A stretch of DNA of 63,956 nt, the filler included, from Reclinomonas americana ATCC 50394 (Eukaryota), in assembly GCA_048213135.1 (NCBI GenBank). It is 6 parts of 4 records of this genome, joined end to end, with 100 filler letters (N's around TTAATTAATTAA, not from the genome) between each part and the next. Parts side by side here need not be neighbours in the genome. Positions count along the whole stretch, not along the records: positions 1 to 16,621 come from PS015445.1; positions 16,722 to 43,386 come from PS015446.1; positions 43,487 to 51,701 come from PS015446.1; positions 51,802 to 58,328 come from PS015447.1; positions 58,429 to 62,753 come from PS015447.1; positions 62,854 to 63,956 come from PS015479.1. The stretch is one strand, 5' to 3'. This document shows, in pieces, positions 1 through 63,956 of the stretch. The stretch's first letter is position 1. Each line of letters begins with the position of its first letter. The notes below the pieces were generated by a model. The model did no database searches, was not told the DNA's origin, and saw only the letters and a list, made by a program, of their open reading frames with translations. A program made the translations under genes and the position numbers.

Positions 1-2981
1 TTCTCCTCATCTGCAGCCGAGATCTCACTACGAAAGAGACCACATACTGCTGCCGAGAAGCTCCAATCCCTTGTCGGTGTGGTAGCACCGCTTCTTCCGC
101 CGCCAACACCGCCACCACCCCCTCCACCAGCCGCAGCGGCTGTCATCAGCTTGTCGCCATCGTCCATGGCCTCGTCATCGTCACCGTCGCCGTCCTCAGC
201 AGGTGGAGCCACAGCCACCAGCGTGTCACCGTCCAATGGCTCGCACGGACAGTTTGTGTCGCCACCCTCACGTAGCGCGCCACTCAAGCGCGCCTTCAAG
301 GCCACGCACAAAATGTCTGGCAACGGCTCCTCGTCACCGACCAACGGCGGCAGCAGCAGCAGCACAACCACCACCACTACCACAACAACAACTGTCGCCA
401 CCAGCAGCAGTTCTGCCGCGGCGGCGGCTGCGGCGGCTGCTGCTGCTGCCAATGGCAGCAGTGCAGGAGCGTCGTCAAGGCGCGGCTCCATGATGGCGCC
501 ACCACCCATCATGACGGCACTACCGACAACGCCTCCCACTGGACCGCGTCCGCCGCCAGTTGAAATCTCCAAGGTTCGTTTCTATGTTGTTTCGTTGCCC
601 TTGCATCATCGTGTATCTGACTTGCGATGCCGACAGTACTATGGTGTGGATGCCGGTGCGGTGGATGCGGAGAGCGAAAAGGCGGTCGACAACTCGCTGG
701 ACGCCGATGTGCGACTGGTGGTGGACAGTGGACGATCGGTGGTGTATGCGCACTCGGCACGGTTGACGGCCAGCTGCCCGTTCTTCGCCACGCTGCTGAG
801 CGAGCGCGCCAGCAAGCGGGCGGCAGCAGACAAGAAGGCAGCAGTCGCGATGCAAGACGACCGTGAGGGTGGCGATGCGCCGACTGTCACCGCGAGCACA
901 ACCAATGTCGCCGACGCCGATGATATCGACTCGGCGAGCGTGCCGCGTGTGCTGTCACTGGAGGACGTGGAAATGGACGATCGCAATGCCCGTTCAAGTC
1001 CAAACACCACCAGCAAGTCGACGCTGCCGCCACTGCCGCCCATGTCGGAGGCTGAATGTTGCGACTGAGTTTCTCTCTCCTTCAAAAGGAGTCTCTTTTG
1101 CGTTTTTAGCTCACACGCACACGTTTCTACGCAGTTGTGACGCTGGAAGTCGCCGGTGTCAGTCGCGAGGCCATGATTCGAACTCTGCAGTTCTTGTACA
1201 CGCAGCGTCTGCACCTCAGCACGAGCGTGGTGTTGCAGTTGGTGGCAGCTGCCCGCTCTCTGCATCTGCCGGTGATGCTGGCGTACTGCACAACATTCAT
1301 GCACGAGAACCTGACGCCGCACCTGGCGCTGGCGTGCTGGGACTTGTCGCGAGCGGACCCGACGCTCTTCTCTGCCGCCTTCCTCGAGCACTGTGAACAG
1401 TTTGTGTCGCTGGAGATGAGCGCAGTGCTATCGGAGGACGCCTTTTTGCGTCTGTCGCCCGATTCGCTCCTGGCGTTCCTCGAGGCTTTCCACGAGTTCA
1501 TGTGCGAGAAGCCAGAGGAACTCTTTGTGAAGCTCGTGCAGTGGGGCAGGTGAGCGCTTGGAAGTCTTCGAAAAACAGTGGCGACTCTCTGCTCACTTCA
1601 CCTTCCCCCTCGCTCTCTCTGTGTGCGTGCACGCAGAATACATTTGCATTTGGCGCATGTGCCGCTGCAGGCGCTGCCGTCGGACGATCGCCGTACGCTT
1701 GCCACGCTGCTGGCGCGATTCATGGAGTTTGTGCAGTTCAACGAAATACCCTTCCAGCACTTTGTGCAGCGCATTGAGCCGACGCAACTGGTGCCGCTGG
1801 AGGTGGCGCATGCGCGATACAAGCAGCACCTGTTTACTTCGAACGCGGAGCAGAGACTATCGCCTCGTGGTGCGTCATCATTATCATCATTTCAGGTGCA
1901 GGAAGTTCAGTCGTTCGACTCACCTTTTGGCCCTGTTTTCCCTCTCTCACAGCGGACCATCTCGAGCTGTTGAGTGCCGTGGCCACTTCGGACCCGCAGA
2001 TGGATCAGTGCTCCATTCGCTGGGAGATTGAGCAGTTTGCCCAGATCACCGAAACGTACATTTCGAGCCCGGTGTTTGTGGCCGGCAATCAGTTTTGGTG
2101 AGAACCGATTTCCTCTCGTGACTCGCGCGCAATCATGGTCTCTCACAAACGCTGGTGGCTGGCGCGCAACAGGAGTCTCGTCTTGTATCCACGTGGCGAT
2201 TCAGATGCGGCTGGATTCATTTCGTTGTTTGTGCGGCGTGTGTCGGCGACCTCTGTCAATGCCAAGGTATTGTCGTGCACTCCGTTTTCTCTGTACCTTA
2301 AAAAAATGAGGTCACTGACGCCGCTGCAGTCGTGGGCCACCTCGTCCGTCGCCGGCAATGTGTCGTTCCGGTCGCCCGATGAAGACTTTAGGGTTTGTAG
2401 CCTCGAGTGGTTTCACTGTTGCTGTCAACACTCGTTTTGTGGGCCTGCTCACTCGTTCGCGCAGTCTGCCACGCCATCGCCACTGTCTCGCATGGATGAC
2501 AGAGTTGCGTCAGTGTGCGCACGCACACGCACCATCATTGATGGTGGCTGACATGTTTCATTGTTTTGCTTGTAGGGCACACCAACCAATGCTGATGAAC
2601 GAACGGCCTCGCGGCCTGGCACGCCGGCGATGAGCATGACGGTCAAGCCCGGAAGTGAGTGGGATCACGAGCAGGTTACACACATGGACCTGCGCTTCTC
2701 TGCGCATCCGGAGCCGCCTCATATGGACCCGCGTCGATGCAGTTGCGCAGTTGCCGCCGCCGCTGAAACAAACAACGCCTGTGCTCGTGACTCACGCGCT
2801 GGTGGTGACTGCAGAGTTGGTGTTCCGAAAAGATTGCAATGCGCTTGGATTCGGACCGTGCGTCGAGCGAGAGAAGCTGGTGGAGGCGTTGGGCGAGGGT
2901 GGGACTCTGTGGCTTCACCTGCTGATGTGCACGCCGCTGACCTCCAGCCGGCGGATGGTGTCGCTGGCAGGCTTTGCGTGA
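1..2981 (+). CDS. BTB/POZ-BACK-MATH domain protein (putative Cullin-3 adaptor); multi-exon, 5' end probably upstream of the window
   Basis: Frame 1 is open from base 1. BTB: DADVRLVVDSG..YAHSARLTASCPFFATLL, then LQFLYTQRLHL. BACK: LEHCEQFV..EDAFLRLSPDSL..ELFVKLVQW. MATH-like: IRWEIEQFAQITETYISSPVFVAGNQFW|SLVLYPRGD..FISLFV..LGFGPCV. Introns include 574-635, 1058-1134, 2504-2575 and 2742-2814. Stop TGA at 2981. Confidence 0.8.
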
Positions 2982-3107
2982 GGCACTGAGGAGCGTGCAT
3001 GCGTGTGTATGTGTGTATGTGTGTGGAGAGGGGAGGACGATGTGATGTGGATAAAAGAGATGACCAATTTGTGTGAATAAGCAAGCATTCATTCCTCCGC
3101 ATCCCCT

Positions 3108-6100
3108 CTATTCTTGTATGGATGTTGGTGACAGTGAGCTGTAGCGGCCGCGCTGTTGCTCGCGATCCCACAACACCACTGTGCCGGCCAGGCCGAGAAG
3201 CGACAGAAGCTGCACTGACGCGTTGGAGCTGAGGAACAGCGACACTGCACTGCCGCACGACGCCAGATACACAAACGCTGGCTTTGGCAACTCTGCGTGC
3301 GCACAGAGTCAGCAGAGAATATATCTGGCGAAAGAGAGAGAGAGAGAGAGTGTCGTGCAACTCACCGATCTTGATGCCGACAATCTCCGGCAATCCGCGT
3401 GTTGTACGGAACACCAAGTGCGCCAGCAGCGTCACCAGCTGCGCCGTGGTCACCGCCAAGCAGCCAAAGTTCCACAATGCAGACAGCACAGAGCCGCCGC
3501 GAACGACGGAGCCAATGATGCGGAAAACGCCTGTCCAGAAGAGCGGGAAGGTGCACGCGACAGTGGGCAGGATGTAGCGATTGTTATCGTTGAGATCGCG
3601 GGCGAGGAAGTTGTCCGGATGCATCAGCAAGAACAGCGAGGCGAAGAGAACAGTGGCACCCTCGCTGGGGATGCCCCACACCGACATTTGGAAGTTGGCC
3701 AACTGCGCATGCGTGTGTCAGCGTGATGATGATGACGACCACGACGACGACCAAATGACATGATTGTCGCAACACTCAACTTGCGCAAAGATGTAGGCGG
3801 TAATCACGCCGACATTGCACAGCAGTCCCATGCGCGACTTTTCCGACCGACTCAGGTGCACAACTCCAGCCTTCTTCGACAAAGACTGCTCCGACATGAA
3901 CTCGTCGCTCTTCTCCGTCGACTCCCTACACACGCGCACACTGTCAGTGACCAGTGCGGCAAGAAGAACTGCGTTGCGACTCACTTCTTGAGTGCCCTCT
4001 CCGAGGCCGTGAGCTTCAGTTTGAGCGACAAGGCGAAGAGCAGTGCGACGGCGGCATGCAGCGCAAAGAGAGCCACTGACGACTGTCGCTGCCACTCCAA
4101 GTAGAAACCGGGCGGCACCGACGCCTCCGACGTGAAGTAGATGAACAGGAAGGAGAAGGGGAAGCAGGCGACGCAAACCAGCAACCTGCAAACAAATGAA
4201 GAGAGCACTTGTGAGCCGCGAGCGTGCAGCTTGCCGTGACAACGCCTCACGTACCCAATGATCAGCGCTCGCACTTGGAATTTCGATGTCGTGAAGGTAA
4301 TGTGCGCAATCATCATGGTTCCCGCCACGCACGTGATCGAGATGCTGAGACCGAGCAGCAGGTTGACGTAGCGGAAAATGGCAAACGACACTCCAATGCC
4401 GAGACCCAGACCGGCCACCGCACTCAACGCCATTCGCGCAGCTGCGGCGATGATTTGTGAGGCACAAAGTTCAACTGCACCAGCACATACATCAAGGGGG
4501 ATGAAAACGCACGAGGAGTGTCCGGCAGTGGGGCAAGGGTGGCGACGCCGGCGCAAATCAGCACCACCGTGAGGACAGTGAACCGCACACGCGTTTCGTC
4601 ACTCGCTGCCGAGCCAGCCCACACGCACACGAGACCAGCAACACTGCAGAAGAACTGCAGGCGCTTGAGGTAGCGCACGTGCGGCAAGAACGACAGAGTG
4701 ACCGGCAGCGAGGCTGCGGCCACCGTCAGGAAGAAGGCGCCCATGGAGAACGTCTCCGACACCACTGGTCGGTAGAAGAGCAGGCTGAAGACGCGTGCCA
4801 GCACCATGTTGCGCGTGAAGAATGCCACTGCCACGAGGCCCAGCAGGTACTGGGCGACCTGTGGTGGTTGAAGATGAAGAGAGAGGACCACTGAGTCATC
4901 CGTGTCGTCTCACACAAGCACACACGCAGGCGCCGATGCGACTTACCTCCAGCTTGGTGACCTGCTGCTCACGGACGACGGCAATCTGCATGCGAGCGAA
5001 AGCGCACACCAACAGGAACAATGGCGGCAACGACCGAATGATGAGGTCGGAGCCCAGCAGCACCATCAGCTTGCACGAGTACAGTCCAATCAGCACCGAG
5101 GCGATGTTGGGCGAAATCAGCTCCTTCTTGAGTAGCCTGTAGCGAGTTGCTATTCAGCCAGCACGACTGATACTGCTGACATGCACAAAGACACGAACCG
5201 GTACGCAAAGAAGAGACCGCCCACAAGCGTCAGCAGGAAGAGGAACGATGGGTACATGGCTATGTGTGGCAAAGCGAGACCAATGAGTAAAAAATGCAGA
5301 AAGCGCGCACAGGAGATGGGGTGATGACGCAACGTTCCGCCTGGAACATGACAATCGTCTCCACCACCGACATGAACAGCGCCTGCAAGCACAGCAGTGC
5401 CGGGAAGCTGACTTGCACAACATGCGCCAGCTGCGTCATGGAATGCACGCGACGTCGATCAGTAATCGCGCGACGCGAGCAAGCAAACAAGAAACCACAC
5501 ATGCAGTACACAACTGAGCCCTTGGCCGCCGACCCACTGCGCGATGGCGACAGAGGCGCGTCGCCAGCACCACCCGCAACCAGTGTAGCACCGCCCAGCA
5601 GATCCAGGGCCACCAAGTGGTGGTAGGCACACACCACAAGCAGCGAGAGCACACCCAGCATGAAGAGCAGGATGGAGAAGTGCTTCAGAGCAATGCTGAA
5701 CGAGCCGCCCTCCAGTGTCAGGCGCATCTCGTAGCTGTACAGCGCATAATGAGGAACAGGAGATCAAACACGCCGAAATCGCTTGCCACGCAACAAAATG
5801 TGTCCAAACGAGCGCGAAATGTACTGCAGCAAGCACACCGTGAAAGCGCCCACAGCCGCATACAGCAGCTGTCTCGCGCACACAACGAAAACAAAAAAAA
5901 CAATGCACTTGAGTTCCTTTTCCAACAGCACCACCACGAATAATGGAGAACAAGTGGCGAACCTGGAACGAGCGCTTCATGATCCATGCTCCGCCTGCCG
6001 CACCGGCGAGGATGGCGCACAGAACGCCAATCGGACCGAACCCCATCAGCACAGCAGCACAGAAGCCACCAAATCCGCACACCGACGCCATGACGATGAT

Positions 6101-7813
6101 CAGCAGTCGGTGGCTGGCCGACGAGACCACTCGCTCGTCATCGGCAGCAATGGCTGGCAATCGAGTGATAATCACCAGCAGCAGGAAGCCACCCGTCGCG
6201 GTCACCGCCGTGCCCAAGAACAAGCGGCCCACCATGCTCATACTGACAAAGAAGGCGGCGAACCACTCGAACAGCACACGCGCCTCGAACCAAACGGACA
6301 GAATGGTGATGCACACGGCCAGCACAATGGTGTCGCGATTGACTGCGTCGCACAACAGAAATATGCATAAGATGAGGAATTCAACTTGCAGTCAGTGGTG
6401 GCCCTGGCACGTTGCTCACCGATCGACGGAGAGGCGCTGCCGGCGCGCTCATCCTCCTCAGCAAAGAACGACGATGTTGACGCCTTGCGACGACTGGCAC
6501 GGCCTGGCGAACCCACCGACATCCACCAAAGCAGACTCGGGCGCACTGCCATGTGCAACAGCAAGACCACCAGTGCGACCAGCGCCGCATTGTTGAGACC
6601 GTGACGGAACAGCGAATCGGTTCCACCAAGCAGACCGCCACCGCCCACGAGGCGGTACACGGACGAGCCGTCGTTGGCTGAGGCACATGTGATGAATACA
6701 AACAAAGACGGGAGGAGTGCGGTGCAAGTGGTGTGTGTGCGAGACTCACCGGGTGCCAGGTTCGACGGATAACTCAGGTGCAAGATCCAGTACACCGTAG
6801 TTGGCAGGCCGACAGGCAACACAAAAGAGACGAGCGCGCCCTCCATGTCGGTCTGTACGCGATCCTCGGCCGAGGTGGCGAGGTAGCGCGGAATCGACGA
6901 CTTGCCGTTGTTGCTGGTTCGCACCGGCGACATGGGCGACGATGCCGACGAGGACGACGAAGGGCCGGCGTTCACCGAGGTTCCCGGCAAGTCCACATCC
7001 ACGAAGCCGGGGGGATTGTGCACGAGCGGGGCGCTCGACGAGGCACGAGACGGGTCGCTCGTGTCGCGGTCGTGGCGATGCGAGTTGGGTCCCAGCTTGA
7101 ACGACGATCGCAGCGGCTGCATCATGGGACTGGCCACGGCCACCAAGAGCACGGCAAACAGAGCCGGCACCTGTTGCACCGACGACGACAACGTCGACGC
7201 CAGCTGCAGAACGCCCGACAGGCTGGCGATCGGCAGGCAGACGATCAGCATGCGCTCCATTGCCTGCACGCACCAAGCAGCTGTTAGCCACAGCAGTTCT
7301 TTTCCCGTGACGCGCATGCGTCACACAGACTCTTAGCGCTCACCAGCACCCATCGCGGACGCGTCCACTGCAGCCACCTAAACTGCAGCGTTGCCCAGAA
7401 ACCGCACAGAATCAGCAGAGCAAAGGAACTTGCCAGATCGATCGTCAATCGGATGGTGATGCTGCGGGAAGCAATGAGAAAAAGATGAGTCGGAAAGTGC
7501 ACACACACACACAGGGTGCACGCTGGCTCCACACAACGCAACAGAGGAGCTGCAATGTAGCCCTGCACCTGCCACATTGCGACGGCGGCCACGGTGAACC
7601 ACACGCTGGCCAACGTCCACTTCTTCACACCGGCAAAGTCGAGCGCGTAGGTGAGCAGCAGACCGAGAGCGGCAGTCGACAGCGATGACCTGCGCGCGCG
7701 CATCATCCATTGAGCGGGAATCTCCACATGACACGCGGAGTAACATTGCGTGCATGTGACAATGCGGCACGCACAGGCGCGCGCACCCACACACACACAT
7801 ACACACGCAGCCA
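3108..7813 (-). CDS. NO EXINE FORMATION 1 (NEF1)-like large multipass membrane protein; 5' end lost in the gap
   Basis: Spliced peptides LGLLLTYALDFAGVK, CGFWATLQFRWLQWTRPRWVLAMERMLIVCLP, PLRSSFK and LFLLMHPDNFLARDLNDNNRY resemble Arabidopsis NEF1 segments as I recall them (IGLLISYIVDSLNVK, GCWTSLQFKWLQ..ALERLLFACVP, PRVSSFK, ILLLLNQDSD..DKQRY), in the same order. Many hydrophobic helices. Confidence 0.75.
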
Positions 7814-8496
7814 NNNNNNNNNNNNNNNNNNNNNNNNNNNNNNNNNNNNNNNNNNNNNNNNNNNNNNNNNNNNNNNNNNNNNNNNNNNNNNNNNNNNNNN
7901 NNNNNNNNNNNNNNNNNNNNNNNNNNNNNNNNNNNNNNNNNNNNNNNNNNNNNNNNNNNNNNNNNNNNNNNNNNNNNNNNNNNNNNNNNNNNNNNNNNNN
8001 NNNNNNNNNNNNNNNNNNNNNNNNNNNNNNNNNNNNNNNNNNNNNNNNNNNNNNNNNNNNNNNNNNNNNNNNNNNNNNNNNNNNNNNNNNNNNNNNNNNN
8101 NNNNNNNNNNNNNNNNNNNNNNNNNNNNNNNNNNNNNNNNNNNNNNNNNNNNNNNNNNNNNNNNNNNNNNNNNNNNNNNNNNNNNNNNNNNNNNNNNNNN
8201 NNNNNNNNNNNNNNNNNNNNNNNNNNNNNNNNNNNNNNNNNNNNNNNNNNNNNNNNNNNNNNNNNNNNNNNNNNNNNNNNNNNNNNNNNNNNNNNNNNNN
8301 NNNNNNNNNNNNNNNNNNNNNNNNNNNNNNNNNNNNNNNNNNNNNNNNNNNNNNNNNNNNNNNNNNNNNNNNNNNNNNNNNNNNNNNNNNNNNNNNNNNN
8401 NNNNNNNNNNNNNNNNNNNNNNNNNGTTGACACAGGACGCGCAGTTTGGTTTTTCATTTAAGGCGACGGCGACGGTCTGCGACCTCCTCCCCGCTG

Positions 8497-10016
8497 TCAT
8501 GTGGCTTCGGTGGCGGCCGCAGAGGCAACAGAGTCACCATTTCCGGTGGCTCTTTGCAGCACTGCCCAGGCGTCGTCGGAGACGTCGAGACCCCGCGTGA
8601 TTATCAGTCGCTTCACCGGGCACACCGAGGCCGGTTCGCTGACGGCCAGCGCCAGTGCACGCACGCCCACGTCGGAGATGTGCGGGTTGGCGCGTAGGTT
8701 CAGCGCGCGAAGCGTCTGATTGCCCGGCATCTGTGTCACCTGGGCGCCGGGCTCGGTCTTGACCAGTTTCTCCTCGAACTGCGTCAGAGTCGGTGGCTTG
8801 CCCTTTGCTGGCGGCTGTCGACAAATACGGTGTGTTAAGACGACGTCGATCGAGAAGGAAGTGGGCCGCAGAAGCCAAACCTTCTTCGGGCCCAACAATG
8901 CATCCTCTCGTCGCAAGTGCAACGCAATCAACTGCTTCACCCACTCGTCGTCTTGCGACGGCCGCAGTGGCACGCGATCGCGCAGCACACGAGACAGCAC
9001 CAGAGCACCCGAGTCGCCGACAAAGTTGTGACTGAGGTCAATGTGCAACAGGCGCGGATGCACAACCAGCAGGTCGGCCAGCGCCCGCGCCGCTCCATCG
9101 CCCAACTCGTTGCCGTACAAATCCAGCGTGCACAGCGAGTCGTCCACGATGAGCCCATCGACCAGCGCCGCCAGGTCCTCGTCCACCAGATGGCAGTCGC
9201 GGAAGGCCAGGTGTCGTGCTACGTTGCGGATCTCGCGAAGAATTCTGCGTACGCGTCGCACCATGCATGAGCCGACGACAACAACGACGAAACGAGGAAG
9301 TGTGAGTGAGTGGAGAGAGAGAGAGAGAGAGAGAGCGAAACTGTCGGAATTCTACTCGGGCATCAGAAGGCGATCCACCGGCGTCGCTGCCGGCCACCGC
9401 TGCCGCAGCGGCAAACTCACAATTCTGAAACTCGACAAACGGCACTCGCCACGATCGCTGCTTATTGCCATGACACGCATCGCGCAAGCACGTGAGCACC
9501 AGCTGCCGCAGCGCTGCATTCGACACCCGAGTGTGCGAGATCACCACTCGTCGCACACAGTTGCTGTACTCGGGCAACACATCGCACAGCGGCCGCAGCT
9601 GCTCCGGTGACAGCGGGGTGACGGTGGCCAGCGCGGGTGCACTGATGGGTTTCACTGCGAGCGTGCGTGTCAGACACAGATAGAGCGAGCAGGTGGAAGA
9701 GGAGGAGGAGGAGGCAGGAAGACCGACCATCGCCACCAGAGGGCAAGTGGACGCGAATGAGCACATCGCATCTCGTGTGCAGCAGCTCGACGTACGGATC
9801 CGTCTCTTCCAGTCCCGTGAGGTCTGTGTGAACGGCGAAGAGAAGAGAGCGAGTGTGCGTGAGAGAGGGAGAGAGTGGGGAGAGCGCTCACAACGATCAC
9901 TGACCTGCCGGGTACGATGGCAGCTTCTCTGTGATCACTCGCACATGCGGATGCGCCGCTTCTGCACTGCCTCCACCGTATGCCTCAAGCACACGAGCAG
10001 CCAGCGAGGGAAACAT
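8497..10016 (-). CDS. RNI-like leucine-rich repeat protein
   Basis: Repeats LCTLDLYGNELGDGAARALADLL, LLHIDLSHNFVGDSGALVLSRVL and LRALNLRANPHISDVGVRALA. Probable ATG at 10016 (MFPSLAARVL), with several introns. Confidence 0.75.
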
Positions 10017-10062
10017 TGCGAAAAAAAGAAGAGAGAAATCGAGGACAATCACTCATCAACGG

Positions 10063-11476
10063 CTATTTCACTACAGAACAGAAACGCACTGTTTGGTTCC
10101 GCCATCGCATTCCGTTCACAAAGCTCTCGGCGTCGGTCACTCGCTTGCCTGGTCGTTGCAGCGAGGTGACGACGAGCAGCTCCGTGCCGGCTGCCAATGA
10201 TGAATCGGCGCAGCGCACGAGAAGTCCGTTGATGTTGTCGGGTAGCAGGCCGCGACGCCACACTGCGTCGCCAGGCTGTGCCGTGTCGAGCCACTGGCGC
10301 AGTGCGTCGTTCACTTGCGTGCCATCGGCGAGGGAATGCACGTGGCAGGCGCGCAGCAGCACGGCGTTGTGATCAAAGTCGACCGTGTCTCCATTTGCAA
10401 TGGTCCCTCCGAGAAGCACACGACAGCCGACATTGTCGTCGGTGGCACGCCACATGTTCCAGATGGCGGTCGCTGTGTGCGTCGCCGGATCCACAACGCC
10501 GGTGGCGGTGGTGACTTTGGGGGCGGCGGTGACTTGCGAGGCATCCTGCGAGACGGCGGCGCTGGAGAGCGTCTCCCACTCGAGAATGGTGCGTTCCAGC
10601 GCTGCAGCGCCCACTGCACATGGACGAGTGAGACGCCTGCACGCGCGCGCACACACACACACACGAATGGGAGATGCACACAACTCTCCGCCAAGTGTGC
10701 CCGCAGCTGCTTGTACATCCAGTCGTCGGGTATTCTCTTCATGCACAAACGCAGTCAGCACCTGCCGCGCGCGACGAGGAGGAAGCCACGACGCACCATG
10801 CGCTCCTGCAACAGAATCCGCCCAGCATCAAACCTCTCCGGATGCACCTCAATGATCGACACACCCGTCTCCTTGTCGCCCGCAATCAGCGTGTGATGCA
10901 TCGGCGCCGCCCCTCGATGCCTACGTATACGAGCGCACTCAGCACAGACACGAGCTTCACACACGCGCACGTCTCTCCGCACCTCGGCAGCAACGACGGA
11001 TGCATGTTGATGGCACCGTACGGAAACGCCTGGATCACCCGTGGCGGCAGAAAGTACCGGAACGACACCACCACGCCCAAGTCAAAGGGCGACTCGTCAC
11101 ACATCGGAACCTGCGCATCAATCAGTCTCCTCCTGCTTCACCTCATCGCCTTCCCCCCCATGACGCTGCTCACCGCCCACGACTTGAGTGACAGTGGATC
11201 GTCGGGTGTGTGCACGGTGAGATCGTGCGCAGTGGCAAAGCGACGCAGCGGCGACTGCGGATCGCTGCTTTTCCCGCCACCACTCTCGGGCGGACACACC
11301 ACATGCAGTCGCCACGGCTCTTGCGGCGTGCGTTGCATCATCTGCAGCAGTCGACGCAGCGACGCCACGCTGACGTCATCCGAGCCGAAGAAGAGCAGGC
11401 GGCGAGGCGGTAATGCAGTCAGGCGCATCAGTCGGAAGAGAGGGGGACAGATTGACTGTAGATTGCAGCGACTCAT
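10063..11476 (-). CDS. MTFMT: Methionyl-tRNA formyltransferase (organellar, probably mitochondrial)
   Basis: Motifs LLFFGSDDVS, FDLGVVVSFRYFLP, GAINMHPSLLPR|YRGAAPMHHTLIAGDKETGVSII, FDAGRILLQ and the C-terminal LQRPGKR..AESFVNG. The start is 11476 or 11428. Confidence 0.92.
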
Positions 11477-11495
11477 CAATCATCTTGTGTGAATC

Positions 11496-12848
11496 ATGAG
11501 CGGCGGTGACGCCATGGAATTTCTGGTGGCAGAGGTGCAGCGGATGTGGGCCAAGCTGGTCGATGTGGCGTCCTCAAACTTCCACTGGGAAGAGTTTGTG
11601 CGACCGTGGGACATGGCGAAAGGTACACACTCTCTCTCACACACACGCACACACACGAGGGAGACTCTATGAGCGTGTGAGCGAGAGAGAGCGCGCGGTT
11701 GCATCGCATCTCAAATTTGTTTTGCGTGCATGCATGCAGGATGGGATTGGTCGCAACTCGTCAATCCCTCCGCGTTTGAGTGGCACTCTGCGCCGTTTTC
11801 GAATCTGGCATTCGTGGTGTGGGCCTCGATTGCGTACTTGACCGTGGTCGTTGTCCTCAAGCTGTGCATGAGCTCGCGCAAGGTCGGCCTGCCGATTCGG
11901 CCAATGGTCGCGCTGCACAATTACCACTTGCTGCTCATCTCCGTCGCCATGTCCGTCGGCACCATCTGTGCTGTTGCGTGTTTTTTTATTCTTCTCCCTT
12001 GCTTCTTCTGCTGCTGCTGTGCGTGAGTGTGGGCTCAGCGCCCCCTTCCGCAGGTGTGGAAGATCCTGGTGAATCACATGTCGTCGGTCAGCGAGTTTTT
12101 CGAGTCGTGGGGATGCGACACGGCGGGCGAGATGAGCGTCGGAGCTGTGCGCTACTGGTGCTACATTTTCTACATCTCCAAGGTGGGCAGGCAGGAGCCG
12201 TTTCGCTGTTGTTGGCTGTGCAGCCTGCTGACGATTGCTGCTGCTGCTTGCTGCTAGTTTTACGAGTTGCTCGACACGATGGTGCTGGTGCTGCGCAAGC
12301 GCGACATCTCGTTCCTGCACATCTTCCATCACTTTATTGTGATGTACCTCTTCTGGATGTTCATGGAGATTAAGCTCAGCATCCACTGGGTGGCGGTGTT
12401 GTTGAACGTTGCGTTAGGATAGGAGTGAGCCGTGTGAGGCGCAAACAGGTGCACTGACGATTTCTTGCTTCCTCTCCAACAGTCGCTGGTGCACGTCCTC
12501 ATGTACTACTACTACATGATGACATCGTTTGGGCAGCCGCCGCGCTGGAAGCGCATGGTCACCAAGCTGCAGGTATTGATTGCATCGAAAAAATCGTGTA
12601 GTCACTGTGGATGCGACACTCAGCTCGTCGATGCGTGCATGCTATCACAGATTCTGCAGTTCGTGTCCGACATGCTCTTTGGCTGGCCCTACGTGTACTA
12701 CCACTACATCGACGAGAAGAAGTGCACCGGTCACCCGATTGGCTTCTGGTCCGGCTTCACCATCGGCTCCATTTTCATCGTGTTGTTCAGCCGCCTCTTG
12801 TGCTGTGGTGGCGCGCGCTCCGCCGACAGCAAAGAGAAGGAGGAGTAG
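11496..12848 (+). CDS. ELOVL: Very-long-chain fatty acid elongase (GNS1/SUR4/ELO family), 6 exons
   Basis: Motifs FYISK|FYELLDT, SFLHIFHH (His box), LLN|SLVHVLMYYYY and VTKLQ|ILQF. C-terminal KEKEE. In-frame ATGs at 11496 and 11514. Confidence 0.95.
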
Positions 12849-12951
12849 CACGCGCTGCGTCGTATCTTTCTCTTCTTTCTTCACCCGAGACAAGCCAAAA
12901 AGCGTCTTGTCTCACCACCCCCTTCAACCTATAATATATGCATGTCCATTT

Positions 12952-15943
12952 CTATTCGGTAGCCACTGCTTCTGCTTCTGCAGGCTCCTCTCCATCTCGC
13001 TGCTGCTGCTGCTGCTGCTGCTGCTCCGCCTCCCGTAGCCGTTGCTGCTGCGCGATCTGCTTCTTGAACTGCGAGTACTGGCGCAGAATACCGCGAATGT
13101 CGGCCACTTCGCCGGCAAACTCGGGCTTGTCGCGCACTCGTGTCAGGTAGTCCTCGAACGCGGACGCCATGCGTGCGGCAACCGAGGCGTCGGTGAAGCC
13201 GCCCACGCCCCACGCACGATGCAGCGCGATGCCGAGGTTCTGCAGTGGCACACAACACGTTGATACCAAGGAAAAAAACAACCACTTTCCACTCCCTCCC
13301 ACCCTCCACTCTCTCACCTTGAAAATGTAGTCCGGCATCGGCTCTCCCACATCCTCCTTCATGATGGCCTCCAGATCGGCGGCCATGAACTCCCAGATGC
13401 GCTGCAGCTTGACCCGCTGGCGAGTCACGTAGTCGCGCTCGGCAGGGCTGTCGGGACCTGTCGGTGCAATGGCGTCGGCACCCTCCGCCAGCGCGCGAGT
13501 CATAAAGTAGTGCACGCGGTTGTGGTGCACAATGATAAAGTCATGGCACGCAATGCGCTCCCACGTGCCCTCGGGATACTTGATCGGATCGCAACGCGGG
13601 AACGTGCCCAGCGGTACCAACGCATGCCGCGTGACCTCCAACAACCGATAGGCCTCGTGCGACACAATGTTGGCGCGTCCCGACACATACTCACGCGGCA
13701 TCATGCGCTCCGCAAAGCCGTGTGGCACCAGCACATACGAGGCCTTGTAGGAGTCGTCGCCAGCCTTGACGCCGTAACACGTGTAAATGTCGCGCTGGGG
13801 AATGTTGGCGTTGACAAAGTCGAGCATCGTGTACCCGCCCCGCTCCGTCGGACTGTACAACTCGCCGGGGAAGATGACGGTGCCGGGGAGGCCTTGCGCC
13901 TCCAGCGTGCGCACGTAGTTGGGAGCAAACCACTGATACGACATCATCTCCTGGTCGAGAACCACCACGTCGGTGCGGTAGCCCTCGCACTCCTGCACGT
14001 AGCGCACGGCGTTCGCCACCAGGTCGCCACGTGTCAGCAATATCGCACCCGGAGTCAACGGCATCAGCACTCCACGCCCAAATGCCGCAATGATGCTGTG
14101 CAGTCGGGGACGGGGAACAAACACAGCAGTAAGCATTCTGCCGGAGGCGGCAAGTGTCGACACTGCGGACGCAACTCATTGTCACTCTGGTCGGCGAGAC
14201 GGTACCGCAGCGCGACCACGGTGACCAGCAGTGCCACAGCCAGCACCTGCAGTACCCATTGCGTGTAAGGCTGCCGCTTTGGCGAGGCCTCCGCATTCGA
14301 CGACGATGCCGGTCCATCCACAGAACTCGCAGTGTCAGCGGCCGGCGCCGGCGCGAGTCCCAGCACGCGACACACGGCATGCACTCCAATGCCAATCACC
14401 ACGCACACCAGCAGATCCGGCTGCATCCAGAAGCGCGACACCACGTTGGCCATCAGCGGCTTGTCGGGATCGAGATTGGCGCGTGAGTGGAAAAACACCA
14501 AGTACAGCGCCAGGGCAGCCAGCCACGGGAATGCCAGTCGACCAACACCGCGCGACAGAACTAATTGGTGAGCGAGAAGGGGGGAGAGATGAGAAGCAGA
14601 CCACTGGAACGCAATGCACGCAAACACACCGTTGAGCGACGAACGACGACGCCAGGCCGCCAAAAACGCCACCGCACCAATGCTAAACAGCACGAGGCCG
14701 GTGTGCCACGTCACTGACTGCACGTGCGCAGCGTAGCTGCCGAGGCCGCGCATCAAATCCGGCGGCACTGTGTTGTCGCCACGCGAGGCCAGCTGGAAGG
14801 TGCCGTACTCCTCGCGCGACATGTGGCGAAGGAGGCCCGACACGGACAACATGTCACCTGCACCGGTGCACGGTCTGTCGCTGATGATGTGACGGACGCG
14901 CGACGAGAGAACGCTTACGAACCCCAGGTGTGCGCTGGCGATGCCAGAGCGGCTGCGATTGGCATGTAGAGATATGGCGTCAGACCAAGCGCAAAGTAGC
15001 CGGCGAGTTGCAGGATCAGGCGTCGGAATGACGCCCACGAAGACGCCGCACGCGGAACGGTGGCCAGCACCCACACAATGATGGGAAATTCGTACAGCAC
15101 CAGCGTGTGCTGGTTAGACAGACCGAGTCCACAGACGAGAGCGCCCATACGGCACAGCCACAACTGTCGCCCGGTGAAAATGACCGGCGCCTTCTTGACT
15201 GGTGACGCAGGCGCCGCCTTTTTCGGTGCCGGCACAGGACTGCTGTCGGCCTTGAGCTTCGCCGCGCCGGTTTCCTCATCGCTCTCCACCTGCAGCGCCA
15301 GCTCCACCGACAGCCACAACAGCGCCACCACAAACAAGTTGTTCAAGGCAAACACCTCGGCGCCGATCGAGAACTCCCACGTGAGCGGACTAAAGGCGAA
15401 CAGGGTCGTGGCCACAAGCGACGCCGCCACGTTCTTGGTCAGTCGCCAGCACACCGCGAACACGCCCGCCGCAGTCAGCGAGGCCAGCACGGCGTTGGCC
15501 AGATTTGCCCGCCACGCTGGCGACGGGCCTGCAGTCTGCGGAAACACGCCCAGCACACTCATGGCCGCACGTGCAAACATGGTGAAGAGTGGATATCCAG
15601 GCGGATGTGCCACGCCAAAGTTGCTGGCTGTCAACACACGACGCCGATGAGAAGTCGGAAGACAACTCTTCTCTTGCAATGCATGCATGCATGCATGAAA
15701 TATGATGACGCATACATCTCACTCACACTCACACACACGCACTCTCTTTCTCTCTCTCACACACACACACTCCTCTCTCTCTCTCTCCTCCCCTCTGCCT
15801 CGCATACACACACACAGAGAAGACTGACCGACGGCCAGCAGCTCTCCGCTGTCACCACCCGGTACACTCTTGTACAGCGTGGAGCTGTACACGGCCAGTG
15901 CCACCGCAAAGCACACGAAACACCATCGTCGCCACGACTCCAT
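12952..15943 (-). CDS. TMEM260: TMEM260 (DUF2723) protein O-mannosyltransferase-like GT-C membrane protein
   Basis: Motifs SVPGGDSGELL, GVAHPPGYPLFTM, AEVFALNNLF, GLGLSNQHT, HMSREEYGTFQL, RFWMQPD and GDLVANAVRYVQECEGYRTDV. Confidence 0.92.
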
Positions 15944-15994
15944 CACAATCACTTTTTCTTCCCTTCACTCTCTGAACGAATTGCCGGCGGCGGG

Positions 15995-18900
15995 TCATCG
16001 ACCGGGACCGCGCGACGTCTCCGACACGCGTTGTGAGGCCTTGGCGTCGGTCTCCTTCTTGCGCACCACTGCAGAGAACTTGTGTCCGTATGACTTGCGG
16101 ATCTGATCCAGCAGGTTGACAATCACGTTCGGGTCGCCGCGCAAAATGTCGTTCTCCGACCACAGATAGTCGAGTGGCATGTTCTGCAGTGGAGGCGTAC
16201 ACATGAGATTCACAACGCGCGTGCACCGGTGCCCCCCCACAACCCCTCTAGCTCCCACAAACCTTTCTCGTGCGCAGCACTTCGAGTGCCTTGCGAATGT
16301 TGTGCAGCGAGCTGGCCGACGACTTGGGCACGCGGGAGATGCCCTTCAGCTCGGCGTGCTCCAGGGCGCCCACCAGATCGCACAGCAGCACGCCAGTGGA
16401 GAACTCAGGTACCGAGGTGCCCTCCAGCGAGAAAGGCGAGCGCAGCTCAATGCCGAGCGAGGCCAGCCACTTGCCCAACAAGTAGGCGAGTGAGGGTGCG
16501 AGCTGGTCGTCGTCTTGACCGCCGCGCTGCTGACCCTCAAACACGTCGTGCAGGTGGCGGTGCGTGCCCGAGTGCACCAACTCACTCAGACCCAACGCCG
16601 GTCCATTGGGTGCGAGACCCANNNNNNNNNNNNNNNNNNNNNNNNNNNNNNNNNNNNNNNNNNNNTTAATTAATTAANNNNNNNNNNNNNNNNNNNNNNN
16701 NNNNNNNNNNNNNNNNNNNNNGCATTGGAGGGCGTGGCCGTTGATCCCACAAACGGTTCCGGGTTGGCCGGTGCGTGGTCTAAGGCGGTGCGAAAACAGG
16801 AGTGTGAGGCGAGTGAAATACTGATGTGAAGCAAAAACGAAAGACGAGTGCGAAACTGAGGCCAGCGCCGGTGAGACGTGCCGGTGTCGGGACGGCGGAT
16901 TTGAGCAGCGTGGGCGGTGTCACCGGGCGCTGCAGCTGCACAAACGACTTGTGGATGAACAAGATGGCGCAGCGAGTGACGGTAGGCAACAGGAGCGACT
17001 CACCGACGCGTACTCTGAAACACCGCCGGCGCGCGTATCGATGCGGCGACCATTCAGAATGACTCCCATCTCCTCCTGCGGGTCGACCAACACACTAAAG
17101 TCCATCTGCTGTACAATGTGCTGGAACTCGCCGAGGTACGGCAGCTCCACTGAACCCGGCATTGGCATGGACGGCCGTGGTGGCAGCTTGTCGTACATGC
17201 GATGAATGTCTTCCACCAGACCCAGACACACAATCTTGTTGCCGCTGTAAATCTCCCCGTCGCACCTGTGCGCGTCTTGGTTGAGGAACGCAACAAAGTG
17301 CAAAAACAATAATAGATGCATCAATGTCGACGCACCACAAGAACCGGTTGCTCATGTCCTTCCTGTGGCGCAGGATCTCCATGGCCTTGCCGATGTTGGA
17401 CAGGGCGGTGGCCTTGACCTTGGGATTGCGTGTCACTCCAATCACACGCTTGCCGCAAGTGACAGACACCAGATCGCACAGCATGACTCCATTCTGAATC
17501 GACGGCATGGCTTCGTCGAGGGTGTTGACGGGCGTGGCCGCGTAGCGGAACACACCGAGCGAGTTGAGCCACAGCATTGTGGCCACCTCGAGTCGCCGCA
17601 GCTGCTCGCCATCGTACGGGCAACGTGGATCAGAGACAGTGCGCGATCGCATGCGACTGCGGGCCGTGCGCAATGACGTGGCATTGGGGTACGCCTTGCT
17701 GATGCTCCACACGAGATCCCATAGCACAGTGTCGTTGCCCTGAGCAAACACACGCACACGCGCGCACACACATGCAGTGGTGGGTGCAACAGACTCCGAA
17801 GACTGCTACCACTGCGACGACGTCATCACCAACCTTGACGACCTCTTCACCAGCCCACAGCAGTGTCGTTGGTATTTGCCTCTTCTTGCGCAGCACACTC
17901 AACGCCTTCTCCACATTCTCGCGGGCGGCGACCACAGTCTTCGGTTGTCGCACCACTCCAGTCAACTTCTCACCCTCCAGTGTCTCCACGAGGTCACACA
18001 GAAGGGTGCCATTGCGTCGCGGATCGCGAAGCGGATGCGTCCACTCGTGTAGTGTGGCATTATCGGTGCTGCGCGCGCGATCCGCATCCCGCCTGCGAGT
18101 GGTGGTTACCACTGCACGGAGGGGAGAGCGAGAGAGCGAGAAAAAGTGAGTACGGAGACAAGAGGGGAGATGTGGCGACACACTCACCGCCCACATACTC
18201 GGCCGTCCGCGAATCGTACAGCGGCCCGTCTCCACTGTTCATGCCTGCTGCAGTCTCGTAATCCGACATAACAAGACCGAGCTTGAGCAGGAAACGTTTG
18301 CACGCCGCCTACCATCATCATCATCATCATCATCATCCGTGAATCATAACGAAAAAATGGAGGATGTTGCAGGGTGCGCACGAACCTCACGCTGCAATTT
18401 CGTTTCCTCGTCATCGCGCTGCTCCTGATCCATCTCCGCCAGATGCGGCAGACCGCCCTCCAAGTGGCTGAGCCGACCAGGTGAGTACGCACCACTGCCT
18501 GCCATCGGTTTGGGCAGCGGACTCTTCGTCACGTCTGCCATGTGTTGCAGTGATGCGCCGAGTCCAGAGGAGCCGCCACGAGACCGTGGAGCACTTTGCG
18601 AGCGCTCACGCGATCGCCTCCTGCTGCCGTCGCCGGCACTAGCGCCCCCTTCTGTGGCATTCTGCGGCTTGGAGTCGTTGTGCAGATGTTCCAGGTGCGC
18701 AAACACTCCGTCGATCGAGTTGGTGCGCTTCCTCGACCGTGAGGCCGGCCGTCTCGGGAACTCCTGCGCAGCAGTGAGATACTGTGCGCGACCCTCAGCA
18801 ATACATACACACACACACGCACGCAACTTGCATAATGTCGGCGAGGAGACCCCAGATGACCTCCGTGTCGCCATTCACAATCTCGTCGGTCGCCCACAAG

Positions 18901-20801
18901 TAGCGCGGATTGAGCTTCTTGACGTGCCGGAAGTGCGCAAGTGAGCGATCGACGTTGCTGATTTGCCGTGCACGCGATCGCGGATTGGCCTCCACACCCG
19001 ACACCGGCTGCTTGAGCAACAAGTTCGACAGCTCTGCCAGCATGACACCAGTGCTCATGCCCTCCAGAATGTTCTTGGCCTTGATGCGCACATCGCCTGC
19101 TTCGCCGCCAGCAAAACTGCGAACGCCCGCGTCGAGCAACCACGCAGCAATGTCCTCCTACACAGCGCACACCACTCGGAAGTGAGACGCGCGGACTGAA
19201 AGAATCGCGCGACGCACACCAGCTCAACTTGCTCCTTGGTCATGGGAATGACAAAGCTGTGATCGAACGGACGCGTGGAGACACGCTCATCGCGACCGCC
19301 ACTTGTCGCGCCCGTCATGTTGGTGGTCATCGACAGCCCCGTGGCGCCTCCGGCGGCGGAACCAGTGCCGACAGTGGCCACTGCAGCTCCGCTGGCATTC
19401 CACTCGGCGTTGCCCGGTAACCGGCTGTGGCAGGAGGTGAGTCAGAGCGACAGAATTCGAGAAAAACCACAGCAGCCACACTTGACTGACCGATGCGGTG
19501 GCGAGACGGTGCTTGTGTGCATGGCACTGCCTGCTGCGCGTCGACGATTGACTCCGAAAAACAGATTCTTCATCGGCGGTGTAGGTGTGGGTCTGCGAGA
19601 ACCCGTGCTGGTGCTGCGTGCTCGTGACGCTGAAGCAACATAGAGGATATGAAGTCAAACAACCAAAATCGTTAGCAACACGGACTGCTCTGGTCTCGCC
19701 TCACCAGAGTCAGGCACTCCACTGCCTCCCGCGGCCGCCGAGAGACCACTAAAGGCCAGCGCAGCGGACGGACTGGAGGCTGTAGGAGTAAAGATCTGAC
19801 GCACCAGCGGCATCGGCGACGGTGTGCGAGCGCGCGATGGTGTCGTGGCAGCCGCAGCCGCTGTTTGGCCCGAACCAACGCCGCCACTGGCAGCACCAGA
19901 GGGGGCACCAGAAGGTCCCACTCCATCCTCTGATGACCGTCGGCGATGCGACGACGACGGTGTGCGTCGGCGACCACCGGATCGTGATCGACGAGAGGCT
20001 CCACCGTTTTGTTGCGGTGTGCCGACCGAGCTCGCCAACGACGACGGCGTCGGTGCACTGCCGCCTGCTACAGCTGCGCCTCCACTCGCCCGGGGTGGCG
20101 GTGAAGGATCGCGTTTCCTACGACCGTTGGTGGGTGATGCGGCCCACGACGCATCACGCCTCCGCTCTGTCGACGCTGTCGAAATGCGCATCGAAATGCC
20201 GCTGTCGACGCTCTCCAACGCCGCCGCCGACGGCACCGACTGCGTGCAATGCGAAACACACGCACCACGCGCACACACAAATGAGCGAGTGCGACACAAA
20301 GCAGGCGAAACGTAAGCGCGCGCTCAAACCTTCTCGGTGCCGACCGCCGATCGCGGATCCTCTCCGTCGCCAAACGCGAAACGAAACATGGCCAGCAAAT
20401 GCAACGCGGCCAGCTTGTCGCCCTGTTCGCACGCTCCACGAGTGAGCGCAAGAGGCGAAAGCGTGCACACACACCAAGAAGAGTACCTTGACGAGATCCA
20501 TGGCGGCAAATCGACTGCCAAGGGTGACCGGCAACGGTCCAACACACCGCCGCAGCGTCTGCAACACCCATTCCACTCGTTCCAATGGCGATCCCAACGA
20601 CTCCTGGTGCACGTCACTCGACGCGGAAGGGTGGGTGCTGAGCCAGTGTCGCATCATGTCGACAAAGACCACTCCATCGCGCAATTCGCTGAGTGACGAC
20701 ACCAGCAGGCATGAGGGCACACTCAGCGAGTTGATCCAGTACACCAGAATGCGCTCGTGGAAAATGCTGTCGTGCGCCGACGGCGACGACGACAACGACA
20801 T
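15995..20801 (-). CDS. Protein with about five calponin-homology (CH) domains and low-complexity linkers; interrupted by a linker gap at 16622-16721
   Basis: Repeated CH signature: WINSL..LSELRDGVVF; STGVMLAEL..ISNVDRSL..EIVNGD..IWGLL; RNGTLLCDLVE..RENVEKAL..LWDLVWSI; QNGVMLCDLV..LSNIGKAM; STGVLLCDLV..LHNIRKAL..DILRGD..IVNLL. Confidence 0.8.
16622..16721. other. Artificial 100-nt contig linker (44 N + TTAATTAATTAA + 44 N); also at 43387-43486, 51702-51801, 58329-58428 and 62754-62853
   Basis: The identical 12-mer, which gives stops in all six frames, sits centred in N runs five times. Confidence 0.97.
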
Positions 20802-21038
20802 GACACACTCCACTCACGCACACACACACTCTCTCTCTCACTCAATCGCTTGCACTCACACGCACACGAGCTCTGTCTCTGCGAGTGCACAGGCCACGAC
20901 TACACACGCACACTCTCTGTGTGTTGCACGCGTGTGTGTGTGTGTGGCGACGAATCGGTGTTTCCCGCCAACGTGCAAAGGACAGCGCGACGTTTTACTG
21001 CGGATCACTCTCTCTATCGCCGACTTGCTCCACGTCTT

Positions 21039-21688
21039 TCAGAAGCAACAGTCGCAGCTGCACAACAACAGAGCACGCACGAATGAGTTAGCACAAAACG
21101 CCCACGTACGTGTGAGAAAGACGACATCGCAACTCAAAGGGACACAACGGGGTGTCGCCACCCTTGCCGATCCGCAGCTCCTCCGACGAGTACACGCGAA
21201 CGCCGTCGACGATCTTCCCTACACCACAAAACAACGCGCTCACATGTCACGAATCGCGATCGGAGAGGTCGTCGACGTTCTCCCCCCACGACGCAACTGG
21301 AAGCCGCTGATCGTGCGCCTCGTGGATCCGAGAACAGATCATCCCCGTCACCACCGCGCTTCTTGCTCTTCCTTCTGCTGTCGCCTTCAGTCACCTCATA
21401 GTCGTCGTCATCATCGTTGCTGGCGACTGCTGACGCGACCTCGCCTGCTCGTCGCTTGCTGCTCTTCTTCGCCGGTGCTCTTCTCTCCTCTTTCGCCGCT
21501 GCCTCCTCTGATGCCTCTGCCTCACGCTTCTTGCTCTTCACCACGGCAAAGATCGATTCGATGTCCTCGGAGGAAGCAGCAGCAGCAGTGGGTGCCTTCG
21601 TCTTCTTCTTCTCCTCCTCCACCTTCTTCTCCTTTTGCTGCTTCTTGCCCTTCTTGGGCTTGACCTCCTTCGTCTTCCCGGCGTTCAT
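21039..21688 (-). CDS. DUF1764 family protein, 3 exons
   Basis: Lys-rich N-terminus, DIESIFA, and a spliced C-terminus RKIVDGVRVYSSEELRIGKGGDTPLCPFD|CDCCF*, matching the DUF1764 end. Both introns start GTTGCG (21297 and 21133). Confidence 0.88.
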
Positions 21689-21738
21689 TGCGTGTGCGTG
21701 TGATTGAGGGATGTCCTGCTCGTCGTCCGTGTGATTGA

Positions 21739-21992
21739 ATGCAGAGTGAGGAAGAGGCGGCGGCCACTGCACTGCGCACATCGCTGCAGGCACTGACGGA
21801 GCTCGTCGCACAATGATATGCCATGCTTTGCCTGCTCGTTTGCTACCTGGTTGTTGTTGTTGTGCTGACAATGTTTTGGTGCAGCGCACTGAGGCCGACT
21901 TGCACGTGCTCGCCGACAACTACCGCAGCATGACGCACGTCAACGAGGCGTGGAGGCAACTGATGCAGCCGCAGACGCCGCCTCCATCATGA
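21739..21992 (+). CDS. Candidate 57-aa two-exon coiled-coil microprotein
   Basis: ATG 21739, exon 1 to 21804, intron 21805-21884 (CTGAC branch site, TGCAG acceptor, weak GTCGCA donor), exon 2 ending TGA at 21992. Product MQSEEEAAATALRTSLQALTEL|RTEADLHVLADNYRSMTHVNEAWRQLMQPQTPPPS. Confidence 0.45.
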
Positions 21993-22089
21993 CATGAACT
22001 TGAATTGATGTTTTTTTCTTATCTAATGTTGCATTCACTACTCGCGAGGGCCCTCCGCACTCCCGAGTGCGGCTGGCTCCCACATTCTA

Positions 22090-22194
22090 TCACCACTTGA
22101 CCTGCGGATTGCTCACAAACGCAGCATAATCGTCGCCGTTGAAGATCGAGATCTCGGTCTCGTTTTCTGCACATGTACGCGGCTGAGTAACTCG

Positions 22195-22257
<63 letters not shown>

Positions 22258-22841
22258 GACGACGACGACNNNNNNNNNNNNNNNNNNNNGGCGCATGCAA
22301 AGACGTGAGGAGAGGAGGCGGTGCAGAAGAGTACAGCGAGGAAACAACACGCACCTTGGCGTGATGCGCAACGTGGTGCAGCTTGAGCGTGTCTGCGAAT
22401 AGACATTCAGGGAAAGGGGGGGAGGTGGTGGAACACAATCCGGACACCTCCCATCCCACTCTGCCGCCCACAAGACGAGGACGACGAGGCACACACTGCA
22501 CGCTCTCACTCACTCACTCACTCACTCACCGAGACGCGCCACGGCATTGCGATACGGACCAAATCCAGTCGCCACCGAGATTGCTGCTCACACAGTGCGT
22601 CACCACTCTGCCCATGATTCACACACGCACACTCAACACACGCACCCTGTCTTGTTATCTCCTTCAGCTGGCGACCAGTGATGCCCGTCAGACTCGGCAC
22701 ATGCAACACGAGGTTCTTGAAGTTCCGATACTCAAACGAGCGGATCACTCTCATCACCAGTGTGAATGAGCTGGGTGGTGGCTCGCCTCCACTCCCACTT
22801 GCCTCAGAGGGCGCGTCAGATGCCGACGCAGCAGAGGCCAT
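22090..22841 (-). CDS. UPF0538 / C2orf76-like (DUF2340) protein
   Basis: Motifs TLVMRVIRSFEYRNFKNLVLH, DTLKLHHVAHHAK and ENETEISIFNGDDYAAFVSNPQVKW*. A short N gap lies inside the gene. Confidence 0.88.
22198..22256. repeat. (GA)n microsatellite (intronic)
   Basis: Uninterrupted GA dinucleotide run next to an N gap. Confidence 0.95.
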
Positions 22842-22934
22842 GATATGATCGCGCTTGTGAATGAGCGACAGTGACTGATTGCTCGCCTTTCTCTTTGTCT
22901 CTCTCCACACACACTCGCTCTTGCTGCTGCACGG

Positions 22935-24708
22935 ATGAGGTCAGTTGTCTCTCAGTGTGTGAGCATGTGTGTGCGTACTGCTGATATGTGCTTGCGTGCT
23001 TGCGTGTGCACAGTTACGCGCAGAGTTTGCGACGAGAAGAGGCGCATGTGGATGGCATCTGGTGTGTGTGCTGGCCGCGCAGTGGAGCACCGCTGGTGAC
23101 AGGCTCAGTCGATGGTGCTGTCAAGCTGTGGTGCGTGTCTGCGTGTGTGTGTGTGTGTGACATGCGCGCGCACTCTTTTCTCTCTTGTCTCTTACACATG
23201 CATGCAGGGCACCGGAGACACTCGAGTCGAGAGTGCAGTTTGACGCGCATCCGCTTGGTGTGCTGTCGGTGACGTGTGATCAGGGTGGACGAGGTCTGTG
23301 TGTCGATGAATGATTGATTGTGATTGATTGCATGCACTCATTTTCCAGTCTTCCCCCGTTAGTGTGCGCCGCCTCGTCCATGGACAGCCTCATTGCCATT
23401 TACGACTTGGAGCGTGGACAGCGAGTGAATGAGATTGGCAAGAAGAGTGCACCAAGTTGCGCGCATGCATCGTTGCTGCGGTGCTTGCTGTTGTCTCACG
23501 CTCATTGTCAGTGGACATATGGACGAGCTGCATCACGCCCGACGCCAAGTACGTGGTGGCTGGCGGGCAAGTTGCGCTGCACAGTGGTATGCGTGCGTGC
23601 ATGTAGGGTCGTTGAGTCGCTCACCAGCAAGCATACAGAGTGGCAAGGCGCAGTTGTACGATGTGGAGAAGGGCGGCAATCCGACGGCGTCGTATGAGAC
23701 GCGCGGCCCGTTCATCATGAGTGTCAAATTCGTTGCGTGTGCGCCGCCGTGTTGTGTTTGGCTTGCTGCGTGTGCAGTTCTCAATGACTAAGGCAGAGCC
23801 CCGATGGGCGGATGCTGGCGTGTGGGTCGAAGGACGGCCTGGTCACGGTGTTTGACGCCGAGAGCCGTGCACTGCTGTACCGGTTGGAGGGTTACGTCTG
23901 GCCCTCCCTCACTTTCCTGTGTGCGCATCGTCTGAAGAGAATTGGATGCCGACAGGTCACTCGTTGTGCGTCCGCGCCTTGTCGTTCACGCCGGACTCGG
24001 CACACTTGATTACGGGCTCCGACGACAAGCACATCCACGTGTATAGCATGGCCGATGGCCGTCTGGTGGGCTCTGTCAGTGGCCACTCGTCGTGGGTCGT
24101 GTCGGTGGATGCTTCGCCCGATCGGCGGCATTTTGCGTCTTCGTCGACCGATCACCACGTCAAGGTGTGGGATTTGCGGACGCGCGAGGCGGTCACCACA
24201 TTTGGTGGATACCACACCGATCAGGTGTGCATTCTNNNNNNNNNNNNNNNNNNNNNNNNNNNNNNNNNNNNNNNNNNNNNNNNNNNNNNNNNNNNNNNNN
24301 NNNNNNNNNNNNNNNNNNNNNNNNNNNNNNNNNNNNNNNNNNNNNNNNNNNNNNNNNNNNNNNNNNNNNNNNNNNNNNNNNNNNNNNNNNNNNNNNNNNN
24401 NNNNNNNNNNNNNNNNNNNNNNNNNNNNNNNNNNNNNNNNNNNNNNNNNNNNNNNNNNNNNNNNNNNNNNNNNNNNNNNNNNNNNNNNNNNNNNNNNNNN
24501 NNNNNNNNNNNNNNNNNNNNNNNNNNNNNNNNNNNNNNNNNNNNNNNNNNNNNNNNNNNNNNNNNNNNNNNNNNNNNNNNNNNNNNNNNNNNNNNNNNNN
24601 NNNNNNNNNNNNNNNNNNNNNNNNNNNNNNNNNNNNNNNNNNNNNNNNNNNNNNNNNNNNNNNNNNNNNNNNNNNNNNNNNNNNNNNNNNNACACCGACT
24701 CAGTGTGC

Positions 24709-24751
<43 letters not shown>

Positions 24752-24907
24752 GTGTTGATCACATCGCTCACACATCGAGGTTTGAAATAGGTGTGGGGCG
24801 TGGCGTACAGTCCGACTGGTGCCGAAATGGTCTCGGTCGGCAGCGATCGGCAAATCATCAAATACACTTGCGTGGTCGACGTTGGTGCGGGCGCGGGCGG
24901 CGTATGA
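22935..24907 (+). CDS. WDR61: WD40 protein WDR61/Ski8 (SKI and PAF1 complex subunit), about 9 exons
   Basis: Motifs MS|YAQSLRREEAHVDGIWCVCW, LVTGSVDGAVKLW, ASSMDSLIAIYD, G|HSLCVRALSFTPDSAHLITGSDDKHIHVY, GHSSWVVSV and HTDQ|VWGVAY. Confidence 0.9.
24710..24749. repeat. (CT)n microsatellite (intronic)
   Basis: Perfect CT run upstream of the last WDR61 acceptor. Confidence 0.95.
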
Positions 24908-25017
24908 AAGCACGTGGACACACACCGCGTGTACACACGTCTGCTCCGTCGAATCAAGTAAGGAAAATATACAAGCCACACTAAAAAAAAGCAACAACAC
25001 TCGCTCGTCAGAGGTTT

Positions 25018-28000
25018 TCACTTGTCGAGCAAGTCGTCCAGCGATTCGATTTCGGGATCTGGGTCGTCGGCAGCCACGGTAGCAGTCGATCCGCGAGACG
25101 ACAGTGCAGAAGAGGAGCCAGATGATGAGGCTCCCTTCTTGTCGTCCTTCTTGTCATCCTTCTTGTCGTCCTTCTTCATCCACTTGAAGGGCGAGAGGAA
25201 GTTGGCCAGCATGCCACGCTTCTTCTTGGATCCATCACCGTCGCCGCCCTTGTCCTTGTCTGCGGCTGCACTGTCGCCAGGAGCCGATGGGGACGACGGG
25301 CCGGCACTGCCCAGAGGCGATTCAGAATCGGGAGGAGTGCCTTCCGCGTGCGCAATCAGGGCCGCGGAGGCCGTGGTGGACGACGACGAGGAAGAGGAGG
25401 AAGAAGCGCCGCCGCCGCCACCGCCAAGAACAGCTTCGGCCGAGAGCGTGGGCTTGGCGTTGTACCGCGCCTGGAACTCGGTGGGCAGTCGATTGAGCAT
25501 CTCGTCGCGCAGCAGTGTTACGTCCTTGGACTGCGCGGACGACAGCGACGATGTCCACGCCATCATCTCGGTCAGCGACGGCAGCACGCGATCCGTAATC
25601 AACTCATTTGGTACGGCTGCAATGGGGCACAGAGTTCAGCCACGGTTGCTGCTGTGTTCTTCACGCATGCGCCGCACGCAACTGCTTCCCATGACGGCGC
25701 GGAAGCACTCAATGAGACCGGTGAGCCAGGCCTTTCGCTTGGCCTTGGAGTCGAGTTCGCGCAGCCGGTAGGGGACCATAGTGAATCTTGGAATCAAGAC
25801 TGTCGCAGGGGGAATAGAAAAGAATCAGTGCTCCGCCAGCCAGCCTGCCTGCCTGCTTCTCTTCGACTTGCACGACAACGCAACAGTTTTCACGAATCTT
25901 CTCGTGAACATTCGGCAGTGCCTCCGAGAACGACGTGAGCATCTCCTCAATGGCCTCGAAACTGGCCCCGTCAAGCAGGCTGTCCATCACAGTTTGCACA
26001 CGATCGACCACCGGCTGCGACAATCAACAGCGGTGGATGAGCAACTCGTGCACTGCAGAAGAGTCAGCAACGCGAAACTCACCGACAACGCGTTGACCGA
26101 GTTCAGCACCACCGTGAGGGCACGGATCAGTGCACAGCGGACCTTCGGCGTCTCGTCCGACCCAAAAGTGATGAGCGCAGGCAGCACACGGTTGGAGATC
26201 ACATCTTCCGATACTTGATCCACCAGTGCGCTGAAGACAGAAATGAGGATTACGCGCACATTGGCCTCGGGTCGCACTACCAGGTGCCAGAGGGCGACGA
26301 GCACCGATTCGGCCAGCGATCGCGACACCGACCTGCAGCACTATCAGTGTTGTTCTCACAAAGATGAGAAGAGAACCAGCCGACGCAACACTGCATGTCG
26401 AACCGCCTCGCACAGCACTTGCGGAGACTCTGCATCCCATCGCTTGTCGCCAGACGCCATCTGCGACACGGTAATCTCCAAAAACGTAGTCACATTGGCC
26501 TCGTTGATGACGGGCAACACGCCCGACAGGAACGTCAGCAAAATCGTCTTGCGCGCTGTGCGTCGTTGCGTCAGCATCGTGCGACCAGAAACCACTGTAG
26601 CTNNNNNNNNNNNNNNNNNNNNNNNNNNNNNNNNNNNNNNNNNNNNNNNNNNNNNNNNNNNNNNNNNNNNNNNNNNNNNNNNNNNNNNNNNNNNNNNNNN
26701 NNNNNNNNNNNNNNNNNNNNNNNNNNNNNNNNNNNNNNNNNNNNNNNNNNNNNNNNNNNNNNNNNNNNNNNNNNNNNNNNNNNNNNNNNNNNNNNNNNNN
26801 NNNNNNNNNNNNNNNNNNNNNNNNNNNNNNNNNNNNNNNNNNNNNNNNNNNNNNNNNNNNNNNNNNNNNNNNNNNNNNNNNNNNNNNNNNNNNNNNNNNN
26901 NNNNNNNNNNNNNNNNNNNNNNNNNNNNNNNNNNNNNNNNNNNNNNNNNNNNNNNNNNNNNNNNNNNNNNNNNNNNNNNNNNNNNNNNNNNNNNNNNNNN
27001 NNNNNNNNNNNNNNNNNNNNNNNNNNNNNNNNNNNNNNNNNNGCCCCGGCTGGCGCTGCTGCTGCCGCCCCTCATCCCCCACCGGCTGCGTCGGCTGCTG
27101 CATCGGCGGCGTCGGGTTCCGGTGGTGCGCTATCGTTCGTGTCACCATTTTTCTTGTGTGTTCCTGTCTCACGGTTACGCGCAGCCAATGTCCCGCTTGC
27201 GTTCTTCCCCTTGTTCGTGGCTCATCTGGAGTCGGCCACTGCCGATGCCAAGACCGAGGACGACACGGCGGATCGGTTAACTCGCCAGGCGAGCGGAATT
27301 GCGCAGGGATTGGCGCTGGCCTTTACGCGGCTGTTCCCCAGGGCCACCATCGAGACGGCGCCCAACCTCTTGCTGGAGGTGGCCTTTACACAGGTGAGTG
27401 AGTGTTCCTTTCAGTCTCCCTCTATTTTATGTCAGATGAGTGCTGAGCGAGCGTTGCGTGCTGCAGTGGGACATTTTGAAGCAGCACCCAAAGATGCCGG
27501 AAGACGTGTCGGTGGTGGAACGCGCACGCAATCTGCACAACGACGAGGCATCGTCGTTCCTCCAGTCGCTTCTTGGAGAATATGTTAAAATCGAGGTGGG
27601 ACGACGAGGGCGCGGACAGCGTGAGGCGTGGGGTCCTGTGGCGTGGCTGCTCGACGAGGCACTGCCGAGGATACGCAACTGTGTTGTGTTGCTGCCGAGA
27701 GCCAAGACGCGAGTGCACCAGGCGTTGGCCGGACTGGTGCGCACCATTGCACAGCTGTGTGGAACGGCATTTTGTGAGCACGCGGTGCTGCCGTTCTTCC
27801 AGGAGGTGCTGGAGGACCCGAAGAATCACGATGGTGTGTATAAAATNNNNNNNNNNNNNNNNNNNNNNNNNNNNNNNNNNNNNNNNNNNNNNNNNNNNNN
27901 NNNNNNNNNNNNNNNNNNNNNNNNNNNNNNNNNNNNNNNNNNNNNNNNNNNNNNNNNNNNNNNNNNNNNNNNNNNNNNNNNNNNNNNNNNNNNNNNNNNN

Positions 28001-31000
28001 NNNNNNNNNNNNNNNNNNNNNNNNNNNNNNNNNNNNNNNNNNNNNNNNNNNNNNNNNNNNNNNNNNNNNNNNNNNNNNNNNNNNNNNNNNNNNNNNNNNN
28101 NNNNNNNNNNNNNNNNNNNNNNNNNNNNNNNNNNNNNNNNNNNNNNNNNNNNNNNNNNNNNNNNNNNNNNNNNNNNNNNNNNNNNNNNNNNNNNNNNNNN
28201 NNNNNNNNNNNNNNNNNNNNNNNNNNNNNNNNNNNNNNNNNNNNNNNNNNNNNNNNNNNNNNNNNNNNNNNNNNNNNNNNNNNNNNNNNNNNNNNNNNNN
28301 NNNNNNNNNNNNNNNNNNNNNNNNNNNNNNNNNNNNNNNNNNNNNNNNNNNNNNNNNNNNNNNNNNNNNNNNNNNNNNNNNNNNNNNNNNNNNNNNGGCG
28401 GCCGGCTCGACTTGGAAGAGAGCACGGCGGTGGCGTACCCACTTGGAAAGCGCTGGCATCAGGTGCGCAAGAGTGGCCGAGTGCACCGTCGACGACGAGT
28501 CGCCGAGTGCTGCGCGCGTCATGTCCAGCACCTGTGATGACGAGAGCCGTATGAGGACGGAGCACGAGAAGCCTATTGCAGTGCACAGCGGCCCACACAC
28601 CTCTCCCAATTTGTTGGTAGTCGACATCTTCTCCAGCAGTCTGGACAGACTGACAATGGTGGCCTCACGCACCAAATCAGACTGATCGTGCAAGAGTTGC
28701 GAGAGGATCGGCAACACCAGTGACTCGCGCATGGTGGGCTCCACAAACGATCCAAGACGTCCGCACGCCTCCGCCACCAGTAACCGTCGCTCCTCAATCT
28801 GATGCGTGACTTGTTCGCACATTTCAGGGAACAAGTCGGATTCGAGCCGCTGGAACGACGAGCGCTCCGACACCTCCACAAACGCCTCCAGAATGAGTCC
28901 GCGCTGCAATCAGCATGGCCACTGGTCAGCAACATTTCACCGACCGAACAGGGAAAGGGATCGCACCTGTACACGATCTGGCTTGCGGACGAGATTAAAG
29001 AGTGCCAGAGTCAGTTCTTGGCGACGTTTGCTCTTCGGCAGCAACTCCAGCGTGCCCAGCAGCAACGGAATGAGATCAGGTCTCTTTTGCAACGCGACTC
29101 CGGGAATAAGATTGATCAGTGCATCGGCCACCGACATGACAAACTCGGGCGACGCCGGTTTGACATCCACCTCCACCACGGCGGCGGCCGCTGCGGCCGT
29201 TGAGGGCGATGGACTTGAGGGCGAAGAAAGGACGACAGAGACGCCACCAGACGCTGCCGATGACGATGCTGGCGACACTGGCGAAGACTCTGCACCATGT
29301 GCAGCAGCTGCCGGAGGCGACGACGCAGCGGTGGCAGCAGCAGCAGCGGCAGCAGCAGCGACGGCGGCAGCCGAGTCTGCGAATCATCATCACAGGTCAC
29401 ATTGACAAGCTCCAACTATATGCTGTGGTGGCATCATGTGCGCGACGCAACTGGCTGTCTGCAACTCCGCCGTCAAGTGCGTGACACGATGCAGTGCCGA
29501 TGCGAGATCCGCTTGTGACTTGGCGAAATCATGCTCCAGCTTCTCAAGCTTGGTGGCCGCCGTGCGCAACTCGCTCTGCACATGCATTGCGTGAGGGAAG
29601 CTCGGCACCAACAACAGTCTAGAGCACGAGGAATGCTAGCGGACCGTCAACTGCTCTGTCTTGCGACGTGACGTGGGCATGCGATAGTAGCGCAGCAAGT
29701 ACACCAAGTCCAGCGGGTCGCCCCGCAATGTGCGACTTGATTTGGGATCCGGTACGGCCGTCTCACTCGCCTGCACTCACATGCAATCATTGGCATCAGA
29801 GGCGCCACTATGCTGGTCGTCGCTTCTCTCCCTCTCACACACACACACACTCACCTCGCCTGCTAATGTCACCGCCGTCACCTTGTAGCCATTGGCACGC
29901 AAGTAGCTGGTCACCAGTGCATTCAGGAGCGCTCGTTCCACCGCCGCAATCGGCGCATGCAGCGCCTCCTGCACGCGCAGTGAGTGACGCCAATTTGCAC
30001 ATGAGTGCATCTATGTGCATACGCAACATCCGACACTTCCTCCGCATCGTGCAGCGCCTGTGCATGCGCCGGTGAGTCGGGATGCTCCAACAGGCGCGCA
30101 TCCGACGCAGAACCGGCTGCTGCCGTGGCCGGTGTGACGACAACTGTCGAGGCCGACGATCTCCTGGCGTCGGTGGACGACGACGAGGAGGATGCCGCTG
30201 TGACACGCGTTGTTGTTGACAATAATAAGCTCACGATAGTCGAACTGTGCGACGACAGCAACCGACGCACCCGACGCCTTCTCCAAAGCATTCGCCAGAT
30301 CATCGCGACACACCGACAGCTCATACTCTAGCTGCGCGATGCGTTTCCGATCGGCCTCGGCTCGCTTCTGCAACTCGGCATTGGCCGAACCCGCTGCCGA
30401 CACAGTCACCGGCGCCATTGGCGGCCGCCCTCCACTCCCGTCGCCGGCACGGTGGCCGCCAACAGCCGGCGCCCCCTGCGATGACGTATCCGAGGATGAA
30501 TCACCCGTTCCACCGCCGCCACCACCGACGCCAAGATACTGCTGTGGGCGTGCTCCGAGGCCCGGCGGCTGAGTGGCATCGGAGGACGACCGACCGCGCC
30601 GAACTGATGCCGCACAACGAAATGAGTGATCACGACCCGGTACGGCACTGGAAGAGATATAGGAGAGACGTAACGGACACCACCGGCACCACTGCTGCCG
30701 ATGCCTCCACCGGCGCCACTCTGCGACACCACCTGCGTGGCGTTGTTGACGGGCGGAAATCGCACAGAATCACTGAAAAAGGCCTGCAGTTTGTCGCAGT
30801 CTCGACCGCACTCGAGTAGCTCCTGCACGAGTGATGACAACGACACATACGCACACACGAATGAGTGTGGCGAAGGGCGTCTGCGTGTGTGCGTGCGTGC
30901 GTGCGAGGAATCCGCCACGGCGATCGCCCACACCCTCGCACACGCGCGGGAAGACACATGTGGCACTCATCGCACAGGCACACGGAGACAGACGTGCCAT

Positions 31001-31163
31001 GAGACAGAGGGAGAGAGACGGAGAGGGGAGAGAGAGAGAGAGAGTCGGAGAAGGGACGAAACCTCATCATGACACATTGACACTCAACTTGGCGCAGCTC
31101 GAGGGCGGCCAGGTAGAAGCCTTCGTCCAGGAGGTACGACGCCACCTGGTTGACGTCAACCAT
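25018..31163 (-). CDS. RELCH: RELCH/KIAA1468 LisH, coiled-coil and HEAT repeat protein; two gaps inside
   Basis: N-terminus VASYLLDEGFYLAALELRQ|ELLECGRDCDKLQAFFSD; second LisH ERALLNALVTSYLRANGYKVTAVTL; LINLIPGVALQKRPDLIPLL; LFNLVRKPDRVQ|RGLIL; EERRLLVAEACG; RVLPALITFGSD. Confidence 0.9.
27043..27846 (+). CDS. RELCH: Internal RELCH exons on the opposite strand (probably an inverted contig)
   Basis: Gap-flanked block encoding WGPVAWLLDEALPRI..VHQALAGLVRTIAQLCGTAFCEHAVLPFFQEVL, resembling the mid-region of KIAA1468 that is missing from the minus-strand model. Confidence 0.65.
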
Positions 31164-31266
31164 TGCGGGCGACGATGCACGTCAAAGATTGTGGGACAGA
31201 TCGTGGTGACGTGTCGCATCGTTTGTCCTTACATTCAATCTTCATATTTTTTGAAGCGCCGCCACC

Positions 31267-32047
31267 ATGTCTGAGGGATCATCATCAGGAGTCAACGCCA
31301 AGGCGTACCCGCTCGCACCGCCGCAGCTGACCACCAAGATCTTGGAGCTGGTGCAGCAGGCCATGCAGTACCGCCAGGTCAAGAAGGGCGCCAACGAAGG
31401 TTTGTGCATTCTCCGCCACCCGACGAGGAGAGAGGAAGAGAGAGCGATGTAGCAGTCGCCGTTCGTTTCACATTGTCAGAAGAGAAGTGGGTGAACAGAG
31501 CGTGCGTGGGAGAGAGTCGATGTCGGTGTGCATGTGCATGTGCATGCGCAACTCTTGACGCGCCTCCCTCACTCTCCCCCCACTACTGCTGATCCTTGCT
31601 CACTCTCCCTTTGTGTGTCTGTGTGCAGCGACCAAGACGCTGAACCGCGGACAGGCGCAAGTGATTGTCATGGCGGCCGACACGGAGCCTCTGGAGATTT
31701 TGCTGCACTTGCCACTGCTGTGCGAAGACAAGGTGTGTGTGTGTGTGTGTGTGTGTGTGGTTTCTTTGCTTTGTGAATGTGTGATGCAATGAGTGGCTTA
31801 TCATCGGCGTGTGTGTGCAGAACGTGCCGTACGTGTTTGTGCCTTCCAAGTCGGCTCTCGGTCGCGCCTGCGGTGTCAGCCGACCTGTGATCAGCGCCAG
31901 CATCATTGACGCTGGTTCGTGTCTGTGTACGAGAGTGTGCATCTGTGGTGGTGTGCTGATTGATGTGTGTGTGTGTGTGCAGGTGGCAGCCAGTTGACAA
32001 ACCAGATCAACGCGCTCAAGGATGAGATTGAGAAGCTGCTAATCTAA
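31267..32047 (+). CDS. SNU13: SNU13/15.5K K-turn RNA-binding protein, 4 exons
   Basis: Motifs [68 protein letters not shown] and IEKLLI*. Confidence 0.97.
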
Positions 32048-32418
32048 GATAACACCCCCTCCCTTGTTTTCCTCTTTGGCCTCTCTGCGGGGTGTCGCGT
32101 TGCTCGTCAATGTGGTGGATGGTTGGTGTGGTTGTTTGCGCTGAGGGGGGCGCGCGCTCGGCGAGAGAGAATCAGAGTTGATGATGAGGGGCGTGGCAAT
32201 TGTGATGTGTATTACATGACGGTCGTTGATGGTGATGGCATTGGTGGTGGGGTCTGTTCCCTCGCTATTGCCAAGTGATCCTCCTTGGAATTTCTCCGCC
32301 GCTCCGGGCGAACGTCGACTGCTATCGCGAGTCCTGTTGCGTCCATCAAGAGAGACGACGAGGGGAGAGAGCGCGCAATGTGCCTGTAGCCACCCGCTGC
32401 AATACACACACAAAGGCC

Positions 32419-33312
32419 ATGGTGCGTGTGTGGTTTGTGCGCGTGGCGCCCGACGAAGAAGACGAAGGAGAACAAAGCAAAAGGGAAGAAGAAGATCGCT
32501 TTGTCGCCGAATTGCGCAGGCAGTGGTCATCGTCGTTGCCGCCACTGGAGCAGGCGCGCGTGGTGCCTGTGCTGGCCACACGCTACCTGTTCGACGAACC
32601 ACCGAGTGCACAAGAGGTGGAGGATGTGATGCGGCGACACGACGGACTCGTGTTGACCAGTCGCCGTGGTGTGGTCGGCTTTGCGCACTGGCTGCACCAC
32701 GTGGGCTCGGTGCCGGCCGAGTGGCCCGTGTTTGTGGTGGGACCCAGTTGCGTCGCCGCATGATCATCATCGCTTGCTTCCACTCCCCCCACTCACAGCT
32801 GCTGAGCAGCGACCGGCGCCACGGCACAAGAGTTGCTGCACATCGATGCACAGCGCATGGTGGCTGTCACCGAGGGCGGCGCGAGTGCGCTGGCCGAGGC
32901 CATCATTGGTCGGGCGGCGAGCGCAGAGCCAGCTCGTCGTCTGCTCTTCCCGTGCGGACAACGCCGACGCAACGAACTGGTCGACATGCTGACGGCCGCC
33001 GAGGCCGCCACCGTCACCGAGCTGGTGGTCTACGACTGCACACGCCGACTGTCGGCTGCAGAGGCCGGCATCAATGAAGAAGTCGCGCCGCCGCCCGACT
33101 GGCTGGTGGTCTTTAGCGGAGCGTGCGCCGAGGCTGTGCGCGATCTGCTTGGCGAGTGCGATCGGGTGCGTGGAATCGTCGCTCTTGGACGCACCACCGC
33201 CGAGGCGTGTCGTGCACTGGATGTGTGGCCACCCGACCGGATCCACACCGCCGCGTCGCCGTCGCCTGCAGACGTGGCGGCCGCACTTGTCCGTCCGTAC
33301 GCGACTGAGTGA
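32419..33312 (+). CDS. UROS: Uroporphyrinogen-III synthase (HemD/HEM4), 2 exons
   Basis: Motifs VPVLAT, DGLVLTSRRGV, VFVVGP, LLFPCG, ELVVYD, PDWLVVFS, VALGRTTA and AASPSPADV. The intron starts GTTGCG at 32747. Confidence 0.85.
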
Positions 33313-33411
33313 ACGAATTTCCTCTTCGTTGTCATGCTTGTCTCACTTTGTCGCCTCGTTCCACCAAGAGCGTTGCTCTCCTCCTGCTCCTCCTCTGTTT
33401 CCCTCTCCTTC

Positions 33412-34742
33412 ATGGCCTCTGCTGCTTCATCGTCGTCTGGGGACCCTGCGCCTGCAGGTCGTGAAGGGCGTGGTCGCGGTGGTGGTCGTGGTGGAGGAGG
33501 TCGTCAAGCACCGCCCCCAAAGAAGGCCGTTGCCACCTTTTCGTACCCACAGCAGGAGAGTGCCGAGGGTGTGCTGGTGGACATTGGCATCAACCTGCAG
33601 AACAAGCAGTTCCGCGGCGATGAGCTGAAGGTGGGAACAGAGAGTGCATGCATTCGTGTGTGCGTGTTGTGCAGCTCGCTGACATGCTGGCGAGTGCAGG
33701 TGCTCGAGCAGGCGGCAGTGGCCGGTGTGCGTGGCATTGTCATCACTGGCACCTCGGTGAAGAACTCGCAAAAGGCGTTGCGCGTGCTGCGAGAGTACGG
33801 CACCGCGGCTGCAGAGATGGTGTGTGTGAGAAAACAACACCACTGTCACCTCCCACTGCATCGCTCATTGCGTGCACGACTATGCAGGGTCTCCAACTGT
33901 TCTCCACGGCCGGCGTACACCCACACGATGCGTCGTCGTGCGACGGCGACACGCTGCGACAACTGACCGACATGCTGCGGGAGCCGAATGTGGTCGCCGT
34001 CGGTCCGTGTCGCTCCTTCTCTCTTCTTCATCGGTCTCCCGTCTCACCCGCTGCGTGCTGTAGGCGAGTGCGGACTGGACTTTGATCGCATGTTCAGTCC
34101 ACGGGAGGTGCAGCTGGAGTGGTTTGAGCGGCAAGTGCGATTGGCGTGCGAGTTGCGCAAGCCGCTGTTCTTGCACGAGCGTGCGGCCGGCGCCGACTTT
34201 GTCGCCATCCTCGACAAGTTCAGCAGCGCCGAGTTGCCGCCCGTGTGTGTACACTGCTACACGGGCACGGACGAGGAGCTGCAGGCGTACCTCGATCGCG
34301 GCTTCTACATTGGTATCACGGGATGGATTTGTGACGAGCGACGCGGCACGCACTTGCTCGAGTCTGTGAAGCGCATTCCGCGTGACCGGCTGATGATCGA
34401 GGTTGGATGTCGTCTCGCCCTCCTCCCCTGTGCATGCGTTCCCTCACCGCCTCGTTGCGCTCAGACGGACGCGCCGTTCTTGATTCCGCGCAATATTCGC
34501 CCCAAGCCCAAGTTCCACCGCAACGAGCCTGCTCTGCTGCCGTTTGTGTGCCGCATGATCTCCGAGGCTCTGGGCATGTCGTTCGACGAAGTTGCGTTCT
34601 GTGTGTGCATCGATACACCGTGTCGCCTTTCCCAATTCCACCCTTCGCAGGTGGCCACGATGACCACGGAGAACGCCGAGCGTTTCTTCGGCGTTAGCAT
34701 CGACCGTGGAATCAGTCCCGCTGCGGCCGCTGCCGCCACCGC
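33412..34742 (+). CDS. tatD: TatD-family metal-dependent DNase; stop codon lost in the gap
   Basis: Motifs [62 protein letters not shown] and RNEPA. Confidence 0.95.
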
Positions 34743-35019
34743 NNNNNNNNNNNNNNNNNNNNNNNNNNNNNNNNNNNNNNNNNNNNNNNNNNNNNNNNNN
34801 NNNNNNNNNNNNNNNNNNNNNNNNNNNNNNNNNNNNNNNNNNNNNNNNNNNNNNNNNNNNNNNNNNNNNNNNNNNNNNNNNNNNNNNNNNNNNNNNNNNN
34901 NNNNNNNNNNNNNNNNNNNNNNNNNNNNNNNNNNNNNNNNNNNNNNNNNNNNNNNNNNNNNNNNNNNNNNNNNNNNNNNNNNNNNNNNNNNNNNNNNNNN
35001 NNNNNNNNNNNNNNNNNNN

Positions 35020-36189
35020 GATACCACCGCCGCCACAAGCAGGAGCGCTGCCTGGACGCCAGCTTTCAGCGGCCCCACTACCACCACCACCACCGCCGCC
35101 ACCACCACCACCGCCACCGCCAGCAAGTCACGCATCTCCGGTGCCCGCCGATCAGTCTGTACAGCTAATGACTGGATTGGTGGGTGCTGGCGAGATGCAC
35201 GAGGAGATGGAGGTGGATGAATATGCGCAGCGTGCACGCGATGGAGACTCACGCGAGGACGAGGAGGACGAGTTCGACGACGGAGCGGTCCGTGGCGACA
35301 AGCTTCACGCGATGGTGTTTATCGGAGACGACGATCCGTTTGACGAGGAGGAAGACGATGGCGAGGACGGTGCTGGAGAGGAAGAAGACGCAGAAGATGA
35401 GGACTCGATGTACTCGGACGGCGACCAGGACGGCAATTCGTCAGTGGGTGCTGTGGACATGTCGGGCAGTCCGCGCATTCTGCGCGCACGGCGTCGTCGC
35501 TCGTCGAAGCTCGGTCACGATGGCGAGTTGATGCTTCCACGCGAGGCGATTGGCGGAGAAGATGTGGGCATGATGGAGGACGTCGACGAAGAGGAGGTCG
35601 AGGAGGAGGAGGAGGACGAGATGGAGATGGAGGCTGAGGAGCATGGCAGCGGGATTGTGTTGGGCGGCCATTCGCGATCTCTGCGGGTAGAGCAGGAGAG
35701 CGAGAGAGCGGCGCGTCAAGAGAGAGCTATGCCACCGAGCCTGGAGGGCGCTGAGGACTCGTTGGCTGGTGGCGGCGGTGTTGTTGCCGCAGCCGAAGAG
35801 CGAATGCAACAGGGCCTAATGATGAGCGAGGCCGAGCCGAACCACCCGTGGCAGGTTCAGCAGTCGGAGATTCGTGAGCAGCAGGAGGAAGTTGCGTTGA
35901 TTGTGCAGTGTTGTCAGCAGAGCTGTTGAGAATGGTGTGTTTTCGCTGACACACTCTCTCCCATCCCCTGTAGATGCAAGCCTTGATGGATGGCTTTGTG
36001 CCGGCAGCGGGAACCGATTACAGCGAAGCAGGAGTGGGGGCAGCGCCGGCGACGGAGGGTGCAGGCTCCTCTTCGTCTTCACGATCGGCGCAGCGGCCTC
36101 GTCGGCTCGCGCAATCAACCTCGGCAGCTCTTCGACTGTGCACGACGCCGGCGGCGCCGACGCCTCTTGATGAGCGCGACGAGCTGTGA
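35020..36189 (+). CDS. Acidic, Pro-rich low-complexity protein ending in RDEL; 5' end in the gap
   Basis: Long Glu/Asp-rich open frame. An intron at 35891-35973 (GTTGCG..TAG) joins in frame to MQALMD...DERDEL*. Confidence 0.6.
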
Positions 36190-36567
36190 GAAGAGAGATG
36201 GTATCCATGCGGAATTATTTTGTTGACGAGAGAGAGAGAGAGAGAGAAAGAGAGAGGAAAAAGCAAGCGGAGAAAGTGTGTTTGTTTGTTTGTTGTTGTT
36301 GTTGTTGTGTTCTTGTTTGGTGTGTATCCCGTTGTGCAATTGTAGTAAAGACGGTGAAAGACGCAAAAATGATGATTGTGATTTACGGTGCACTGTCTGC
36401 CGACGCTGCTGCTGCTGGCNNNNNNNNNNNNNNNNNNNNNNNNNNNNNNNNNNNNNNNNNNNNNNNNNNNNNNNNNNNNNNNNNNNNNNNNNNNNNNNNN
36501 NNNNNNNNNNNNNNNNNNNNNNNNNNNNNNNNNNNNNNNNNNNNNNNNNNNNNNNNNNNNNNNNNNN

Positions 36568-39500
36568 GGGGCGGCCGCCAAGGCATCGAATCCGACGAGT
36601 TGTGGAGGCGCCATCGCGGCGGCACCTGCTGCGGCAGCGGCGGCCACTGCTGCTTGGGTGCGCGCCTGCGTGCGCGCCTGGTGCTGCTGCATGAGCTGCT
36701 GCTGTTCGAGGAATAGTTGCTGCCGTTGCTGCTGCTGGTGCATTTGTCGCCATCGCTGGTGGGTTTGCTGCATGAGGATCTGCTGTAATGAAGGCGACGC
36801 CTGATTCGGCATGGCCGGCGGTGGAACCACCGGGCGCACACGCGCATTCGGCAGCTGTCGCTGCACGGCGGTGGCTGCAGCGGCACCGCCGCCGGCGGCG
36901 GCGGCTGGCTCGGCAGCGGCCTGGGCGAAATTGGCTGGTGCCTGGCTGCCTCCCGCGCCACTGGCACCACCTGAGCTGACGGCCGCACGTAGTGCCACCA
37001 GCTGCGCCTCGAGAAGATTGAGCGCGGCGGAGACCACCGCACGCGATTGCGCTCCACAAAAGTCTCGGCGTGCCTTCAGCACCAACAGGTTGTCACGGAC
37101 CACCACCAGGCAGGCCTTGCAGAGGCTCTCCACTCCAAACTGCACGCTGGCCTCGAAGATGCGCACCACATTGCGCGTATCCAGCAAGTTGGAGATCACA
37201 GCACCGACGAGCTCCTTCAGATCCTCCTGCATGTACTGGTCGGCCACCTCCAGCAGCGCAAGCAGCTGGGAAGTGTCGCTCCAGTCAAGGTTGACGCGGA
37301 AGCACGGCACTTCAGTGGCGGNNNNNNNNNNNNNNNNNNNNNNNNNNNNNNNNNNNNNNNNNNNNNNNNNNNNNNNNNNNNNNNNNNNNNNNNNNNNNNN
37401 NNNNNNNNNNNNNNNNNNNNNNNNNNNNNNNNNNNNNNNNNNNNNNNNNNNNNNNNNNNNNNNNNNNNNNNNNNNNNNNNNNNNNNNNNNNNNNNNNNNN
37501 NNNNNNNNNNNNNNNNNNNNNNNNNNNNNNNNNNNNNNNNNNNNNNNNNNNNNNNNNNNNNNNNNNNNNNNNNNNNNNNNNNNNNNNNNNNNNNNNNNNN
37601 NNNNNNNNNNNNNNNNNNNNNNNNNNNNNNNNNNNNNNNNNNNNNNNNNNNNNNNNNNNNNNNNNNNNNNNNNNNNNNNNNNNNNNNNNNNNNNNNNNNN
37701 NNNNNNNNNNNNNNNNNNNNNNNNNNNNNNNNNNNNNNNNNNNNNNNNNNNNNNNNNNNNNNNNNNNNNNNNNNNNNNNNNNNNNNNNNNNNNNNNNNNN
37801 NNNNNNNNNNNNNNNNNNNNNNNNNNNNNNNNNNNNNNNNNNNNNNNNNNNNNNNNNNNNNNNNNNNNNNNNNNNNNNNNNNNNNNNNNNNNNNNNNNNN
37901 NNNNNNNNNNNNNNNNNNNNNNNNNNNNNNNNNNNNNNNNNNNNNNNNNNNNNNNNNNNNNNNNNNNNNNNNNNNNNNNNNNNNNNNNNNNNNNNNNNNN
38001 NNNNNNNNNNNNNNNNNNNNNNNNNNNNNNNCGCGCGGCACCAGCACGGCGGGCGGCATGGTGGCAAAGCCAGCCAGGCCCGAGTAGATGAAAGACAGGA
38101 ACGCCGTGAACACGAGCGGGTCGTTGTCCAGAGCCTCGAGTCCCGAATCACTCGACTCCAACATCTCCGAGCCCAACATGGCTGCAAAGTAGTCCGAGCG
38201 CGCCACGAGAACCTTTCGGCATTCCACATTAGACGGCAATTACACATTGAGACTGAAGAGCGACGCAGAGAACCGACCTCCTTGTGCGCCAGCAATACTG
38301 ACTGATCGCGCAACCGAATCACCAGGTCGCTGGTGGAGGGATCGTTGAGCACCGGTTGATCTGCAAAGGCGGCGGCACAGAGAGGGGGAGGTGAGATGCA
38401 GGTGCGTAACGACACGCAGGAGAATGAAATCACTGACGCACCGGCAGACGGCAAGAATGTGGAAGCATGCGGCACAAACACCGCACCGTCAACATCCATG
38501 TCACCGCCATCGGCACCTGCGCCACCGATCTCCGCAGTGGCCTCGGGTTTGTTGGCACCAAACACCGCCTTGCTGTGCTCCAGGACGTGGAAAAACACTG
38601 CACACAGCAGACTGCCAAGTGAGAACAGCAGGCTGGTGGGGGGGAGAACACACGCGCAGGTGACCGCACCATCCAGAATCTTGAAGACGCCGCAGTACTC
38701 GCCCAGCAACAGGTCCGAATGCTCGTTCAGGACCTGGAGGCACTTGACCACACCCAAGTGCACGGCCTTGGCATAGACCACCTGCGATGCGCAAGTGAGT
38801 GGCAAGGAGACGCAGCACTGTGCAGTGTGTGAGAGAGAGAGAGACAGAGGCGCACCTCACGAATGGGATTCTGGCCCAGGGGACTGCACAAGTGCGGGAA
38901 AGCACCACCCTCCAGCAGCAGCAGCGTGATTTCGGCGTGACCGTGATGGATTGCCGTGTGCAACGGAGTCCACAGATTGCGATCCTGCGGCATGTTCAGT
39001 GAGCAATCAACCAGCAGTCGCTCAACCAGACAAAATGTTGCTCACCACTGCCATAAGATTGGCGCCGTATTTGAGCAGGGTGCGCACAGTGGAAGCTTGG
39101 CCTGTGGNNNNNNNNNNNNNNNNNNNNNNNNNNNNNNNNNNNNNNNNNNNNNNNNNNNNNNNNNNNNNNNNNNNNNNNNNNNNNNNNNNNNNNNNNNNNN
39201 NNNNNNNNNNNNNNNNNNNNNNNNNNNNNNNNNNNNNNNNNNNNNNNNNNNNNNNNNNNNNNNNNNNNNNNNNNNNNNNNNNNNNNNNNNNNNNNNNNNN
39301 NNNNNNNNNNNNNNNNNNNNNNNNNNNNNNNNNNNNNNNNNNNNNNNNNNNNNNNNNNNNNNNNNNNNNNNNNNNNNNNNNNNNNNNNNNNNNNNNNNNN
39401 NNNNNNNNNNNNNNNNNNNNNNNNNNNNNNNNNNNNNNNNNNNNNNNNNNNNNNNNNNNNNNNNNNNNNNNNNNNNNNNNNNNNNNNNNNNNNNNNNNNN

Positions 39501-42500
39501 NNNNNNNNNNNNNNNNNNNNNNNNNNNNNNNNNNNNNNNNNNNNNNNNNNNNNNNNNNNNNNNNNNNNNNNNNNNNNNNNNNNNNNNNNNNNNNNNNNNN
39601 NNNNNNNNNNNNNNNNNNNNNNNNNNNNNNNNNNNNNNNNNNNNNNNNNNNNNNNNNNNNNNNNNNNNNNNNNNNNNNNNNNNNNNNNNNNNNNNNNNNN
39701 NNNNNNNNNNNNNNNNNNNNNNNNNNNNNNNNNNNNNNNNNNNNNNNNNNNNNNNNNNNNNNNNNNNNNNNNNNNNNNNNNNNNNNNNNNNNNNNNNNNN
39801 NNNNNNNNNNNNNNNNNNNNNNNNNNNNNNNNNNNNNNNNNNNNNNNNNNNNNNNNNNNNNNNNNNNNNNNNNNNNNNNNNNNNNNACACGGCAACATGC
39901 AGCGGTGTCTGCTCCTGGTTGTCCGCCTTGTGCAGCATGATCGGCACGCGACCTGCGAGCACACGAGCGAAAGGTGAGGAGACTGTTATCAAACAAACCA
40001 AAACCACAAACATGGCCCACCATGGTCGGGCTCGCAGATCTCCGGATGCTGCTGTGCGTACTCGAGCAACATCTCCACCACATGAGCGTGCCCGCGCGCC
40101 GCCGCCATGTGTATGCACAGCTGCTGCTTGTTGTTGGCAAGCTGCGTGTCGGCGCCAAGCTCCAGCAATTGGCCCACGGTCTCCTCGAAGCCAAACATGC
40201 ACGCCAGATGGAGTGCGGTGTTGCGATCCTTGTCTTGCGCATTGATGTTGGCGTTGAATTCAGCAAGCAGCTTGGTGGCCTACACGCGCGCGCAAGCGGT
40301 AAGCAATCTTGCTGCATTCGTGAGTGAAGAGAGCTGAGACACACCTCGGCGAAATCGTCCACTGCCGCATACAGTATGGCGGTGGATTCGTAGTGCGAGG
40401 GTGTTTCAGGATTGGCGCCGGCCTCCAACAGAATACGAGTCGACGCGAGATTGCTGGATCACGAAANNNNNNNNNNNNNNNNNNNNNNNNNNNNNNNNNN
40501 NNNNNNNNNNNNNNNNNNNNNNNNNNNNNNNNNNNNNNNNNNNNNNNNNNNNNNNNNNNNNNNNNNNNNNNNNNNNNNNNNNNNNNNNNNNNNNNNNNNN
40601 NNNNNNNNNNNNNNNNNNNNNNNNNNNNNNNNNNNNNNNNNNNNNNNNNNNNNNNNNNNNNNNNNNNNNNNNNNNNNNNNNNNNNNNNNNNNNNNNNNNN
40701 NNNNNNNNNNNNNNNNNNNNNNNNNNNNNNNNNNNNNNNNNNNNNNNNNNNNNNNNNNNNNNNNNNNNNNNNNNNNNNNNNNNNNNNNNNNNNNNNNNNN
40801 NNNNNNNNNNNNNNNNNNNNNNNNNNNACAACGTGAGGAAAATGAGCAGGCCAGCGCACGCTCAACGTCGACCAATACGCACCGGTGCAACACAGCGAAT
40901 TGCAGCGGTGTAAATTCGGCACCATTTAACGCATCAATGTCCTTGTACAGCGGCGCCAGATATCGCACACATCGGTCGCCGTAGCGAGCGGCAATGTGCA
41001 GCGCCTGCAAAAGCACAACAATTCAGCGGACGACGAGACAAAAAGTGCGATTAATATCACACACACCGTAAGACCGTGCTTCTCCGTGCACAACAGATTG
41101 GCGCCGGCCTCCACAAGGCGCTTTGTGCATTCGACTTGGTCGCGGAAGCAACTAAAAATCAGGGGTGTTGAGTTGACATGATCGCCCTCGTCCAGTCGAA
41201 CCTGCGTTTTTCACTCGGTCAGTACGTACACCCGGAATGTCATTGTCACGTGTGAACCGCCCATCGCAACTCTCTTCTCAATCAGCAAATCCAGCGCATG
41301 TGTGTTGCCGGCCAGCGATGCATTGTGAATCGGGCGGAAGCGATTCAGGTCCGGCGCATCTGGCTTGGCGCCACGCTCGTTCAACAGCGTGCGCAAAATC
41401 TCGGGGTTGTCCTGTAAAACAAATGCGTGCATGAGGTGAGCGGAACCGAGGCAGAGAAGGGGATGACACCTTCACCAACCTTGAAGCAGAAGCAGGTGAG
41501 GTGCACCACCTCGATGCCCTTCGGGTCGCTCTTGGCGACATCGGTGCCAAACCGAAGGAGCAGGCGCACGAGTTCCTCATTCATGCGCAAGCACGCCTCG
41601 GTCAGCACGCTGCACTCGGCCAGATCCAGAGCGTTCGGATCTGCTCCGTTTTGCAGCAAAAGTGCCGCGCAGTCCTGCTTCTCGGCAAACACTGCGTAAT
41701 GCAGCGGTGTACCGCCTTCCCTGTCGCGCGCATTGACCTGCGCGCCCTGCTCCAACAGATAATTCACACAGTCCACGTTTCCACCAGCAGCCGCCCAGTG
41801 CAACAAGGTGGCGCCGTTGCGACTGGCATGATGTACGGTGATGCGCGGCAAGATGCTGCATGGTTGACAACAACAAACAAGAGAAAGCGTAGAGTCGCAT
41901 CAGCAACTCCACTCGAGTGGCACACAAAGTGCGTGTGGCGCGTTACCGTTGGAGGGCCTTGATTTCGCCCTCGGCGGCCCAGATGAATGCCATATCTTCG
42001 CGACAGAATCGCGGCAATAGTGACCGGATGCATGCACCCGGTGGCAGTCGCTCATACTCCTCCTCGGCCGACAGTCCACGATGCAAGAAAGCCTGCTCAA
42101 CAACAAGAGGGGGTGAACAAACAACATCACCATCATCCCCGCGGACAACCTGTAAGACGCAACATCCGGATCGCCTCCGAGCATCACAGGCGAGGCGCGC
42201 ACCTCGTCCACCGCCGGACGAGCGCGATCGTACTGGCTGCACGACGGACTGGCGTGCAGGCTGGAGCTGGCGAATGGGTGCTCGCGCGCCGGCAGCGCCA
42301 TGGACGACGACAACGGAATGCGCGCCACATTCAACTCATCCTCGTCGCGGCCGGGGCGGTACGATGGTAGCCGTGACACGTATTGCATGTCGAGGCAGAG
42401 CAGATCGTGGGAGAAGATCTTGTTGAACTTGTGCTTGGAGGTGAGATCACCGCCAAAGATAATCGCATGTGACTGGTACAAGTCGCACGAGTGACTGAAT

Positions 42501-44119
42501 CGGTTCAGCAAACGCGTTCGGTTGACGCGGATCTTGGACCAGTGGTGCCCGACGAGATCCAAGCAGTAGATGTCGCCGAGGTAGGCCCAGTCGACTGTGC
42601 GACCACCGACCACAAACAACTTGTCTTCGTAGACAAATGTGGCGTGCGATCCGGTGGGTGGTGGAGCCTCGCCAGTCGCGTGGATCTTGGTCCACTGGTG
42701 TGCCACTGTGAATTGCGTCGTTCAACACACACACCCCGACCATTGAGGGAAGGAAGGGATCGTTGTCGATGCATGCATACCTCGGTCGAAAATGAAGGCG
42801 TCGTTGTAGAGTTGCACGAGATTGAGGTCACGCTCACCGCCAAAGAGCACATACGCATTGTCGCGCCACTTGCTGAACGTGTGCCGACACCGCTGACCAG
42901 GTAAGTCACCGCGCACGTCGCTCAACACATCCCACTGCGAGCGCTCCACGTTGAGACGCGTCATGCGATCCGACGTCTTCCACTGCATAAAGAGACCGCC
43001 GCCAAAGCAGTACACATCGTCGCCCGTGATACACGGCGGCGAGTACTGGCAGGCGTGCAGCGGGTAGTCCGTCGGCCGCGACTGGATCCATGTGGAACCC
43101 GAGCCTGTGTGCGTGTGCGCGCTGCGTGAGTGACGCAACCGCAAATGGAAACCGCGTGCGCACCAAAGACACACACGGAACCTCGATCGTCCAAGTCCAA
43201 CGAGTACATGATCTTGTTGACCTCGTTGCGCTCTTTGACGCCGCCCACCACATGCAAGCGATCACCCATCACAAATGACGAGTGGCCGTACAAGCCGACG
43301 GGCAACGACGGCGCCGCCGTCACCACCATTTTCTCTGTGCGTCACATTCCCACTGTCAGATGCTCAACAAACCAACGCGAGAGGCANNNNNNNNNNNNNN
43401 NNNNNNNNNNNNNNNNNNNNNNNNNNNNNNTTAATTAATTAANNNNNNNNNNNNNNNNNNNNNNNNNNNNNNNNNNNNNNNNNNNNGTGCGTGTAGGAGA
43501 AGGTGAAACGGGGGGGGACAAGCTGTGATGAGCGCGTAATACACCCGACCACTCGCGTCCGCGCGCGCGCGCAATCACAGATTCGTCATCACCAACTCAC
43601 ACAAACAAAAAACGCAGCTCGCACCCCCCATATACATCACCACCCTCCCCGTCACACACATACACAGGCCAGCGCGGGGCGCCCACACTCACCCAAGTCG
43701 AGGAGCCAGACGGAGGAGAAAATGCGCCATTCCCGCTCCGCGTTGGTGCCCCCACTAAAGTACACATGCCCGCGCGACGCATCCAACGCCGACGAGTGCA
43801 GCTGCACATTGCCCGGCAGCGTGTCGCCCAACTGCAGCGACAGACTACTGCTCGCCGCACCGGTCGTCGACAGACCGCCAAGGGCCATGGAGGAGAAGCC
43901 GCCTCCTCCTGCCGCCGCCATGTGATGATGATGCTGGTAGTGCGTGGCCACTAGAGGCGCAGGTGTGCCTCCACTGATGGCTTGCGCATCGGTCGCTGGT
44001 GTGCTGGAGGAGGCCTCGACAGCGCTGTTCAGCACGGCTTGTTGCAGGCGCGCGTGGCTGTTGAGAATGCTGCTCGACTTGGCCTCGTCGAGGGTGAATG
44101 TCGGCGCCCACCACGACAT
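36568..44119 (-). CDS. Kelch-repeat, ankyrin-repeat and BTB/BACK multidomain protein with Gln/Ala-rich tail; several gaps
   Basis: Kelch: GHSSFVMGDRLHVVGG, DVYCFGGG, AYVLFGGE, KLFVVGGR, AIIFGGD. Ankyrin: TLLHWAAAGG, GTPLHYA, TPLHTAIHHGH. BTB: SDLVIRL..LAHKE|VLVARSDYFAAML..FLSFIYSG, then LLEVADQY. Confidence 0.8.
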
Positions 44120-44895
44120 TCAAGATGCACCAGAGAGCTCCTCTCTTTCTCTCTCCCCACACACAAAAGACGAAAAAGATGCGTGGACAACACGCCACAA
44201 TCAATCACAAACGAAAGGCACGCCACGCAGNNNNNNNNNNNNNNNNNNNNNNNNNNNNNNNNNNNNNNNNNNNNNNNNNNNNNNNNNNNNNNNNNNNNNN
44301 NNNNNNNNNNNNNNNNNNNNNNNNNNNNNNNNNNNNNNNNNNNNNNNNNNNNNNNNNNNNNNNNNNNNNNNNNNNNNNNNNNNNNNNNNNNNNNNNNNNN
44401 NNNNNNNNNNNNNNNNNNNNNNNNNNNNNNNNNNNNNNNNNNNNNNNNNNNNNNNNNNNNNNNNNNNNNNNNNNNNNNNNNNNNNNNNNNNNNNNNNNNN
44501 NNNNNNNNNNNNNNNNNNNNNNNNNNNNNNNNNNNNNNNNNNNNNNNNNNNNNNNNNNNNNNNNNNNNNNNNNNNNNNNNNNNNNNNNNNNNNNNNNNNN
44601 NNNNNNNNNNNNNNNNNNNNNNNNNNNNNNNNNNNNNNNNNNNNNNNNNNNNNNNNNNNNNNNNNNNNNNNNNNNNNNNNNNNNNNNNNNNNNNNNNNNN
44701 NNNNNNNNNNNNNNNNNNNNNNNNNNNNNNNNNNNNNNNNNACAGCCAGACAGACAGACACGCGATCACTGCGTACTTTGCTGGCCTACGAAGGGCGCAA
44801 ACAAAGTCTTCTCTTCGTTGTCGCGCGCGCACGAAAGACAATCGCGACTTGCTCGAGTGCGTCTGTCTGTCTGTCCACGGTTTGCATTGCCCGCG

Positions 44896-46968
44896 ATGCG
44901 CGCCTTGCTTCTTCTCGCCTGTGCACTTGTGTGTGCTCTGTGCTTCACACATGGAGGCCTCCTCGCGCACGGAATGAATGTGGTGGGCGGTGTGAACATC
45001 ACGGGCTTGCAAATTCACTTGCAGGGACTCGGCTTGCGCGTGTTTCGTGTGGGCGATGGGCAGTCACTGCAAGAGGCTGGTGTGTGTGTGTGTGTTGAGA
45101 ATGCTCTCTTTGGTGCGCATTGTCGCTGAGCACAAATGGCAGCGATTGCATTCTGTCACGAGAATGGACTGGATGTGCGCATGGCGCCCGAGTTGGAGGC
45201 GGTGGCGCAGAGGACCGTCAGTGACTTTGCCTCCAAGCATTTCGTGGTGCGGGCGTGCACAAGTGATCGCTTCTTCATCGGTCTTGTGTTGAGGCTCTCG
45301 TTGTGTGTGTGTGTGCCAGGCGGTCAACACGTTTCAAGAGATGGTGCTGGGAGCCGAGTGGCGACGCCCGGATGGTGGCCAGCGTGCAGTGCCGCAGCCG
45401 GACGCGAAGGAGGAGCAGCAGCAGCAGCAAGAACAGGAACTGGCACGGCGACCACCGTTTGCAGAGTGGCGCCACGGAGGCGCCTTGATGCGCGAGCTGA
45501 GTGCGCTTCCGTACTGTCACGTGTGGTGCCTCGACTTGCCGCGAGCGGGTGGCGCGCTGTTGTGCGACTGTCGACACATTGACGATGAGTTCATTCGACG
45601 TGGGCTGATGCAGTTGCCGCCGCCGCTGCCGGAGCTGAGTGGTCGCATCTTGCCGCCGAATGTGCCGAGCCTGTTGCCGGCGTCGATGTGTCAGAGCTTT
45701 GAGGCGTACATTTGGCGTGTGCTGAGCTCCGATGAGGCACTGCGACAGACAGCGGCTGCTGTGGAGCGCGGATTGGATGCGCCGCAACCGGTGGCCCTGT
45801 TTCCCAGTGGATTCCGCGAGAATGCTGACACCATGCAGCAACTGGCCGCTCGTCTGCCGCGCCACGTCCTCTCCGAGCAGTCGCGTATGGTGGTGTATAC
45901 CACGGTCAAGATCCGCCCTGGCGAAGGTTATTCCTCGCACTGTCACGCTCCACTGGCGTGCGCTCAATGATCGATACGTGTGCATGTGCACAGGTGCGGA
46001 GACGTGGAAACAAATGGTGCGCAACTGGCTGGTGTTCTTTGCACGCGCACACGGACCCGACGTGCTGCCACTGATTGTGTGCCTCGACGAGTCCACGTAT
46101 GAGAGTGTGGTCGAGGCTGCCGACGGCAATCGGGAGATTGCTTTCCTCGACAATAGTGGCTGGTGCGATGCATGCACTTGCTGGTGTGGTGGTGCTGATT
46201 TCACATTCTCATTGCGTACAGGAGCGACAAGCGCGGCAAGGTCGGTGGAACCAAGCTAAACTACGCGCCGACCATCAACGTCAAGTACCTGTACGCCTAC
46301 ATGATGCTGCGCGCCGGTTTCCAGCCCGTGTATGCCGACGCTGATGCGCTGATCACGCGCGATCTACGCACGGTGACGGCGCTGCTGATGCCGTCAGGCG
46401 TCGACTTCACCATGCAATACGACTGCTTCGGTTCCTGCAATCCGGCTCCGCTGACGCTGACGCCGTCGGTGCGAAGACAGCGAGGCCCGTATTTGGTGAC
46501 ACCCGATTGGTGCCTGTGGAACGACCCGTCGTCGTGTGCCGAACATCAACGACGCTTCTGCGTCAACACCGGCTTCTTCACCGTGCGCCCAAACGCCTAT
46601 GGCTTGCGCTTCTTTGCCCACGTGCTCGATCTGCTGCACGGCGAATGGGATCGCTGGTTCGAGCAGGATCTCGTCAACGTGCTGCTCGACTACCACACCC
46701 GACTGGCACGCCTGCGCTTCGACTGGTTCGAGCCGCGCGTCATCAATCAGCACGAGAGCCTGATCAGTCTGGTGGAGAACGGCGTGGAGCTCGACGTGCA
46801 CAAGATTGCAGTGGTTGCGTCGCGCTCCCCAAGTAGTAATGTAGCGTGTGCTGGATGGACTCACTCTCTCTCTCGCAGTTGCACATTATGGGACCCGGCA
46901 TGGAGAAGGTGCGCACCATGCAGGAACATGGCTTGTGGAGCCCCGACGTTGATGATGCAAGAAAATAA
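44896..46968 (+). CDS. Secretory-pathway nucleotide-diphospho-sugar transferase (GT77-like)
   Basis: Signal or anchor sequence MRALLLLACALVCAL; MVRNWL; IVCLD; DxD motif in VYADADAL; VNTGFFTVRP; EQDLVN; C-terminal LHIMG..EKVRTMQEHGLW. Confidence 0.8.
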
Positions 46969-47121
46969 ACACGAGTAGAGACCACAGTTGTAGTTTTCCT
47001 TTTACTCCGTCTGTGCTATTCGTTGTGTAGATGCTCGTGGTGAAAAAAATGCGACGCGACGTGCAAAGCAACACGCGTCCGTCGTTGTCGTGTCATATGT
47101 CCTCTCACCACATTCTCAACA

Positions 47122-48712
47122 ATGCGCGCACTCGTGCTCCTCATTGCGCTCTTTGCGACACTGGCGATTGTGTGTCACGCACAGTCCGCTCTGCGCGGCC
47201 AATCAGACGACAACGAGGAGAAGTTCACTGTCGGCGGCAATCCCAACTCTCCGTATCGGTGAGCGAGAATGACCCCCATATGCATTTTTGACTGCACTCT
47301 TGATTGACTCACTGTGCCTGCTGCAGCATCCGGAGCATCTACTATGACTCTAACAAGATCTACTTTGTGAGTGGCGCACGCTCTCCGTGTGCATGAGTGT
47401 GTCCGCTGACACTGTGCAGACTGTCGACTCGTCGCCCAACGCATACATCTGCAAAACAGGCGCCATGTCCACTGCAGACAGTCTGGTGTACGTGCCCATT
47501 GCTCAGGACCGCCTTGGTGCCATTGTGAAGCCGACGGAGAAGAACACGCCGGAATTCTATGACATGCTTTATGTGGCCGGCACGACCTCCATTTACACCA
47601 TCCGGACCGCCGATCTGGCCACTCTCGAAAGCAATCGCGTCATCAGTGACCCCAGCACGGTGTTTGGAAGAATGGGTGCGTGCACGTGAGAGTCTGCTGT
47701 TCATTTTAAACCGTGACTGACTGGTGTGCAGGCTTGGCGCTGAGTGCCGACGAGGAGTACCTGGTGCGCTCCTCCAACCACGTCCTTGTTGCCCTTTACT
47801 TTTGGCTCACACGCGACTGCAGTACACCGCGGTGAACAATGCCGACAGCAATGCGCACTACAAGCTGACGGTGTCCGGATTTGGCGTGCCGTCTCTCAAC
47901 ACCACCAACTTCATCTACCCGGGCAGTTACAACGCGGAGAGCCGCGAGTCGATGACCAACGGTGTCTTCGGCTCGGATCCGAACTTCGTGTACTTTGTGG
48001 TGCCGAATGGCAGCGAAAACTACAACTACCCCGACTCCCCGGCGCAGGGCGCCGTGGTGCAGTTCAACGTCGCCGACAAGCGCTACTTGACGCCGACTAA
48101 GCTCGTGTCGCTCCCGGCCGGTGTCGATTACGGCAAGAACGCCTTCTTTGTGGTTTCGTGATGGCGCCACCCGCTCTGTTATTTTTCTGTGTGCTCGAGT
48201 GCTGATCAACGAGTGCCAACACGCTGCAGCCACACTACACGCAAGCCGACATTGTGTACATTGTGTCGGAGACTGGCCAGGTGCAGCCGGTGCAACTTGG
48301 CAGTGGCGACGCCTTCAAGCTGTTGCCCGGCAACTACACGCTGGCAGGACCCCTCGGCGGTGAGACTTTCATCTCCGCCGTGGCCTCGTCAACTCTCCTC
48401 GTGCCGGGCTCCGCGGAATCTGGCCTGGCACAGCGAGTCAAGCGCACCACACTTGTCACCCGCTCGTCGAAGCCCGTGTTCGTGCAGCCCAAGAATCGCC
48501 TCATCCGCCTGGACATCACCACTGGCTCCATTGACTTTGTGCTGCGCGACCGCTGGTGGAGCGCATACGATATGACCGCGTTGGCGGTGTCCGACGACGT
48601 CGGCACCTCCTTTGTGGGAATCTTCATGGACGGCGAGGTGTGCCTGGCGTGGAACCTTGACAACAGCTTCAGCAGCAACAACTTGGCGTGTTACCCGCAG
48701 CTTGCGGTGTAA
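47122..48712 (+). CDS. Secreted beta-rich (propeller-like) protein of unknown family
   Basis: Signal peptide MRALVLLIALFATLAIVCHA. Frame-consistent small exons, many NxS/T sequons and short beta-strand repeats. Confidence 0.6.
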
Positions 48713-48961
48713 GGAGAGGGAGAGATTCTGCAAGGTGCTTACAGCATGCAAGTTCAATGAATGCAGCTGCCACTTTTTTGAGGCGCTACATGGCACCCGA
48801 TGAGCCCCGAGGTGACCCCACGTCCACGTCGACAGTCGAGGACGGCTGCAGGACATTGCATTTCGTGCGTTACGAGAGAGAGAAAGGGGAAGGAACCGAG
48901 ATATCCCCGTATACTGCCAAAGAAAGAACACGATCAACCAGCAAAGCAAGAGCAGCAGAAA

Positions 48962-51701
48962 ATGTCGGTGATTGGTATCGACTTTGGTAACGATCGGTGA
49001 GTCTTTGTGCCCGACATGTCCCCTACTCTCTGTTCTCTCTCTCTCCCTCCCTTTCTGCTTCTCTCCACTTCCTAGTCGTCTCGTTTGCACGCGATCTCTG
49101 CGCAAGTGTGTGTGTGTGTTGTCCGTTCCACATATTCTGCGTGCTTGCGTCATGAGGAATTTGTCAGCTGAGACTTACACACTGTGTGATCATTGCCACA
49201 GATGCAAGGTCTCACTGCCTGCAGGCGGCATCGTCGAAGTGGTGCTGAACGAGGTCTCCAATCGCGAAACACCGTTGCGTTTGCTTGCTTGCGTGGGGGG
49301 ACAAGTGCTTGCGTCATGTGTGTGCCATGCTCACGTGTGAGCCACACTCTTCTTCTTCTTCTCCCGTCTTCTCCAACAGAACATTGATTGGCTTCAGCGA
49401 TAAGGAACGCGACATTGGCGAGACGGCGTTGTCCAGGGTGAGTGAGTGAGTGAGTGCGTGAGGTGCTGACGTGGCTGACAACTGGTGTGCTCATCGTCAT
49501 ACACAGCTGTCGATGAACTATGCCAACACGGTGGTCGGCCTGAAGGTGTTCATCGGTCGCAAGTTCAGCGAGTCGATTGTGCAGGATGAGATTGCTCGAG
49601 TGGGATGCACTGTCGTGGAGGGCCAGAATGGCGATGCGGCGTTTGAGGTTTGTGCAGAGAGAGCGAGAGGCTCGTCTTCCTGTGCCGATTGCTCATTGTG
49701 TGGTTTCGGGATCGCACAGGTGGAGTACCAGGGCAGGAAGGTGATTGTGACGCCCGAGCAGTGCGTGGCGGCGCTCTTCCGTCGCTTCAAGGAGTTCGCC
49801 GAGCAAAAGATCGGCAGCAAGGTCGCCGATTGTGTGGTGGCGGTGCCGAGCTACTTCTCCGACGCACAACGCCGTGCCGTGTTCAACTCGTGCAGCATTG
49901 CTGGCCTCTGCTGCCTGCGTGTGTTTAGCGAGAGCGCTGCTGGTGAGACTGGCTGTGCTCACTTTGTTGTGTCGTCTGGCTCACCGTTCCCCCCCGCTGT
50001 GCAGTGAGTCTGCAGTACGCCTTCTCGCGCCTCAGCGAGTTGCCGACCGCCGATCAGGACGCTCGCCTGGTGATGTTTGTCGATCTGGGACACTCGTCGC
50101 TGGACGTCACGATCAGCAGCTTCAACCAGAACGGCTTGAAGGTGCGTGTGTGCGACACACGTTGTGTGACGGGCACACTGTCCTCACTCACCTCTTTTAC
50201 CCGCAGGTGCTGGCTGCCGTGTCGAACCCTCACATTGGCACTCGTGATTTGGATTTGGTGATTGCCGAGTGGGTCCGCGCCAAGTTCCAGGCGCAAACCG
50301 GTCTCGATGTGCGCGAGCGCAAGCGCAACTGGATTCGTCTCCTGGCCGCCGCCGAGCGCTTCAAGAAGCTGCTGTCGGCCAATCGAGTTGTGCCCGTGAA
50401 TGTGGAGAGCATCTTTGGCGATCACGACTTCCGTGGCACGATTGAGCGCGAGGAGTTCGAGTCGCTGGCGCAGGGCACGCTCAGCCAGATGATGGCTCCG
50501 ATTCACACCTGCATTGCCATGGCCAGTTGCGTGTGGCTGTCCCCCTCTATAGTCTGCTGCTTTTATTCATTCGTTTCTCACGTGTGATATACACATTTGC
50601 AGAGGTCGCCGCCACGTCGCTGCACTCGATTGAGATTATCGGTGGAGGTTCGCGCATTCCGGCGTTCCAGCAGCAGGTCAAGGACTTCCTTGGCCAGCCG
50701 AGCCAGACGCTGAGTGCCACCGAGGCCGTCTCGATCGGCGCATCGTGGATGGGCGCCATTCTCAGCCCGTCGTACCGCGTGCGTCCGTTCGAGGTGCGCG
50801 ACACTGTTCCGTACCCGATCAACCTGCACTGGGGCGCCGCCAGCAAGGTCCAGTCGAGCGGCATGGATGTCGACGACACGTCACCTGTTGCGTCACTCAT
50901 CCCACCTCCACTGTCCCGCATTTCTCCTTCTGTGTGTGTGTGTGCTGACCCTCGTCGGCTGCGCAGCTGTTCACTCAAGGCGAGGTGTACCCGGTGATGA
51001 AGTGCATTACGTTCCGCGAGACCGACGACATTATCCTGTCGGTTGAGTACGACCGCCGTGTCGAGTACCGCACGCCCGACGACCACCCTGTGGTGTTGGG
51101 CGAGTTCCGCGTGAAGGGCGTTCCGCGCGATTTGGTGGACGGCAAGAAGCCCAAGGTCAAGGTGCAGCTGCGCATGAACATGCACGGAGTGGTGGAGGTC
51201 GAGTGGGCACGCCTGATCGAGGAGTACGAGGAGGTGGTGGAGCCGGCAAAGGAGGGCGAGGCCAGTGGAGCAGAGGGTGCAGCGGCGGCGGCCGAGCCGG
51301 TGCTGAAGAAGAAGGTCCGCAAGACCGATCTGGAGGTCGAGTCGCGCGTCAATGGACTCACGTCGCAGGTGGTCGAGGTACGCGTGTCTGGGGGGAGGAG
51401 GGGGATGATGTTGGAGGAGAAGACTGACACTCTTCATGTTGCAGCGATTCCGCCAATCCGAAGACGAGATGGTGGCCAAGGACAAGCTGGTGCTGCAGAC
51501 GCAGGAGGTCAAGAATGCTGTGGAGGCCTACATTTATGCCTTCCGAAGCCGCGTGCAAGAGTACGGTGATTTGGTCGACTACGAGGTGGCTGAGGTGAGA
51601 GAGAGGACACTGGATGCAAGTGCAAGGGCTGTGAATGTGCATGATGCTCACAAACGTGTGCTTCTTTTTCGCCGCAGATTCGTGACGCCTTCTTGGCATA
51701 C
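48962..51701 (+). CDS. HSP110/Sse1-type Hsp70-family chaperone; 3' end truncated at a linker gap
   Basis: Motifs MSVIGIDFGN, VLNEVSNRETP, DCVVAVPSYFSDAQRRA, VMFVDLGHSS, IEIIGGGSRIPA, ILSPSYRVRPFEVRD, KVKVQLRMNMHG, KKKVRKTDL and KNAVEAYIY. Confidence 0.93.
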
Positions 51702-52196
51702 NNNNNNNNNNNNNNNNNNNNNNNNNNNNNNNNNNNNNNNNNNNNTTAATTAATTAANNNNNNNNNNNNNNNNNNNNNNNNNNNNNNNNNNNNNNNNNNN
51801 NTCTCCGCAGACAAGGCAGAGGGAGAGGAAGAGCACGCCATTTCACACACACTGGCACACCGCGAGGAGAGACACGCGAAGAGAGCACGCTGATGCACAC
51901 ATTCCAACTCCGCCCCTTATGCAGATGTACATGTGTGTGCGTGTGCATTCTCACGCTGACACGGGCGTGCTCCAACAGCACAAAAAACACGGACATCACA
52001 GACACACGCGCGCACGCGCGCTCACGTCCACACACAAGCTCACACACACATGCGCATGCACGCACCAATGTCGGGAAAGTAGAACTCGCCCGCCCTCTCA
52101 AACTCTGGCAGCTCAGCCATGGAAGCTCGTGTGTCAACTGTAGACGATTGGCGTGGTGCGAATACACAAGCGACTTTATATATGCTGGAAACTGAC

Positions 52197-54223
52197 TCAA
52201 GTAAATCCCGCCTGTGCCAGCGGCCTTCCACTGTCCACTGGCAGCCCTCTTGCCGAGGAGACCGGCACCGCTTCGCCCCCGTTGGTCATGGAGAAGTGTT
52301 CCCGGAAACCGGCGTACCGCAAAAACGCGTCAATCTCATCGTGTCGTGCGACGGGTTGAGCCGCTGGCTCTGCTACGGCGGCGGCTGTTGGTGTTGGTGG
52401 CGCTTGTTGGTGATGTTGTTGTTGCTGCTGTTGGTGTTGTTGTTGTTGTTGTGAGAGGTGCGCGGCGTGGGCAAACACTGTGCGTGGTGACGGCTGGCCA
52501 CTGTGCTGGTATTGCGACATGGCTCGTCGCGCAGGCGAGAGGCTCTGTGAGCCGCCCAGGAGCGTCGACAGGGGCACCGTTACTGTGCTGGACATGGCAG
52601 CAGCGCCGCGGGGCGAGGTCAGGAACGCGTTGTGGTAATGCTGCTGGTAGCTGGCCTCCTGCTGGCGAGCTCGCACGGCATCTCGATCCGACGCCTGCTG
52701 GTACAGCCGCTCAAATGGCGAACCGTCGCGGTACAGCGACCGACTGCGCGGGTTGATCGACGGCACGCCTCGGCTCGGTGAACCTGCACGAATCACGCTC
52801 GTGTGAGACACACTGCTCACTCATCACCCTCTCCGTTCCCCCACACGCAACTGTCTTCGCGCAGCGTGGCCAGCTTCTCCTCGCGCTGCCGTTGGAACTC
52901 ATACGCCCGCTCTACCACGGGCTTGCCCTCGGGAGCCACCTTGCGTGCCAGCTTCTTCGAGCGCTCGTTCAGCTCCGGCTTGAAGGTGAGGTCACGCGTG
53001 CGTTCCTCCTCCATGCGTTTCTCAATCGCGTGCAGATTGTCCTTCTTCACCTCCACCCACTGATGCAGTGCCTCGATGCCGCGGTTGAGGGTCTTGGAGC
53101 GCTTGTTGATCTGCGGCTTGGCCTGCACCTCCTTCAACTCCATGTCCTTCAGTTGCTGCGTCTGCCGCTCCAGCTCCTCCTTTCGTTGCGTCTCCAACAC
53201 GTCCATGCGCTCCCGGATGGGTGCTACTCAACGGAGGTGAGACACGTGGGGAAACAAAGAGACGCGATGTGGGCGACAAACCGAGAGAGGCCGTCAGCTT
53301 TCGCGATTTCTTCGAGATCTCCGGTCGATTCCTCAGCTCGGCTGTCTCCGCGGCCTCACGCTCCGCACGAATCGCATCACGCTTCACCGTCGCCGCCTCC
53401 TTGTGCCGCAGCAGCCGCTCGGCCACCAGCTTGGCTCGGGACATTGTAATCTTCTTGTTTGACGGTCGCCATCCGGGCGTGTCGGCATCCACACTCTCCC
53501 CTCGCGCCGACCCACGTGCCGACGCCGCTGTCGCAGCCACCACCGCCCCTGCAGCGGCCGCCGAGCTTGGCGAAGGCGTCGCTGCCGCCTGCTGCTGTCG
53601 TCTCCGCCCTGCCGACGCATCACGCGGTGCCGATCGACTGCGCAAACGAAATCACATGAGTGCAACGACGACGATGGCAGCGAGCGCACGCACGAGAACA
53701 AACCTGCGTCCATTGGAGGCAGCGCGACGTGGAGTCACCGCCGCCGACTCCTCCGCCTCCGGCTCCTCGCGATCCACGCTCACTCGTCGCCGCACCTCCA
53801 CCGCCGTGCCACCCAGCATCTTCGACAGCTCCGAGAGCGCTGCCTGTGTGTGCGTGTGTGCGTGTGTGTGGTGAGACAACAAACACAAGAGAAAAAAATC
53901 GAAGAGCGGACCACTCGCATCAGCAAAACGGACCTCCAACTGATCACGATTCTGGTACGCTGGCACCGCTGCTGCTGCTGATCCTCCCCGCGACAGCGCC
54001 GTGCGCGATGACGTGTCGCCCTGCCGCCCACCTGCGCCATTGGCGGCGGCGTGATAAAAGGCGTTGCCGAGGGCACTGCGCGTCTTTGTGGCTCCTCCTC
54101 CTCCTCCTTGCTCAGAAGAGACACCAAAGAAGCGTCGCGCATCGCTGCCTGCGTCGTCCTCGTCGCTGTCGGTGTAGTAGTGCGCAATCATGCCCAGCGC
54201 ATCCTCAGCACGTACGTCCACCA

Positions 54224-54224
<1 letters not shown>
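52197..54224 (-). CDS. Basic coiled-coil protein with repeated P-x-I/L-N/S-x-x-S-K/R motifs (possibly microtubule-associated)
   Basis: Repeats RPEISKKSRKL, KPQINKRSKTL, TFKPELNERSKKL and PSINPRSRSL, plus FERLYQQA and a polyQ tract. Confidence 0.6.
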
Positions 54225-54265
<41 letters not shown>

Positions 54266-54352
54266 CGAAAAGAAGAAGAGCTGCCGAGCGGCTCCCAATC
54301 AATCCATCTGCTGAAATATCGAAAGAGGGCCCGCTCGCTGTGTCTCTCACAA

Positions 54353-57300
54353 ATGCATCGCAGTGCGGCGGCCTGGTCGGCCTGGCGTGTGCAGCAAGCA
54401 CAGCAAGGCGAGCTGGACGATGTGGAAGAAGAGGTGGCACTGATGAAGGCGTGGATTATGAACTTTCCGGTGGAGTCCTCCGCACTCCCGCTGGCGTCGT
54501 CTGTCACACTAGATGTCGATGGTTTGCGCATGAGGCAAGGAGTGGACAGTGTGTGTGTGTGTGTGTTGCTTATGTGTGGTTGTGCGCAGTGGCGGCGGCG
54601 GCGGCGGTGCAACAGAGTGGAGTGCTCACACCGCTGTCGGCGTTGGTGGTCAGTTTGCCTCCTCGCACACACACACACATATGCTGTCTCTCTCGCTCAT
54701 GAGTGTACGTATGTGCGCGCGCAGACGGATGACTCGTCGTCGTCGTCCATGTCGTCGCCACCGGTGACCACGCGCATGGTGCCGGCATTTGCTGACGATG
54801 TTCGTAAAAGGGGGTTGACTGCCGTCTATGCGTGCGTGTTCGGCCCTGTGCTCACCATTGCGTTGTTGTTGTAGCAGCAGCACGTGAGTGCATCACAGAA
54901 ACCACCGCCGGTGGCGGTGCCGGATGAGGTGCGGCGTTGTGCGGTGGTGTGTTTTGCTGTTTGTGTGGCTTGCTGATCATGTAAGTATACACTCGCAGTT
55001 TCTGCCAGCTCCGGTTCCGTCGTTTGCATCGACCGCGGTGACGGCCACGGCGGCTGCAGTAGCAGCGACACAGCCGCTCCCGTCGCTGGTCAATGTTGCG
55101 GCGGTGAGTGGCCTTTGTGTGCATGTTGTCGGGTGAGGAGATGAGTCTCACACCAGTGGAGGTGCATTGCAGGCGGGAAAGCCGTCGGCAGTCGCGCAGC
55201 AGCAACCGCAGCAGGCATCAGTCACTAACGTCGTTCGCACTGCCGCGCCGCCGCCGCCGCCGCCGCCGACTGCATCTGCTGCAGTTGCGCGCGCGCGTGC
55301 TCTCGGAGCTCACTGGTTTCTTTGCTGCTCACTCGCACCACAGCAGCGCACTGTGCATGTCGTGGACGTCGGCATGGGTGGTGCCGACGACGAAGATGTG
55401 GAGCAGGAAGCGGAGTCGCATGTTAGGTTACCAACGCCGCTGGCATCGTTGGCCCATTACACCGACGGTGATCGGGATAGCGACGGCGAGGTCTGGTGTT
55501 CTGTGTGGACACGCTTCGCTCTACCTCACTGTTGCACTCAACGCTTCACCGTCGTGCGCAGTCGGACGACACCCCGCCGCCCACGCCGACTCCTGCAGTA
55601 CAGGCGCCGTCAACGTTGCCGCCGCCGGAACCGCCGGTCGCACCAAGCTCGCCATTCTTGAGACCATTCGCAGTGGTTTCGAACTCACCGGCCACTCCCA
55701 CTTCGGCTTCCACCGCACCCCTGGCGGAGTTGGTGGGTTTCTTTGATTGCCACGTCGCTGTGCGAATGCACTGTGGAGACATGACTTCTGAATGGTCTGT
55801 CACTGTGTGTCACAGAGTCCGTGGCTGGGAGCGTACAGTGACTCGCACGACTCGGACGACTCGGACAACGAAGCAGACAACGATGTCGACAGTGAGCCCA
55901 TGTCGCCTCCACCTCCACCTCCTCCGCCGCCACCGCCAGCACCAACAGCGCCGCCGCAACCGCAAAAGCAGCATCAGGCGCCGAAGACAACTGTTATGGA
56001 GTCACCGGCGGTCACGCATGCAGCGGCGAATCGTGCAGTGGCTGCAGTGGTGCACAGTGACACTCACAGTGCGACAACGGAGAGCACAGCGGAACCGTCG
56101 GACGCCGACGACACCACTATTCCGTCGCCGGCCATGGTCGGCAAGTCGCCATCGGCTCCCCCAGCTCTGCCTACCAGTGCACTTGGAGACAGCAACGGTG
56201 CACTCGTGAGGCACCCGTCGCTGGATACGTATGAGGAGGAGGAGGAGGAGGAGGAGGCGAATGGGAGAAAGGAGAATGGCGACAGAGGCGACGTCGACGA
56301 CGGTGGTGATGATGACGACGACGACGACGACTGGCAAGTCACCGAAGAGTCCGACGTTTCGGAGGCCGGCAACAGCAAAGGCGGAGTGCCGCAGATTGAG
56401 ATCAGTGCCGTGCCGGGAGGAACGAAGAGACATGCAGGAGAGCGCCGTCATTCTGCTGGCGACGGACGAAGTAACGGTTATCACGGCTCTCATGAGAACG
56501 GCGGCGGCGATGACGACGATGACGACGATGATGAGCTGTTTGATCGAAAATCAGATGCGGAGCACTTTCTGGAGGCTCTGGAGGCCGAGCTTGCCGCCAG
56601 TGCACCGACAAGTCAGCGCAACAGTGCGAGGGGTTCGAGGTTAGCTTTTTTCTTGCTCGTGCGTGTGTTTGTGTGCACGGCGAAGTTTCTCATGCAGCCA
56701 TCGCTGTTGTGCATGCAGCAATGTCTCGCTGTCACTGTCGCGCTCAAGTACACGCAGTGCGCCGCAGAGTGCGCGTGATGTAGAGGTGCAGCACAGTGCG
56801 CGCAGCGAAGGCAGTGCGTATGCGCATGTGGAAGTTCTCGGAGGGGCGACAACAGCGCTGTCAGAGACGCAGCTCAGAGTGCGTCACCCGTGTGCTTGTA
56901 CCTGTTGACAGGCGGTTCTCGTCAACTCACTCACGCATCTCAACGATCGCTGCAGCCACCGGAGGCGAGTCTCGACGGCTCCTATTCCAGTCACTCGATA
57001 TCGGCGCCAGTTTCACCGGCACCAAGTGCAGGATCCAGCGCCAGCTCTCGGTCACGTACTGTTGCTAGCGATAAGGCAATACCCGTGTCTGCTGTAACGG
57101 TGGCTCCCAGTGGTATCGCTCCAGCAGCAAACGAGGCTGTGAAGAAGCAGCTGCCGTTGACTCCTGCTGCTCCTCCGGCTTCAACTGTGCATTCTGTGTC
57201 GACTGCTCCTGTTGCAACTGCGGCTCTTGCCGCTTTGGCCGCGCCGACTGCTTCCATTGTGCCTGCTGCGTTGGCTGTCCATTCTGCTGCTGCGGCTGCT

Positions 57301-58328
57301 CCGACTGCTTCCGTTGCTGGATCAACGCCCGCTCCTGCTGCAGCTGCTATGGCTGCCACGGCTGCTCCAACTGCATCGGCTATCCGTTCTGCTACAGTTG
57401 TACCTGCTGCAACTGTTGTTGCTGGCTCAACGGCTCCACCTGCAGCTGCTGCTGCTCTTTCTGTAACAGCTCCTACTGCAGCAGCTGTCCGCGCCGCCGG
57501 TGCTCCTGTTGCTGGCTCAACGGCCTCTGCTGCATCGGCTGCCCATTCTACTGTGTCTGCTCGCGTCGCATCGGCTACTCCTGTTGCTACATCGACCGCT
57601 CCAACTGCTTCGCAACAAGCGTCGTACAGTGACAGCGACGAGGAACTGGTCGAGAAGGTCTCGAGCGAAGAAGAAGAGGGTGAGGACGACGAAGAGGAGG
57701 GTGGCGACAAGAAGGACGTCAAGTCGGGAACACACCAGCGAATGTTGAAACTGGCGCAGGCGCGGAGTCGCAGGTGAGTGACACCCACTGGATTTCGCGG
57801 TTGCACAGCGTCGCCCCTCACCCTGTACTCCGCAGCGTGCCGTCGGTGGCGTTCTTTGAAGGTGCGGGAGGTCGTGGCCGCAGCTACAGCAGCCACTCGT
57901 CATCGCTCGAGAGTGAACCAGCTGAGGAACCGGAGGTTGCTGGGCGCGCACGAGGCCTCAGTCGCGCCTCTGCAATGACCGACTCGTCTGACATGTTGTC
58001 GGTCACCAGTGGCGGGGCGGCACCCATGCGGTTCAGGAATCCCATGCACGACCACGACTTGCCACCATCGCCGGCCAGATTACTGTTGCCCGAGTATGAT
58101 GTCGCCTTCGAGAATCAACTGTATCGTGGCCCACCTCCGCCGCCACAGCAGCAACAAACAGTAGCGGTATGGACGCGTGTGTATCTGTGTACTGTGACAC
58201 ACTGAGTGAGTCTGCTCACTCCCTTGTTTTAGCCATCGGCTGCGCTCAAGCAAGTGGCAGCCCGAAGAGCGAGCTTGCATCCGGATTTGCTGCGCTCCAC
58301 TACTACCGCCTCTGCGACTGCCGCAGCG
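54353..58328 (+). CDS. Large low-complexity (Pro/Ala/Ser/Asp-rich) multi-exon protein; 3' end lost at a linker gap
   Basis: A series of short exons with GT-AG boundaries and long open frames (55816-56639 and about 56955-57773). No domain recognised. Confidence 0.55.
57160..57612 (+). repeat. Degenerate coding tandem repeat (APTAS / VAGST units)
   Basis: GTTGCTGG(A/C)TCAACG occurs three times and APTAS/APTAA peptides about five times. Codons are rich in T endings. Confidence 0.7.
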
Positions 58329-58480
58329 NNNNNNNNNNNNNNNNNNNNNNNNNNNNNNNNNNNNNNNNNNNNTTAATTAATTAANNNNNNNNNNNNNNNN
58401 NNNNNNNNNNNNNNNNNNNNNNNNNNNNTCTCATCTGTTTAGTATGATCACGTGCATGTTGGCTGATGCACGTCGTACAG

Positions 58481-59188
58481 TCGAGCTGTCGGATATCTTT
58501 TCACTGCAGCTGAACGACGGCAACTCGTACCGCCACTCGATGGTCATCGATTTGCGCAGTGGCGACGAGCTCGAACTGAGCACCACCAATCGACAAGACT
58601 TTATTGTGTTTTTCGATGGCCTCCGTGCGCTGCGCGACGAAGAGCCCAAGTGTGTGGAAACGTTGCAGGAGGTCGGCCTCATGTCGTCCATTCACCAGCT
58701 CGAGCGCGACGAACAGGTGTTTTTTACTGCTGTGTTGTTGTTGTTGTTGTTCATCGCTTACATCGCTTCCTCAGCTGCGCATGTCACGGCGGCGATCGAC
58801 GGTGGCCTCATCGCAGTTTCTGTCGCTGGTGGCGCCGCCATTGCCGCCACCTGTGGACGACGAGTCCAGCATGTCGTCTGTCTCCGAAGTGGATGATCCG
58901 GCGCTCGATGCCGACGCTGCACTCCTCGCCGCCGTTCTCGGCAACCCACACAATCAGCCGTACAACTTTGGCGACATTGACGGACTGGACGACATGGAGG
59001 AGCTGTTGTCGGAGGAAGAAGCAAGCTCAGAGGACCTGCCGCCGCCGTTGCCGGAACCCTTGGGTGGCGCTGGCGCTGCAGGCGAGGGAGAAGAAGCGTG
59101 GTCGTCGGAGGTGTGGGACGCGAACGCGCAGCCTGATGCAGACTTGGGCACCGATGCCGACGCCGACAGTGGCGACGAGATGAGATAG
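58481..59188 (+). CDS. C-terminal exons of an ELMO-like PH-domain protein
   Basis: LELSTTNRQDFIVFFDGLRALRDEEPKCVETLQEVGLM..APPLPPP follows the ELMO pattern of PH-domain end (DGLxAL), helix and Pro-rich motif. Confidence 0.6.
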
Positions 59189-59409
59189 CCTTCGGCCACC
59201 AAGCAGCCGTTGAGGCGGAGTGGCGCTCGCAAGAGGAGGACGAAGACGAGTGTGTCCACAGGGGTGTGGCCGATCGTCGCAGAAAATCGCGACCATTGTT
59301 CTTGCCACGGTGTCGTATAACAGTGTATTGTTTCTTGTTGATGGAGAGGGAGTAGTGACACCGCAGAGAAAGGAGAGGAGGACGAGTTAATTTTCAATTC
59401 TCTTTCACC

Positions 59410-61750
59410 ATGACTGGAGTGAACCATTGCCGCGATGCGCTCGAGTGCATTGTGCGCCGCCTGGTGCGCAGCCCCGGAAGCGATCTGGCACTCGCTCTCG
59501 ACTGTGTGGAAGTGATTGCAACGCGTATCCGACAGGCCACGCCATCGCTGATTGAGGTGAGTGCTCGTGTGTGTCTCTGCCTGTGTGTGCGTGAACGCAC
59601 ATTCTCACTGCTGTGAGAACCCTCGCCAGGATGCTGTATCACTACTGCAAACGGCTCCGTCGGCAGGCAAGCTGGTGCCGAGTTTCATCTCGCGTCTCTT
59701 GGCGATGCGGCAACATTTGGTGTGTGTGTGTGAGAGAGAGAGAGAGATAGGGTTCACATGCATGCACCCCCGTCTGATGCATACGCACATGCAGCACATT
59801 GACCTGGTGTTAGAGTTGTTTCACCTGATGGAGAAGCGCAACCTCGACGATGCATACGATTTTGTGAGGCCGTTGCGTGACGCTCGCCCTCTGTCTCCCT
59901 CTCGCACACACAACCATACAAACAACACGCGCTCTACTGCAGGTTTGCCACAACGAATCAGAGCACCAGTGTCGAACCGACCCTGCGCGGCGAGTTTGCT
60001 CGCTGCTGCTTCCTGCTGTACGAGAACAACATTCACATGGCCGACGCGCGACGACGCGGTTTGTCGTGGTTGCACGAGGGTAGTCGGCACCTCACTGTGA
60101 GAAAAGAGCAGACACTTACATTGGTCTCCTCTTTCCGCCCGCAGATGCCGCAATGCGGTACGCCGAGGNNNNNNNNNNNNNNNNNNNNNNNNNNNNNNNN
60201 NNNNNNNNNNNNNNNNNNNNNNNNNNNNNNNNNNNNNNNNNNNNNNNNNNNNNNNNNNNNNNNNNNNNNNNNNNNNNNNNNNNNNNNNNNNNNNNNNNNN
60301 NNNNNNNNNNNNNNNNNNNNNNNNNNNNNNNNNNNNNNNNNNNNNNNNNNNNNNNNNNNNNNNNNNNNNNNNNNNNNNNNNNNNNNNNNNNNNNNNNNNN
60401 NNNNNNNNNNNNNNNNNNNNNNNNNNNNNNNNNNNNNNNNNNNNNNNNNNNNNNNNNNNNNNNNNNNNNNNNNNNNNNNNNNNNNNNNNNNNNNNNNNNN
60501 NNNNNNNNNNNNNNNNNNNNNNNNNNNNNNNNNNNNNNNNNNNNNNNNNNNNNNNNNNNNNNNNNNNNNNNNNNNNNNNNNNNNNNNNNNNNNNNNNNNN
60601 NNNNNNNNNNNNNNNNNNNNNNNNNNNNNNNNNNNNNNNNNNNNNNNNNNNNNNNNNNNNNNNNNNNNNNNNNNNNNNNNNNNNNNNNNNNNNNNNNNNN
60701 NNNNNNNNNNNNNNNNNNNNNNNNNNNNNTGCAGCATCGTCTGCCGTCGCCACCTCATCCTCCCGCCACTCCACCGCCTCCTCCTCCTCCTCCTCCTCCT
60801 CCAGCTCCATCTCTGCCTGCTCCGCCAGTGATTGACCTGTCGACTGCCATTGTGGTGGATCCTGTATCGGCCGCAGCCGCAGCTGCAGCCAAGAGAGGAG
60901 GACCGCGTCGCGAGTATCACGTGTTCACAGACTTGGAGGTGCGTGTGTTATGTCATCATCATCATTCACGCAAATATCTTGGATTTCTTGTTTGTGCGTG
61001 TGTGATCTCGCGCCATGTCTCTCTGCGTGCACACACGCCTCCGCTGCACCGCGCTCACGACTGTGGTGTGTCTGTGTGTGTGTGTGTGTGTGCGTGCCGC
61101 GCAGCGTCTTGTGCTGGAAGAGTTCCGCCCAATCTACTTTGCCGAATCGCTGCCGAGTGGGTGCTACTCGCAGCAGGCGCACCGCGATGTGGTGGTGGCG
61201 CAGATTGCCGAGCGTGGCGTGCAGATGGGCAGCCCGTACCTGCAAGAAGCGTATCGTGTGCGGACGTGGATGAACAACAATCGCGACTCGGCGCGAGAAC
61301 GGCGACAAGCACGCCGTCGACCGAATGCCGACGGCACTGGTGGCGAGGGCGGTGGCGAGGGCGACGACAATAGCGACAGGAGAATAAGTAGGGAACGGAG
61401 TTCGGAGGAGGATGGAGAAGAGCAGCAGCAACAACAACAAGAACAACAACAACAACAACAACAGGAGGGTGAAAGGGAGGCGGGAAGTGGCCGTCGCCGT
61501 CGCCGAAGAAATAGCGCTCGTGGCGCTGGAGGTGACGCGTCTGACGCCAGCTCGTCTGGAACCGAACGGATGCACAAACGTTGCGTTGTGCTGTTCATGA
61601 CACCGTGCTGCATCTCCTCTGCTCACCGTGCCGACGATGCAGGCGACTCCACGTCTCCCCAGTCGTCGTCACGTTCGCCATCACGAGCGGCAAAAGAAGC
61701 GCCGGTCGCCGGCGACAGTTTCGTCTGCACTCTATTCCCTTTTCTGTACC
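59410..61750 (+). CDS. Protein with a helical N-terminus and a divergent homeodomain-like C-terminal region; gapped
   Basis: Frame-consistent exons run from MTGVNHC. After the gap: RREYHVFTDLE|RLVLEEF...RVRTWMNNNR. Confidence 0.55.
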
Positions 61751-62086
61751 NNNNNNNNNNNNNNNNNNNNNNNNNNNNNNNNNNNNNNNNNNNNNNNNNN
61801 NNNNNNNNNNNNNNNNNNNNNNNNNNNNNNNNNNNNNNNNNNNNNNNNNNNNNNNNNNNNNNNNNNNNNNNNNNNNNNNNNNNNNNNNNNNNNNNNNNNN
61901 NNNNNNNNNNNNNNNNNNNNNNNNNNNNNNNNNNNNNNNNNNNNNNNNNNNNNNNNNNNNNNNNNNNNNNNNNNNNNNNNNNNNNNNNNNNNNNNNNNNN
62001 NNNNNNNNNNNNNNNNNNNNNNNNNNNNNNNNNNNNNNNNNNNNNNNNNNNNNNNNNNNNNNNNNNNNNNNNNNNNNNNNNNNNNN

Positions 62087-62700
62087 TCGCCGGTCGTGAG
62101 TGTGACGACGAGCCCTTGTGCAACCACAGAAGCGACTCCACAATGGCCGCCATATCGGCATCGGGTGAAGGCGGTACCACTTCCGCGGTGGCACTTGCCG
62201 TGGCAGCGGATGCTGCCTTGGACTGCTGTCGTCCGGAGCGCCGCCGTGGTGGCTCGTCGTCGACACGGCGAGTGGTTGCGTCTGCCGAGTCCTCGGTGGC
62301 GGCGGCAGTCGCGTCGCGATTCAAACCCGATCGTTGCGGAGCGGCTGACGACCACGAGAATTTGTTGGCGGCGAGCAGCCGTGACGGCTTTGGCGTGCGT
62401 CCGCTGCGACGCAGCGGGGCATCTGCGTTTGTCGACAAGTGCGTGAGCAAGTAAGTAGAATTAGATGCCGCAGCGAGGATCACAATAACCTGACTGTGAG
62501 ACCACGTCTTCCTGCATTGCAGGTGCTTCTGGCGGTGCTCCCATTGTCGTTGTTGTTGTCGTCGTCACCGCAGCTGCTACGGCCTCCTGCTCCTCTATTT
62601 CCTCTTCTTCCCGCTGCTGCTTGCGTTCGCGCTTCACGCGGGCGGTGGGTGTCGCGGCGGAGCGTTTCGTCATCATTACTGGATCCCGTGCCTTGGCTTT
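62087..62700 (-). CDS. Fragment of a low-complexity basic protein between gaps
   Basis: Two open exons (62518-62700 and about 62087-62430) with Arg/Glu-rich coding-like composition. Confidence 0.35.
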
Positions 62701-63038
62701 TGGAGGTGGAGCAAATGCTGTTGCTGTCCACATGCACAGTGAGCTCCATGTGANNNNNNNNNNNNNNNNNNNNNNNNNNNNNNNNNNNNNNNNNNNNTTA
62801 ATTAATTAANNNNNNNNNNNNNNNNNNNNNNNNNNNNNNNNNNNNNNNNNNNNCCTCTCGCTCTCCCCCTCTCGTTCTCTCCACTCTCTTTCTCCCCTCT
62901 CGCTCTCCCACTTTCGCTCTCCCCCTCCGTCTCCCACTCCATCTCCTCCTCCTCCTCGCTCTCCCCTCTCGCTCTCCTCTAGCTCGTGCCTCCCCCTCTC
63001 GCTCTTCCCATCTGCGTCTCACTCCCTCTCCCCCGCAG

Positions 63039-63629
63039 TACCCCACCGGCAACTTCTGCTGCAAGTGGTACGTCTTGCTGTCATTCTTCTCTCCACACTT
63101 CCCCCTCACTCACATCTTCCGCTCCCTCCAGCTCTCAGCACATTGGCGCCATTCGCTGTTTCGTGACCCTTCACATCACACTCTCTCCCTTTTCGTGCCG
63201 CTCACCACTTGCACGCAGACGACTGGATGCGCAACGGCGGCACCTCCTACACCGGACAGTCGATTGTGAATGGTTCGCTCCCGCTCATCGCCCCTCACCT
63301 CTTTCCCCCCTCCGCCTCACTTGCCACCCGCAGGCGTCAAGGTCGACGGCTGGCTCAAGTACGGCGCCTCGGACAACCACTACTACGCCACGACCGACGC
63401 GGCGCAGCGCCCCGTGCAGTACATGGAGCACAAGAACGGACAGCTGAAGCAGTGGGAGTTGCGCTGCGCCCGTTTCCCCTCCCCCGTTTCTCTCTCTCTC
63501 TCTCTTCTCACTCCACCCCACAGCTTCGACCTGAGCACCTACGCGCCCGGCCCGCAAAAGGACTCGCTCTTCACACCGCCGGCCAACTGCGACAAGCGCT
63601 GCCTCAGCGACGTGTGCATGTTTGCCTGA
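63039..63629 (+). CDS. 3' part of a Cys-containing secreted-type protein, ependymin-related (EPDR)-like
   Basis: Motifs YPTGNFCCKW, VKVDGWLKYG..YYAT..RPV and WD|FDLSTYAPGPQKDSLFTPPANCDKRC. The FxxPxxC end is typical of EPDR/LolA-fold proteins. Confidence 0.5.
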
Positions 63630-63716
63630 ACAGCATTTTTTTCGTGAGACGCAAAATGTATTCGCACCCGCGCTGCGTGCGCTCTTCCCCACAACCCCTC
63701 ACTCCCCTCCACGCTC

Positions 63717-63956
63717 TCACACGTGCGACAAGAAATCGCTGTGGCCGAGCTGGCGCAGGCGCGCCGACAGCTTCTCCACCTTGGCGCGCTCGCCATTCAA
63801 CTCGCGGTTCAGGTACTCCATCGACTGATGCATGGCCTCGCGCTCGCTCTTCGCCACCGACACCTGCTGCAGCAGGAGCTCGCGCTCCGCCGCAAACTGC
63901 TGGTGGCTGTGGTCCTCCGCCGCGTGCGTGGCGGCAGGCACCGCGGCGTGGACGGC
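63717..63956 (-). CDS. C-terminal coiled-coil end of a gene continuing beyond the window
   Basis: Heptad pattern in ERELLLQQVSVAKSEREAMHQSMEYLNRELNGERAKVEKLSARLRQLG. Confidence 0.55.
   Translation of the reverse strand, partial: AVHAAVPAATHAAEDHSHQQFAAERELLLQQVSVAKSEREAMHQSMEYLNRELNGERAKVEKLSARLRQLGHSDFLSHV

Follow-up and report, generated by a model that had tools for sequence, protein, structure and literature searches.

A uniform GTTGCGT class of 5′ splice sites without +5G in Reclinomonas americana and its possible recognition one nucleotide out of register

Introduction

A guanine at the fifth intron position (+5G) is among the most conserved features of introns since it is a pairing partner of U1 as well as of U6. 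The DNA of Reclinomonas americana ATCC 50394 (GCA_048213135.1) analysed here is that of a GC-rich, intron-dense eukaryote, and a preliminary description of it had reported abundant introns that start with GTTGCG and hence have G at +6 instead of +5. This raises two questions: are these intron starts genuine, and, if so, how would a donor with this layout be recognised by the splicing RNAs? Our text search of the literature has found no paper giving the GTTGCG(T) motif as a splice signal. In the present work, we have examined the abundance of this motif at intron starts, the fit of the corresponding junctions to homologous proteins, the composition of the donors and of the intron bodies, and the registers in which such donors might be read.

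Materials and Methods

All analyses, including every census given below, refer to the window, i.e., the whole stretch of 63,956 nt from the above assembly. Introns were sought in three ways (viz. a donor-blind filter, a first gene model and a self-trained gene model). Only five features entered the donor-blind filter (GT, a YAG end, a branch-like motif, reading frames and codon score), and 193 of the 7675 GT sites pass it. The first gene model, which contained no donor model at all, predicted 97 introns, and the self-trained gene model, whose donor term used intron bases only and left the exon side unused, predicted 144. For compositional work, three sets were compared, consisting of 36 short introns with GTTGCG or its relatives (the class introns), 26 short introns with exact GTTGCG and 70 introns with ordinary +5G donors.

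Results

Abundance of GTTGCG(T) at intron starts

All 27 GTTGCG coordinates of the preliminary description carry the hexamer on the expected strand. The bare hexamer is not enriched in the window (75 copies where 67.7 are expected; at least as many occur in 18 of 100 shuffles), whereas the 7-mer GTTGCGT is enriched 2.4-fold (36 found, 14.83 ± 3.91 expected), a count which none of 100 shuffles reaches. GTTGCG is also the top hexamer in the donor-blind filter, which 11 of its 75 sites pass (p = 2.8e-6), followed by GTGAGT with 6 of 63. In the gene model without a donor model GTTGCG is joint first (7 of 97 introns), and it leads with 29 of 144 introns in the self-trained model, from which the intron set partly derives and whose own donor term could inflate a favourite donor; the commonest ordinary hexamer in the same model, GTGAGT, begins 14 of the 144 introns. 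Exact GTTGCG thus begins about 20% of all predicted introns, a share that becomes about 30% of short introns when GTT-N-C-G relatives are added, and GTTGCGT-type starts make up about a quarter of short introns.

The self-trained model recovers 22 of the 27 sites. The donors at 11973 and 12408 were missed because the ELO gene was dropped under the strand-overlap rule, and both are supported by Pfam and by direct reading; the sites at 2742, 21133 and 29451 were not chosen and remain candidates. The model also added seven GTTGCG donors, at 5580 (−), 5794 (−), 25682 (−), 26389 (−), 42163 (−), 52851 (−) and 55095 (+), two of which belong to long, doubtful introns.

Junctions that fit homologous proteins

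Eleven junctions (ten with GTTGCG and one with GTTACG) agree with homologues. Seven of them (12408, 23571, 23732, 23891, 34591, 49274 and 50526, in the ELO, WDR61, TatD and HSP110 genes) are exact to the residue against Pfam profiles, solved structures or homologous proteins and are marked so below, where a slash denotes a junction.

11973..12053, plus strand: GTTGCGT intron, ELO gene; ELO profile 3-58 upstream and 69-98 downstream; in-frame stop on read-through
12408..12482, plus strand: GTTGCGT intron, ELO (fatty-acid elongase) gene; exact, Pfam ELO 148 being the last upstream and 149 the first downstream residue
23456..23511, plus strand: GTTGCGC intron, WDR61/SKI8-like gene; flanks match WDR61 77-102 and 108-126, fitting within 2 residues
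23571..23638, plus strand: GTTGCGC intron, WDR61-like gene; exact, exon 2 residues 1-19 matching WDR61 108-126 and exon 3 residue 2 matching 128, so that residue 1 is 127
23732..23796, plus strand: GTTGCGT intron, WDR61-like gene; exact, exon 3 residues 2-30 matching WDR61 128-155, so that residue 31 is 156, and exon 4 residues 1-31 matching 157-187
23891..23955, plus strand: GTTACGT intron (related +6G donor), WDR61-like gene; exact, exon 4 ending at WDR61 187, exon 5 starting at 189, the split codon being 188
32747..32809, plus strand: GTTGCGT intron, HemD part of a HemD-TatD gene; HEM4 profile 79 is the last upstream residue and 80 is downstream residue 3; tandem acceptor GAG/CAG, with alternative lengths of 60 and 63
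34591..34650, plus strand: GTTGCGT intron, TatD part of the HemD-TatD gene; exact, from tblastn with bacterial TatD homologues and C-terminal sequences, giving a gap-free spliced alignment
49274..49379, plus strand: GTTGCGT intron, HSP110-like gene; exact, homologues P0126 and P0130 being gap-free on both sides (NEVSNRETP/TLIGFSDK)
50526..50602, plus strand: GTTGCGT intron, HSP110-like gene; exact, the HSP70 profile stopping at 318 upstream and resuming at 325 downstream, a distance bridged by exactly 6 residues; for the same span, homologue P0129 shows 12 residues on each side
50887..50966, plus strand: GTTGCGT intron, HSP110-like gene; both flanks can be aligned with P0130, from which they differ by one residue in a variable loop

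The enrichment, the donor-blind ranking and these junctions bear out the proposal that GTTGCG intron starts are genuine and abundant. As judged from sequence, introns of this kind exist and are cut at the exon edge directly ahead of GTTGCG, or one base downstream, which would yield the same mRNA.

Other introns of the class

The remaining introns are listed below, where "model" denotes a prediction by the self-trained model.

1058..1134, plus strand: GTTGCGA intron, BTB/BACK gene; BTB profile 10-45 upstream and 54-109 downstream; frameshifting length and in-frame stop; model
2504..2575, plus strand: GTTGCGT intron; model only; in frame, stop-free and not strictly needed; no Pfam match
2742..2814, plus strand: GTTGCGC candidate intron with CTCAC and CAG; frameshifting length; not chosen by the model
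35891..35973, plus strand: GTTGCGT intron; model; frameshifting length with stop
46814..46878, plus strand: GTTGCGT intron, nucleotide-sugar transferase-like gene; model; frameshifting length; upstream exon matches Pfam Nucleotid_trans
48153..48229, plus strand: GTTTCGT intron; model
59872..59942, plus strand: GTTGCGT intron; model; frameshifting length
63458..63523, plus strand: GTTGCGC intron; model; in frame, stop-free
3703..3780, minus strand: GTTGAGT intron (related +6G donor); model
5260..5333, minus strand: GTTGCGT intron, large membrane-protein gene; model; frameshifting length with stop
5735..5794, minus strand: additional GTTGCGT intron; model only
7462..7542, minus strand: GTTGCGT intron, same membrane-protein gene as 5333; model; in frame, stop-free
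9245..9341, minus strand: GTTTCGC intron; model
14096..14175, minus strand: GTTGCGT intron, TMEM260-like gene (the family is a lead only); model; frameshifting length
18782..18827, minus strand: GTTGCGT intron, calponin-homology repeat gene; model; ambiguous acceptor, 46 or 64 nt
21058..21133, minus strand: candidate GTTGCGA intron, followed by a last exon of 6 codons; DUF1764 profile reaches 94/100 at the end of the upstream exon; the model prefers donor 21099
21219..21297, minus strand: GTTGCGT intron, DUF1764 gene; model; downstream exon matches DUF1764
25617..25682, minus strand: additional GTTGCGT intron; model only
25800..25884, minus strand: GTTGCGT intron; model; frameshifting length
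26333..26389, minus strand: additional GTTGCGT intron; model only
29377..29451, minus strand: GTTGCGT candidate intron adjoining a low-complexity exon; CAG 75 nt downstream; not chosen by the model
29969..30027, minus strand: GTTGCGT intron before a LisH-motif exon; model; frameshifting length; LisH match downstream
41202..41270, minus strand: GTTGCGA intron between ankyrin-repeat exons; ankyrin matches on both flanks; in-frame stop; the model picks a 266-nt version
42093..42163, minus strand: additional GTTGCGT intron; model only
52784..52851, minus strand: additional GTTGCGT intron; model only

The view that these introns are needed to keep the reading frame holds for 25 of the 30 tested, which have a frameshifting length or an in-frame stop. 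Among the related +6G donors of the preliminary description, GTTGAGT at 3780 (−) and GTTACGT at 23891 are correct, but 48152 was off by one and 9352 (−) has no GT; the donors in question are GTTTCGT at 48153 (+) and GTTTCGC at 9341 (−).

Intron bodies

All 36 short class introns begin with GT, and 30 of them end in CAG and 6 in TAG, with CAG in 64 of the 70 ordinary introns. Their median length (71 nt) is close to that of the +5G introns (70 nt). A [CT]TNA[CT] (YTNAY) branch motif is present in 30 of the 36, the commonest form in both donor classes being CTCAC (15 among the class introns), and the median distance from the branch A to the 3′ end is 21 nt, against 20 nt in ordinary introns. Hence, in their predicted boundaries and branch motifs, the introns of the GTTGCG class are ordinary U2-type GT-AG introns apart from the donor.

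Composition of the donors

The class differs sharply from ordinary donors on the exon side. G at −1 occurs in 1 of the 26 exact GTTGCG introns, compared with 55 of the 70 +5G donors (Fisher p = 1.1e-11); the −1 base is A in 13, T in 8 and C in 4 of the 26, while C (10) and A (9) are the main bases at −2. Since +5G donors that also have T at +3 keep −1G (14 of 18), its loss is specific to the GTTGCG class. G at −1 is likewise uncommon at non-donor GTTGCG sites (6 of 46), so that the class may be said to have no preference for G, rather than a proven avoidance of it.

On the intron side, T at +7 is found in 22 of 29 GTTGCG donors as against 14 of 46 non-donor GTTGCG sites, and in 22 of the 26 short introns, and almost every class intron has C at +5 (32 of 36). 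Among the 45 short introns that lack +5G, 26 share a single hexamer, GTTGCG. The class has the layout attributed to it, with +6G and +7T, and resembles GTGCGT moved by one base. The further suggestion that it equals the ordinary donors with one extra T fits this displaced GTGCGT but is too simple, because the class has almost only GC (GC 26, GA 2 of 36) where ordinary donors have GA and GC in comparable numbers at +3+4 (GA 19, GC 14 of 70).

Discussion

Recognition of the GTTGCGT class

On balance, we favour the explanation that U2-type GT-AG introns here form a second uniform donor class, (C)A/GUUGCGU, which is recognised one nucleotide out of register, the splicing RNAs probably reading GTTGCGT one base out of step. 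CA/GUUGCGU would then be read one base displaced from AG/GUGCGU, with G+1 standing where ordinary donors have −1G, with U+3, G+4, G+6 and U+7 standing for U+2, G+3, G+5 and U+6, and with A−1 and C−2 standing for A−2 and C−3, while the position of cleavage would stay at GU. Pairing of U6 would have to involve G+6/U+7 and leave one U looped out. The lowest-energy duplex predicted for the class consensus with standard U1 is indeed the +1-shifted one, at −2.5 kcal/mol (pairs C9:G+1, A7:U+3, U6:G+4, C4:G+6, A3:U+7, U10:A−1 and G11:C−2), as calculated with the 5′ end of U1 given in PMC4856993, from which that of Reclinomonas may differ. At single sites, however, U1 C4 lies on G+6 in only 9 of 36 lowest-energy duplexes and on G+1 in 11 of 36, all of them weak, and pairing with standard U1, very weak in any register, has a mean of −1.9 kcal/mol for the 36 class sites versus −6.4 for the 70 ordinary donors. 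Against a shifted standard U1, +5C would mismatch, and the better-pairing GTTGAG is rare (2 of 36). The class may thus be read by a shifted standard U1/U6, by a variant snRNA or by a cofactor, and the weak pairing and the +5C make a variant U1 conceivable.

According to this alternative, which we regard as possible but rather doubtful, a dedicated variant U1 (or a lone U1 whose 5′ end is altered) reads the class by contiguous Watson-Crick pairing and ordinary U1 serves the +5G donors. It predicts a 5′ end like AUACGCAACUG, which would form nine consecutive pairs with CA/GUUGCGU, and it would suit the far greater uniformity of the class relative to ordinary donors (one hexamer in 26/45, +7T in 22/26), the +5C that mismatches standard U1, the weakness of standard pairing and the A−1/C−2 preference, which suits U1 positions 10 and 11. 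The expressed variant U1 genes reported in humans (PMC3561869; PMC10870369) also count in its favour. Our search of the window yielded no snRNA gene of any kind, and the uniformity could instead stem from the number of pairs that a weak shifted duplex requires. To our knowledge, the U1 5′ end (standard ACUUACCUG) is almost invariant among eukaryotes, which is a further point against it. We are similarly tentative about its broader form, in which there would be two parallel major-type donor codes, a loose GT[GT]NG read by ordinary U1 and CA/GUUGCGU read by a variant U1 (like AUACGCAACUG) or another dedicated factor.

An ordinary register with a bulged U, in which G+1/U+2 pair with U1 C8/A7, U+3 (or U+2) is looped out and the bases G+4 through U+7 occupy the pairing positions of +3 to +6, appears unlikely. 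The motif does equal GTGCGT with one added T, a +2/+3 bulge is one of the registers for human 5′ splice sites in the list given by PMC4856993, and an extra base must be accommodated by U6 in any case. With such a bulge, however, −1 would still lie opposite U1 C9, so that −1G should persist or grow, and the predicted lowest-energy consensus duplex is shifted, not bulged. The replacement of the −1G preference by A−1/C−2 thus favours the shifted register over a simple bulge.

It is very improbable that the class is an artefact of chance GTTGCG near real donors or of wrong gene models: the bare hexamer is not enriched, the self-trained model could inflate a favoured donor and three claimed sites are only candidates, but the 2.4-fold enrichment of the 7-mer, the first rank of GTTGCG in donor-blind tests and the seven residue-exact junctions contradict this reading. 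Even less probable is a mobile intron family (introners) of recent spread, with GTTGCGT at its 5′ end by coincidence, since, uniform 5′ end aside, lengths and branch motifs are those of the ordinary class and there is no extended similarity between copies, interior 8-mers being shared by 80 of 630 class pairs and 250 of 2415 ordinary pairs, without excess.

Comparison with known systems

U12-type (minor) introns likewise have a second, more uniform donor class, which is read by U11 instead of U1, with a consensus donor [AG]TATCCTT and branch TCCTTAAC. The introns described here are not of this type, since the donor is GTTGCGT and the branch (CTCAC/CTGAC), length and acceptor are those of the main class; their share, tens of percent, also differs from the 0.36% stated for human U12-type introns in PMC4856993.

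There is a close likeness to the human shifted-register sites (Roca and Krainer, 2009, as related in PMC4856993), which are also GT-AG without +5G and with +6G and +7U, and in which all U1 pairs move by one position while cleavage stays at GU, as proposed here; the layout of the test oligonucleotide ACA/GUCAAGUAU from the same paper matches the GTTGCGT class. The human sites are rare exceptions in that account, which puts all validated non-canonical registers together at 1.5% of 201,541 human 5′ splice sites, whereas one such motif is the commonest donor here (29 of 144 predicted introns). Unlike the human case, GUUGCGU is not the best shifted-register partner of standard U1. The U1 registers with a bulge or an asymmetric loop (Roca et al., 2012; Tan et al., 2016, as covered in PMC4856993) share with this class one extra 5′-splice-site nucleotide, but −1G is expected at bulge +2/+3 sites and is found here in 1 of 26. 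The STAT3 tandem donor (PMC11162779) presents the same idea of U6 as well as U1 being out of the usual register, although it concerns one human donor site at which two GUs compete and not a genome-typical class. In Ostreococcus lucimarinus, the donor GTGCGTG (Irimia and Roy, 2008; PMC2483917) is likewise GC-rich, atypical and very uniform with a GCG-T core, but it comes from a genome poor in introns and keeps +5G in an ordinary register; the motif described here has an extra T, lacks +5G and, in a genome rich in introns, occurs beside an ordinary class that is loose.

Significance

The commonest single donor in this window is without +5G and almost invariant over seven bases. If the same holds genome-wide, Reclinomonas would be a natural system with routine out-of-register 5′ splice-site recognition, compared with about 1-2% of human sites, and gene finders trained on GTxxG would mis-model about one intron in four in this genome. 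The class makes it testable how U1, U6 and the hand-over from U1 to U6 tolerate an extra base, and whether snRNA variants co-evolve with donor classes. Should a variant U1 or another dedicated factor prove to be responsible, a quarter of all introns would fall to a "third donor system" in addition to those of U1 and U11.

Gene models of the window

Outside 6,201 N, the 63,956 bases of the window contain about 58% G+C and dense eukaryotic genes interrupted by many short introns; our gene models predict 29 genes and 144 introns, mostly of 55–90 nt. The genes recognisable within it are as follows.

23380-24233 (+), WDR61/SKI8-like WD40 protein
32419-34740 (+), HemD-TatD fusion, in which a TatD-family hydrolase appears to be joined with a uroporphyrinogen-III synthase (HEM4) domain
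Window, ELO fatty-acid elongase
Window, HSP110-like chaperone
Window, BTB/BACK protein
Window, ankyrin, kelch and calponin-homology proteins
Window, putative L7Ae/SNU13-like protein, from a reading of the sequence only

Paired 44-base blocks of N with 12 bases between them occur in five places (16622-16721, 43387-43486, 51702-51801, 58329-58428 and 62754-62853), and this looks like a pattern of assembly or masking and not of biology.

In the first round of self-training, a position-weight donor model drifted to GTGTGT repeats and predicted too many introns, and a hexamer donor model, seeded from a filter that is blind to the donor and then iterated, was substituted for it. The hexamer model wrongly lost the ELO gene, read through one in-frame intron of the TatD part and produced approximately 29 long introns that are not trusted. 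Because of these long introns and faults, the statistics for different donor classes are limited to predicted introns no longer than 135 nt, 115 in all, viz. 70 ordinary introns with G at +5, 36 introns of the form GTTNNG that lack +5G (the shifted class, 26 of them GTTGCG), and 9 others that are probably errors.

An abundant class of GTTGCG donors

The preliminary description had listed 27 introns starting with GTTGCG, and all 27 coordinates carry this hexamer on the strand given; of four related donors with G at +6, two were placed correctly and the others lie at 48153 (not 48152) and 9341 (-) (not 9352 (-)). The hexamer GTTGCG itself is not enriched in the window (75 occurrences, 67.7 expected), and the 7-mer GTTGCGT is (36 occurrences vs 14.83±3.91 expected, with none of 100 shuffles reaching 36). 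Two tests that are blind to the donor beyond GT were carried out, viz. a filter based upon reading frames, codon score, a YAG end and a branch-like motif, and a Viterbi gene model without a donor term. The filter passed 193 of 7675 GT sites, with GTTGCG as its first-ranked hexamer (11/75, p=2.8e-6) and GTGAGT the next named (6/63), while in the Viterbi model GTTGCG was joint first, starting 7 of 97 introns. In the iterated hexamer model, GTTGCG starts 29 of the 144 introns, followed by GTGAGT (14) and GTGCGT (9). This model recovered 22 of the 27 sites; it missed 11973 and 12408 in the ELO gene, which were discarded by a rule on strand overlap and are both confirmed by other means, and 2742, 21133 and 29451, which are candidate donors only. 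The reading frame requires 25 of the 30 claimed introns that were tested. Since GTTGCG is the leading donor hexamer and the gene model adds seven sites that had not been listed, the proposal of an abundant class is borne out in a stronger form than that in which it was made, and we regard the class as very probably real.

A further GTTGCGT at 61580 (+), where the gene is poorly modelled, has CTCAC 42 nt and CAG 63 nt downstream and looks like one more intron of the shifted class. Within predicted exons GTTGCGT is absent in the sense orientation (0 in 34,229 exon bases) and occurs 4 times in antisense, compared with 22 times as a donor; its absence suggests avoidance of cryptic sites, a reading that depends upon the gene model, which favours the GTTGCGT donor.

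Junctions examined by homology

Single exons were used as queries, and a junction was judged by whether the exons on its two sides lie directly next to each other on one reference. For 12408 (ELO), the profile match breaks off at position 148, at the final residue before the intron, and continues from 149, at the first residue after it. The HSP70 profile is at 318 and 325 on the two sides of 50526, with exactly six residues in between; homologues of HSP110, taken from an exhaustive search, confirm 49274 and 50526 without gaps, and 50887 to within one residue. The reference for the WDR61/SKI8-like gene was a solved structure, 6gmh_W, onto which exons 2 to 5 map at residues 108-126, 127/128-156, 157-187 and 189-277, and hence the junctions at 23571 and 23732 (GTTGCG) and 23891 (GTTACG) are exact; the junction at 23456 fits within two residues. 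The 4 introns of this gene that can be seen ahead of an N gap all belong to the shifted type, three with GTTGCG and one with GTTACG.

Across the junction at 32747, the HEM4 profile runs from 79 to 80 and adjoins a tandem acceptor. This acceptor, CTGAG|CAG| (32801-32809 (+)), gives products that differ by one residue. In the TatD part of the gene, bacterial homologues lay out five introns with the donors GTGGGA, GTGTGT, GTCCGT, GTTGGA and GTTGCG. The long TatD exon shares 52-60% identity with TatD proteins of bacteria, and the HEM4-TatD gene may be bacterial in origin and may have gained its five introns later. Overall, GTTGCG starts 10 of the 25 introns in five genes checked by homology, a share that is biased upward because these genes were picked partly for holding claimed sites. 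Two other donors in the ELO gene, AAG|GTACAC (11623 (+)) and CAG|GTATTG (12573 (+)), lack +5G, are not of the GTTNCG form and have a strong exon side; the intron from 12573 keeps the frame and contains no stop codon, and is hence only probable.

Properties of the two intron classes

Except for the donor, shifted and ordinary introns are indistinguishable. Their median lengths are 71 and 70 nt, the distance from the branch A to the 3' end is 21 and 20 nt, CTCAC is the leading branch motif in both, and their CAG ends and G+C content are alike. Sharing of 8-mers among the interiors of shifted-class introns is no higher than among ordinary introns, and they are therefore not copies of a mobile element. 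Compared with the U12-type consensus, the shifted class is not U12-like. In most eukaryotes the +3 position is a purine, often A. Among the 115 short introns, 54 have T there, 46 have G, 12 have C and only 3 have A, which is nearly absent from both classes, and the ordinary class, of the form GT[GT]NG, is therefore unusual too.

Exon side and pairing register of the GTTGCG donors

The exon side of the donor was not used by the gene model. G is found at -1 in 55 of 70 ordinary donors vs 1 of 26 GTTGCG donors (p=1.1e-11), the latter having mainly A (13) or T (8) at -1 and C (10) or A (9) at -2. The loss of -1G is not an effect of T at +3, because +5G donors with +3T retain -1G (14/18). T is present at +7 in 22 of 29 GTTGCG donors vs 14 of 46 GTTGCG sites that are not donors. 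When AG|GUGCGU is aligned with A|GUUGCGU there is one mismatch, the +1 G of the ordinary donor corresponds to the +2 U of the GTTGCG class, in which cleavage is one base earlier. The description of these donors as shifted by one is thus supported by the exon side, and we somewhat favour the reading that the GTTGCG class is recognised by the ordinary machinery in a displaced register. These donors might be read by standard U1/U6, by a variant snRNA or by a cofactor.

The ACAGAGA box of U6 pairs with +4 to +6. As cleavage stays at GU, U6 would need one U to be looped out of the GTTGCG donor. The intron has G as both its first and its last base, so that UU...CA boundaries one base downstream yield an identical mRNA, and the GU...AG boundary is not separable from UU...CA by mRNA alone.

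Duplexes were computed with the U1 5' end as printed in PMC4856993 and PMC9311317. The minimum-energy duplex of the class consensus with this standard U1 is the shifted one, at only -2.5 kcal/mol; for single sites the mean is -1.9 kcal/mol in the shifted class vs -6.4 kcal/mol for ordinary donors, and C4 lies on G+6 in only 9 of 36 single-site duplexes, values that hold for the standard U1 5' end, from which the host U1 may differ. C is present at +5 in 32 of the 36 shifted-class donors, though it would be a mismatch to standard U1, and GTTGAG is rare among them (2), whereas ordinary donors have GA (19) and GC (14) at the matching positions. The near fixation of C+5 and the rarity of GTTGAG imply that something reads C+5 and requires a match of seven bases. 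Another, dedicated U1 whose 5' end is complementary to CAGUUGCGU is an explanation that we consider rather improbable; pairing over nine contiguous bases of CA|GUUGCGU is predicted for a variant U1 that carries G5, C6 and A8. The window contains no Rfam family at gathering scores, and at E<=1 just two matches of chance level (mir-3149 and isrG). A simple bulged U in the ordinary register is argued against by the exon side, since it leaves -1 opposite C9 of U1 and the preference for -1G should persist, but only 1 of 26 GTTGCG donors has it.

Comparison with other organisms

In an exhaustive search, no full-length relative of the HSP110 exon exceeded 45% identity, while a single fragment of 74 residues stood at 59%; the relatives came from scattered eukaryotes, with no close relative or nameable lineage among the matches. 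The "longer" searches with the HSP110 and ELO exons gave no homologue, metagenome scans with the HSP110 and TMEM260-like exons gave no related locus, and TMEM260-type clusters in the protein atlas were bacterial only.

Searches of the literature text, figure logos and supplements aside, found no report of GTTGCG/GUUGCG as a splice signal, and a prior description is possible; they likewise gave nothing on a CTCAC branch motif for such a genome and nothing relevant on U1 divergence in protists. According to PMC2483917, Ostreococcus has a strict GTGCGTG donor, yet in the ordinary register, unlike the GTTGCG class. For Plasmodiophora it gives a median intron length of 55 nt and TCTGAC as the branch, compared with ~70 nt and CTCAC in the window, and a Plasmodiophora-like identity for the window was rejected on these grounds. 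In humans, according to PMC4856993, validated non-canonical U1 registers account for 1.5% of 201,541 sites (2.1% including provisional ones), GC-AG introns for 0.9% and U12-type introns for 0.36%, and the "shifted register" layout, as in the GTTGCG class, is described for a few sites. In the window, by contrast, a single out-of-register motif is more frequent than any other donor.

Follow-up and report, generated by a model that had tools for sequence, protein, structure and literature searches.

GTTGCG donors after exon ends lacking G: a putative second class of GT-AG 5' splice sites in an intron-rich eukaryotic window

The window (the whole stretch of DNA that was analysed, 63,956 nucleotides with filler included, treated as a sample of one 58-kb window) consists of six contigs joined by N44-TTAATTAATTAA-N44 spacers, with additional masked N runs inside. 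It is intron-rich eukaryotic DNA with short introns (median about 70-75 nt). Among its genes are those for an ELO/ELOVL protein, a WD40/WDR61-like protein, HSP110, uroporphyrinogen-III synthase and a TatD protein, and a TMEM260-like exon whose family was confirmed by an ESM Atlas search. We modelled the genes by splice-aware dynamic programming with terms for codon log-odds, acceptor, branch-site motif, intron length and donor. The donor term scored intron positions +3 to +8 alone, and exon bases had no part in the choice of donors. The first three passes were too crude, merging genes or skipping short exons. The models used here predict 128 introns in the window. For each donor we computed delta, the cost of forbidding it, and took as confident the 72 introns with delta of at least 3 nats, 25 of which begin with GTTGCG. 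The evidence for the junctions consists throughout of the ab initio models, the continuity of Pfam profiles, an alignment with one set of homologues and inspection by eye; a by-hand check showed that the models had mis-called HSP110 intron 1 and the donor at 49944. Phase-matched codon positions served as the coding background for the bases expected at exon ends.

GTTGCG is the donor of 30 of the 128 predicted introns (23%; Table 1), its share in the confident subset is 35% (25 of 72), and the class is present on five of the six contigs. The hexamer count alone is not above chance, with 75 copies in the window compared with 67.7 in shuffles and 61-67 by Markov models. The signal lies in the position of the copies and in the heptamer GTTGCGT, which was observed 36 times against 12.6-15 expected. 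Of these 36 copies, 24 are predicted donors, and GTTGCGT is the sole clearly enriched form among the GTT-NN-GT heptamers. We judged the introns to be real because 26 of the 30 cannot be read through without a stop or a frameshift. Pfam profiles (ELO, HEM4 and HSP70) continue across the junctions in agreement with the models, and tblastn of HSP110 homologues together with by-eye reading of the WD40 and HSP110 genes also supports them. None of the six sense exonic copies of GTTGCG has T at +7 and no predicted exon contains a sense GTTGCGT, though there is some circularity in this result, as the model prefers to place donors at this motif. One G-preceded GTTGCGT, at 43139 on the minus strand, was considered as a donor and rejected, as it is intronic and too near an acceptor.

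Table 1. Predicted GTTGCG donors in the window, followed by two other donors discussed in the text. A slash marks the exon-intron boundary; delta is in nats.
Donor	Position	Strand	Gene	Delta	Remarks
AAT/gttgcgac	1058..1063	+	BTB/BACK	9.8	
AGA/gttgcgtc	2504..2509	+		5.5	
AAC/gttgcgtc	5328..5333	-	large gene 3141-7685	13.7	
TTT/gttgcgtg	5789..5794	-		9.9	
TCT/gttgcgtt	7537..7542	-		2.8	less certain
GCT/gttgcgtg	11973..11978	+	ELO/ELOVL		Pfam ELO 21.1 to 25.3 bits when exon extended to donor
AAC/gttgcgtt	12408..12413	+	ELO	11.0	Pfam ELO 148 to 149 over junction
TGA/gttgcgtc	14170..14175	-	TMEM260-like	7.1	
CAA/gttgcgtg	18822..18827	-	CH-domain	3.9	
CCA/gttgcgtc	21292..21297	-		4.9	
CAA/gttgcgcg	23456..23461	+	WD40/WDR61-like	4.3	by eye
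CAA/gttgcgct	23571..23576	+	WD40	3.9	by eye
TTC/gttgcgtg	23732..23737	+	WD40	3.7	by eye; junction K-F/S-P-D-G
GCA/gttgcgtg	25677..25682	-	HEAT-repeat	7.6	
ACT/gttgcgtt	25879..25884	-		10.1	
AGT/gttgcgtc	26384..26389	-		2.3	less certain
CCA/gttgcgtc	29446..29451	-	LisH/HEAT	0.0	uncertain
GAT/gttgcgta	30022..30027	-		6.3	
CCA/gttgcgtc	32747..32752	+	uroporphyrinogen-III synthase	12.3	Pfam HEM4 79 to 80 over junction
GAA/gttgcgtt	34591..34596	+	TatD	3.5	TatD profile reaches exon's last residue
GAA/gttgcgtt	35891..35896	+		5.1	
AGA/gttgcgat	41265..41270	-	Kelch/ankyrin	3.1	
GAT/gttgcgtc	42158..42163	-		7.7	
GTG/gttgcgtc	46814..46819	+		9.3	sole GTTGCG donor after G; in-frame GT 3 bases upstream
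ACC/gttgcgtt	49274..49279	+	HSP110	1.7	by eye; homologue tblastn segment ends 49274
CCA/gttgcgtg	50526..50531	+	HSP110	13.2	Pfam HSP70 318 to 325; tblastn segments end 50524
CCT/gttgcgtc	50887..50892	+	HSP110	10.1	tblastn to 50883-50907 (three homologues), 50841 (one)
ACA/gttgcgtg	52846..52851	-		7.2	
GCA/gttgcgcg	55284..55289	+		0.0	uncertain
GGA/gttgcgct	63458..63463	+		4.6	
TTT/gtgagtgg	47367..47372	+		4.8	canonical donor after non-G end (counter-example)
AGG/gttacgtc	23891..23896	+	WD40	6.9	by eye; GTT-NN-GT after G

Beyond the donor, GTTGCG introns resemble the other introns in branch-site-like motif, CAG/TAG acceptors, length and phase distribution (no phase bias relative to +5G donors, p=0.66 and 1.0). 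GTTGCG, GUUGCG, GTTGCGT and GUUGCGU appeared as a splice motif in none of the best-ranked matches of a literature search. Metagenome relatives of an HSP110 exon came from three loci that are 39-51% identical, AT-rich and carry 0-2 GTTGCG each; these loci are useless for comparing orthologous introns. The best matches to an HSP110 exon in a representative library were 34-41% identical, with no close relative there, and a search with an HSP110 exon for longer homologous proteins gave no scoring match.

The class is tied to exon ends other than G. The last exon base before the 30 GTTGCG donors is A in 16 cases, T in 9, C in 4 and G in 1, giving the order of preference A > T > C >> G. Over all model introns, -1G precedes 1/30 GTTGCG donors compared with 52/76 +5G donors (Fisher p=3.7e-10), and in the confident subset 1/25 compared with 33/39 (p=5e-11). 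In this subset, 24 of the 35 non-G exon ends use GTTGCG, and three of the six non-G ends with +5G donors use GTGAGT. Against the phase-matched background, the class is depleted in -1G (1/30, 10.7 expected, p=2.5e-5) and enriched in -1A (16/30, 4.8 expected, a count reached in 0 of 200,000 simulations). Because GTTGCG copies that are not donors are also seldom preceded by G (7/49), the -1G depletion is clear relative to the coding and canonical backgrounds only. No significant link was found between -1A and the loss of +7T (5/6 versus 11/24, p=0.18).

A sequence-only reading of positions 11496-51701 had claimed that GTTGCG donors follow A, C or T, in 26 of 27 cases. Our models, which are blind to exon bases, give the same picture, with 29 of 30 donors after a non-G base. 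Within that range they recovered 22 of the 30, of which 21 are non-G, and the other eight, outside it, are all non-G. The difference between 27 and 22 therefore leaves five sites that were either unrecovered by the model or adjoin masked or poorly modelled stretches. The association also holds in a 2x2 table of model GT donors, where -1G occurs at 52/74 donors with +5G and at 5/42 with +6G but not +5G (p=6.3e-10). For instance, the ELOVL gene has the series AAG/gtacac, GCT/gttgcg, AAG/gtgggc, AAC/gttgcg and CAG/gtattg, as had been listed, with Pfam ELO continuing from 97 to 98, 148 to 149 and 181 to 182. Reading of the WDR61 gene likewise reproduced GAG/gtcagt, GTG/gtgcgt, GAG/gtctgt, CAA/gttgcg twice, TTC/gttgcg, AGG/gttacg and CAG/gtgtgc. 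In HSP110, by-eye reading and homologue tblastn agree that all three non-G exon ends use gttgcg while the rest follow G. The one exception that had been noted, at 46814, does have the in-frame alternative (GCA/gtggttgcg), and the counter-example at 47367 is present in the independent model too. The further claim that exon ends are freed from splicing constraint was overstated, because position -1 has a preference of its own.

The profile at -1 suggests how these donors might be read. It differs from the canonical -1 profile (chi-square p=7.6e-10) and shows no clear difference from the canonical -2 profile (p=0.07 for all introns, 0.40 for the confident subset), in which A occurs at 30/76 donors (14.8 expected) and G at 15/76 (22.1 expected). 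Within the intron, +7T is found at 24/30 GTTGCG donors (22/26 in another tally), compared with +6T at 46/65 canonical donors. T at +3, present in 30/30 by class definition, is able to pair with U1 A7; in the 12 other +6G donors this position is T in eight, C in two and A in two. The class therefore has the displaced intron consensus, the +3U and the -2-like exon end of a shifted register. The -1G depletion and -1A enrichment support a register shift of one base and argue against a register with a bulged U.

On these models, GTTGCG(T) may be a genuine second class within the ordinary U2-type GT-AG 5' splice sites, one that is read one base out of step, a proposition to which we lend belief and doubt in roughly equal measure. 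What the models show is that the class exists, that it is associated with the base at -1, and that the preferences on both the exon and the intron side are displaced. We infer that a U1 5' end, either the standard one or a variant, reads the motif. The +1G of the intron would then occupy the usual place of the exon -1G, opposite U1 C9, and exon -1, preferably A, would occupy that of -2A, opposite U1 U10. In the same way, +3U, +6G and +7U would occupy the usual places of +2U, +5G and +6U. Cleavage would still fall before GU, presumably set later by U6 and U5.

A shifted register is known from rare 5' splice sites in human (Roca and Krainer 2009, reference 10 of PMC4856993). PMC4856993 gives 1.5% of human sites for all validated noncanonical registers together, compared with 23-35% of predicted introns here, and uses ACA/GUCAAGUAUA as a shifted-register model oligonucleotide. 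Such sites share with our class a GU followed by U at +3, a remaining consensus displaced by one base, and a +1G that replaces -1G opposite U1 C9. Unlike the human shifted sites, the predicted GTTGCG donors have an invariant GCG at +4 to +6, which is not the best U1 complement, and are tied to non-G exon ends.

The class is not merely the canonical motif slid by one base. Sliding alone would be expected to give a range of GTT+RN+GT donors with GTTGAGT foremost, whereas we observed 30 GTTGCG against 12 other +6G donors, with the better-pairing GTTGAGT occurring once. GC is found at canonical +3+4 in only 6/39 donors, whereas the GTTGCG class is fixed on GCG. Wobble at U10 should moreover tolerate G, yet -1G is the rarest base and T the second commonest, which counts against the shift.

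Duplex energies were computed with a nearest-neighbour model for the standard U1 5' end as given in PMC4856993, using unmodified U for pseudouridine and RNA only, without proteins. H/GUUGCGUG was no stabler than H/GUGCGUG (-2.2 to about 0 versus about -2 kcal/mol), and G/GUUGCGUG was predicted to bind better (-5.6), yet this form is avoided. In this unmodified-U model, the shifted and canonical registers gave -2.2 versus +0.9 kcal/mol for CCA/, -0.4 versus +1.0 for CAA/, and about +0.9 versus +0.8 to +1.1 for CCU/ and AAC/. Where CA precedes the donor, a negative energy is predicted in the shifted register alone (-2.2 versus +0.9 kcal/mol). The sequence-only reading had proposed that the whole motif slides by one base to compensate for a missing -1G. 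The slide is supported by the displaced exon and intron preferences, with -1 behaving like canonical -2; the energetic compensation is unsupported, as standard U1 gives H/GUUGCGU no advantage over H/GUGCGU.

Because these energies do not explain the class and the motif is too rigid, a dedicated or altered recognition RNA stays a candidate. The rigid (A)/GUUGCGU would then be recognised by an RNA or protein of its own and form a separate splice code, which we regard as possible though rather doubtful. This reading retains the one-base displacement and alters who reads the motif. One candidate reader is a second copy of the U1 gene with a 5' end complementary to the heptamer, carrying A instead of C8 and perhaps also altered at positions 5-6. 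The motif is near-invariant over seven bases, whereas canonical donors vary at +3 and +4, and the restriction of clear enrichment to GTTGCGT among GTT-NN-GT forms points the same way. So do the near-zero standard-U1 energies of most class members, the avoidance of a -1G that would help standard U1 and, with the circularity mentioned above, the lack of +7T in the exonic copies. On the other side, an Rfam search of the window gave no match and hence no snRNA gene and no U1 to inspect, and no large class of introns is known to be served by variant U1 genes.

Alternatively, U1 would pair normally with -1, +1 and +2 and the additional U, at +3 (or +2), would bulge out, leaving +4 to +7 to take the partners of canonical +3 to +6; the -1 bias would then be an indirect compensation only. 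We consider this unlikely. The motif does equal GTGCGT plus one T, and some GTT-NN-GT donors follow G (AGG/gttacgtc, GTG/gtttcgtg and GAG/gttccgtg); the first of these, at 23891, looks like a bulged-U site outside the GTTGCG class. A bulge +2/+3 register, which has the same single extra U after GU, is validated in human according to PMC4856993 (citing Roca et al. 2012, its reference 16). However, it keeps -1 opposite a free C9 and should favour -1G, as in canonical donors (52/76); the observed 1/30 lies below the coding background, A is enriched instead, and a bulged duplex that lacks -1G is predicted to have an energy of about +1 kcal/mol.

It is very improbable that the association is a modelling artefact, produced by picking sites that resemble a known consensus. 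The earlier reading was made by eye, the donor model learned GTTGCG and favours such sites among in-frame alternatives, and some model errors were found. However, the choice of donors never saw exon bases. Even the crudest pass had GTTGCG as its most frequent donor hexamer (6/75 introns), and a pass without a donor model had it at 16/95 introns. False donors would bring in background -1G and dilute the association, which is stronger in the confident subset, and the independent junction checks by Pfam and homologue tblastn agree.

We give very little credence to a derived minor-spliceosome (U12-like) class or to recently spread introners carrying their own donor. In one slime mould, a large fraction of the introns is of U12 type. 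Like the GTTGCG introns, U12-type introns form a second class whose donor is rigid and does not require -1G. The donor GTTGCGT is unlike RTATCCTT, though, the branch site TCCTT[AG]A occurs in 0/28 class introns, and the 3' parts are as in other introns here, with YTSAY in 22/28 compared with 56/67 and similar acceptors and lengths. An introner family was rejected on local alignment scores (8.06 within the class versus 8.13 between classes, Mann-Whitney p=0.76).

Bases -1G and +5G are interdependent at 5' splice sites. The LUC7 paper (10.1101/2022.12.07.519539) distinguishes 'left-handed' from 'right-handed' sites, and our data show a similar offset of weak exon-side by strong intron-side pairing in the GTGAGT used at confident non-G ends. 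What sets the GTTGCG class apart is that it is not a graded trade-off within a single register: its motif is separate, longer by one base, and has a -1A preference of its own.

In its fullest form, which we offer as a speculation, the major spliceosome here would use two parallel donor codes, a degenerate G/GTRNGT and a rigid A/GTTGCGT. The latter would be read one base off by a U1-type RNA that is either dedicated to it or retuned, and would serve a quarter to a third of introns, after exon ends unable to carry G. Noncanonical U1 registers have been treated as rare exceptions, and one of them would here be a standing, sharply defined class. If so, the system would be a natural one for how the 5' splice site is measured and which RNA sets the register, and it would show how U1 hands over to U6 when their registers disagree by one base. 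It would also show the extent of splicing constraint on exon-end sequence and, because the need for an exon-end G is lifted, the class would bear on where introns reside or slide. Gene finders that rely on only one donor matrix would put about one in four of the introns here in the wrong place, as our first model passes did.

Splice sites in the sequence-only reading of this window had been picked by eye, which carries an ascertainment risk, as canonical donors (G at +5) could have been chosen for following AG. We therefore used a gene finder that is blind to exon bases. It is a splice-aware dynamic program. The exon score is a codon log-odds trained on the window's own sequence; the intron score combines a fixed cost and a length term with an acceptor matrix, a branch-site-like motif and a two-component donor model. 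The donor model covers only intron positions +3 to +8, and exon bases play no part in donor choice. The final pass gave 128 introns, all of them ab initio predicted junctions from self-trained models with known errors. For each donor we computed delta, the drop in the local best score when that donor is forbidden, and the 72 introns with delta ≥3 form the confident subset. GTTGCG was already the top donor hexamer in the crudest early pass (6 of 75 introns) and began 16 of 95 introns in a crude pass without a donor model.

The last exon base (-1) predicts the donor class, as had been claimed for positions 11496 to 51701 (canonical donors after G, GTTGCG after A, C or T). Of the 30 GTTGCG donors, 16 follow A, nine T, four C and one G, so that -1G occurs in 1/30, versus 52/76 +5G donors (Fisher p=3.7e-10). 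For the confident subset the figures are 1/25 and 33/39 (p=5.1e-11); the association thus sharpens with rising model confidence, whereas a modelling artefact would do the reverse. The two-by-two comparison suggested in the sequence-only reading gave the same picture, with -1G in 52/74 +5G donors and 5/42 donors with G at +6 but not +5 (p=6.3e-10). Most non-G exon ends do not take canonical donors: among the 35 in the confident subset, 24 precede GTTGCG, six a +5G donor (GTGAGT in three) and five another donor, while GTTGCG follows only one of the 37 G ends. The class was found on five of the six contigs. Twenty-two of the 30 sites fall in the range read by eye, where 27 had been counted, and the eight outside it all follow a non-G base. 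The exception noted at 46814 does have an in-frame alternative, a GT three bases upstream.

Several observations support the predicted junctions. Most GTTGCG introns (26/30) cannot be read through, as they contain an in-frame stop or their length is not divisible by three, and domain profiles bear on individual donors (see table). In tblastn searches of the HSP110-like gene with library homologues, alignments stop at 49274 and 50524; at a third site three homologues reach 50883-50907 and one reaches 50841. Reading the genes by eye reproduced the eight WD40 donors of the earlier reading, as well as its HSP110 pattern of three non-G ends with GTTGCG and the others after G. It also showed two HSP110 donors to be wrongly modelled: intron 1 should be 48997-49201 (TCG/gtgagt; slash, exon-intron boundary), and the donor near 49930 should be CTG/gtgaga at 49944. 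Both errors enter the counts as spurious non-G canonical donors, which probably makes the split look less clean than it is.

The sample is a single window, about 58 kb of it readable, and is not one molecule. The DNA is eukaryotic, rich in introns and about 55% GC. It contains 6,201 N in total; beyond the spacers, 13 N runs of 20-779 bases break several genes, and some gene models are therefore cut. Rfam found no RNA genes within the window. For one HSP110 exon the best library matches were just 34-41% identical, which suggests, from sequence comparison, a poorly sampled lineage. Microsatellites lie at the start of or within many introns, creating strings of in-frame alternative GT donors and hence several low-confidence calls (gtgtgtgt donors).

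Segments, predicted genes and sites in the window
Feature	Position (strand)	Evidence or remark
Contigs	1-16621, 16722-43386, 43487-51701, 51802-58328, 58429-62753, 62854-63956	six
Contig joints	16622-16721, 43387-43486, 51702-51801, 58329-58428, 62754-62853	N44-TTAATTAATTAA-N44
BTB/BACK protein		Pfam, single exons
ELO-family elongase		Pfam, single exons
TMEM260-like mannosyltransferase		Pfam, single exons
CH-domain protein		Pfam, single exons
WD40 protein		Pfam, single exons
HEAT and LisH proteins		Pfam, single exons
Uroporphyrinogen-III synthase (HEM4)		Pfam, single exons
TatD		Pfam, single exons
Kelch/ankyrin protein		Pfam, single exons
Glycosyltransferase		Pfam, single exons
HSP70-superfamily protein, HSP110-like by homologues	48962-51701 (+)	Pfam, single exons; at least 13 introns in 2.7 kb; passes contig end
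(GT)n/(CT)n microsatellites	e.g. 23140-23160, 49106-49120, 31733-31820	
GTTGCG donor, ELO	11973	exon lengthened to donor scores 25.3 bits, up from 21.1
GTTGCG donor, ELO	12408	Pfam ELO profile continues 148 to 149 over junction
Junction, WD40	23732	K-F/S-P-D-G, typical of the repeat, spans it (by eye)
GTTGCG donor, HEM4	32747	Pfam HEM4 profile continues 79 to 80 over junction
GTTGCG donor, HSP110	50526	Pfam HSP70 profile 318 to 325 over junction, five residues unaligned
Other +6G donor after G	23891 (+)	AGG/gttacgtc
Other +6G donor after G	48153 (+)	GTG/gtttcgtg
Other +6G donor after G	43181 (-)	GAG/gttccgtg
Other +6G donor after G	41946 (-)	ACG/gtaacgcg
Sense exonic GTTGCG	5580 (-), 13595 (-), 29570 (-), 33777 (+), 34152 (+), 38314 (-)	T at +7 in 0/6

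We compared exon bases with a modelled coding background (41% G and 10% A at codon position 3, 38% G at position 1), matching expected counts at -1 and -2 to the phase of each intron. At GTTGCG donors, -1G was depleted (1 observed versus 10.7 expected, p=2.5e-5) and -1A enriched (16 versus 4.8; none of 200,000 simulations reached 16). Canonical donors were enriched in A at -2 (30/76 versus 14.8, p=3.5e-5) and depleted in G there (15/76 versus 22.1, p=0.041). The -1 profile of the GTTGCG class differs from the canonical -1 profile (p=7.6e-10) and shows no clear difference from the canonical -2 profile (p=0.07 for all introns and 0.40 for the confident ones). Within the intron, +6G and +7T occupy the places of canonical +5G and +6T. 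As strings, MA/GTTGCGT and MAG/GTRNGT are one base apart, the former being cut one base earlier. Exon-side and intron-side preferences are both displaced, in agreement with the earlier proposal that the whole motif slides by one base. Pairing with the extra U bulged out would instead leave -1 opposite C9 of U1 and predict -1G as in canonical sites, which the single G among 30 contradicts. The other +6G donors that follow G do look like bulged-nucleotide sites from their sequence (bulged-U for those of the form GTT-NN-GT), coexisting with the GTTGCG class; the non-G rule is a property of GTTGCG(T), not of all +6G donors. Canonical donors often carry G at +7 (36/65, GTNNGTG), a preference without a match at +8 of the GTTGCG class (8/26); it may reflect pairing past +6 or mere GT-rich intron starts.

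Duplex energies were computed with ViennaRNA for a standard U1 5' end as given in PMC4856993, with unmodified U (no pseudouridine) and no snRNP proteins. In this model CAG/GUGCGUG gives -8.6 kcal/mol, CCA/GUGCGUG -2.1 and CCA/GUUGCGUG in the shifted register -2.2, so the extra T gains nothing and the energetic compensation envisaged earlier is not borne out. Members without a preceding CA come to about 0 kcal/mol. CAG/GUUGCGUG is predicted to pair better (-5.6) than all actual members of the class although this form is avoided, and the better-pairing GTTGAGT (-6.6) occurs once. The GTTGCG class is also far more uniform than canonical donors, whose +3+4 bases vary (GA 9, TT 7, GC 6, TC 5, GT 5; n=39, confident subset). 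Among GTT-NN-GT heptamers only NN=GC is clearly enriched (36 versus 12.6; next TC, 11 versus 6.2, and GA, 11 versus 7.0). As modelled, a plain shift on standard U1 does not fit all of this, namely the energies, the avoided CAG/ form and the uniformity. A dedicated or altered U1-type RNA may read GTTGCGT; we retain this reading because a near-invariant seven-base motif is expected from recognition by a closely complementary RNA.

The trade-off between -1G and +5G at 5' splice sites is known. In none of the best-ranked literature matches did GTTGCG or GUUGCG appear as a splicing signal, although a description for the lineage by logo only would escape such a search. Noncanonical U1 registers are also established; according to PMC4856993, validated ones make up 1.5% of human sites, compared with GTTGCG at 30/128 predicted introns here. 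The class resembles the shifted register of a few human sites in that source, here from predicted junctions, and a passage in a recent tunicate paper raises a shifted register as a possibility only (PMC13326754). As far as we have checked, a discrete, rigid and abundant shifted class linked to non-G exon ends is new.

GTTGCG introns are not a repeat or introner family, members being no more alike past the first eight bases than unrelated introns (mean intron-body local alignment score 8.06 versus 8.13, p=0.76). Nor are they U12-like, as no member has a TCCTTRA branch site. YTSAY lies near the 3' end of 22/28 GTTGCG introns and 56/67 others, a motif that the model rewards equally in both. Acceptors (CAG or TAG) and lengths (median 70) are alike, and intron phase distribution did not differ between donor classes.

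The hexamer GTTGCG is not over-represented in the window (75 copies versus 67.7 in dinucleotide shuffles and 61-67 under Markov models). The heptamer GTTGCGT is (36 versus 12.6-15), and the gene models use 24 of its copies as donors. G is also uncommon before non-donor GTTGCG copies (7/49), so that canonical donors and coding sequence are the proper backgrounds. Predicted exons hold 16 antisense and 6 sense copies; the lack of +7T in the latter would be consistent with cryptic GTTGCGT donors being avoided, an argument that is partly circular since the model itself prefers donors with this motif. The acceptor at which the HEM4 coding exon begins has another copy 54 nt upstream, CCT/gttgcgtc at 32336-32341 (+). 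This copy may be an additional GTTGCG donor, of a 5' exon, where the model instead placed a weak donor at 32256.
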